DNA of 64,000 bases, taken from NCBI RefSeq assembly GCF_033153115.1, contig NW_026889803.1, positions 65,162,001-65,226,000 of the forward strand. Reading direction: 5' to 3'. Positions 1 to 64,000 of this stretch are shown here, piece by piece. Source of the stretch: Saccostrea echinata (Eukaryota). Numbering within the stretch: position 1 is the first letter of the stretch; every line of letters starts with the position of its first letter. The translations under genes and the position numbers were made by a program. The notes under the pieces were generated by a model. It searched no databases and was not told where the DNA came from. It saw only the letters and a program-made list of their open reading frames with translations.

Positions 1-281
1 TGAAGAAATTATAACGATATGTTTGATAAATACATGTATAGTGTCAGGTATACATACAATATACATGCACTGTATGTAGATCTACTGTAAATGTATTATA
101 TTTAGCACGTACAATATTTAGCGGAAATTGATTTTTTAACAAATTAGCATAATTTGATTTAGTGCATTTCTTAATGTTCTTATTTATGTATTCATGTGCA
201 ATACATTTAGCGTTGTAATTGAATTAGCGGAAGTTTCTTTCTGCCAAAGGTGCTATATACGGGTAGAGCAGTTTAACTTAC

Positions 282-3200
282 GTTCTGCCATTCATTGGTA
301 AGACTTTCAATAAAATGGAGGTTTCTCCAACCAGAACACCCAGTCTGTCATGATATCTGTATAACAATAAGAATATTTCAATGAAATTTCTAACCCTTGT
401 AGAGTATCATTTACTTACAAATATTTATAGAATGTACATATGTCCATGCATCAACAACCATTGCGAATTCTATGATAGAGGAGATAATAGGACAAGAGTT
501 ACCTCTCTTTAATACTAGCCACTTCTCTGTGCCAGAGACTACTCTCTGTGTTGTTCTGGGCCTCCCTTACAATCTCCCTGGTCCTGGGGCTCTTTCCTCC
601 CTTCTGAGGGGACTCAACAAGTATATACCTGAGAATATAAAAAAAGCTAGATGTATGTACCAAGTAAATTAAACTGTATGAAATGTATACAAGATTTCCA
701 TTGAGAGGTGCTTGTGTTACCTTTCTGTGTCATCAGACACCTGAACAACCTTTGCTTCAAACAGGTGAGGCCAGCTAACAAAAGTTGTATTACCCAGCAA
801 AGTGTTCGCAACAGCTTCAAGATCCTTTGGCTGAAATCATGATTGTAGTGTATTAAGGTTAGTTATTACACTTATAATAATACACTAATTACACTTAATG
901 TGCCTCTTTCACTTCCATCAAAATGCTGCACTTTCCTATGATTCTTTCATGTTTCTGTGACAGGACTTTTAAAATATAAAACTTTCTGAGGATAAATAAT
1001 GTTGAACTTAAGAAAATGTTAGCAAATGATAAGATGTAGGTACAGATAAGGATCTGAATAAGGATAGTAAAAGAGTAGATGGGGGATGAATGGCTCATTG
1101 ATTACTGGTAAAAATTTGTACTTTTCTGAGCCCTGTTGTTCCTGTTCAATTTACACTAAAGTATAATAAAAGTCCACTACATTAAGGAAATACAGTCATA
1201 CTTATGTGTATTACTCAACAAAAACCTCCATGTATTTCCTTCAATATCTTTTTTTTTAATCTCTGAATATAAGAAATCCTCAAACCTTCTTTTCCCACTC
1301 TGTCTGCTTTTGATATGATTTAAAATATTCCTATTCATTCTACTCAGCATCATGTAAATGTATCCCTTACATTCTCAGTATCTCATCTCCCTTCTTAAGC
1401 TAAGCTTCCTAAGCTATCTAGATCTCTTAGTATCTCACCTATCTCCTTATCTTATCTGGAAATCTCAGTATCTCATTTCTTACCTTACCATATCTAGATT
1501 TTCCAGTATCTCATCTCCCTTCCTAAGCTAAGCTTCCAAAACTATATGGATCTCTGACTATCTCAATTATCTCCTTATCTTATCTGGAAATCTCAGTATC
1601 TCATTTCTCTCCTTACCCTATCTAGATCTTCCAGTATCTCGTCTTCCTTCCTAAGCTATCTGGATCTCTCAGTTTCTCATATATTTCCTTACTCTATCTG
1701 GATATCTTGCTATCTCATCTCTCTATTTACCCTATCTGGATATCTTGCTATCTCATCTCTCTATTTACCCTATCTGGATATCTTGCTATCTCATCTCTCT
1801 ATTTACCCTATCTGGATATCTTGCTATCTCATCTCTCTATTTACCCTATCCGGATATCTTGCTATCTCATCTCTCTATTTACCCTATCTGGATATCTTGC
1901 TATCTCATCTCTCTATTTACCCTATCTGGATATCTTGCTATCTCATTTCTCTCCTTACCCTACCTGATATCTTGCTATCTCATTTCTCTCCTTACCCTAT
2001 CTGGATATCTTGCTATCTCATTTCTCTCCTTATCCTATCTGGATATCTTGCTATCTCATCTCTCTATTTACCCTATCTGGATATCTTGCTATCTCATCTC
2101 TCTATTTACCCTATCTGGATATCTTGCTATCTCATTTCTCTCCTTATCCTATCTGGATATCTTGCTATCTCATTTCTCTCCTTTCTCTATCTGGATGTCT
2201 TGCTACCTCATTTCTCTCAGTATCTCATTTCTCTCAGTATCTCATTTCTCTCCTTACCCTATCTGGATATTTTGCTATCTCATTTCTCTCCCTACCCTAT
2301 GTGGATATCTTGCTATATCATTTCTCTCCTTATCCTATCTGGATATCTTGCTATCTCATTTCCCTCCTTTCTCTATCTGGATATCTTGCTATCTCATTTC
2401 TTCTTACCCTATCTGGATCTTCCAGTATCTCTAGTATCATGTTTTCATTTCTGCTGTTCATTTGGAAAACCTTCACTCCTTCCTTCTTCAAAAATGCCTA
2501 CATCAAAATAACACAATTTCAGTGGTGTATTCAAATTTCAAACTAAACTTCTCTACAAAATCATGCTTTATGATACATTTGCAATAGAACATGTAAGTGA
2601 ATGTTGTTCAGTCATTTAATGTATTTGATGGTAAGGAGGGCTTACCATGTTGGATATATGTATGAGGATGAGGATTGTGGGATTTACCCTGTGGATTATG
2701 TGTTTGTTGTTGACTACTGTGGGATTTACCTTGTGGATTATGTGTTTGTTGTTGACTACTCTGGGATTTACCCTGTGGATTATGTGTTTGTTGTTGACTA
2801 CTGTGGGATTTACCCTGTGGATTATGTGTTTGTTGTTGATTACTGTGGGATTTACCCTGTGGATTATGTGTTTGTTGTTGACTTCTCTGGGATTTACCTT
2901 GTGGATTATGTGTTTGTGTTGACTACTGTGGGATTTACCCTGTGGATTATGCGTTTGTTGTTGACTACTGTGGGATTTACCCTGTGGATTATGTGTTTGT
3001 TGTTGACTACTGTGGGATTTACCCTGTGGATTATGTGTTTGTTGTTGACTACTGTGAGACTTACCATGTGGATTATGTGTTTGTTGTTGACTACTGTGAG
3101 ACTTACCATGTGGATTATGTGTTTGTTGTTGACTACTCTGGGATTTACCCTGTGGATTATGTGTTTGTTGTTGACTACTGTGGGATTTACCATGTGGATT

Positions 3201-6200
3201 ATGTGTTTCTTGTTGACTACTGTGGGATTTACCCTGTGGATTATGTGTTTGTTGTTGACTACTGTGGAATTTAACATGTGGGTATATGTTTGATGATAAG
3301 ACTAAGGATCTTACCTTGTGGGGTATATGTTTGAGAGTAGGGAATCCAGGGAAGAAAACATCCAATCTAACATCTGGCATCAGACCCTTCACCATTTCCT
3401 CGGGATCCACCCTGAAGGCATCAATTCCCAGCTTAGTCAACCTGCAAATTGTATTATTTGGAATTAGATACAAATTGTATTATTTGGAATTAGATACAAA
3501 TCAACTCTTTCAACAGTATTTAAAAATGTTAAAAAGAAAAATGCATACAATGAACAACAGTCATGTAACCAGCATTAACTAATTACCTGGCATGATTATT
3601 AATAATATCAGGAAAAGCCTCTGGTAATGAGGACGGGTAAGGTTCCAGTACGTCTGGCGTAAAGTTATACAGGAGACAGGGACCATGGGTATTCCGCCTC
3701 TTCTCAGCTGGGGTCAGTTCATGCTCCACTGATTTCATGGCATCTATTAGTCTTTTCTAAAATCATTAATAAATATTGCACATCACAACTGCACATTTTA
3801 TCAAAATATCATTGCAGAAATCATTTTTAATACACTGTATTTTAACTTTTGTGCTTTACATTTCTATGTAAAATCATGAAACTAATGGGCTTTGACTGGC
3901 AACTGATTGTCATGGTCATGCATTACTGCAAATTCCAAAGATGTTAACCATCACTCCATCAATTACAAGCCCCACACATTGCTCTGTTGCAAAGTTTATG
4001 TCAGAACAAAGCAGTTCTCTCCACTCTTGTAAATTGAGCTGTGATCATGAATTTCGGTAGACAGTCTATTACACAGTGTTCATAATCATGCAAAACTAGA
4101 TATCCATGAGTAACAAAGAACATTTTTTAAAGACATACAAGTAATTCATTTTTTAGCTATTATGGGCTTATTCACATATTTCAAACACTCTAAGTGACTA
4201 TGACAAATAAATGTATTAAAAGAATAAAATACATGCCAACATACCAGCACAATGAATCTGATAATTAAAACAAACCTCATCAATGAATGGAATAAGGACA
4301 ACCGCCTCCCACTCCTGCTGTTTACCATTCAGATCGGTCTGGAAATCCACCGGATAAAAGTCTATAATCGGGGAATTCTCATTGGTCATCAGCTTCTGTA
4401 AACAAAAAAATATGTCAATTATAATCTCTTTCAAAGTACATTTACATAGACCTTTTAGTATGAAGATGATATACATTCTACCTGAATTGAAGAAAATAAC
4501 CTTCATCACAATTTGCACTGAAGGAGTGCAGATATTGTCTATTTGTTTTAGGAGAGTCAGTTTAAAAACTGGGTTTAATTGACAACAAAGACCATGATGC
4601 TGGTTAGAAAATTTTTATCCTACCATTCCTATTTCTAATAAACTGCTCAAATGTTAAGGTTTCTCTGCCTTGTAATGTCACCCAAAACATGCTGATGGGT
4701 ACTACCTTTGTGTCCTTTTGGTATTCCACTAGAGTAACTTTTAAATGCATCATTTAGCTAGTAGAGAGTGACCAGATTACTTTTAAAACTAATGTGATCC
4801 CACCTGATATGGCTCAGGTAGCAGCTCTTTACTGGCAGCAGGTAACACAGCCATCAACTGTTGGAAAGGTAAGAAGGGTTTTGCCATCTCAAACTCAATC
4901 TTCAAGTCCTTAAAGTCTGTTACATCACTGATGTATGGTGCATAGTGATGTGGGTAAAACCTTCAAGTCAAAATTGTGGTGTATTAATTAAATGTTTAAT
5001 ACATGTAGGTATATTATGAAACTATCTAATTTTTGGGTACTTTATGGTTATTTCAAAATATTCCATCCCATCTTTGATATTGCAAATAAAATGGGATAAC
5101 AAAAATTTCAAATTCAATAATTCCAATGCTATCTATGAAGGATAAATTTGCTTAAACTTCAAAAAGCACATACATGTATTACCTAATATACAATTGTATA
5201 TGTATGTATATCGGCATATCCCTGATACTAAGATTTATTAAAGCTATCATCAATAACACTATCTACTGTGAATTTCCGACGATAATCCTTACCAGCTCCA
5301 GGATGGAACTCCCTCAAAGTAGTACAGAAGAATCCACTGTATCCCCCGGACGTACTGCTCACTCTGGTCCCGCAGGACTTCTTTATCCACGTTCTCATAC
5401 TCTAGCTTGGTCATGTAGTAATTACGCTTGTGGAGCCTGAACTCCTCATCAAACGTGTCACTATCCTCATCCTCATCAAGTTCTTCCTCATCCTCGTTTG
5501 TCCTAGATCTCTCTATAACACTTAGACATTTACTACATGTCTGTCATGATTAATAGTCCGTTCGACAATCAGTAATAACTCTATAAGATTTTCTGATTTA
5601 TGCTTTATTATCTTATCTTCAGTCAATAGAAGTAAATGTCCATGCATTATTCTTGTTGATAATGCATGTATTTCTACTGTAGGAGGTTTTCTGGCTTATG
5701 TTTTATGTAGCCTATCTTAATACAAGCATTAATCTTACCTTGACTTGTGCTTAAAACAAGCATTAATCTTACCTTGACTTGTGCTTAAAATAAGCATTAA
5801 TCTTACCTTGACTTGTGCTTAATACAAGCATTAATCTTACCTTGACTTGTGCTTGGTTGGGAAGGTCCAGTCTCCTCTGCCTCATTATCAAGAGATTCTA
5901 ATAACAAGAACTGGTTTGTACTCTCTTTCTTATTCTGAAAAGGAAATCACCAATGCAACTTTTTATACATGGATCACAATATACCAGATTCTGTTAACAA
6001 TACTTAAATGTAGATATGAAATTGTAATGTTTAAAGTCCAAGCCTAAAAGCTATCAAAAACAGAACTCAAATTTATCTGCAAAGTGAATTTATACAATAA
6101 AGTATACAGAAAGAAAAACTTCCCCTGCAATGTTTTTATTTTCAAACAGAAGAAGCTTTCTAAAGACTTCATTACTAAACACCTTTCTGGTTTGATCTTC

Positions 6201-9200
6201 TTGTTGCTCCGACTTCTCTGTCTTCTTTCCTTCAAACCATTTCAGGTCTGTGAATACTTCACTGAATTTGTCTACATCATACTGGTATAAAATGAATCAC
6301 ATATTTTTAAAGATACTGATCTAACATAACAAGAAGCCCATGGGCCATAATGCTCACCTGAGTCACAAATACAGTGAAATATGAGCTACCAGAACATTAC
6401 AGTTAATATATACAAATAAAGCAAAACATTTATATATGACTTTCTGCCAAATAAAATAATTCTTGCAACACAAGAATGCTACATTTGATACAGTTATTAT
6501 ACACAGATTTTATATTCATGAATTTTACCTTTGCTAATTCATTCATAAACTTCTCAAATCTCTCAAGGTTTAAGTGGCCGCCTTCATTCATGTACCCTAA
6601 AATAGGTGGAAATTTTTTATCAAGAAATAAAATTTTATTTTCACAAAAGTTCTACCCTTTCAGTAAGACATAGTACCCTCTATCTTTAGTAAAGTTTAGT
6701 GAAAAAAAAATATGATCAAGAGACCTTTCTTTCATTTCACTGCACACTGATATATTACTAGGGGAAAAAACATGTCAAAGTCACAAATTGTTTCACAAAA
6801 CATTTTTTAAGAATTACCTCCACATTCTGGGAGGATAGTCATGTAGGTTTTCCAGAGTGTAGGGAGGGCATCATGTTGTATGTGAAGGTGGGGTAGATGA
6901 GGGATAAAGTCATTCCCCACAAGGAACCCCATCAAAATCCAGTCGTCTATGATCTTCTCCAGATCATAACCAAATGGTAGCTTCCCCTTTATAAAACACC
7001 AACATAAATGTCATTCTGATGCATTGTTTAGTTGAAGACAACTAGAATAAACTTATCATAAAGTCACGAGTAAAGCATGCATCATTGTAAAGTATGCACC
7101 CCCCAAAGTTACGGGTCCTGTGTAACTTACAATCATTCAAAATGGGGGGAATACACAATAAACTTGATAAACCAACACCAAGATATTGATGAAATCAGTC
7201 CTTAAAGCTGAGAAAAGAGTTCAGAAAAAAAGGGATTGGATTTAGTTCATATGTAATATATGCATCCCCTTAATCTTGAACAATTATAAATGTGACACTA
7301 CAGTAGTTCACTGCTTGATACATGTATGTACTGATCTGAGTCTGATCAAGTGCAATGTATGTTTATATTCTAATACATGTACATGTTCTGCAGAAAATGT
7401 AGACTGGTAGCTTTTAAAAAATATTTGGAATTTCAAGTGTTAAAATTGATACCTTGAGTGCAGCAAATTCAAAATCCAGGTACTCCCTGAACAAAGAGAG
7501 ATGTAAAAGATGAAAGGTGGTTTCCTCAGGAGTGGCGGGTCTATAAATACATAACAGGAAGTGACAACAAATATACAGCATCAGGAATTCCTTATCTTTA
7601 TTTGTAAACACACTTTGGTTTCACTGTTTAGGAAAATTGTACACTTTACAAATAATCTTATCTATTGAAGCCATGAATATTCAGAAAATGTTCAATTTTA
7701 GTAACAGACAAACCTTTTGTTTTTATCTTTCTTTCCTCCAAATCTTACTTCTTCTCTCAAAAGTGAGAAATGTGGTTCATGTGTGGCCAAACCTAGCATC
7801 ATCTGTGGAAAATTGGTCTCTGTGTTAGATTCTACTTCATTGAACAATACTTGGCTCTTTATACTTTATCATTTTACACAAAGACTATCTCAAGGAGTCT
7901 GTCATGAATCATTCCTTTTAATAATCTCAATCCTAGCTATTGATCTATTTCATTCATTTACCAGATCTGCATCCAATCCATACAGACAGTGTCTGGTATT
8001 CGGATCATAGCCTGGTTTAGATTTCTGGCATCTGATGAAGTCCATAACTTTGTGTTCCCCCTCTCCTGGTGTCTGAAACATATGTAACCAAACTCAGCTT
8101 ACTGGTGCATCACTTAATTTTACAACAAAAACAATTCATTTCTAATGATCTCCCAATCAAGTAATTTCTTTTCAGAATTCATGCATTTCTTTTCTTTGTG
8201 TGTTTGTGTTTATTTATTTGGGGGGGGGGGGGGGGGTCTTTCTTTTACTCAATACTTACCTCATGTCCAGATAAATACACATTCACTCCATGCCACAAAG
8301 GATCACTGGAGATTTTACTGGTGACAAAATACTTCAACTGTTCATGTAGCTTTACCATGAACTCCGTACCTGTTACAGAACACACATACAATGTACATGA
8401 ATCTGTTTATTCTCAAACAACATCTTATGTACAGTGTATTAAAAAATATGTGAAAAATACTTTTATTTTTTCATCCTTACTTCAATTTGATACTGAAAAC
8501 ATCCAAAACATACATATAATAAAAGAGAATAAATTCTTGGAATTAAATTGACTTTGCTATGACATTAAGTATTAGGTGAACATAGCATTTCCCAAATAGT
8601 TCAAAATAAACACAGGTAAAAGCTGTGGTTCTGAACTGTCTGTTGGTACACAGATTTAAATAATATCCAGGATGTACGGTAAATATTTTAGATAAATTTA
8701 ATCACTTCAATCTTTTTTTTTTTTTAATACAAATTTATGTCCACCTTACCTGGAGTGATGCAGTTGGAATCAAATCTTTTTTCTGTGGGTAGGGTCTCTC
8801 CTGATTCTCTGGCTTTTTTCTCCAGGAGCTCAGCTTCTCGAGCCGATCTTCAAAAATCAATTGACAAATAAGATGGTAATTACCATAAACATGTACAGTG
8901 TATCAAAATCATAGAATACCAGTTAAATGAAATGTGCAAAGAGAAAAAAATCAATCAAACAAAAAAAAAAAATAATAATAATAAACAGAAAACAAAATGA
9001 CAAATACTGTTGATTCACACATTTGGTTTTGCTTCACAGTTCATTTTTCTTCATAATCTGCATTGTATGCAAGATGGAGAATTATATTGTTATTGCATTT
9101 ACTGGCCTTCATGCTTTTATTATAATAGATTGCAGATTTTTTTTCTTCTTCAGACTTCCTTAAAAATCTTCATCAGCAAAAACAAATATATCAAGTAAGT

Positions 9201-12176
9201 AAAATATTTCTATTACAAAATTTTCTAGTGAGTCAGACTAACTTTACTTAAACAGATAAAGTGGAAAAATTTATAAATCCTCTGCATCAGTTAAGTAAAT
9301 ACCATTAAATCTTACAGAACTAAAAATGAAATGGATGTAAACTCTCTGATGCTCATAAATAGGTGCAAATATTACAGCCGAGTCAAATCTCATTCCTTAT
9401 AGTCTAGCATAAACAAAAGCACATAATTGTCATAATTGGTTTATGAGTAACTTTGAGCATTTATATACAAAATACTATTACAATACATGTATCCTAAAAT
9501 TAATTAGAAAAACTTAAAAGTGAATCTTTTCAATTGTGTACATTACCTAAATCTTCTTCCTCTCTGTTGGTTCATTTTGGCTCTTGGTGCCACTCCATCT
9601 ATCGCCATGAAAAATACTTTCCTAGGTTTAATGATTCGGAACAAAAACTACAAAGGAATGACAAAATATGTTTACTCTACATAATAATTTTATTATTCAA
9701 CAGAAACAATGTAATATTTTGTATCATTGGAATTACTTGAAAGACAATTGTTAATATTATAAAGGTGGAAAATCAGGAAATTGATATGAACTTCACATTA
9801 ATTATGTTAATACAACATATCCTGTTCATTAATTGTCTGTATATAGTGTGAATGAGAATTAGGTTACTAGTCATTTAGTCATCATGTACATTTTTTTTTT
9901 CATTTATTTACTAAAATGTACCTCTAGATAATGAAAGATATCTTTGAAGATTTTCTCCTCTGTGATTCTAAAGTGAGGATTATCATCTTCAGGATGTGAA
10001 CAAACATGAATGATACCATTCATGTCCAAATACAAGTTGTCAAATTCAGGAATCTGTCCCAAAGAATAGAAAAACTATTGCAGTATACTGTAATCATTTA
10101 CACCATAGAATGCATAATACAAAGTATACACTAGGGAAAAAAACTGCAATTTTCTTGGGCATCCAGCATTATTTCAGTTACCTTTCTAAAAGCATTGGTA
10201 TGAGGCCAAAAAAAAAATAGTCTTGTTTCCTGCTACCCGACCTACCCTATTTTTTTGTACCCGACCCTAAAGTTTTTTTTAGTTTTGGAAGAAAAAAAAT
10301 TGGGAATTTCCGGTATTTCATCATTTTGTCACCATAATCGGATTCGGTGTTAACACAAAACAAGCATTTCATGAAATTCTTGTTTTAAAATATGGACTTT
10401 CATAAAATACCCTTGAGTTGTGCATAAAAAAAGACATGAAATTTAATTTTAAAAGACAATATTGACCTGTGACATGTTTAATTTGATCTTGTGTGGTAGT
10501 TGTACTTAGTTTTATTTTATTTTAATTAATGCTATATATTTTATTTCAGGAATTAATCATTCATTCATTCATCCATACATCTATACAAGCGCTGCGCCTG
10601 CATTACTAATATATTATTTATTTATATGTTTAAATCATAAACATCCCTATTTAAATAATGGTTTAACCCAAAGACTATGGGTTAAGGTAGATATAAGGAT
10701 TAGTCCATTTATAAATAAGGGTATTGTCTGTTTTCCTACATTCTATTGGTCAGATGGTATTGTTTGGTCAAAGTTGTCCATTCAGGCGGGAAACCTTTGT
10801 TTTATGATTCCATTCAAAGATACTGTCTGAGAAGGGTGTAGCTAGAGATTTGTGATTGCTTAAAATTTAATATTTGATATTTTGGAGTATATTAAACACC
10901 CATAAACTGTAAGTAAACCTTTTATAAACACATCTAATGATCATAAACTAAAATTAAAGATAATGAATGATAATAAAGTATTTTAATATAAACTTGCTAA
11001 ATGAGTATGAATGTGCTAGAGTGAAAGTTCTAAAGTTATTAAAGTTAAGATCGATATTGTAAAGTAAGAGCAAGTTATATGTTTTAATCTAATTCATGTA
11101 GATCTTTGGATTAAGATCTGGGTTTGAATTATTATGATTTTATAATTTATTAATCCATTAGGTCATCATGTAATAATTCTTTAAAGTCATCCTGATCAAG
11201 AGATAAATCACTCAGTTCCATACACTGGTATGTTAAACTCATATTTTTAAAGTTGTAAATATTTCAGTATAGAGAAATATAATTTAGATCATTAATTCAG
11301 TAAGAGTTTCAAAGAGTTATCGCCCTTTGAATGCGTTTATATAAAGTGTAAAGTAATGGCTTAAATGAATGTTTTATGTGTTTAAATTGTGATCGTTTTG
11401 TGTTGTAAAGTGAATGTGCTTGTTTATATGTTGTCTATGTATTTATATGTTGTTATTGTTATTTTAGGGTTAATTTAAAACATTTAATTCATCTTGAAAT
11501 CAACTATATATCTCCACGGAATAAATACTAAGAATCCAACCCTATATACCATCTTGCAGTCATTTTTTAATTTCTACAAGAACCGGTTACACTTGTATTA
11601 GTTCATATCCAAAAAATGCCATCAGAAAAAAATAAAATGAAAAAATAAAATAAAATAATTTTCCTACCTACCTACCATATTTTTTTCAAGCTGGTAGCAG
11701 GAAACAAGACTATTATTTTTTTTGGCCTGATCAGGGAACTATATATGTTAATATATATGTCCCTGGTACAATTTCGACCCCAAGAAACATTGACATAAAA
11801 TATTAACATTCATCAAATGTCCTAATAATTAGGAAAATAGAATATCAAATGTGAAAGTTAAATACATTTCCTGGTAACAATAAACTGACAAGGACAAAGA
11901 TTACCTGATAACAAATTATTTCCGATCTATGTAAACAGTCACACAAATATGACAATTTGGAATATTATTCCCTAAAATTGTATTTTATACATGCAATAAT
12001 TATATAAATATATGTATATATACTCTTGTTAAGTAATAACTTTTTTGTTCAAAGCCGGGAAACTTGTTAATATATAAAAAAAAATTAAACAATATTTTTA
12101 CCTGGAATTCCTTAACAGTTTCACTGAGACATGGGTATCTTTCGCTAACCCATCTATAGAACTTTGGTACACCCAT
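282..12176 (-). CDS. XRN1: 5'-3' exoribonuclease 1, N-terminal part (21 coding exons; gene continues beyond position 1)
   Basis: The spliced translation begins [19 protein letters not shown] and contains [72 protein letters not shown] and [20 protein letters not shown], all XRN1 hallmarks. Exons, all GT-AG and phase-consistent: 12102-12176, 9922-10053, 9547-9647, 8750-8847, 8260-8369, 7962-8072, 7714-7802, 7453-7540, 6818-6986, 6529-6596, 6183-6281, 5841-5934, 5293-5512, 4804-4960, 4276-4395, 3587-3756, 3315-3441, 2408-2497, 721-830, 503-628, 282-356. Confidence 0.97.
1370..2432. repeat. 38-bp minisatellite (~27 copies) derived from the XRN1 exon 2408-2497 donor junction
   Basis: Unit is approximately tatctggatatcttgctatctcatctctctatttaccc. 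The centre is homogeneous and the ends diverged, with a 128-bp higher-order duplication at ~1377-1632. The last copy overlaps the real exon end and donor. Confidence 0.93.
2640..3335. repeat. 42-bp minisatellite (~16 copies) derived from the XRN1 exon 3315-3441 donor junction
   Basis: Unit gactactgtgggatttaccctgtggattatgtgtttgttgtt gives the 14-aa periodicity seen in the ORF track. Terminal copies resemble the true junction cttaccttgtggggtatatgtttga. Confidence 0.93.
3445..3501. repeat. 26-bp tandem duplication in an XRN1 intron next to an acceptor site
   Basis: caaattgtattatttggaattagata x2 plus a partial copy. Confidence 0.85.
5719..5854. repeat. 34-bp x4 tandem repeat spanning the XRN1 exon 5841-5934 donor
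   Basis: aatacaagcattaatcttaccttgacttgtgctt x4; every copy reads CAAG|GTAAGA on the minus strand. Confidence 0.95.
6328..6365 (+). mobile_element. Isolated end fragment of a Helentron-associated element (HINE)
   Basis: acaagaagcccatgggccataatgctcacctgagtca matches the termini at 34013 and 35947. Confidence 0.7.
10204..11727. mobile_element. Non-autonomous TIR element (~1.5 kb) in XRN1 intron 1
   Basis: TIRs ggccaaaaaaaaaatagtcttgtttcctgctacc / ggtagcaggaaacaagactattattttttttggcc, flanked by TGA on both sides (possible 3-bp TSD). Superfamily uncertain (Harbinger- or Kolobok-like). Confidence 0.8.
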
Positions 12177-12400
12177 AATGATGACTCAAAGTGAGAAAGC
12201 ATACAGAATTTTTCAATAATCTTAGCAAAATATGTGTCAAGTTGTGAAACACATACAATTTTTCTTCACCGGAACTAGTATCTATTACTATAGCTTTTTT
12301 GGTCTCTTTGACGCTGAAGAGTTCCACTTAAATTACACGACAACTTCCCTTTCCATATCAACTTTTCTGCTGTGTTTGTTAGTCTCTGGATAATCATAAA
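12177..12400. promoter_or_regulatory. Bidirectional promoter region shared by XRN1 and SPCS1
   Basis: The divergent ATGs at 12176 (-) and 12401 (+) are separated by only 224 bp. ETS-like CCGGAA at 12269-12274 and TGACTCA at 12182-12188. Confidence 0.75.
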
Positions 12401-15400
12401 ATGGACCTTACACAATTCCTTCCCGAGAAATTCAAGAAGATTCCTTGTCATATGGTAGTTTATCAAAACTGTTTGTTCGGATTGTCGTAATGTAATAAAT
12501 TATCTTAAGCAAGGAATTTAATTCCATATGTTAGCGTCAGAATTTCCTCAGTATATTTGCTATGTATCTCTACCTTGTATTGAAAGCACAATTTTCCTAT
12601 TTTGAATTCTGTTTGTGGCTTATGTTTACCGTTACATAGAAAATAATACCTACTCTTTTCCATATCACATCATGTATCAGCCCGAGACACCAATATCAGC
12701 CAGAGGGCCGAAGGTAATCTCAGCGAGATTCGTAGGGACTAAAAATTTTGGTCTGGTGTCCCTACGAATCTCAGAACAGTGTCACACAAACTGATTCGGG
12801 TATTCTTGCCCCGACTTCGACCGCTTGTTTCAATCAATACGGGCTGAAATGAATTAGCTGCCCGCTTCAACTTTTTCCTTTGGACATCCTTTTAAGTCTC
12901 TATCACTACAAAACTTTCGTTTCTTACCTTTAAAAGGTTTAAATCCAATAAAATATAAAGTTGTTGATTTTTCATAAGAATATCCTATTCGTTTAAAACT
13001 CTGATGCTGAAGAGTTCCAGCAGTAGTCTGCTTCTAATACTTCGTACTACTACTATTCCCTATAGAAATGAAACATAGTACAAAGTATTAGAAGCAGACT
13101 ATTGCTGGAACTCTTCAGCATCGGAGGTTTAAACGAATAGGATATTCTTATGAAAAATCAACAACTTTATATTTTATTGGATTTAACCCGAATCAGTTTG
13201 TGTGACACTGTTCTGAGATTCGTAGGGACACCAGACCAAAATTTTTAGTCCCTACGAATCTCGCTGAGATTAGGCCGAAGGATGTGATATGGAAAAAAGT
13301 ATGTTTTATTATGTTTACTACATACTTTGTAATAAAATACATCACAGATCTTCGTAAATAATATGTTGATGGTGCGTCTGTTAGGGCGAGCGAAGATACC
13401 TATGAGTATTCAGATTTAATTTTCATCCGTCTCTTCAAACCCCATGTGACATTTGGTATGTCGATCTAGAGTCTGAAGTCACATGACGTCATATGTGAGT
13501 TGTTTTACCAAATTGAAGCCTGAACAATGCTAGTTTTAATGAAGAAAGTTTAATCTACTTTTTTCTGCAATGTCCATTAAATCAAAGTGATTTCATTTTT
13601 TGTTGAACTTTTGTTGCTACCAGGAGAACATAGTTTGCGGCGAGATGCAATTCGCAAAGCATTATGGGACCACAGGTTACTGCGGAAAAAAATTCGTTTG
13701 GATCAGTGTGCAAAGTCCGATTTTCTCTTTGCCCAGGTGTTGCTTTAAGAGCTCGGTATAAATAATCACTGACAAGCTTATTGTCTGATCATATCAAAGA
13801 ACAGTAATTTAAAATGATGAGAATGTGATTGTAAAAAATAGGTGTATTATCACAAGAACAGGGGTCTAGAATTTTTTTTAAAGCCACTTGCCCATGGACA
13901 AGTACTGACTGGGAATCCACTTGCCCAGTTTCAAAATTCACTTGCCCCTATCATCAACTGTCCTTTTCCTTTTATTTTTGTCATAAATTTTGTCTTGTTC
14001 CTGCTCGCTCATTGTTTCTGAATCTGTTGATGTTTTTCCTTTATCTTTCTCACTGTCAGTATCTCTTTTGTTGGTCAATCCAAATTTAAACATACTTATT
14101 TTTCTAATTAATCTAACACAAGAAACAGAACTCGAAAACTGAAATCTAGAAAAAAATATAAACAACTGTTTATTTTGTTGCTTATTTTTTTCATTGTGAA
14201 TTCTTAATGTATATTGCTTGAAAGCAAGCACTATTTGTACTAGTTTATTATTTTGTTAAAATATCTATTGATTTCATCTCATATGTGGACAAAACATTTT
14301 TTTTCAAAACAGCGTTTCTGATTTTAAAGCCATTCCATAATTTTTAAATCTTTCCGGATTGGTTCTGATATTATACAAGCAACTGTACTACCGATGACAA
14401 GTCTCAGAGATTAAATAAATGAAATGTAGCAGCCTTGTGCAGATTTGATAGTTGGATGTTTTTTGTTATTAATTTATTTTAATATATTCGAAAATTTAAC
14501 TATCTCAGTCTGAAATTTATTATTTTCTCGTTCGTGTAAGTTTATCACGAAAACTATCTTTCCCAAGATGACATTTCACTTGCCCTGGGCAACGGGAAAG
14601 CGTAATTCTAGACCCCTGCAAGTACTGCTTTTAAAGGTTTAATCTACTAGGGGGTGTGATGTAAACCAATATCAGCCCTGCAAGATCTGTATTATCCTTG
14701 GAAGCTGATATGGCTATCGTGACATCAACCATATCACATCTTCAAAAAACCTGTATTTATTACTAAGTATTTACTAAGTAAATATTTATTGTTTTAATTT
14801 GTTTCAGGACTATGAAGGACAGAAACGTGCAGAACAATTATTTCAAGTCATTATTGTCTTGTTTGGGGTATGTTATGTATAGTATTACATTTAAAAATCA
14901 AAATAAAACAAGTATACTGATTAAAAAGTTTGGAAACAGTATTTGTATTACATTGTAGTAAATATTAATGCAATTTCTCACACTTTCCACATGTACGCAT
15001 TACACAAACATAGATCTCGTGTTGATATGTTATTGTTTTTTTTACTGATCCAGAAAACATTTGCGTACTTCAACCTTAATTTATTTTGCTTTTTTCCAAC
15101 GGAAAAAAAAATCCAATACTTTGTAGTTACAAACTAACTTAAATAATTATCTTAAACTGACCTTCTATCAATGTTACTATAGTATTTTGGGTATGGAAGT
15201 AACTAAACATAATTTGGGGTCTAGAAATGAATTTCAGTCATTGTGGTATTGTAGTTGAGAAGGAAAAAAGAGGTTGGTTGTTTTGCAGTTGATATAGAAC
15301 CTTTCTTTGTACAGGTTGTTGGATTTATATGGGGATATATCTGTCAGCAGTTCTCCCAAACAATGTACATCTTATTGGCCGGATTTGCTTTATCATGTAT

Positions 15401-16507
15401 CGTAAGTAGTAACCATCTTCCTCTTTGTAATGTAATATGGTACAAGTTATTTCGAATTTGTTTTATTAGGTATATTTAGTGTTAGACCTTTACGTCTGTC
15501 TTTCGATCAACATGTTTGGGAGGATTGATTTTTTTTTTTTTTTTTTTGCTTTTTGCTGGTAGACAAAGAACTTCACCAATAATAGCTCAGGTAAAAAGTA
15601 AAATAAACATAATAAAAAAAATAATAGAATGATAAAAAATTGTTTGGAAGTATCTATCTGTATGATTGTCTTGTTCATTATTTTCATTATTCAGCAAATA
15701 AGAGAGATAATTCTTGCTACACCATCACTGTTGTAGGGACATACAACATGTAATATGTAAGACAAATAAAAACATTGCTGTAAATTTGCATTTATGATAT
15801 ACATTATATTTTTTCAAAGGTAAAAAATATCCAAAAAGGTGGTGCACACTATATATGTACAAGTATAGGCCACATCAAATTTTCGTGATGTCTCGGTATA
15901 CTCGATATGTAACATTACTTTCATCATCTATACTCTTGTATATTTCTAACTTTATTTGAATTAAGTCAATTAAGAAAGATAAAAGGCTATTTTAATTTTT
16001 AGAAATACAAGGGCAATTTTGCATGTAAAACAGACAACAAGCAGAGAGTATGCAATTGAAAAATGTTAATCAGAATTGCAAACAATTTAACATTTTATAT
16101 TGTCATCAGGACAGACAAATTTGGTAGAGAATCAGTAGCTTTACAGGGTTACTGCCCTGTGGACACTGAGTTAAAATGCTAAGATGTGAACACTGGATAT
16201 ATTAAGATTAAAAGCTTCTATGATGTTGATGTCTCTTGAAAAGGGAAAATTTTGTTTTTTTTCTTTTCTTTTTTGGTAGTTGCTATTTTGTTGTTGTTGT
16301 TTTTTTGGGGGATGGGGGTTTCAATTTCTGTTTTTCAGAAAATTTTCTTTAATTTTTCATTTTTAGTTGACTTTACCTCCGTGGCCAATGTTTAGGAGAA
16401 AACCACTACAATGGCAGAAAGCACGACCAGAACCTGCAGAGGATTCTGGGAAGGATTCTACTTCCTCTTCCTCACAGAGTTCACAAAAATCAAAGAAAAA
16501 GAAGTAG
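12401..16507 (+). CDS. SPCS1: Signal peptidase complex subunit 1 (SPC12), ~113 aa, 4 exons
   Basis: Exons 12401-12454, 14808-14867, 15315-15401, 16367-16507 give MDLTQFLPEKFKKIPCHM-DYEGQKRAEQLFQVIIVLFG-VVGFIWGYICQQFSQTMYILLAGFALSCI-LTLPPWPMFRRKPLQW...KKKK*. The MDY.GQ..AE and PPWP motifs and two TM helices are typical of SPC12. Confidence 0.95.
12715..13272. mobile_element. Fold-back palindromic element with 9-bp TSD (AcademH- or MULE-like, non-autonomous)
   Basis: Perfect 87-bp terminal IR (12715-12801 / 13186-13272) plus a ~110-bp inner IR. TSD GGCCGAAGG at 12706-12714 and 13273-13281. TA...TA termini. Inserted in an older palindromic element (~12640-13310). Confidence 0.88.
13859..14618 (-). 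mobile_element. Internally deleted hAT-like transposon
   Basis: TIR caggggtctagaatt / aattctagacccctg with subterminal cacttgccc repeats. Imperfect 6-bp flanks caagaa/caagta. A short internal minus-strand ORF (MFKFGLT...YDKNKRKR) resembles the start of ZNF862-type hAT transposases. Confidence 0.7.
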
Positions 16508-17026
16508 AGATCAGAGTCCATTGCAGTGGGTGTTGTGGTGCTAAATGTATGTGGAGTGACTGATGAATTTCATATTCTGATAAATTTTTTTTAACCAAAC
16601 TCTACTTTGCAGCAACTCTCTTTCATAAAGACAAAATTCAACTTAAATAGAGCACTTAACAAGGGTCTGGATGTTAGCAAGGAACAAAAAGTGCAATATC
16701 ATTATATGTTCATTTTTTATGTATTGATCGGAGATGGTAATGTAAATAAAAAGAAAATATGTCACTCTTTTTTCTTTTATAATATTAACTACTTGCTGCA
16801 GCCTGCAGATTTTGTGAGCTTGCGTTGATCTTTTTTAAATAGTTGCAGGGGTCTTTAAAGGTTATTAAATTGTGACATCATGCACAGCTACCATATACTA
16901 TACATTAACTGTTGTGTTTTCTCTGCTCAAATGCATATCTTCCATTTTGAAAGTTAACACCAAGGTATTTTATCTCAACTTAATGTTATTTAAAAAATTA
17001 TGAATAAGTGATTTATCCAAAAATCA

Positions 17027-17330
17027 AACAAGAGGTCCATGGGCCCAAAGTTTATTGGAGTTACTTTGGCCCTCTGTTCTTCAGGAGAACATTTTTATAA
17101 GAATTTTTCCCTTTTCTTAGTAATGAAAAAATTTGCCCTGATATTGTGGCCCCATCCTGGCCCCAAGGGGTTATGATTTATTGAATTTGAATCCACACGA
17201 AATGGGGATGCTTTAATACCAGTTTGATTTACATGGGTTTGTTGTTCTGGGGAAGAAGATTATCAAAAGTTTTTTTCCCCTGAATTCATGCATTATGTAA
17301 AATTTGATCCCCGGTTTTAGCCCCAACAAT
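17027..17330 (+). mobile_element. Degenerate HINE/Cg170 fragment
   Basis: Terminus aacaagaggtccatgggccc followed by 1-2 decayed satellite monomers. Confidence 0.7.
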
Positions 17331-17890
17331 GCGTGAAAAACCACATGCAGGCACCTGACACATGGATTGTGTATAAGATGTATATCTTTCATACAGAGAA
17401 AGTTTAGATTTATTTATTATTATGAGGGAAACCATATATAGTTCTTTGAGGAAACTTACATCAGACTGTGAAGTTTTACTTTTTCAACTAAAAACTTAGT
17501 AACTACACGGTAATTATTTGCACTGTCAACATTTGTGCAGCAATGTCATAAATCCCTGGAATATCCTGCTTCTATTTATACCTTGTTTCTGTAAAACAAA
17601 ATAAGGTATGCCCTTGCGCTGAAGCTATTTTGTTAATGTTCCTTATAAACTTGTGTAGTAGAGAATGATGATGTCATAATATGATGTCAGAATGTGTACT
17701 GGCTATCACATGTCTTGGGTAACAAGTTTGTATTAGAAAACAAGATTTAACTTTTTCTGTACGATAGTATAGCCCTTATGCGTTTTAATTAGTTTTTTTT
17801 GCATAGAAACATCTATACTTAGCCTTAACTCATTTGCGTAGGATATAAGACAGAAAATGAATTACAAAAAAATTAAATACTGGTACTTGG

Positions 17891-17892
<2 letters not shown>

Positions 17893-17946
<54 letters not shown>

Positions 17947-18421
17947 TACATTTTCAACAGTGAAATACTGTGATTTATTTATTGAATAAAAGTGATATTC
18001 TCTCACAGTGTGAAAGAATACAAAAAATGATATTCTCTCACAGTGTGAAAGGATATCAAAGTAAGTAAAAAATAATTTCTGGCCTGTCATAAGATAGAGA
18101 TAGTAACTAAGTAACATGATAGAGCTAAAACTGCAAATTTCTTCCTAAATATGTTGCTAAAATCCATGCTATGTAATGTTTTCAGTCCGACACACAACTT
18201 CTAAGCTATGACGTCTCAACCTCTCAACTATGACGTCAAGCCTATGACACTGTGTTAAGAAAAGACAGAGGCAAAGGGAAAATCAAAGAAAATATAATAA
18301 ACAGAAAATTCAATGTTTTGTAGATGAATATGGAATTTATTTCACTCGTGAGACAGGATTTTTTGATATTTTCACTCGTGCTTCGCACTCATGAAAATTT
18401 CAAAAAATCCTGTCCCACTCG

Positions 18422-18485
<64 letters not shown>
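17893..18485. mobile_element. Non-autonomous element with terminal hairpin, inserted in a (TA)n microsatellite (Crypton-like)
   Basis: (TA)n at both ends (17893-17942, 18425-18485). Terminal palindrome ttcactcgtgagacaggattttt...aaaaatcctgtcccactcgtgaa and subterminal IR tttattacattttc / gaaaatatataataaa. The family assignment is inference. Confidence 0.6.
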
Positions 18486-18487
<2 letters not shown>

Positions 18488-18702
18488 GATATTGTTTAAC
18501 AATTGTGGTTCCTTTAGTTGTGCTGCACTGAAAGCAATGGGAGAGGGACTGGGAACAATTGTATTGTTTAATTGGCTACCTCCAGGTCAATTTTCAGTTG
18601 TCATATTGCAAGGATTATTTTTAAATTTAATGTACCCGATAGATATTTATATAATTTTTCATAGAATTTAAATTATTTATCAAAAGAAGAGAGATAACTC
18701 TA

Positions 18703-19160
18703 TTTAGCTCACCTGAGCTGAAAGCTCAAATGAGCTTTTTCTGATCACCCATTGTCTGGCATCCATTCACCTGTCTGTCCATCCATAAACTTTTCACATA
18801 TTTGACTTCTTCTCAAGCACTACTGGGGCCACAATAGTGGATGAGAGTTTGGCGTAGAAGTATATAAGAAAAACCTGTGTAAATTCTAAAATATTTAAAT
18901 CATGACCCCCCAGGATAGGGTGGGACCACAAAAAGGGATCAAATTTTTACTTTGAAATATAAAGGAAAAATCTTTTTCAAAATTATCCTTTCTTCAAGAA
19001 CCACTGAAGTAAATAAGGGCCAAAATCACATGACTACTACATCACGTTAAACTAAATAGAAAAAATCTATTAATAAATGAAACTTGTCTGAAAGCTTCCA
19101 GATATCATGTATATTGTTAATTGTTCATATCATGGACTCTGGGAGTAGGGTGGGGTCACA
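18703..19160 (-). mobile_element. Degenerate HINE/Cg170 element, reverse orientation
   Basis: ttagctcacctgagctgaaagctcaaatgagc is the reverse of the HINE terminal hairpin; decayed monomers follow. Confidence 0.75.
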
Positions 19161-19626
19161 TTTTATTGTTTAAAAGTATACCCCTGTCATCATCATACAG
19201 AAGAGTTTGCAATTTGTAATTGCAGTAATCATTCTGCAACAAATATAAAAGGGGGAAATACATGTAAATTTTATCTCTATGATTTCTAAAACAATATAAA
19301 AAAAAAAAGAATGGAAAGAAGAAAAAAAAAGGCATTATAAATAGAGTATTCAATACTATAACTATGTAATTTTTTTTCAGATAACTGGTGATTAACATCT
19401 AATCTGAATTGGTCCAAATTTGAGAAAATCCCAAGCTCTGTCAACAAAACTTTCTAGATTGTACCTCTTTTATTTGCACATTAACATTATAAAGTTACAA
19501 ACAAATGATGAACAATTTCATACAAAAAAGAAGTCATGCCGATTCTGTTAGACTAAACCTAGACACAGATATCTTCAATAAAATGGGAATGATTTCAGGA
19601 GTTTGCTAGGGGATGAGACAGAGTAA

Positions 19627-20056
19627 GGCCAAAATAAAATCTTTAGTTTCTCAGGCCAAAAATTTCTAAATTCAATGCTATATTATATTATTTATTTTTT
19701 TTACAGGTGTTCTCTCTTTTCTTATTGGTCAATCAACAAAATGATGATATCAACTGATTCTTACTTGTTTGTTCTTACATTAATTATAATATATACTCAA
19801 CCTTAAATAATATTATTCCAACCATTTGTATGAAATAAATTCATGAAATAATGATCAGCAATAAATATATTAAATAATCAAAACATAAATTTTGTCTATC
19901 ATTATGTATGAAAAGGGGAATAACTCAATTTTCTTTTTCAACTCGGAAAAAAAAATGAGCTATTTCCCTTTTCAATGTCAATAAAATTGATCAAAGCGAC
20001 AGTGTTTGATCTGATGTGGTGATGTCTGAGAAACTATATTGATTATTTTTTTGGCC
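19627..20056. mobile_element. Degenerate GGCCAAAA-TIR MITE
   Basis: ggccaaaataaaatctttagtttctcag / ctgagaaactatattgattattttttttggcc; same terminal style as 10204-11727. Confidence 0.55.
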
Positions 20057-20846
20057 TGTAGGGAAACCATTCATACATTGTTTTAAATACCTAGTACCTG
20101 TATTATGAAATGCTGAATATAATGAATAATGGATACATTTTTTTTTTTAGGTTTTCTTGCTTACTTCAATTTTACCACAGCATTTATATGATAATATACT
20201 GAACAATTTTTTCTCAGCATTAAATTGAATTTTAAAAGTTGACTAGTAAAGGAAAAAAGTTACAAATGATTAATATTCAAACACATAAACTATGAAATTG
20301 AACATACCATTTAAAAAAACTCTAATGACAATTAAGGTTCAACAAGGGATGAAAATGACAATGATGTATATGAAAAAAAAAATAAGGGGGGAAGGGGGAA
20401 GGAGCATTCGTATTCAACCAAAAAAAATCTTTCGGTGATCAAGGCATGGTTTTAAATCAGTGGTCTCTCCAAACACTGGACTAGTTTTTCTTGAGAAATT
20501 AAAAAAGCCCTAACACTAACCATCCAAAAGTTATGCCCAATGTTAAAGTTTGGTAGAGTTTTGCAAATCTGAGTCAAACTCCAAGGTCAAGAGATCAAAT
20601 ATGTTGATACCCAAAGAAAGGTTTTGTCACAAAGAATACACATGTGAAATATGAAAGCTCTAGCTCCAACCAATCAAAAGTTATTGGCAAGACAAACAGA
20701 GGGACAGACTAAAAACTAATTAAATTAAGGGGCATAAAAATGAAATTACCGTATACATTATAAATACCCGGTACCGGTATGTAATATTTTCCAAAAAGTG
20801 TGTTTGAATATTCTAGGCTAAATGGTAAAATGATTTCAGAAATATG

Positions 20847-21054
20847 TACTGTGGAATCATTTTAATATTCAATGGCAACCAAAATTTAAATGGTTCTTGG
20901 GGATGTAATTTCATGGGGAGCCAACTATAAACAAAGGATTCAATGAACCAACTTGCCGAGAGAGATCATTCATGGGGATGTAAATTCATTGGTAAGGTTG
21001 ACCCACAAAATCCATAAATATTGGTTTCCCAAGAACAATGATGATTCCACAGTA
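20847..21054. mobile_element. Tc1/mariner-type MITE
   Basis: ta-ctgtggaatcat...atgattccacag-ta with TA flanks. Confidence 0.7.
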
Positions 21055-22079
21055 ATTTTGTAGTAGGACTGTAGAGTTGGCTTCAGAGAATAAAACCTTG
21101 GGAGAGTTATCAAAAGCTTCCATCAGATCATATAGAGCAACCATTTTGAAATAAAAATATTTATAAATCAAAAATAAAAAACACATACATCTCTAAATTA
21201 TGCATAAAATCACAAATTAGCTCCCTATCTATATGTACCATATAATTTTGTTCAGAATGTAACACCTCACTAAAATTCAATCAAAATTTTGCATACAGAT
21301 TAAATGTCACAGAATCTAACAACAGTAAACTTTTTTTGTCATCTGTATTTCATTTTAATGTATCAGTAAAAAACTACAGAAAATTGACAAAAAGTACAAT
21401 AAGTAATCATATTCCAAAAGAATACATTTGTACTACCAGTCTTTCACCAAAAAACAATATGAATTGCATATTTTGTGCAACACTTGAACTTAAAGGGATT
21501 GATTTCATGAATTTGATTCTTTGAAGTTTAAGACTCCAAAAAACAAAAGCATATTTTAAAATATCTACAATATTTATGACTATTTAACATTTAGAATTAT
21601 GGATATATGTAGCATTCCAAACATTACTTTAATATACATTCACGTGTTGAACAAACATATATAAATACAAGTATATCCATTCACATAATCACTATATTGC
21701 ACCACTTAGATCAGTGTTTTTAAATCATGAATAATAATTACTTATTTTGTTAATACTAGCTTTATTTACTATAAATATACTTATCCCAACTCAATCATAC
21801 TTTGGGTTTCCTGAAAATAAAGAGAAAACTAAATTTAAGCACCCGTGGAAAACATGCAGTCATGCAAAATAAAAAGGTAAAAACAAATGAAAGATATAAA
21901 GAAAAACATCAGCTACTTTTTGCCAGAATAAAAGCAACTCCAATATGTATTTATAAACACTGAAAACTTAACAAATGAATATAAAAGTCTTTAAAAAACA
22001 AATCCAGACTAATCTACAAAAATTGGCTGGAAGACTTTCATGATTTACCTGTACTACATCAAAGTCTTAAAAGTGAAAA

Positions 22080-23650
22080 AACTTACAAAGCTCACCTGGA
22101 CAAATGTTATCTATAAGTCATCAAGTCTTACAATAAACAAATGTTTGGGTAGTGTGCATCTCTAGATACAACATCTGTACAAGTTTGGTCCAAGTAGGAT
22201 CTACAGATTGAACAGATTCTTGAAAATGGACCTGGGGTCCGTTTTACATTTAAGAACTTATGACTAAGACCAATAACTTTAGTTGATTGTAAAATCTTAC
22301 AAAACTTATGTTTCTGTTAAAATTTGAAAAAAAAATTGTTCTATATTCTTTTCAAGAAGACTAAAACCATTTTTAAAGCAATGTAAAAAGGAAAGTTATT
22401 TGCATAATAACATTTTGATCTTAGTTGTAAGTTCTTTTGTAAAACGGGAATTTAACTATTCAATCACCCCTGCATTCTAGGTCAGATTCAGCTTACAAAT
22501 CCTATCTGGTAGTGTGCTTCCTTAGTATAGTAATATAAATCAGTCACCATTATAAGACTTATAATGACTTTGGATTTGACCAGTTATTAACCTGTTCATT
22601 CACCTGGAAAATATAAGTCAGATTCCGCATCCTAAGTAGTGTGTAGCTTGTAGCATGTGCATCCCTAGATCCTTGCATCCAGTTTGGTCCAGGTAGGACT
22701 TACAGTTACTTGCAAATGACACTGCTCCAAAAACTTTAATCTGTTCACTTAACTAAACAATGTAGATAAGATCCAGCATTCCAAGCAAGTCTAGTAATAC
22801 ATGTACATGTATATATCCCTAGGTGCAACTTTGGTAGGGCTCACATTTATTTGTGGATGAACCTGCTCCAATTATTTTAACATGTTCATTCATCCAGAAA
22901 ATGTAGGTCAGATCCAGCATTCAAAGCCAATTTGGAAGTATCATGCATCCCTAGATGATATGATAAACATAGGTCTTATAGTTACAACATGGTTGTAGGA
23001 AAAGAGGGGCAATAAATTTGCCAATATATAGAACACTGTAGAAAATATGGCACTTTATGTCCATGCCCCCTTAATGATTATGTCTGCTTGTCAAGGATTC
23101 TGATTGGAAATGCCCCCTCCCCTCTGAATGTTTGGGTGCCCCCCCCCCCCCCCAAAAAAAAATTAAATTGCTTCCTATGGGCCTGTACAATGTACTTGTG
23201 GATGAGAACCTGCTCCAAAAAATTTAACCTGGTCATTTATCCAGAAAATGTAGGTCAGATCCAGCATCCAAAGTCAATCTGTTGTGGTGCATTTCTAGAT
23301 GCATCATCTATGCAAATTTGGTCACCATAGGGCTTATGGTTACTTGGATAAGAACCTGCTAAAAAATCAATCTAGTTCACTTAAATGAAAAGTAGGTCAG
23401 ATCCAGCATCTGGTCAGAAGCCAGTCTGGAAATGTGCATCATACATGCAAGTTTGGTTACCATAAGGTATATTAATTACTGTCTATGGAATGAAACCTGC
23501 TCTAGACATTCTAACCTGCTCCAAAAACTTTAACCTGATCTCTCATCCAGAAAGATTCTGCATCTGGAGCAACTGAGGTTGTTTTCATCTCATGATGCAT
23601 GATTTATGCAAGTTTGATTCAGGTAGGACTTAAGTTACTTGAGCTAAAAT
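22080..23650. repeat. Decayed ~140-146-bp tandem array (probable old HINE interior) interrupted by two MITEs
   Basis: The motif aacctgctccaaaaactttaacctg...gtaggtcagatccagcat...caagtttggtcc recurs at ~22722, 22863, 23210, 23356 and 23498. Insertions at ~22226-22447 and ~22985-23186. Confidence 0.65.
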
Positions 23651-23993
23651 AAGATTATCTGTTGTGGGGATAAACATGCATTGCTAAAACTCCTAAGAAT
23701 CTCATTGTGATTTATCTACATGTGAAGTTAATAAAGAGTAGATCATCCACAACTAATGTAAACATGTATATTTACCATTAATAGTCAGAGGTCTTGGGTA
23801 ATACTAAAGGTCATATGAAAATCAAAAGTATAAAGGTCTAGGGAAACCCTAAGGTGTTCAATGTTCTCAACCATGTAGATTTTATTACTTAGGCTCAAAG
23901 AAAGTAAACAGCATTTTGGAGATTAATGACATTTTGATGCCATGACTGACAAATCCAATGTTGGAGTAAACAGAAAAAATTTCAATTTACATA

Positions 23994-25058
23994 TACGAGG
24001 GTTGTCCGGTAAAATCGTGGACAAGTTGTCTAGATTGAAAAAATAATCATCACTGCGTTCGAAAACTTTCACTACTTTTTAGTACATTTTTCATCAACAT
24101 ACATAGCAAATTTCAAATAGATATCTGCTCAAATAAACAAAATATGAGACTTTATGTTATGTGTGGTATCGCCTTACGGCGCACGGATGATAACGTCAAA
24201 GTGTCTAAAGCAGCGTCACGTTCCTTCTTTGCTAAATGAAAGTTAGATAATCCCCACTTAAATTTGGGGATTTTGATTTTCCCTTTATTCCTCCATAAAC
24301 AGTCGAGGAACCAATCTCGCACACACATGCATGGGAACTTCTGAAGATTTATTAGTAAGTTATGGACAGTACTCTCACTATCATTCAACTAAATAGGCTA
24401 TCTTATATCGACAATCTATAGTGACAGCGTCTTTTGCTATTGCTAGTAGCTGTTTGTCCGTATGTTTTGTTCTACCCGGGAACCCAATCAAAAAGCTTCC
24501 GCTTAGAAAACTCCCATTTCACTTGTATACTAAAGATCTAGTGATTTTTTTAAATATTTTTTTTCCTCCTGTAGTCATTTAAAGTTTCTTAGGGCATCAT
24601 TACTACATCTAAATCAAACTGAACTGCTCTCCGGTGTGCCATAATGTCACCAAACATCACCATTTTTTGTGTGTTGCGTATACCACTTTCCCATTTCAAA
24701 TGCTCGGGAAACTGCCAAAAATTAAGCAAATGCCTTGATATTTACAAAAGACGAAATAATAGATAGTGGATAAAAAATAGGATAATTTTTACCCCAACCT
24801 TATCTATTAAATACTTTCATTTCGAAATAATACTTGTATATTTGCTAATGAAACCCTGGTTTTTTGATCGTGCGCCGTTGGACCGTACCCTGTGCACATT
24901 CAAGTTTAATAAAATCTTTATTTTTGTCTATATTTTATCAAAAAATTAAGATGCACATAAATATGATGAATAAACATTTTCTGAAAATTTCAGCTTAGTG
25001 CACCCATTATTCTCCGAGAAAAACGCTTTGTCCACGATTTTACCGGACAACCCTCGTA
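23994..25058. mobile_element. Mariner-type non-autonomous element
   Basis: Perfect ~31-bp TIR tacgagggttgtccggtaaaatcgtggacaa / ttgtccacgattttaccggacaaccctcgta with TA TSD; no intact transposase. Confidence 0.88.
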
Positions 25059-25652
25059 TATATTTATTTTTATCTATGTAACACCTCCCCCATACCCCCC
25101 CCCCCCCCTCCTTGTCTTCCAAGCAGACTCTTGTAATATTCATTGTGGGTTGTCTTTTTTGCATATTTAAAAAAAAATATTTATGAAAATCACATAATAT
25201 AATCCACAACAGAAAAAGAACATGTACATGCAGTTACACTGCATTATCTCGAACTCAATGGAACTGAGATTCGAGATATCCAAGAAATTGAGGTTAAAAA
25301 TGCATCATCAGATCTTTACAACCTGACCAACATCCAAGCTCTAAATGTTTTTGCTAGCTTTATGAAGTGACAATGTTTTAGGGAACTTTGCTCCAAGACA
25401 TGGGTAAAAGTTTATAGGAATGTGAAATACAGGTATGGGTTTATAAATACATCTATTCTAAGAAATTCTAAAATAAAAACTACATTCATAGGAAACTCAT
25501 TGAGTAATAGACTGTTACTACTATCTGCAGTTGTATAATCCATAAATTCTTGTATCATCAAAAAAAAAAAACCCTTGTACAATTTTTACCATGTCCTTTG
25601 CATCATATTATTTCTTTCAGTGACACAATTTTAGAGCATAAATTGTGAAGAA

Positions 25653-27911
25653 TTAAAGAGCAATTACACAGATACATATTGTAAAACCAAGAAACCAGTA
25701 CTTTGACATTGCAAGTAAACTAGCTTTGGATACAGAAGCTACTAGGGGGAGTGGGCTGATGCTAAAGCTAGTGGCATTACCTGATTCTGTTGTCTTTTTC
25801 TCCTCTGGAATTCCAAAGATTTTTTCTTTAGTCTTGTAAAACGATTCATCATACCGAAACACCTGTCCTAAAATGATATTTAGAGCAGCCACATCATACT
25901 TATGACAGCCTCTGTATAGGTATAGAGGCTTCCTGTCTGTACAGCCCGTGTTTGAGGCCCCCACGGGGTTCAGGCAGTCACTAGAGAGGGCACACTTTAC
26001 CCACGGTAGCATCACTTTGCTGTGTAGTGTTTCAGTGTTGTGTAGAATCAGGGGATTAGCCTGGGCAGTTTCCAGGAAGTAGTATTGTTCAGCTGAAGCT
26101 TTGAAGTATTTATACATTTTGTCATAAGTTATGGTGGACACTGGGTCCTTACTTGTCCAGGCCACTATCCCAGTCTTCTGAGCTTTCTTCAGGAGAGGCT
26201 TAATGTCTCCAGAAATAAAACTGTATTCAGATGGCTCTACCCATATCACTGTTCCATTGTCATTTAAAATTTTCTGAAGAGAAGTTTGTTATATAGATTA
26301 TGATTCATTCAATTTGAGAAATCTCAGCTTAAAGGCTAATAATTCTTAGCATTACTATATCTCCGACAGGTATATTGTATACATTTGTTATGGCAAAAGT
26401 ATTACAGGTAAAATGGTTTTCAGATGAAAGTTCTTAATAAAGGAAACAAATCTAAAGAAATAAAAACATGTTAAGATGATCTGTGAGACAATAATTAAGT
26501 TTGTATGAGAACTAGAAGAGATATCTCTTACTCTTAAGGATTAAGTCAATGTAGACTTATCTAATAAACAAAAATTAACCTGTATCAGAACTGGCCTGTA
26601 GCTTAGTAATGAGATAAACTCAGTGAGATAACATTTTTACCTGTATGAGAACTGGACTATAGCTGAATATGAGATGATGTCTCTTAAATAACTCAGTGAG
26701 ATAACATTTTTACCTGTATGAGAACTGGACTATAGCTGAATATGAGATGATGTCTCTTAAATAACTCAGTGAGATAACATTTAACTTGTATGAGAACTGG
26801 CATGTAGTTGGGAATTGAGATTTTGTTAAATGACATAGTGAGATAACATGTTTACCTGTGTGAGAACTGGCCTGTATGTGGTCATGAGATGTCTCTTAGA
26901 TGACTCATTAAGATAACATTCTTACCTGTAATAGAACTGGCCTGTAGCTGGGTATTGAAATGTCTCTAAGATGAGATGGATAATCTTCAAATTCAAACAT
27001 CTTTACTGTACATGAGGAAGTTTTGTTGCAATGAACAGTCAACTGTAATAGAGTTGAAATACAAAGAATTTTCACAATCCAAAAATATCAACTAAGAATT
27101 TACATAATCCAGACATGTAGAGATATAAAATTAACATGGCCTGATACATTTATGACATTGATTAGATATCATAACAATAAACAATATTCAAGTCAGCTAC
27201 TGGGATAGACATCCCACATACCAGAAATTAAAATGATTTCCATTTCCATATGTAATAATGTACATTTAGTATACTTATATATTTTTTTTATCCTTTTGAC
27301 TTTCCCATAAACAGGCTTCACTGTATTTAAAATATCTAATTTACATTGGGGGAAAAAACCACTGCAAAATATTACAAACAATGTATAGCTATACATACAT
27401 ATATTACTCATACCTTTAAATGTTTCTGATAGCTTAACCCTAGATCATATATTATAACAGGAACATCTGGTAGAAATTTGCTGGCTGATTTGACGAGTGC
27501 AATAACTTTATCTAAGGATTTAGGAAGAGCAGGTATAGCTATGACAGGCTTGTTGATTGTTGCATTAATCTTTTTAATTTTCTCCTTGCTGAACTTCATT
27601 ACATTTTCTGTGTTAATGGGATCTACATCAAATCCAAGTTTATCCAATAACTTAAGGTCTACATGAAAATCCTCCTGATTTGAACTGCGGATGTTGCTTG
27701 GAATGTTTTTGAAATTGTTGATCTGTTTATGGGTTTGTGCAACAATTGTGTTAAAATTCGGTGTTGGATTACTTAGTAACCACAGAGACATGGAAGTTGC
27801 TCCCATAAAGGCTAGCATAATATAAAAATTTTTGGTTTTCATCTTTTCCCTAAGACTAATGCTTTTCCACTTTTGGCACAAATTCTGAACAGCATCTAGC
27901 AACTCTTTCAT
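25653..27911 (-). CDS. DUF1647-family membrane protein (putative glycosyltransferase-like), ~411 aa (388 aa from the ATG at 27842)
   Basis: Exons 27414-27911, 26926-27042, 25653-26273, all phase 0. N-terminal TM segment, then IIYDLGL, FEFEDYPSHL...YRPVLLQ, PWVKCAL...C..P.G and CHKYDVAALNIIL, which match the DUF1647 pattern. Probable 5'UTR acceptor at 28078-28079 and upstream donor at 29279-29280. Confidence 0.85.
26570..26975. repeat. ~70-bp x6 tandem repeat spanning the DUF1647 exon 26926-27042 donor
   Basis: Donor-equivalent positions at 26578, 26639, 26712, 26784, 26854 and the true site 26924. The unit is ~48 nt of exon end plus ~22 nt of intron start. Confidence 0.9.
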
Positions 27912-28181
27912 CACATGTGTTCTGTGTTATCTAGGAGAGAGATGGTAGAATACTTTACGTCCATACATCTACAATAAAGCCTAGTTGAAAGAATCTGCTT
28001 TTATGTCCAATCTTGACTGTCATATTGCAGTTTTATTATCTACATGTTGATGAGCAGTCCTTTGAACTCTGTAGCATCTAAAACAGACAAAAGAACACTC
28101 CTTTAATTATGCCAGTCAACTTTTTGATAGCTATTCTGATAATTCTATTCAACACCAGTATTTTAGCTATAGCTCATTTAT

Positions 28182-28987
28182 CAGGTCCAGCACAATCTCT
28201 TGATTTAGCTATATAGCTTGAAATAGCTTTATTAACCTATTCAAAATAGCTTGATAAAGCTATTTAACATGTTTAAATGCAGTTTTTCAGAAAAATGTTT
28301 TTTGTAAGAAATAGACAAAAAGTCGCAAGTATTTGATTACAGGTATCTATATATGTACTACAGGCTATCCAAAGAGTAACCCAAATCAAAGAAGTTCTAA
28401 CATTGCAGCATATGAATACTTTTGAGCAAAAGATGAATTTCCATTGTTTGAGTAACTGTACACTACTTTGTGTGGGTTGAGGCATGGATAAGTATGATTG
28501 CTTCTCATTGTACTAAATTATTACCAATTAATTATTTTGTTGACCACAATTGGCCTCCTTTATAATTTCACTGAAGAGGTAACTGTATCAATTGCTTTAT
28601 ATAGCCCCAAAACTTTCAGAACTTTGAGTACAAAGTGTCTTAAGGAGATGCAATTTGATGAGTATTTTTACAAGCATTATTTTCAAAAGAGTTCAGGGTT
28701 GATTATTATCACTGCACCAAGCTGCGACTTTTTGTGCATGCTGAGAAAATAATATATTGAAGAAAAAAGTGTGATAAAATAGCTAAATCAAGCTATGCTA
28801 AATAGCTAATAAAGCTATATAGCTAAATCAAGCTATATAGCTGTAACAGGAGAGGAGAAAATGTATGGCTGGACCGGGAATCGAACCTGGGACCCCTGCA
28901 TCATTAGTTAGGTGCTCTACTGACTGAGGCAGAATATCCACATCCCAAACCATTACATAGCTAAATCAAGAGATTGTGTCGGACCTG
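28182..28987. mobile_element. MITE with 5-bp TSD (hAT5-like)
   Basis: TIR caggtccagcacaatctcttgatttagctat / atagctaaatcaagagattgtgtcggacctg; TSD TTTAT; subterminal tagcta repeats. Confidence 0.88.
28842..28957 (-). mobile_element. Solo-LTR-like unit containing a tRNA-derived Pol III cassette
   Basis: TGTAA...TTACA termini and an exact 4-bp TSD TAGC. Minus strand has B box GGTTCGATTCC followed by TTTT. Nested in the 28182-28987 MITE. Confidence 0.8.
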
Positions 28988-29280
28988 TTTATCAGCTGTT
29001 GGCTAGACATTTTCCTCATATTCTTAAAAAAAATATATGCTAGTCACAAAAAAGCAATGAAATTTGAAAGTTGACTTCACACATTATTCATGTATATTCA
29101 CCATTCTTTAATCAAACATTGCAGTATTTCTAAAATCTGAATGAATTTTGCTGCATATGTCACTGAGTTATTTTATTTCCTTAAGCCATTTCATCTCACA
29201 TTATGAATGATTCAGAAAAGAACTTTCAAATTCAATCAGACAAAGTCCATTGCCAAATGTACGATAACAATTACTATTAC

Positions 29281-29465
29281 CTTTAAAAGAAGAAATCTGA
29301 AATGATTATGAACTAATGAACTGTTCGCCAGCTAATGATCCCCAAACCTCAAACCGGAAATAGAAATATGAAAGTAAAAGTACAAGTAATCCGGAGAGTA
29401 GTAAGTGTTTTGAGTTCCTGTGCAGACGATATTTTGCTCGGCAGGAAACGAGCAATATATTGCAG
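29281..29465. promoter_or_regulatory. Probable bidirectional promoter and first non-coding exons of the DUF1647 gene (-) and CNTD1 (+)
   Basis: Minus-strand donor at 29279-29280 (AAG|GTAATA), plus-strand donor at 29466 (CAG|GTAGGC), and CCGGAA at 29354-29359 between them. Both genes have an acceptor upstream of the ATG. Confidence 0.55.
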
Positions 29466-30091
29466 GTAGGCTAGATGGCATATGACTTTTGAAATATGTA
29501 ATCTATTTCATGCCCGAATAGGTAAGAATTTTACTTTCAGTATAAAATATTTGAATGGTGCAATTAAATAAATATAGTGATCCCACAAACCCCAATCGGA
29601 CAATATGAATAAATAAGCCTTTAACTTATGAGATAAATTTTAAGATCTATAGAGACCTGTATAATATACTGGTACATTTCAACCCCCCCCCCCCCTAGAT
29701 AGAACATTCTAACTTTAAAATGATTTTGTCCTACGGACCCGGTGAGGGCTTAGATTATTCTAACTACCCTCCCCCCTCCCAGATGTAGCAGTACACATGG
29801 AGAGATCCCCATCCCCCCCGCCCCCCCCCCTTTAAAAAAATATCTCAAAAAATATTGATTTTGAAACAAAAGTTCATTGTTAATCCGTTTAAAACAATTC
29901 TGCTAATTTTTTAAAACTTAATTTTAAAGAGATAAAAGACTTTTTTAGGATGCACCAAACTGGTATCAATTCACAATGGGAGGGAGTGCCATTTCAAGAC
30001 CTTCCCCTGCACCCTATTCCAGAAATCTGGTAGCTAGGCCAATTGATCATAAAAAATATTGAATTTATAAAAATTTTACCCTTTTCTAGAA

Positions 30092-32099
30092 ATGGAAGGA
30101 GAAATATTTGCCTCTCCAATAGAACCTCTGTTTAATCATGAACATGCCTTGGAGACACATATTTTACAAGACTGGTTGATAAATCTGGCAAAAAAGAATT
30201 TCAGGCACATTAATCAAGCACACTCCAAACAGGTATACATATGTATAAATTTTGGAATAAAAACTGATGGATTTTTCTGGGCAATTTCACTTACATTTAA
30301 CTTTTATTTTACTTCTGACTGATTTAATTTTAAGGGGCTGTTTAAACAAGTGAATGCTGTAGAGACTATCATGTATGCTGCTGAAAAATTGAAAATAGCC
30401 CAAGAAGCCAAATATCTTGCAATTGAGTTATTTGACAGGTAATGGACATATATATATATATAAAGTCAGATAATTATGTGGGATCTTGTGTTAGTATCAT
30501 TGTTGTTGGGTTTTTTTTTCTTTTAATCTCTCAGATTTTTATACAATCACCTTCAAGATCTTCGTGATCATGTGTTGAAGTTGCCAAAGAAAAGACAAAT
30601 GAAGGAATGGAGTAGTCTTCAGGAGGGTGTGTCAAATCAGGTGTTGCTGCGCATCGTATCCTGTTGTCAGATAGCCAGCAAATTAACGTCACACTATAAG
30701 GTATGAAGGTTTTTTTTCAAGAGAGAGAGAGAGAATTAGATGTCCAAGGGAAATCTTTTACCCATTGCACTTTCATATCACTTTGCATATTATAAAGATG
30801 AGAACACTATTTGCAGTTTGAAATTTGGTCATAATAATTAAAGGTAAACATGAATACTTTTCATTTATTTTCATTGACATCACTGCCTGTCAGGCATTCT
30901 TGTTTCAGGTTGTGTCCGTCAATAGAGCCAAGAGATTTTTATGTACCTGTGGCTATCGCTATGCCTCTGAAAGTCTTCTTCAATCGGAGCTGAGAGTGCT
31001 AAAAACTCTGAAATTTCAAGTTACAGAACCAACGCCCATTGTTTTTATAGAAACTTTACTAGAAATTTTAGGTATTTTTTGAAATTACAAATCAATATCT
31101 GTATGATTGAATTGAAGAAGTATTCATTGCATTTAATATAATTTGTATCATCTTGTGTGTTTACTCTATACAGCTTTAATAACTCATTCATTGTTATTTT
31201 TATTAAACCATTTTCACAGAACTTTGAATTTGCAGTTTGTTTGTTTTTGGTCATTTTATTGAAATTTCCTTATTCAAGATTATTTCCTAGATTATGATAT
31301 TGTAACACTTCGGCAAAATAAAGCTTTATGTAGTAATAAGAGTGACATGCAAGTTACCTGCTCTTACTTTTAGTCTCTAAATGTATTGTAAGTCAATTTA
31401 AGATTTAATCAAATTGAATTTCAGGTTGTAATAATACTAAAGCAGAGGTGAAAACATTCTACTATGTTGCACTCAAACTTCTGGATTTGTTGTATTTGAA
31501 GTACCACACCTTCTACAAGATCCTGTTTGAAGTTATAAGTTCATCTAAGATACATTCCAAGGAACAAAAGTATTATGATCACCAGAGTGTTGCATTCAGT
31601 GATACAAGGAATCATCACTCTTCTTTTACATTCCATAAAATATGTAACATAATAACATTTTTGTGAATAAAAACATTGCAATGCATTAAGAGTTATCCCC
31701 CTTTAACACATTTTTATATAAAGACTATTTGAACCTCTATAGTCAATTACCTTTTTGCAGGAGGGAGTTTAGCAAAGTGAAAGCAGACCAACTACTGCTG
31801 GCCACTGCAGTCATAAGCTGCTCTGTTTACATGGTCCAAGAAGACAAGGCAGATGAAGTAATAATTATCTAAACAGACTCTATAAAATAAAAATCACTAA
31901 GATTTCCGGTATCTCAATCTTCTTTCTGATCATTTTATTTATCTAAGAAGAAAAGAAAAGAGCTCTTCTGGATTTTTTTCTCCGATTTGTTTTTCTGTAA
32001 TTACAGATGATTAAAGAGCTGAATAGGATCACAAGAATTTCTAAGAATGACATTGAAGACTTTGCCTCTGTTCTGATTCAGTTGGTTGAAGAAGAATAA
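30092..32099 (+). CDS. CNTD1: Cyclin N-terminal domain-containing protein 1 (COSA-1 orthologue, meiotic crossover factor), ~302 aa, 7 coding exons
   Basis: Exons 30092-30232, 30335-30438, 30535-30700, 30909-31071, 31425-31569, 31761-31857, 32007-32099. Motifs AIELFDRF, LRIVSCCQIASKL, LQSELRVLKTLKF...PTPIVFIETLLEILG, LLDLLYL and VKADQLLLATAVI match CNTD1. Confidence 0.93.
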
Positions 32100-32687
32100 A
32101 TCAACATCAAAAGTAACAGAATTAAATCAGTTATGAGAAACTGTCATACATTAAGATAAAAAAGACCTTCATTTGTAGCTTCTAATAGACATGTTGAATT
32201 TGAATTGTTAAATACATATCCCCTCTCTTTTTTTACAGACTTGCTTCTTGGCCCTTTTTTTTGTTTTGTTTTGTTTTTGTTTGTTTGTTTGTTTTGGTTT
32301 CATTTTTTGCCACATATCAGTTGAAACATGCAAGACATGCCTTTAGTCTGTGATACAAATTCTCTTTTTTAAATTTAATTGATAACTATATTATGTACTG
32401 TTTAATACACTTTTTGCAAAGAATCTGTGATTGTAACTGTGCAATAGGTCAAAGGAAAACTGATGTATAAACACTTAAGGTATAAATACATAATAATTTG
32501 ACAAATAAGTAAAACAACCTACACATCTTTGTTTGCTTTGAAATGTATTAGAGTAGAATAAAATTGATATACACATTTATATTCTCAGTTTTCTTTAATG
32601 TTCTTAAATATTAAATGTCATACAGTCAATTATATTAGTTTTTCAGCTTTTTATGGACTAAAATTCATCCTTTTTTTCTGGATTTAC

Positions 32688-33119
32688 CAGGTCCAGCACA
32701 ATACCCCGATAAAGGTATATAGCTTGATAAAGCTATATACCTTTATCAAGGTATTACAAATACCTTGATCAAGGTATTTTATGTAATGAAAATACAAAAA
32801 AAATCCTAAAAAATTTAACTTTAAATGTCGAATTATGAGTTGTGGTCAGTGTGTTCACTCGTGCATGAAAAGTACTCAGGTATCAAAAAGACATCATAAA
32901 GGAACGTTTCCTCACAGATGTGCTTTTATACTGATTCCTTAGTGTTTGAGTACTTTACATGCATGAGTGAATTTACTGAAAACAACTCAGAACTAGACTT
33001 TCAGTATTTATTTTTTTAGGATTTTTTTGGTATTTTCATTACATAAAATACCTTGATCAAGGTATTTGTAATACCTTGATAAAGCTATATAGCTTTATCA
33101 GGGTATTGTGCTGGACCTG
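32688..33119. mobile_element. Palindromic MITE with 5-bp TSD (same TIR family as 28182-28987)
   Basis: caggtccagcacaatac...gtattgtgctggacctg; TSD TTTAC; the arms pair over ~190 bp. Confidence 0.9.
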
Positions 33120-34012
33120 TTTACCAAGCTGTGTATGATTTTGATGAGCAATGCAACAGCAAAATGCCAGCAATGCAAGACAAATCTTAGTACAACAATG
33201 CTATGGTAACCTAGGAACCTAACATGGTGCCCCTCAAAGAATTGAAAATGAACCCCATATTAACAGCTTTAACAAAGGCAATAGAGGGGAACAGAAGACT
33301 TGTTTTCAACATTTTAAAAAAAAAAAACCCTTGACCCCCTCTAGGTCTGTGCATGGCCTTGGTGCATGATCAAGAATATGTTGCGTCTTAAAAAATATCA
33401 CAGGTACTTTCTGCATAGGAAAAAAGAGCATGAGCAGGCATAGCATTGCTTTTTCATCAAGATGTACTTGATGTTGGTGGATAAAATTCGTTAGTGAATA
33501 CAACATATACAATTTGGTCTGTGCTTTTTATTTTTACAATTGTTAAACAGGCCCATAGGCCATAGTTACCAGGCATGTATTTTTCCAAGTCACATGCAAT
33601 TTTTTAAATGTACTTTGTAAAATTTGAAAGTCCCTATATATTTACACTTGGTCCAAATCCAAAATGTAATGATTTTGACCCAACACACGAGAATACTTTG
33701 AAGTCATGAAGATTTTCTAAAAACTCCCATCAAAATATGATGTCAGATATCCCCCTTAAAAAGAAGACAAGGAAATTTTATTCTACACTGCATCATGATG
33801 AAAGTTTTGCTTGAAAAATTAACACACACGGTACATTCATGAGTTTTATTCACAAAATAAGTCACTTGCCCTTTCATCCCTGTACAATACATCAGTCATT
33901 GAAATGGCTAGCATAAAGAAATTTGTGATGGAGGGAATCTGGGTTTGATTGGTACATGACTTTGATTTTCAAAAGAAAATTTCCAAAAAGTCCAACTTAG
34001 GAGATGCACTGA

Positions 34013-35488
34013 AACAAGAGGCCCATGGGCCACAATGCTCACCTGAGTCAATATGGCCCTGCTGTTCTTTGTCAGCAGATTTCTTCTTCTATATATTCAT
34101 ATGTAAAGCTTTGATCAACTGTTCTAGGCATAACCTATCCCCAGTTGCCATGTTTTGAATGAAATTGAATCTAAACTTTCTGAGGATGCTTCTATATTCA
34201 TATAATTAATCATGGTTTTGCTGTTCTTGAAACAGAATTTTAAAGATGTCTGCCATCCTACCCTGGGGGGTAGGAAGGGAGGGGGGGTTCAAGATTTGAA
34301 CAAACTTGAATCTACACTACCTAAGGATACTTCCATATCAATATGACTAATTATGGCTTTGTTGTTCTTGAGAAGAAGATTTTTTAAGATATTTCTTATA
34401 TATATTCTTTTGTTAAACTTTGATCCCCGATTATGGCCCCACCCTACTACTGGAGGATGCCTTGAACAAGCCTGAATCTACAATACTTGGGGATGCTTCA
34501 ATATCAAAATGACTAATCACGGCTTTCCTGTTCTTGAAAAGATTTTAAAAGATTTTTCCTATTTATTCCTATGTAAAATTGACTAATCACGGCTTTCCTG
34601 TTCTTGAAAAGATTTTAAAAGATTTTTCCTATTTATTCCTATGTAAAACTTTGATCCCCCATTGTGGACCCACCCTACCCCCGGGGGTCTTGATTTCGAC
34701 AAAATTGAATCTACACTACCTAAGGATGATTCCATATCAATATGACTAATTGTGGCTTTGCTGTTCTTAAGAAGAAGATTTTTAAAGAATTTTCCTATGT
34801 ATTCCTACGTAAAACTTTGATCCCCCATTGTGGCCCCACCCTACCCCCAGGGGTCATGATTTGAACAAACTTGAATCTACATTACCTGAGGATGATTCCA
34901 TATCAAAATGACTAATTGTGGCTTTGTTGTTCTTGAGAAGAAGATTTTTAAAGAATTTTCCTATATATTCCTATGTAAAACTTTGATCCCCCATTGAGGC
35001 CCTACCCTACCCCCGGGGGTCATGATTTGAACAAACTTAAATCTACACTACCTGAGGATGATTTCATATCAATATGACTAATTGTGGCTTTGTTGTTCTT
35101 AAGAAGAAGATTTTTAAAGAATTTTCCTATGTATTCCTATGTAAAACTTTGATCCCCCATTATGGCCCCACCCAACCCCCGGGGGTCATGATTTGAACAA
35201 ACTTGAATCTACACTATGTAATGAAGGTTTCCCATAAGTTTCAACTTTTCTGGCCCAATGATTCTTGAGAAGAAGATTTTTAAAAGAAGACACCAAATTT
35301 TCACTTATTCTTAATTATCTCCCCTTGGAAGAGGGCATGGCCCTTCATTTGTACAAATTTAATCCTCCTTCACCTAAGGATGCTTTGTGGCAAGTTTGGT
35401 TGAAAATGGCCCAGTGGTTCTGGAGAAGAAGTCGAAAATGTGAAAAGTTTACAGACGGACGGACGGACAGACGGACTACGGACAAAAT

Positions 35489-35535
<47 letters not shown>
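34013..35535 (+). mobile_element. Helentron-associated interspersed element (HINE) carrying ~7 Cg170-type 166-bp satellite monomers
   Basis: Terminus aacaagaggcccatgggccac...gctcacctgag; 166-bp periodicity (34705, 34871, 35037, 35203); (GACG/GACA)n microsatellite; terminal hairpin aaagctcacttgagctttcagctcaggtgagctaaaa. Confidence 0.9.
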
Positions 35536-35536
<1 letters not shown>

Positions 35537-35946
35537 CTGTAGTCATCGCTGCCAGAACTTGATGATTTATTTATACTAGACGTTAATGTTTGCATATAGT
35601 CACATTAATGCATGTCATTTTGTCACTGTAAAAAGCATGTGGTAATCACTGTTTTGAAGAGGTTGCATTATATATTGATGCTCAAAAATTTTCTGGTTCA
35701 GTTTCACCTTTTCCCAATTATCTCACTCGGGAAAGGGACATGACCCCTAATTTGAACAAACTTGAATCCCCTAGAAAGCTTTGTAGTAAGTTTGATTGAA
35801 AATAGAAATTGGCTCCAGAAAAAAAATGAATTAATGTTTGTATTCAAAGATAATGAACAATCCAGAATCACAGGCACCTAAAGCGTGGATCAATAACCCC
35901 CCCCCCCCCCTTTACTTAAAAAAAATGCAAGAGATTATTATTTCTC

Positions 35947-37182
35947 AACAAGAGGCCCATGGGCCACATCGCTCATCTGAGTAACTTTGGCCATGCTGTT
36001 CTTTACCAGATTTCCCCCCTAGTAATACCTATTGTGGCCCTGCCCTACCCCCTGGGGTCATGATTTGAACAACTCAGATTCTACACTACCCCAGGATGCT
36101 TCCAAATAAGTTTCAGCTTTTCTGGTCCAGTGGTTCTTGAGAAGAAGATTTTAAAAGATTTTTCCTATATATTTCAATGTAAAACTTGGATTGCCTATTA
36201 TGGCTCCGCCCTACCCCCGGGGGTCATGATTTGAACAATTTAGAATCTACACTACCCCAGGATGCTTCCAAACAAGTTTCAGTTTTTCTGGCCCAGTGGT
36301 TCTTGAGAAGAAGATTTATAAAGATTTTTCTTATATATTTCAATGTAAAACTTGGATTCCCTATTGTGGCCCCGCCCTACAGTGTACCCCCGGGGGTCAT
36401 GATTTTTACAATTTAGAATCTATACTACCTGAGGATGCTTCCACTTAAGTTTCAGCTTTTCTGGCCCAGTGGTTTTTGAGAAGAAGATTTTTTAAGATTT
36501 CTCCTATATACTTCTATGTAAAACTTGGATTCCCTATTGTGGCCCCGCCCTACCCCCGGGGGTCATGATTTTAACAATTTAGAATCTACGCTACCTGAGG
36601 ATGCTTCCATACAAGTTTCAGCTTTTCTGGCCCAGTGGTTCTTGAGAAGAAGATTTTTAAAGATTTTTCCTATTTATTTCAATGTAAAATTTGGATTCCC
36701 TATTGTGGCCCTGCCCTACCCCCAGGGGTCATGATTTTTACAATATAGATTCTACACTACCCCAGGATGCTTCCATATAAGTTTCAGCTTTTCTGGCCCA
36801 GTGGTTCTTGAGAAGAAGATTTTTTAAATATTTTTCTTATGTATTTCAATGTAAAACTTGGATTCCCTATTGTGGCCCCGCCCTACCCCCAGGGGTCATG
36901 ATTTTTACAATTTAGAATCTACACTATCCCAGGATGCTTCCACATAAGTTTCAGCTTTTCTGGCCCAGTGGTTCTTGAGAAGAAGTTTTTTTAATGACCC
37001 CACCATATTTTTGTCTTTTCTTGATTATCTCCCCTTGTAAGGGGACTTGGCCCTTTATTTTAACAATTTACACTCCCCTTCACCCAAGGATACTTTGTAC
37101 CAAGTTTGGTTAAAATTGGCCCAGTGGTTCTTGAGAAGAAGTTGAAAATGTGAAAAGTTTACAGACGGACGGACGGACGACG

Positions 37183-37230
<48 letters not shown>
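35947..37230 (+). mobile_element. Second complete HINE with ~6 Cg170-type monomers
   Basis: Same termini, microsatellite and hairpin as the first; monomers at ~166-bp spacing between 36030 and 36990. Confidence 0.9.
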
Positions 37231-39058
37231 TGTAAGATTTCCTCGTCAATCACATCCATCAGCAGATTGTACTTTTTCTTACATTTAGAGAATGGCCTTG
37301 TATGGTATAATAACACACAAGGTAAGAAACAAAAGTTGTTAACAAACGGGGGGTTCCCCGCTATGAGGCCGATTTCCAAGGTAATAACAGCGTTATACCT
37401 ATCATAATTTTGCAAGCACTCTGTCATGGAGATTATTGTTCTACTAGTTTCTAAACCCCATCATTAGTGTTTTGTATCCTGTAATCGGACAAATATTAAT
37501 CGGATACATAAAATGTTCTCCATTGACTGCTTTGAAGGAGGTTTTGAGCATCAAACTGTTACTTTTCCAATCCTTTATTATCTTTGAATTCTTACTATAA
37601 AAGTATTGCATCAAAACATTATGTGTAATACAGACAACAGTATTTTTTTTACATATCAGTCTACATATTAAATACATTTACATGAATATACAACTGTCAC
37701 ATTACACACAGGTACTTAGAGCCACATCTACATGTATAATATAGTTCTCTAATACAAAATGCATTGGAGCTCTGTTTTACATCAAAGTTTATAGAGTTGC
37801 AGAGGAAGTACCGGTATTTACTTTCACCGGAGTATTTCACTGAACACTCTTTGAAGAGAAATGAACAAAGCAACAACTTGCTTAGAATCAAATTGCACAT
37901 TTCTTAAGCTGCATTTTCTTTAAATACAGACTATAAAGCAGAGGATTTTTCTACAGTCCACACACACACATAAAGGAAAACCTCACTGGGACCCTCCCAA
38001 AATTAAATACATTGGACAGTAAAACATGTATAATCTGGATGGTGTGTACCGAGTATTCCAAAATCTTATGTATTATAATGAAAACTTCAGGTAAATTCAT
38101 TTGTTTAAAAATATTCTCTAATCTGGAATGTTGTCTCATCTGGAACCATTAGTGCCCTGATTAGACAAGTTTTACTACAAAACAAGGGGTTATTTAGCAG
38201 TATTTAACTTTAACAATCTGTTGTCCAAATTACTATTCAAAATTATGAAAACACATGGAGGTCAAACAATAACATCTAAAAAAAAAAAAAAAAACCTTGT
38301 TTTTATACAAAAAACAGTAAGTATCATAAATCCACCAGACCACACCAAAATCCATTCGTTTAGTCAGTCCAATGAATTCTTGTGGTGAACTTAAAAATCA
38401 ATTAAGCATTCCTTTAAACAACTCTTTACATAGGCTTTATAATACAATATTAATTATCATGTAAAAAAAAAATGATCAGGTACATATTACATCAAAGAAC
38501 AAAAATAATCCTATAAAAGTGAGATATCAATTTTGTAAATAGAAGATAACAACAACATGCCATTTCTTTATCCTATCACATCTATTGATTGTATCCTAAC
38601 ATATCACCACTCTAGTCCACATTAAAAATACATTAACAGTCAGTATCTAATACTGGATATAGGTAAATAAAAAATATATTCCAATGCAAGTAGATTTTTA
38701 TGAGGGAGTGTTTAACAAGCACAAAATAACTTAAATTCTACATGTAAAGCAACTGGATTTTTAAAACAAGAAAATTTTGATCCCAGAAAAAAAACTTTTT
38801 AATGAGATGCACTAAAGTTGTCTTTGTCACGGATTATGGATTATGCACAATCTGTACAAACAGTCTTCATTCTGAAATGAGAAAAAGAAAAAAAAATCTG
38901 TAAGGAAAAGTATTTAATGCTTGATCTTTCTATGCCCTTTCTTGTTTGCATTTTGTGTAGCTTGTGCATTTAACATTTCATACTACGAATACTTTCTAGA
39001 TCACGGTCCATCATATGTTATCAAAAAGTAAGGAGAACCCACTTGTTCTGACTTACTA

Positions 39059-42000
39059 TTATACATTAACTTCCATCTGTTCTGGAGTGGACGTTGTCCG
39101 TTTTCCCTCCTCCAGCATTTGTTCTACAATTTTCCACAAACAAGATTCCTTTGGAAAGTCATTGTCCACCAAGTTAACCAAGTAATAACTGTTAAAAATA
39201 TGGTCAATGATTTTTCTAGACTGCGATCCTTCTGAGTAAAGGTTACCCCAGGGGTGTTTCCACAATTCAAAGGCTTCATCCTGAAATGTACACATACATG
39301 TAACCAGAGGTCTCCAACGAGACTGAAGCTCGACTGGTCTGTACTTAGATAGAAGATAAAAGAGAAGTTGCACTGGGTTGATAATTTTTTTTGAAACATT
39401 TTTAGAATTCTGGATCTATATGTAATCTATTTATGTAGCTAATTTTTTAGAAAAAGGACCAAAACTGTAGCTGTAGTTTTTGATGAATTTCACAGAAATT
39501 TCTAGCAACTATGGCAACAATGTTCATCAAAATCAAAAATCAATATTTATATGTGCCCGTGAAGTTTACTTGTATGCTATAGTTTCATTCAAATAAACTG
39601 AAACTGTAGGAAGAGTAGTACTTTGCAAAATGTTTGCAATCAGTCAAACAGAGAATGTATGCTCTTCTGGTCTTCAACAAATAGAAAAAAATAGATCTGC
39701 AGGCCAGGGATAATTTTTTTTTTCAAAGTCATTTAGTACCCATACCTTCCAGGTTTTGAAGGCAATAGGATCCACCACTGTTGGTTGTATAATCTCTTTA
39801 CCAGGGAACACTCCCCAGGTGACTGCTATAGGAGTAGTGAGATCACAGTTTGTGTAGTCTGCCTCACCCTTAAAAATTTCATAAAAGAAAGCTGGTAAAA
39901 ACAGTTTACATCATCAGGTGCTTGCTTAAATTTATACTGTCATATATCACCTCATGCCTTTACTTACATTCTTATCCACTATATGATAGTTGACTAGGGG
40001 AAAGTTTTTCAATATTTTCTTCAGAGCAATACCGTTTTCTTTAGATGTGAAGAATTCCAAGTATGCCTAATAAATGTAAGTTACTCACAGTAAACATTCA
40101 AAGAATATATATATGTACCAGCAAAACAGAATATGACAACTGTACACTTTCTTTTTAAAAATATTTTCCTCTGAAATTATGTTTATGACTATGCCAACAT
40201 GCTAATTGTCAGTAAAGTGAACTGAACATTTACAAAGGAACTCTGACCTTTTGGTAGATGTAGCCATTGGGTGACCCCCAGCCCAGTTTGCTGTCTGAGG
40301 AGGGAGCTCCATTGACATTGGGCTGAGAGTTGATGGTGAGAACTCCACGTTTGTTGATGGCTTCAAGTTGCTCCTTAATAAAACCCGTCTCTGGTGACAA
40401 TTCATCATCATTCCATGGCATAGACCGAACCTAGTGAAAGATACCATTTAATTGGCTATTTGACTTCCCTTTCAAAGATTAAATGCATTCTTATTCCCTG
40501 TGTAATTCCATATATTCTTGATTTTTTTTTTAACTTATCCTGACCCAATTCTTACTGGAACATCCACATGTGTAAAACTAACCTTGACCCCATCCTTATT
40601 GGAACATCCAGATATGTAACACTGAAACACATCCCACACATCCTGCTCCGAGTTCAATTCCTCTCCCCACATTTTGAGGAGATCCTCTTTGGGAGGTTTA
40701 TGCTTCATATAAAACAAGTAGTAGTCTGTAAGATCTCCAAAAGAAGCTGCTGAGGAGTTCCCCCAGCGACCATTGGGAAACTCATCCCAGTTTGAAGTTC
40801 TGTAAATGTAACTCTTTGGTCGAGATCGCCAGAAGATTGGTCGCACATCCTCTTTACAACGCACATAATTGGCAGTCTGTTTCCATGGCAATGGTTTACA
40901 AGGCTCCTCCACCCACATGCCAAGTCTTTTGAGGATTTCAATGGTTGCGACTTCCCTGTTGAGTGTATAGAAGTGAACACCATGCACATCCTCATGTTTG
41001 AGAAGTTCACGACACATTTGGAATGCTTGTTCCACACCGTAGTTTCTGATTGCCTCATCATTGTCTTTAATCGGTTCAATAGCATCCAGAATCTCCTTTG
41101 GTACTTCTAATCGTGACAATTTCACAATGTGTCTGAGGGACTGGTAGGCCTATTTGTAAATGGAATTTTTTTTTTTTTTACGTTTTTCCACTCTTTTTAT
41201 AGAAATCATTTAATAATAAAGTTTGAATCTTCAAAGAAAATTTAGTGAAGCATTTTACAAAAGCTATCAAGCCAAAGACAGAATTTCTGTAGTATTTTAA
41301 CTTAAAGATGTTAAATACCTGAATTGGAAGGACACCTGGTATTATTGGACAGGTAATTCCTATCTCTCTACAGTCACGAACAAATTGAAAGAAAGTCTCT
41401 GCTTTGAAAAACAACTGTGTTATGATAAAGTCTGCACCAGCATCCACTTTTTCTTTCAGATGACGCAGATCTTCTGCATAAGAAGTACATTCTGGATGTC
41501 CAGTTGGGTACCCTACAAAAATTTACATAAAACTTTAAAAAAAAAAAAAAAACAGTGCACATTTTAATTGCTTTTAATTTTCAAAAGTGTCAGTCTAACA
41601 TTTATCTAGGTAACAATATTCTTGCAGTATGACTCATTTTCCCCATCACATAATTCTTAAGGTATGACTGTAACAATCCAAGGCAAGAAAATATAGGTGA
41701 CCCAATGGCCTCAAAAGGAGTCAATTCTGAAATACGCTTAATCTGATGGACCAGTGACTTTCTTGCAAAGTTAATCTTAATTCAACAACTTTAACACTAA
41801 AACATTCTTTAACATAATATCTGATCAAAAACAGAGAAGCAAGTGAAAATAAGAAATTATTCCTAGCCCCGTCAATAGTATTTTTTCTTTACCAGCCACA
41901 CAAATGGTGAAATGATCCCCATGTTCCTTCCTGATCAGTTTGACCAGATCTGTGGCATAGTTCAGTCCCTCCTCTTGTTTTGTCCAAGTTAACCCACCAT

Positions 42001-44414
42001 CTGGGGGATCTGAAACACAATGTTAATTTTCACTTTATAAATTTATTTATTTAAAAAAAAATGACATGATATTCTTTTTATGTTTCTTAATCTTGGAAAG
42101 ATGAAAAAAGTTTTTCTAAATATAAATACATTGTAAAATAAAACGTTTCAACATTTAAGATGCTTACATTACTAAAATTTCACATTATCCTCATGTTGTC
42201 ATTTTTTTCATATAATCTGTGATGAAGTCAACTACCCTAAACACTTCTTTTGAGGTATTGTTCAAATTTGTTAAGAAAAACTTAGCATTTATTTCTACCC
42301 ACCCCCTCTAAGAGCCAACAAGTTCTTCAGTCCCATGTCCTTGGCCTTTTTCAAGTTCCTCTTTATTTCGTCTTCATCCTGGTTGCTACAGGTAATGTGG
42401 AGCATTGTCTCCACGCCACAGTAGTTCAGCATGGTGACTGCCATACACGTGGAGCTCGTAGGCTTCTCTGTGTTCCCAGGGTCACCTGCAGGGTGCCAGG
42501 TGATGTCACAAAACAGGGGGCCACCCTCACTCATTCTCTCTATCCTTGAGTAATTAATACAAAAATTCCAATTACAGTGTAATCAATTGACCACTATAAT
42601 TTTATCTAATTCATTTTATTCATCAATCATTTGTAAAGTGAATTCAACCCAGTGATTTTTTTTTTATTCTGGTGATAATGCCCAGAGTATGCTTTTTTAA
42701 AAGTGCATAAATTATATCATAGTTCTAAAGCCACATAGGGGTCAAAATACTGCAGGCAAAGCCGATGATGCAGAAATCTTTTTTAGTGCTAAATAAATCA
42801 TTTCTGCTCTTACTATACTCAAAATTTTTAATGTACTCATTGCCAGTCAGGCAATCACAGCTTATCTAATATAAACATTGGCAACCATGTCATGCGGAAA
42901 TGACCGAAATATTTCACGACCTTCAGATAACTGAATGGGATTTTCCCTTCTCCTGAGAGCTATTTTTAACTTACATAAAATACCAAATGCATGCTAGAGT
43001 AAATAGTTGTGTCAAGACTTGTATGGCATATGCTAATTACGCTATTGAGACTTTATTTTTCTGATTACTTGGAAAGCTTATATCATGTGTTATTATTAAT
43101 CACTCAAAGAGCCAAACTATTTTAAATGTTCATATTCAATGCTCAACGATTAATCAGTATCAAAAAACAGATTTATATTTGTTATATTTGCCTTCTGAAA
43201 AGGATAAATAGTAATTATTTCATTTATTTAAGTAGAGTAAAACTCTGTGATCACATAATTGTATAAATGTTTTTAATTGTAAAATGGATTAAATGTTTTG
43301 CGGACTGGTAGTTGAGAGCCAATTGAATTCTCTATTGTACTGAATAGCATGCTCTGTAGACTTCAAAATAAAAACAAGGTGAAGGTCAGATGAGTATCAC
43401 GCTCGGCATGTATGAATAATCCAATAATTGTTATTTATTACTGACAACCAACAGGAAAAAATCCATAGCCCACCCATTTCCCAGTTTTTTCTTCATCTTC
43501 CAAGACAATGAGGACGTACAATTATAATACAAGTAAATTTTATAGCAGTGACAGTGAAATATAGGTCAGTGTACTTTAATGATGGATAATTCATGGAGGC
43601 ATGCAGTCAGACAGACAGTGCATGATAGTTGTATTGGTGCAGAAAATATATTGGAGGAAACATGATAATTAGCATACTACACAAATTCAGTGTTTCAATG
43701 GTATATTTTTAGTATACTAGTATATCATTTTTCCATTAAAGTGTTGAGGGTGCAGTACATTAAATTGTATCATTTTCTAATATATATCAGATAATTAAAT
43801 TCAGGGTTTCTTTTTTTCAATTTAAACTTCATTTCGGATTTCCAAGTTTAATGAGTGACTGTGATAAATACATTCAGATAAATAAAATTTCATATCAATA
43901 TTACCATTTACTCTAGAATTCTTAAGTGCAAATCCTGTTCCTGAGTTGGTAGTATACAAGCAAATTTGACTCATTTAAAACATGCCTTTTAATTATTTTA
44001 TTTTTTGTACTGACAGGATTTCTAATCACACAGTTGACTAAGGACAACTATATATACACACTACTGGAATTATTACTAACTGGCAAGACTGACCAGAATT
44101 CTTACTATTAACTTTAAATCATCTACTACAACTGACTTAATTGACTACCAGCAGGAATAATTTATTTACCCATACCTGCATTTCCTGCTGGGAAAAAAAT
44201 TTGGAATCGCTCACCTACTAACAAGGTTGACTGCCCCATTAGCTGTCCTTGGTGGGAAGAACTCGAGAGAATAAAAGGGATCCCCCGACTGGATCCTCTG
44301 GTTGATGCGCTCAATCACGCTCCGATATTCCCCGTACTCTGCCTCCTGTACTGGGGAGTGGGGAATGACCCCATTGGTGCCAATGACGGTGGTCCCATTC
44401 AGTAATTCAGGCAT
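39059..44414 (-). CDS. MTHFR: Methylenetetrahydrofolate reductase, ~648 aa, 9 coding exons
   Basis: Exons 44215-44414, 42303-42544, 41893-42009, 41319-41512, 40583-41149, 40248-40430, 39968-40066, 39746-39868, 39059-39280. Motifs [83 protein letters not shown] and AVTWGVFPG cover the catalytic and SAM-binding regulatory domains. Confidence 0.97.
40537..40623. repeat. Single diverged ~44-bp duplication of the MTHFR exon 40583-41149 end and donor
   Basis: Intronic atcctgacccaattcttactggaacatccacatgtgtaaaact versus junction aaccttgaccccatccttattggaacatccagatatgtaacact. Confidence 0.8.
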
Positions 44415-45301
44415 GGCTTCAGATCACCTGCTAAAAGATCAAAATTAATACCTCTTAATAAAATTCAGTCCAAGATTCTCCATGCACAAAATCAATTGCA
44501 TCATTTTTTCAATTACTGAACTTTTTGCTATTGTTTATTAATTTGAAGAATTTCTTTCACCTCTCTTAAGTAGATTGATCAAATAAACATCTATCACCTA
44601 ATGCACTAAAATACTCATTTCAGAATTTCTTTCACATCTCTTATCTTTAACTTACTATATACTGATCAAATATACATCTATCACTAAATGCACTAAAACA
44701 CTAAATTCTATAAATCAATGTTCCTTGGTACACAGAATGTAGAAATCTGTTTGACAGCATAAAGCATTAATTCTATACTCTTTACTGACAACAATTAAAT
44801 GGTGCTAAATGTTGAGATCAGATACAGAGATAGGCTCAATTTAGAACCTCTTCGATAAAACAACGGTCTAAGTTGTGGTCTATGGGTAAGATGCTGACGT
44901 AAATACTTGTGGATTCATCCATATATGTCCAGGATTTCACAGGTGAATTAATTATAACAATAGACTCTCCTGATATCATTACTGAATGAAATACTCATCT
45001 AAAAATGTGATTCCAACACCATTTAATCCTCAATATGAGCAATTTTGCAGATCAACATTTATAAAGTGTCTTAAAAATGGTTAACATTGAATAATTAAAT
45101 TGTTAAAAAAAAATGAATGACTATCTAAATAAAACAAAACCTTTTTATTATCCATAATCAATAAATATTACTTCTTAGATTCCATTTCCAATTTTTCCGA
45201 CTCTTTATGGGGTTCAGTAATATATATTTGCCTTGTTATATGCACAACTTTTTTTCCCTTCAAATTTTTAAATCATTGATATACTCTGAAAATAATGTAC
45301 C

Positions 45302-45793
45302 TGGCCATAAGCATCATAAGTGATCATTATTTTATTTTTCCACTATCTATTTTATTGAAAAATGCATTTTTCTAAAATATTATTGCAGTCTTATTTAATT
45401 GTTGATCATATTTTATGAATAAAACACCATAAAATGCAGAATTCTTTGCAGTTTTTAACACGATTTTAAAATAATTTTATCTTTAGGCATTGCGGTGATC
45501 AGGCTAGATACGTCAAATGTGAAATTAAAAAATTACAACTAATTTGTTAAGAAATAATAGTACTTTGAAGTTAGAATTTTTTCTCTTGACAATTTCACAA
45601 ATTATTCTCAATGATTAGTGTATCATTTTGTTTGGCACATGAAGACAAGAAAATTTGAATAATTCTGCATGATTCAGTGAAAAAATCATGGAAATTGGGC
45701 TAAAATTGACCTCACATTGTTTTTCTTTTACAAATTGGTTTTTCAATGAAATATTTATTGTGTAAAAATAAAATTATGACTCACTTATGGCCA
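45302..45793. mobile_element. Degenerate MITE in the MTHFR 5'UTR intron
   Basis: tggccataag...cataagtgatcattattttatttttccac / gtgtaaaaataaaattatgactcacttatggcca. Confidence 0.6.
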
Positions 45794-46311
45794 TTTTTAC
45801 ATTTTTAAAGTCATTCTTCTTGGATCACAGTAGATGTTGCTTGTTATGTAAATACAGGTGATTATATAATGATCAAGGAGAAAAGAAAGAAAACTAATTT
45901 CTATACTTTCAATAAATTATTTTTGGATGGAAAAACACAATATCGGAATGCACTGGTTCATTTCACTCAAATTCAAGGCATATTATTTATTTATTTTTAG
46001 ATAGGGCCAGATTAATTATAAAAGCACAAACTAAACATCTGTCAAAACATTTCCGAGTCGTCAGATCTACCACGTTACAAGTACTTTTCTTTTTAAAATA
46101 AGAAAATGCATGTATTGAAGAAATTAAGCAGTTTTTAAAATTATTTGATAAAGTAAACATACGCGTTCGCAATAATACATTCAAAGGCATGTAATGTTTT
46201 GTTTACAGTTTCCGCATCGTCGAATAACGATGACCAATACTGTTACTGACAACAGTTATAATAAATCTTCCTTTCACTGGTTAACAATAAATTTAACTTT
46301 AATCATACTAC

Positions 46312-46500
46312 CTGTTGTGTTTGCATAATTTTCCCATTCATGAACTAATTTTTTGCTATGCAATACCTTTAATTAAAGCAGCTATTTTGTTTTTCGGCGA
46401 ATGATTTTTCCAACACAGACTCCTATGCGCTTGCATTGAAAAACTGAAGAGACCAACATTGGTTTAGAGCCGGATTTATATAGAAGCAGCCAACCAATGA
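46312..46500 (-). promoter_or_regulatory. Probable MTHFR core promoter and non-coding first exon
   Basis: On the minus strand: TATATAAA (46475-46482), Inr-like TCAGTTT (46441-46447) and donor CAG|GTAGTA at 46310-46311. CCAAT boxes at 46458-46462 and 46494-46498. A TAGCAG acceptor lies just upstream of the ATG exon. Confidence 0.5.
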
Positions 46501-47260
46501 AAATCAAGCTAAATTTAGTGTAGCGCTATCGGAAAACCTCGGGTTATAACAAACAATCGATATTCTTAGTATTTATCATAGAGAAAGATCGGTGGTGGAT
46601 CTCAGCGCTATTCATTCTTAGGTGTCGGAAGCACTTTAGTCTTGAGCGCCGAAAGATAACTGTTCTTCCAATTCATTGATTAATTTATTTATAGCATTTA
46701 TTTTATAAGTTGTAAGCACAGACACTTGTTTCTGTAATATATTATATATATATTTTACCCCATATACTATACAAGTGCCTGCAGTGGCACAGGGGCTTGT
46801 CACGAAATATTTACCTTCTCTTAATTTAAAGTTACCCCTACTATAAAAATACAGTGACAAGCCCCTGTGCCTGTGTTAGTAAGTTCTTAACTAAGAGTTA
46901 ATTAAATTAATCCTTGGTAGAACAATGTCATGTATGTGTCTTCTAAATTTATTTTTGACTTCTGTCATAATTTGTTTTGCGCTGAATTATGTCTTTGTAT
47001 GTACAAATGACGTAATGTGTCGAATCTATTTGTCTATTTGTCTATGACAAGCACATTAATTAATTAATTAATACCCAAATCGTGCATGTAATTTTTTACT
47101 TATTTATACATGTATATTTATTTATTTGCTTGTTTGTTGTTCATTAGTTCGATCTTTCGTTCGTTCCTTGTTTCAATTATTCGTCGAAAGGATAAACAGA
47201 AATAAAATCCTAGTACATCGGTACACCGTGCTTATTTTGACATTTATTTACATTGTATAG

Positions 47261-47370
47261 GGTTGGTTGTTTAACGTCCCTTTGAGAATTTTCACTCATA
47301 TTGAGACGCGACCACTTGCGGATGGAGGGCTGCAAATTTAGGCATATACTCGGCACTCGGCATTTGAGCA
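47261..47370 (-). mobile_element. 3' fragment of a bivalve tRNA-derived SINE
   Basis: gtttaacgtccc...gagaattttcactcatattgagacg...gggctgcaaattta...ctcggcactc resembles the common oyster SINE2 tail (recalled, not searched). Confidence 0.6.
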
Positions 47371-47417
47371 TTAATTAAATAGGGTATCTTAGGAGAAAGC
47401 TTTCCCTCTACGTGGAA

Positions 47418-47496
47418 CAGGGGCGGATCCAGGATTTTTTTCAGGGGGCTCCATATCAACTGAAAATAATGTTTAACTCGGAAATTTTTTTCACAG

Positions 47497-47533
<37 letters not shown>

Positions 47534-47748
47534 TAGGAAAAAACTTCACAACTTGCCCAAACCTCAAAATTCTATTTCGTTGCGGGGGGGGGGGGGGGGG
47601 GGGTAGACAGGTCCGTCTTGCCTAGAGGTATTCCAAGGTCATTTTTTCGTTACTTTTACATAAATATTTCATAACTCTGATAATTCCAGGGGCGTCCGGA
47701 CCCCCTCCACGACCCCCCTTCACCAACCCCCAACTTGATCCGCCCATG
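47418..47748. mobile_element. MITE with 5-bp TSD
   Basis: caggggcggatc...gatccgcccatg; TSD TGGAA; internal poly-G, poly-C and poly-A tracts. Confidence 0.82.
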
Positions 47749-48110
47749 TGGAATCACTGCTCTCCAACATTTTAAGGGTGGTTATATTTGAAAACTACTG
47801 ACCAAAAATACATCGGCCACAACTTTCAAATCATTAATTTTTCTCTAACAAATAATGAAACTCCTTCTTTGGATATAAAATCAAAGCTAGTAATCTCCGT
47901 ATTTCATTTACTTTACTATACTGACTCATTACTGAGACTTGCCAAGTCTTGGTGTCAAGATTACAAAATGTTTCAATGCTATTTTTGTGGAAGTCAATAT
48001 ATTTTTGTGTAAAATTAATTTGTTCTTTTTTTTTAAAAAAGAATTGTTTCCCTATATAAATTTTACTATGTAAACTATTCGTTCCCATGTTGTTGTTACA
48101 CTGTCGTTAT

Positions 48111-48277
48111 CATAGGCGTCGGAAGCAAATTGAAAGCGGAGGGGGGATCTAAACCAACAAAATCGTTTGGGGTGGCTAAGTCCTTATTTTCAATGCCTAT
48201 ATTATGTTTATCTTTACAAAAAAGTGGGGGGGGGGGGTAAGCCCCCTCTAGTCCCCCCTCCTGTTCTGACGCCTATG
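48111..48277. mobile_element. MITE with imperfect 5-bp TSD
   Basis: cataggcgtcggaa / ttctgacgcctatg; flanks gttat/cttat. Confidence 0.75.
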
Positions 48278-48416
48278 CTTATTCCTGGTGCCATGATGAA
48301 AAGATTGACTTTAATATACATGTATACTCATTATAACGATAAGAAGACAAAAAATAGAAGAAAATCACTCGATCTTTAATATTAAATGGCATGTTCGATA
48401 GACCAAAACATGTATA

Positions 48417-48936
48417 AACAAGAGATGTTTGTGAAACACTTATGCCTCTCTCCCCCTTGGACATACATTATAGGGTGCACAAGCCTTTATTATGAGTATA
48501 CATTATGGGCAGTGTACATGGAAATGAAATTGACATTTTGAACTTAAAATCAATAGGGGTCATCTATCGGTACTATCTGAGATGCATCAACAAGAAATAG
48601 TCTTAATTATTCTACATCACATCTTTGGCAAAAACACGTTTCTCATGATATCAGTAATTAATTTGTTCAACCTTTGCAGAGATAATGAACGGAAAGCAAA
48701 ATAATTGGAATTTTTCTAAGTCCAAGGGGCATAACTCTGTCAAATATTGCTCGATCGTACCCAAAACAAAACTTGACATAGATATTCTTACGATAAATCT
48801 GTATACCAAATTTCATTTCAGTATGTGCAACCTCTGCGAAGAAAATGAACAGAAACTGTTGGTGGACCGACAGACAGACAGACTGACCGACCGACCGACA
48901 GACATGCCCTCCGTTCTTCGAAGGAGGGCATAATAA
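48417..48936 (+). mobile_element. HINE of a different family
   Basis: Terminus aacaagagatgtttgtgaaacac...atgcc, (GACA/GACC)n microsatellite, and terminal hairpin tgccctcc...ttcgaaggagggcataa. Confidence 0.7.
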
Positions 48937-49823
48937 ATGGCTACTGGCACAGGCAGTAATGAGAGATGCCTTCATAGCAAAATGTCAGAAACTTGTTTAG
49001 TTGACTATATTGTTAGAGTACCTCGATCGATGATACACTAATGCAAAACTTCAGGAAGTCCATGTGTGTGAGAGATTAGCCTCTCGTCTCTTTACGAAGT
49101 GGGAATCCTGTATCGATGCAGGCTGATCCGACTTTTTTTCAGCAGATTATCAATACAAATAAAACATGACGTTGCAAAAGACAATTTAGTTATCATCCAT
49201 GTGCCGTAAGACAATACCATATATAATATAAAATGTCATATTTTGTATATATATATATATGCACATATCTATATGAAAGTTGCTATGTATATTAAAGAAT
49301 ATTTACATTACATATGTGTTTTGCTTATACAGCGTGTGGAAAGCTACAGCAACACGGACAGGAGGTCAAAAGGTTAAGGTATACGTTTTATTTTGACGTC
49401 ACAAACTCTGAACGCCATGGAATTGCAACGTCATAAGCGAAAACCATAATTCACGCTCACTCTGAAAAAAAGCTGTTGCAATGGCTCTTCCATTAATTGT
49501 AATTTACTCGAAGGATAATGCAGGGATTTTGAAATAAAAATCATATTTGCAGTCAAGCCAACGAGTTAAAAAAGTAAATATAAGCAATGAATCATTACTT
49601 TTTGAAAGGTCTCATAACTGCAACGGTGTGTGCAAACAAATTTTCATGACTGACGCGCTAACGCGCGTTACTCAATTGCAGTTATGAGGCTATCTCTTTC
49701 AAAAAATAATGATTCAATGCTTAAATAATGTGTAAATGAGTATACTGAAAATTTTAGAGCGCAACGTTGATTATTTTTATAATAATTTTTAATTTTAGAC
49801 AACTTGTCTACGATTTTACTGAA

Positions 49824-50074
49824 TGAGACGGTACATTTTGTCGTTCTGTACATATTGTCGTCGGTGACAATATGTAGCCTCACTTTACAAATTGTCGTCC
49901 ATCGGTACATATTGTCGCCGGCGACAGTACATGCTGGGACGAGCATTTTTTTCCTCCTGCACAATGGACGACAACATGCATCGGCACATATTGTCGTCGG
50001 CGACAATATGTACTGTGAATATTTGGATATTTTATCGCCGATATATTGTACTGAAGAATATTTACTAAGGCCAT

Positions 50075-50108
<34 letters not shown>

Positions 50109-61820: not shown

Positions 61821-63832
61821 TTAAAGAGCACTTAGAACTGCCAGAATGTTTTTGGCCGTGTTGGTACTCATAGCAATTCTTGTTTCGGTGGTGTTTGTAC
61901 CCATATGAGGTAGAATCACACAATTGGGTTGTGACAGAAGAGGGTGACCTACAGGAAGTGGTTCCGGGTCAGTGACATCTAATCCGGCGGCGGCAATAGT
62001 TCCATCTTTTAGTGCGTCTGCCAGATCGTCATGGTTTATAATGACACCTCTAGATGTATTAATAAGAATGGAAGTCTTTTTCATTCTTTGGATTAATTTA
62101 GTATCAACCATTCCTTTAGTTACCGCGGTGACGCCACAACAGATACAAAGTATGTCTGCGGAGCTGAACAATGTATCCAGAGACACATAGTCAGCACAGT
62201 TCTCGGCATATTCAACTTCTTCCACGTCGTGATAGATTATACGTTTCACTCCGAAAGGTTTCATTCTTCGTGCTATTCCGAACCCGACCCGTCCAAACCC
62301 AAGGATTCCTATGGTTTTATTAATAAGACCCATACCACACAACCAGAATGGTTTCCAGCAATGGAAGTCATTTTGACGGATGGCGTCAATACCTAAAATA
62401 CATTCACATACACATGTAGATATTTATAAATAATCAAAGTACAAATTGTAATACTACATTTGCAGACTAGGGAAATACTATAGTGTGCGATTTCATAATA
62501 ATGATTAGAAGTTTCACCTTTTATTTTTTTTTTTATCTCTATGTTTGTTAAAGTTTAGTTGAGTGAAAGAACTTTAGCTGTATATATAAAACTTATCTGA
62601 TTAAATAAATCAGTTCAAAAATCTTTCTTTGGAATCTGAAAAAATAATTTTGCAACTTAACTACAGTGGCCTGCGCTTATTAGGTAGGACACGTGTCTTA
62701 TATCGAAATCATATTATAATATACCAGTAGTCCTTTCTCTTTCTTTCAAAAAGCATAATGGTCATAAACTACATGTAAACGGCGCTTCTATTGAGACATG
62801 GAAAGATTGTATGATGTTCTAGTCTTTGACGACATTTCACTAAAACTTCAGTGCAGTTTGCTACATTTTGTATGAATAAATCGAAGAAAAGATTGTTTTC
62901 TATCTCACAGATTTTTTGTATTATGACGCCAATTTTCAAATTATTTTCAGTATTCTACATAGAACTATTACTTTCCTTAATATACTGTACGATGGTAGAA
63001 GACGTTTATCGTGGTATGAGCTTAATTCTACTATACGGTTATCACAAAGATCAGAGAGATGCCGCGGTCATTATTCTCTAATAAACCAAAAACGTCATCA
63101 CAATAATTCCTCCGACGCGGGAATTAGTTCTTAAGTATTACCTTTTTCAGCACATTTTAAAACACAGTGTAAGATTTTAATTTATGGCTGTTATAAGTTA
63201 ATTTTCTGCAGTGAAGTGAGTCATGTGACTGAACCTGATAAATCGGAGTACCCTCGTCATTATAGAAATGAACATATGGAATACTTTGCGAGTGTTTGGT
63301 ATGAATCCCTGACAACTGAATATGTACAGTTTAACCTTGTGCCATTGTATATGACATGATATTTTCGCCTACCTTGGACAATTTTTCGTGATGTCATTAA
63401 TATTAGCGCCACCGCAATGTCTGCGGCTGCGTCTGCTGCGATGTCCGGTGTCTTGCAGACCTCTATCCCACGGCGACAACACTCCGAGACGTCTATGTTA
63501 TCTGTGCCAGCAGACATCGTGGCTACCACCTTCAGACAGGGTCCTGAAAAATATTTATAGAACTGAAAGAAATGCAGTTTCTGTTCAAGAAAGACAAATC
63601 TACTAAGCTTATTGGAAACAAATCTTTGATTACCCGCCGCTTCCAGAACGTCTTTGTCAATGGTGTCGCTGACTGTGCAGAACAAGGCTGCTGCACCCTT
63701 CACGGCCTTTAAAAGTGTTTCTTTTGGAATGGGGTCTTCACTATCCCATAATTCAACTGCACATTTTCCCTTTAAAATCGACAGTGCCTCCTGTCCAACT
63801 TGCCGGGTTATGTAAACTCTGTGTTCAGGCAT
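61821..63832 (-). CDS. GRHPR: Glyoxylate reductase/hydroxypyruvate reductase-like D-2-hydroxyacid dehydrogenase, ~313 aa, 3 exons
   Basis: Exons 63634-63832, 63373-63543, 61821-62392. Motifs VYITR, LKVVATMSAGTDNID, WKPFWLCG.GL, GFGRVG, INTSRG, AGLDVTDPEPL and ILPHMG; the catalytic Arg, Glu and His are retained. It may be a divergent paralogue. Confidence 0.88.
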
Positions 63833-64000
63833 CCTCTTTCATTAAAGCTCTGAGGCGGAATAACTTATCAAGGAACTTAACTCCTGTCTGTCATTTCATG
63901 AATAAAATCGATGTTCCAAAAATGTATGAAAATAATGTTCAAATATAACATATAGTAACATTCTGTGGTTTCTTGTGATCTTTTTGTTTGTTTGTTCGCT

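Follow-up and report, generated by a model that had tools for sequence, protein, structure and literature searches.

Tandem copies of exon ends and their 5' splice sites at five introns of three neighbouring genes in Saccostrea echinata

In this work, we address the question raised by a 64,000-nucleotide stretch of the Saccostrea echinata genome (contig NW_026889803.1; the whole analysed stretch is called the window below): what are the tandem repeats with which five introns of three genes begin, and why do they lie at 5' splice sites? A sequence-only reading of the window had described five unrelated repeats straddling donor junctions, with the extra copies placed in the intron, and had left two alternatives for their origin, donor junctions as duplication hot spots or selection acting asymmetrically on donors and acceptors. 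The structure itself turned out to be of a known kind, and it is far commoner at donors here than chance predicts. We regard the arrays as probably being boundary-spanning minisatellites of the 'mirage' or F7-IVS7 type, tolerated because splicing takes the first donor.

All five repeats are present where that reading had placed them, and all of them, together with their exons, lie on the minus strand. TRF and inspection of the sequence allowed us to describe each as at least two tandem units, the first of which runs from the last 11–46 nt of the exon through the GT donor into the initial bases of the intron. Three of the arrays belong to XRN1. XRN1-a (1376–2432) has a 38-bp unit in about 27 copies, its distal end (1376–1658) being older and of 128-bp higher-order structure, and was seeded by the 3' end of the exon at 2408–2497 (authentic donor GT 2407–2406), the last ~25 nt of which form its first unit together with the donor. 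XRN1-b (2640–3335), built of a 42-bp unit with 94% matches (14.7 copies by TRF, about 16 with the decayed end copies), was seeded by the 3' end of the exon at 3315–3441 (donor GT 3314–3313) and is open in the XRN1 reading frame, ORF 2616..3473 sharing its frame with the HSP at 3467–3312. XRN1-c (5716–5854) consists of 4.1 copies of a 34-bp unit with 96% matches, which includes the last 11 nt of the exon at 5841–5934 (donor GT 5840–5839); all three of its additional donors match the authentic one exactly, each of the four scoring 6.5 bits (offsets 0, 34, 68 and 102). The array of the third gene (26570–26975) has a 70–73-bp unit, composed of ~46 nt of exon and ~25 nt of intron, with 80% matches and 4.7 copies according to TRF, or about six with the decayed ends. 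In MTHFR, the 3' end of the exon at 40583–41149 (donor GT 40582–40581) was duplicated as a single decayed 44-bp copy (40537–40623; 31 nt of exon end and 13 nt of intron), which was missed by TRF, gives an ungapped match at 30 of 37 positions by eye and appears in the local-duplication scan (d=44, 25/30). This copy has lost its GT, reading ATAAGT, with AT in place of the donor GT.

In XRN1 and MTHFR the coding sequence at the ends of these exons is conserved, as judged from Pinctada and Haliotis XRN1 and from the MTHFR_C profile, which sets the direction from exon to array. Differences among the copies follow a pattern, with ancestral-like ends flanking a homogenised core (TRF, sequence). The arrays are locus-specific: a genome search returned the loci themselves and one weak 67% match, the array of the third gene matching its own locus alone. 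A repeat carried by a transposable element was rejected on the ground of this locus specificity.

A real, used splice boundary is present at four of the five arrays, namely the three of XRN1 and that of MTHFR. At the three XRN1 junctions the exon-proximal donor is the one spliced in RNA-like contigs of four public runs, and the array is skipped as a whole; these runs (X1–X4) were guessed to be RNA, are of low depth and were used as contigs, not reads, and rare use of a downstream donor is possible. At XRN1-a the contigs of X1, X2 and X4 leave the exon exactly at 2408 and continue beyond the stretch compared, and tblastn with the Pinctada XRN1 P0018 places residues 686–716 at this exon and residues 715–752 at 833–720. 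At XRN1-b the joint skipping 2498–3314 has GT..AG ends in X1 and X2 and is also found in X3 and X4, with one polymorphic letter; the end of the exon at 3315–3441 is conserved in both Pinctada and Haliotis XRN1. At XRN1-c the joint skipping 5513–5840 again has GT..AG ends in X1 and X2, and a contig of X4 covers 5757–5854 unspliced, including 2.5 of the 34-bp units. The simplest reading of the latter is pre-mRNA, because X2 too has an unspliced contig, at 5380–5638. For MTHFR, the exon matching Pfam MTHFR_C ends at profile position 106, and the next exon (from 40430 downwards) starts at position 107.

The boundary in the third gene is putative, predicted from frame and consensus: an exon of 39 codons (26926–27042, donor GT 26925–26924) is open between a ttacag acceptor and a CAG/gtaaga donor. 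Neither RNA nor a spliced homologue was found for this junction, and homologue searches with the last and first exons gave only single-exon or unspliced translations. The gene had been labelled DUF1647, a name which we do not retain, as there was no Pfam match even at E up to 5; the Atlas lead for this domain is weak (rank 16, score 0.85, PF07801 in 19% of the cluster's members).

Among the low-depth contigs over the three XRN1 arrays we noticed no use of a donor from a downstream copy. The first donor is chosen in XRN1 despite identical donors in the 34-bp array and higher-scoring copies in the 38-bp array; in these contigs the extra copies of the three arrays are silent and the mRNA is unchanged. 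Of the two alternatives left by the sequence-only reading, asymmetric selection fits such exclusive use of the exon-proximal donor, while a donor hot spot gained no direct support, and in the XRN1 contigs no copy served as an alternative donor. That the arrays are kept for a function is improbable. As banks of U1 sites they might aid definition of the upstream exon, curb premature polyadenylation in AT-rich introns or give alternative in-frame donors, and several features could be read in this way: across the 42-bp array the XRN1 frame stays open for 233 codons, the copies being in phase, the 38-bp array retains several strong donors, and a translated copy of the 73-bp unit occurs in a contig of a related taxon (P0151). 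However, downstream copies are used in none of the contigs, only one of the five unit lengths is divisible by three, and by our estimate a reading frame should stay open across a homogenised array in roughly 1 in 2–3 cases. Donor scores along the introns are weakened in most copies of the 42- and 73-bp arrays, which, like the GT loss in MTHFR, has the appearance of the decay expected of unused sites.

To compare donors with acceptors we used a junction-centred 30-mer test with 300 shuffles on 29 mapped introns (19 of XRN1, 2 of the third gene and 8 of MTHFR). Exactly the five claimed donors reach z of at least 4.3, a value as high being found in 0 of 300 shuffles: the junction 30-mer recurs at 23/30 in XRN1-a (z 4.8; exonic 24-mer 19/24, z 5.0), 20/30 in XRN1-b (z 4.3), 29/30 in XRN1-c (z 12.3), 27/30 in the third gene (z 10.7; exonic 24-mer 22/24, z 9.4) and 20/30 in MTHFR (z 5.0; exonic 24-mer 20/24, z 7.4). 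The other 24 donors give z of at most 2.2 and all 29 acceptors at most 2.7. The earlier count of five in about 41 introns stands as to the five donors, but the introns verified number 29, the remainder lying in other genes, and the earlier statement that no repeat straddles an acceptor agrees with the absence of any acceptor that stands out. Five of 29 donors against 0 of 29 acceptors (Fisher P 0.05) is a weak contrast when taken inside the window alone. The local-duplication scan gave 35 clusters in the window versus 0–1 in shuffles. Close to one XRN1 acceptor there is a perfect 26-bp duplication (x2.2, 3445–3501), which ends 3 nt before the acceptor and takes in neither its AG nor exon sequence.

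Given how dense repeats are in a random 200-kb genome sample, 0.26–0.37 donor-spanning cases are expected by chance and five were seen, i.e. ~14–19 times the expected rate, with a Poisson P of ~8e-6 to 4e-5 that is inflated, the window having been picked as striking. The donor-plus-open-frame heuristic, which missed three of the five known arrays, served for the repeat density of the random sample only. These values bear on the most mundane explanation, that ordinary intronic minisatellites happen to lie near donors or that the copies were made by the assembler. Tandem repeats are very abundant in this genome (~0.2 short-period clusters per kb of random sample), and the window was chosen after the fact; but the units include 11–46 nt of conserved coding exon, the chance expectation is well below one, the copies vary from homogenised core to ancestral-like ends, and in the 34-bp array 2.5 units are spanned by the contig of an independent run. 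We consider this explanation largely refuted and very unlikely indeed.

The genome-wide counts of splice-site heptamers in triple tandem point in the same direction. AGGTAAG was found 1998 times versus 287 for its reversed control, GGTAAGT 1533 versus 247 and AGGTGAG 977 versus 445 (2.2x), while the acceptor-like TTTCAGG occurred 236 times versus 281, and the acceptor TTGCAGG reached 5x its control, with about nine families accounting for it. Strong donor heptamers are thus 6–7 times as frequent as their reversed controls and the signal from acceptor heptamers is weak and mixed; the counts are pattern matches, not arrays, the array-level excess judged by eye on contig C1 being ~3–5x, and some of the donor-motif arrays are multi-locus satellite families not derived from exons. 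Taken together, such arrays are far more frequent at donors than at acceptors, and their density clearly exceeds chance.

The reading we prefer, tolerated boundary-spanning minisatellites, would operate as follows. A short tandem duplication would first take in the last 11–46 nt of an exon and, with its 5' splice site, the beginning of the intron. Slippage or unequal exchange may then expand it into arrays of 2 to ~27 units, homogenising the middle, while end copies would keep the ancestral sequence. As long as the exon-proximal donor is spliced, the extra copies would leave with the intron and the mRNA would stay the same, so the arrays would be nearly neutral. The mirror event at an acceptor would add an AG upstream of the true one, alter the mRNA and presumably be purged in most cases, and such purging would therefore produce the donor bias. 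Because the first donor is used, copies would be tolerated and donors would outnumber acceptors. The earlier phrase 'stages of one process' is reasonable as a way of describing the five arrays, not as a demonstrated course of events.

Tolerance does not account for how far the arrays exceed ordinary intronic repeats, because alone it predicts donor arrays at about the deep-intron rate per base. It is at this point that mutation has to be weighed: 5' splice sites may be hot spots of tandem duplication, the excess then coming from mutation and not from selection. We hold this possible but doubtful. Candidate causes could be transcription- or U1-linked events (R-loops, pausing) or AAG..GTAAG microhomology at exon end and donor. 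An excess over random placement exceeding what tolerance predicts is what such a process would give, the 34-bp unit has AAG at both flanks, and two donor-like arrays of the random sample (L020:3377–3420 and L010:5019–5143), with no adjoining open frame, would fit a motif-driven process; yet both are unannotated, 3-nt microhomology is trivial in AT-rich sequence, and the GTGAG class is enriched merely 2.2x.

A farther-reaching and rather unlikely proposal would make 5' splice sites the preferred birthplaces of minisatellites in this genome: some thousand to ten thousand introns would start with copies of their own exon end, and donors would be a major directional source of intron growth and intragenic VNTRs, through transcription- or splicing-linked mutation beyond tolerance. 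If the donor-biased excess holds against the full annotation, it would show an influence of splice junctions on where minisatellites form or survive, and the arrays would offer a concrete, datable route of intron lengthening as well as thousands of likely length-polymorphic gene markers in farmed, ecologically important animals. They would also be natural experiments on 5' splice-site choice, in which identical or stronger downstream donors go unused, and gene-prediction and variant-calling pipelines should expect them.

Our literature search, incomplete in coverage, found no description of such arrays in molluscs, although the view that they had not been described before has to be given up with regard to other animals. 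In amphioxus, 'mirages' are minisatellite-like tandem duplications across the exon-intron boundary, known from Adh3, troponin C, the globins BflGb6 and BflGb9, and PGBD5 (PMC3087553, PMC3902484); they do not disturb splicing, and normal mRNA is still made (PMC3087553). The arrays of the window resemble them in boundary-spanning units of tens of bp or longer with splice signals, and in a homogenised core with edge copies outside. They differ from them in that amphioxus has both 5' and 3' boundaries involved, as well as somatic instability, whereas here there are donors only (5 vs 0), the host is a bivalve, and several cases lie in neighbouring, unrelated genes.

The Rogers model, in which introns are gained by duplication of an AGGT exon segment (PMC3265369, PMC4974935), likewise duplicates a splice signal and lets the spliceosome remove what lies between. 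There, however, the duplication inside an exon makes a new intron, whereas here an existing intron is only lengthened; each array lies within an intron that has its authentic donor and a distant, unique acceptor, and in no array is the duplicated exon part re-used as an exon.

There are human counterparts as well. In the minisatellites of F7, IFI6 (6-16), CBS, LMNB2 and PDGFA the first unit spans the exon-donor boundary, and for the 37-bp VNTR of F7 IVS7 it was shown experimentally that the most upstream donor is chosen while identical downstream pseudo-donors stay silent (PMC1557585). The 34-bp XRN1-c array with its four identical donors presents the same situation. In IFI6 and CBS (IVS13) the first two pseudo-sites are also used, unlike here, where at low depth no downstream use was seen. 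The human cases are single and scattered, whereas the frequency per intron in the window looks much higher.

Tandem Repeats Finder (TRF) called four of the five repeats which the sequence-only reading had placed across donor junctions, all on the minus strand: three in introns of XRN1, namely XRN1-a at 1376-2418 (period 38, with a 128-bp higher-order part at 1376-1658), XRN1-b at 2676-3292 (period 42, 14.7 copies, 94% matches) and XRN1-c at 5716-5854 (period 34, 4.1 copies, 96% matches), and one in an uncharacterised third gene at 26617-26950 (period 73, 4.7 copies, 80% matches). The fifth, a 44-nt duplicate in MTHFR at 40531-40627, also minus strand, gave no TRF call and was found by a local-duplication scan for 30-mers recurring at 23 or more of 30 positions within 12-200 nt, which returned 35 clusters in the window versus 0-1 in composition-matched shuffles. 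The MTHFR copy matches at 30/37 positions by eye, ungapped, and carries AT in place of the donor GT. All five repeats are present, and in minus-strand orientation every array begins within an exon. The first unit of XRN1-a runs from GATACTGGAAGATCCAGATAGG across the junction into gtaaga and is reiterated; that of XRN1-b runs from CAAACATATACCCCACAAG into gtaaga and is followed by units ending in cacagg gtaaat; the XRN1-c unit, CACAAGTCAAG joined to gtaagattaatgcttgtattaag, occurs four times, and the third-gene unit, made up of 46 exonic and about 25 intronic nt, is present in about six copies. Unit length is not a multiple of 3 in four of the five arrays, and splicing at a downstream copy would in most cases change the reading frame.

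Among full-length relatives of the N-terminal XRN1 exon the best is the Pinctada imbricata 5'-3' exoribonuclease 1 (P0018; domains XRN_N, XRN_M, D1, D2/D3 and SH3). In tblastn its residues 633-686 fall at 3467-3312, 686-716 at 2497-2405 and 715-752 at 833-720, an order which places XRN1-a and XRN1-b in introns between consecutive coding exons. Contigs of four public runs, whose RNA nature is our guess, were placed on 1200-7000; the runs contain 9-14% of sampled words, the value expected if only exons were present. These contigs, which are evidence of presence and not of amount and from which absence cannot be read, cover the exons, with nearly all intron sequence uncovered, and make nine joints with GT..AG ends. 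The joint across 2498-3314 omits the entire 42-bp array and that across 5513-5840 the entire 34-bp array; contigs of three runs stop exactly at 2408 and go on outside the stretch compared, so the 38-bp array is skipped as well. Two contigs of run X4 (5757-5854 and 5825-5921) and one of run X2 (5380-5638) are unspliced over the 34-bp array and the next acceptor; most simply they are pre-mRNA, and the fourth donor copy may be used. At 6244-6437, in an XRN1 intron, all four runs show a summed contig depth of 180-840, and loose ends are numerous at 6327-6367; this resembles a small fragment of a dispersed repeat that is expressed. The 42-bp array is open for 233 codons in the XRN1 frame (2616-3473, minus) with its copies in phase, and a downstream donor in it would insert 14-residue repeats, seen in no contig; in a homogenised array such openness is not improbable by chance.

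Homology searches were run with exons one at a time, exon ends being joined or translated only to pick among candidate splice sites. In MTHFR the Pfam MTHFR_C match of the exon that ends at 40583 runs to profile position 106, and that of the next exon begins at 107. The third-gene junction is putative, based on an open 39-codon frame bounded by consensus splice sites; the gene's first and last exons retrieved unspliced single-exon translations and no spliced homologue, and the earlier name DUF1647 is without Pfam support, Atlas giving a weak lead only. In one public contig translation (P0151), the initial residues 1-25 correspond to a copy of the 73-bp unit of 26570-26975, about 85 codons upstream of the third gene's last exon, over which the translation is 80% identical; the distal copy of the unit may be common to a related taxon. 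Upstream of MTHFR about 2 kb (34344-35284 and 36028-36991) is taken up by a 166-168-bp satellite family, which was also present in 6 of the 20 random samples of 10 kb (L002, L006, L011, L012, L013, L015) and is therefore among the major repeats of this genome. At 59029-61059 (plus) an open frame of 676 codons without introns looks by eye like a putative family-31 glycoside hydrolase.

The exon ends before XRN1-a and XRN1-b code for residues that are also conserved in the XRN1 proteins of Pinctada and Haliotis, and the MTHFR exon end falls within the conserved Pfam profile; the arrays therefore come from exons, not the exons from arrays. Arrays as a dispersed element are ruled out, as a whole-genome search with 1300-6000 and 26400-27100 gave their own loci plus one weak 67% match.

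For 29 mapped introns (19 in XRN1, 2 in the third gene, 8 in MTHFR) the junction-centred 30-mer was compared with the next 400 nt of intron for donors and the preceding 400 nt for acceptors. Exactly the five claimed donors stand out (20-29/30 matches, z 4.3-12.3, equalled in 0/300 shuffles), while the other 24 donors reach z of at most 2.2 and the 29 acceptors at most 2.7, none standing out; an exon-sequence-only test was concordant. Five donors versus no acceptor gives Fisher P 0.05, weak taken alone. A perfect 26-bp x2.2 duplication at 3445-3501 (minus) stops 3 nt short of the acceptor AG that precedes XRN1 exon 3441-3315, copying a branch-point-like tctaat and neither the AG nor the exon; it looks very young because of its 100% identity. 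A further duplication, 87 bp x2 at 44539-44710, precedes the acceptor of the first coding MTHFR exon by 110-280 nt; it is wholly non-coding and does not extend to that acceptor.

Twenty 10-kb pieces, chosen at random on the same chromosome, contained 39 clusters of period 15-100 (0.195 per kb, mean period 46), from which random placement would put 0.009 arrays with the first unit across a given junction. The density claimed by the sequence-only reading is above chance: five donor-spanning arrays against 0.26 expected for 29 donors, or 0.37 for the 41 it had counted. The Poisson P(at least 5) of 8e-6 to 4e-5 overstates the case since the window was picked as striking, and the whole genome was therefore examined too. 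There, the search was for each heptamer in triple tandem, with its reversed form as control, matches and not arrays being counted. At period 22-52, the donor heptamers AGGTAAG, GGTAAGT and AGGTGAG gave 1998, 1533 and 977 matches (controls 287, 247 and 445; ratios 7.0, 6.2 and 2.2), and at period 53-83 AGGTAAG gave 2310 (control 225, ratio 10.3). Acceptor-like TTTCAGG gave 236 (control 281, ratio 0.84) and TTGCAGG 125 (control 24, ratio 5.2) at period 22-52, the latter from about nine families, with two long arrays and one dispersed element giving most. Among the matches listed for one contig (C1) we counted 16 unrelated AGGTAAG arrays versus about 3 true reversed-motif arrays, the remaining reversed-motif matches being copies of one dispersed element, hence an array-level donor excess of about 3-5x. 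Part of the donor-motif arrays are multi-locus satellite families, so not all are single-locus exon derivatives; several loci (G000:C1:28879960-28883628 and C1:36901046-36918619) carry one 55-58-bp tandem family that has a donor-like ACAGGTAAGAG motif. Within the limits of these counts there is a real donor excess and a much weaker acceptor signal, one acceptor heptamer covering a smaller share of acceptors than a donor heptamer of donors (power estimated at about a quarter).

In the 34-bp array the first donor is used despite identical copies (four sites, 6.5 bits each), and in the 38-bp array despite stronger ones (up to 6.6 bits, against 4.9 for the authentic site). Copies not in use degenerate: GTAAAT stands in most 42-bp units and GTAAAA or GTTAAA in several 73-bp ones, and the MTHFR copy has lost GT. 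First-donor choice explains the tolerance of the arrays and the donor/acceptor asymmetry; it does not account for donor-spanning arrays at about an order of magnitude above random placement. Birth bias at donors, slower loss and a function of the copies are each possible sources of this excess.

The sequence-only reading knew of no earlier description at such density, yet boundary-spanning minisatellites are a known kind, reported as amphioxus mirages in Adh3, troponin C, globin and PGBD5 genes (PMC3087553, PMC3902484) and in human F7, IFI6, CBS, LMNB2 and PDGFA (PMC1557585); a description in molluscs was not found in the literature searched. First-donor use in XRN1 matches what was shown for the minisatellite of human F7 IVS7: among its five to nine identical sites the most upstream alone is selected (PMC1557585). 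One distal copy in the 38-bp array (35/38) resembles the exon-end unit more than do most copies in the homogenised core, the same pattern as in amphioxus mirages, where the core is homogenised and the edges are excluded (PMC3087553).
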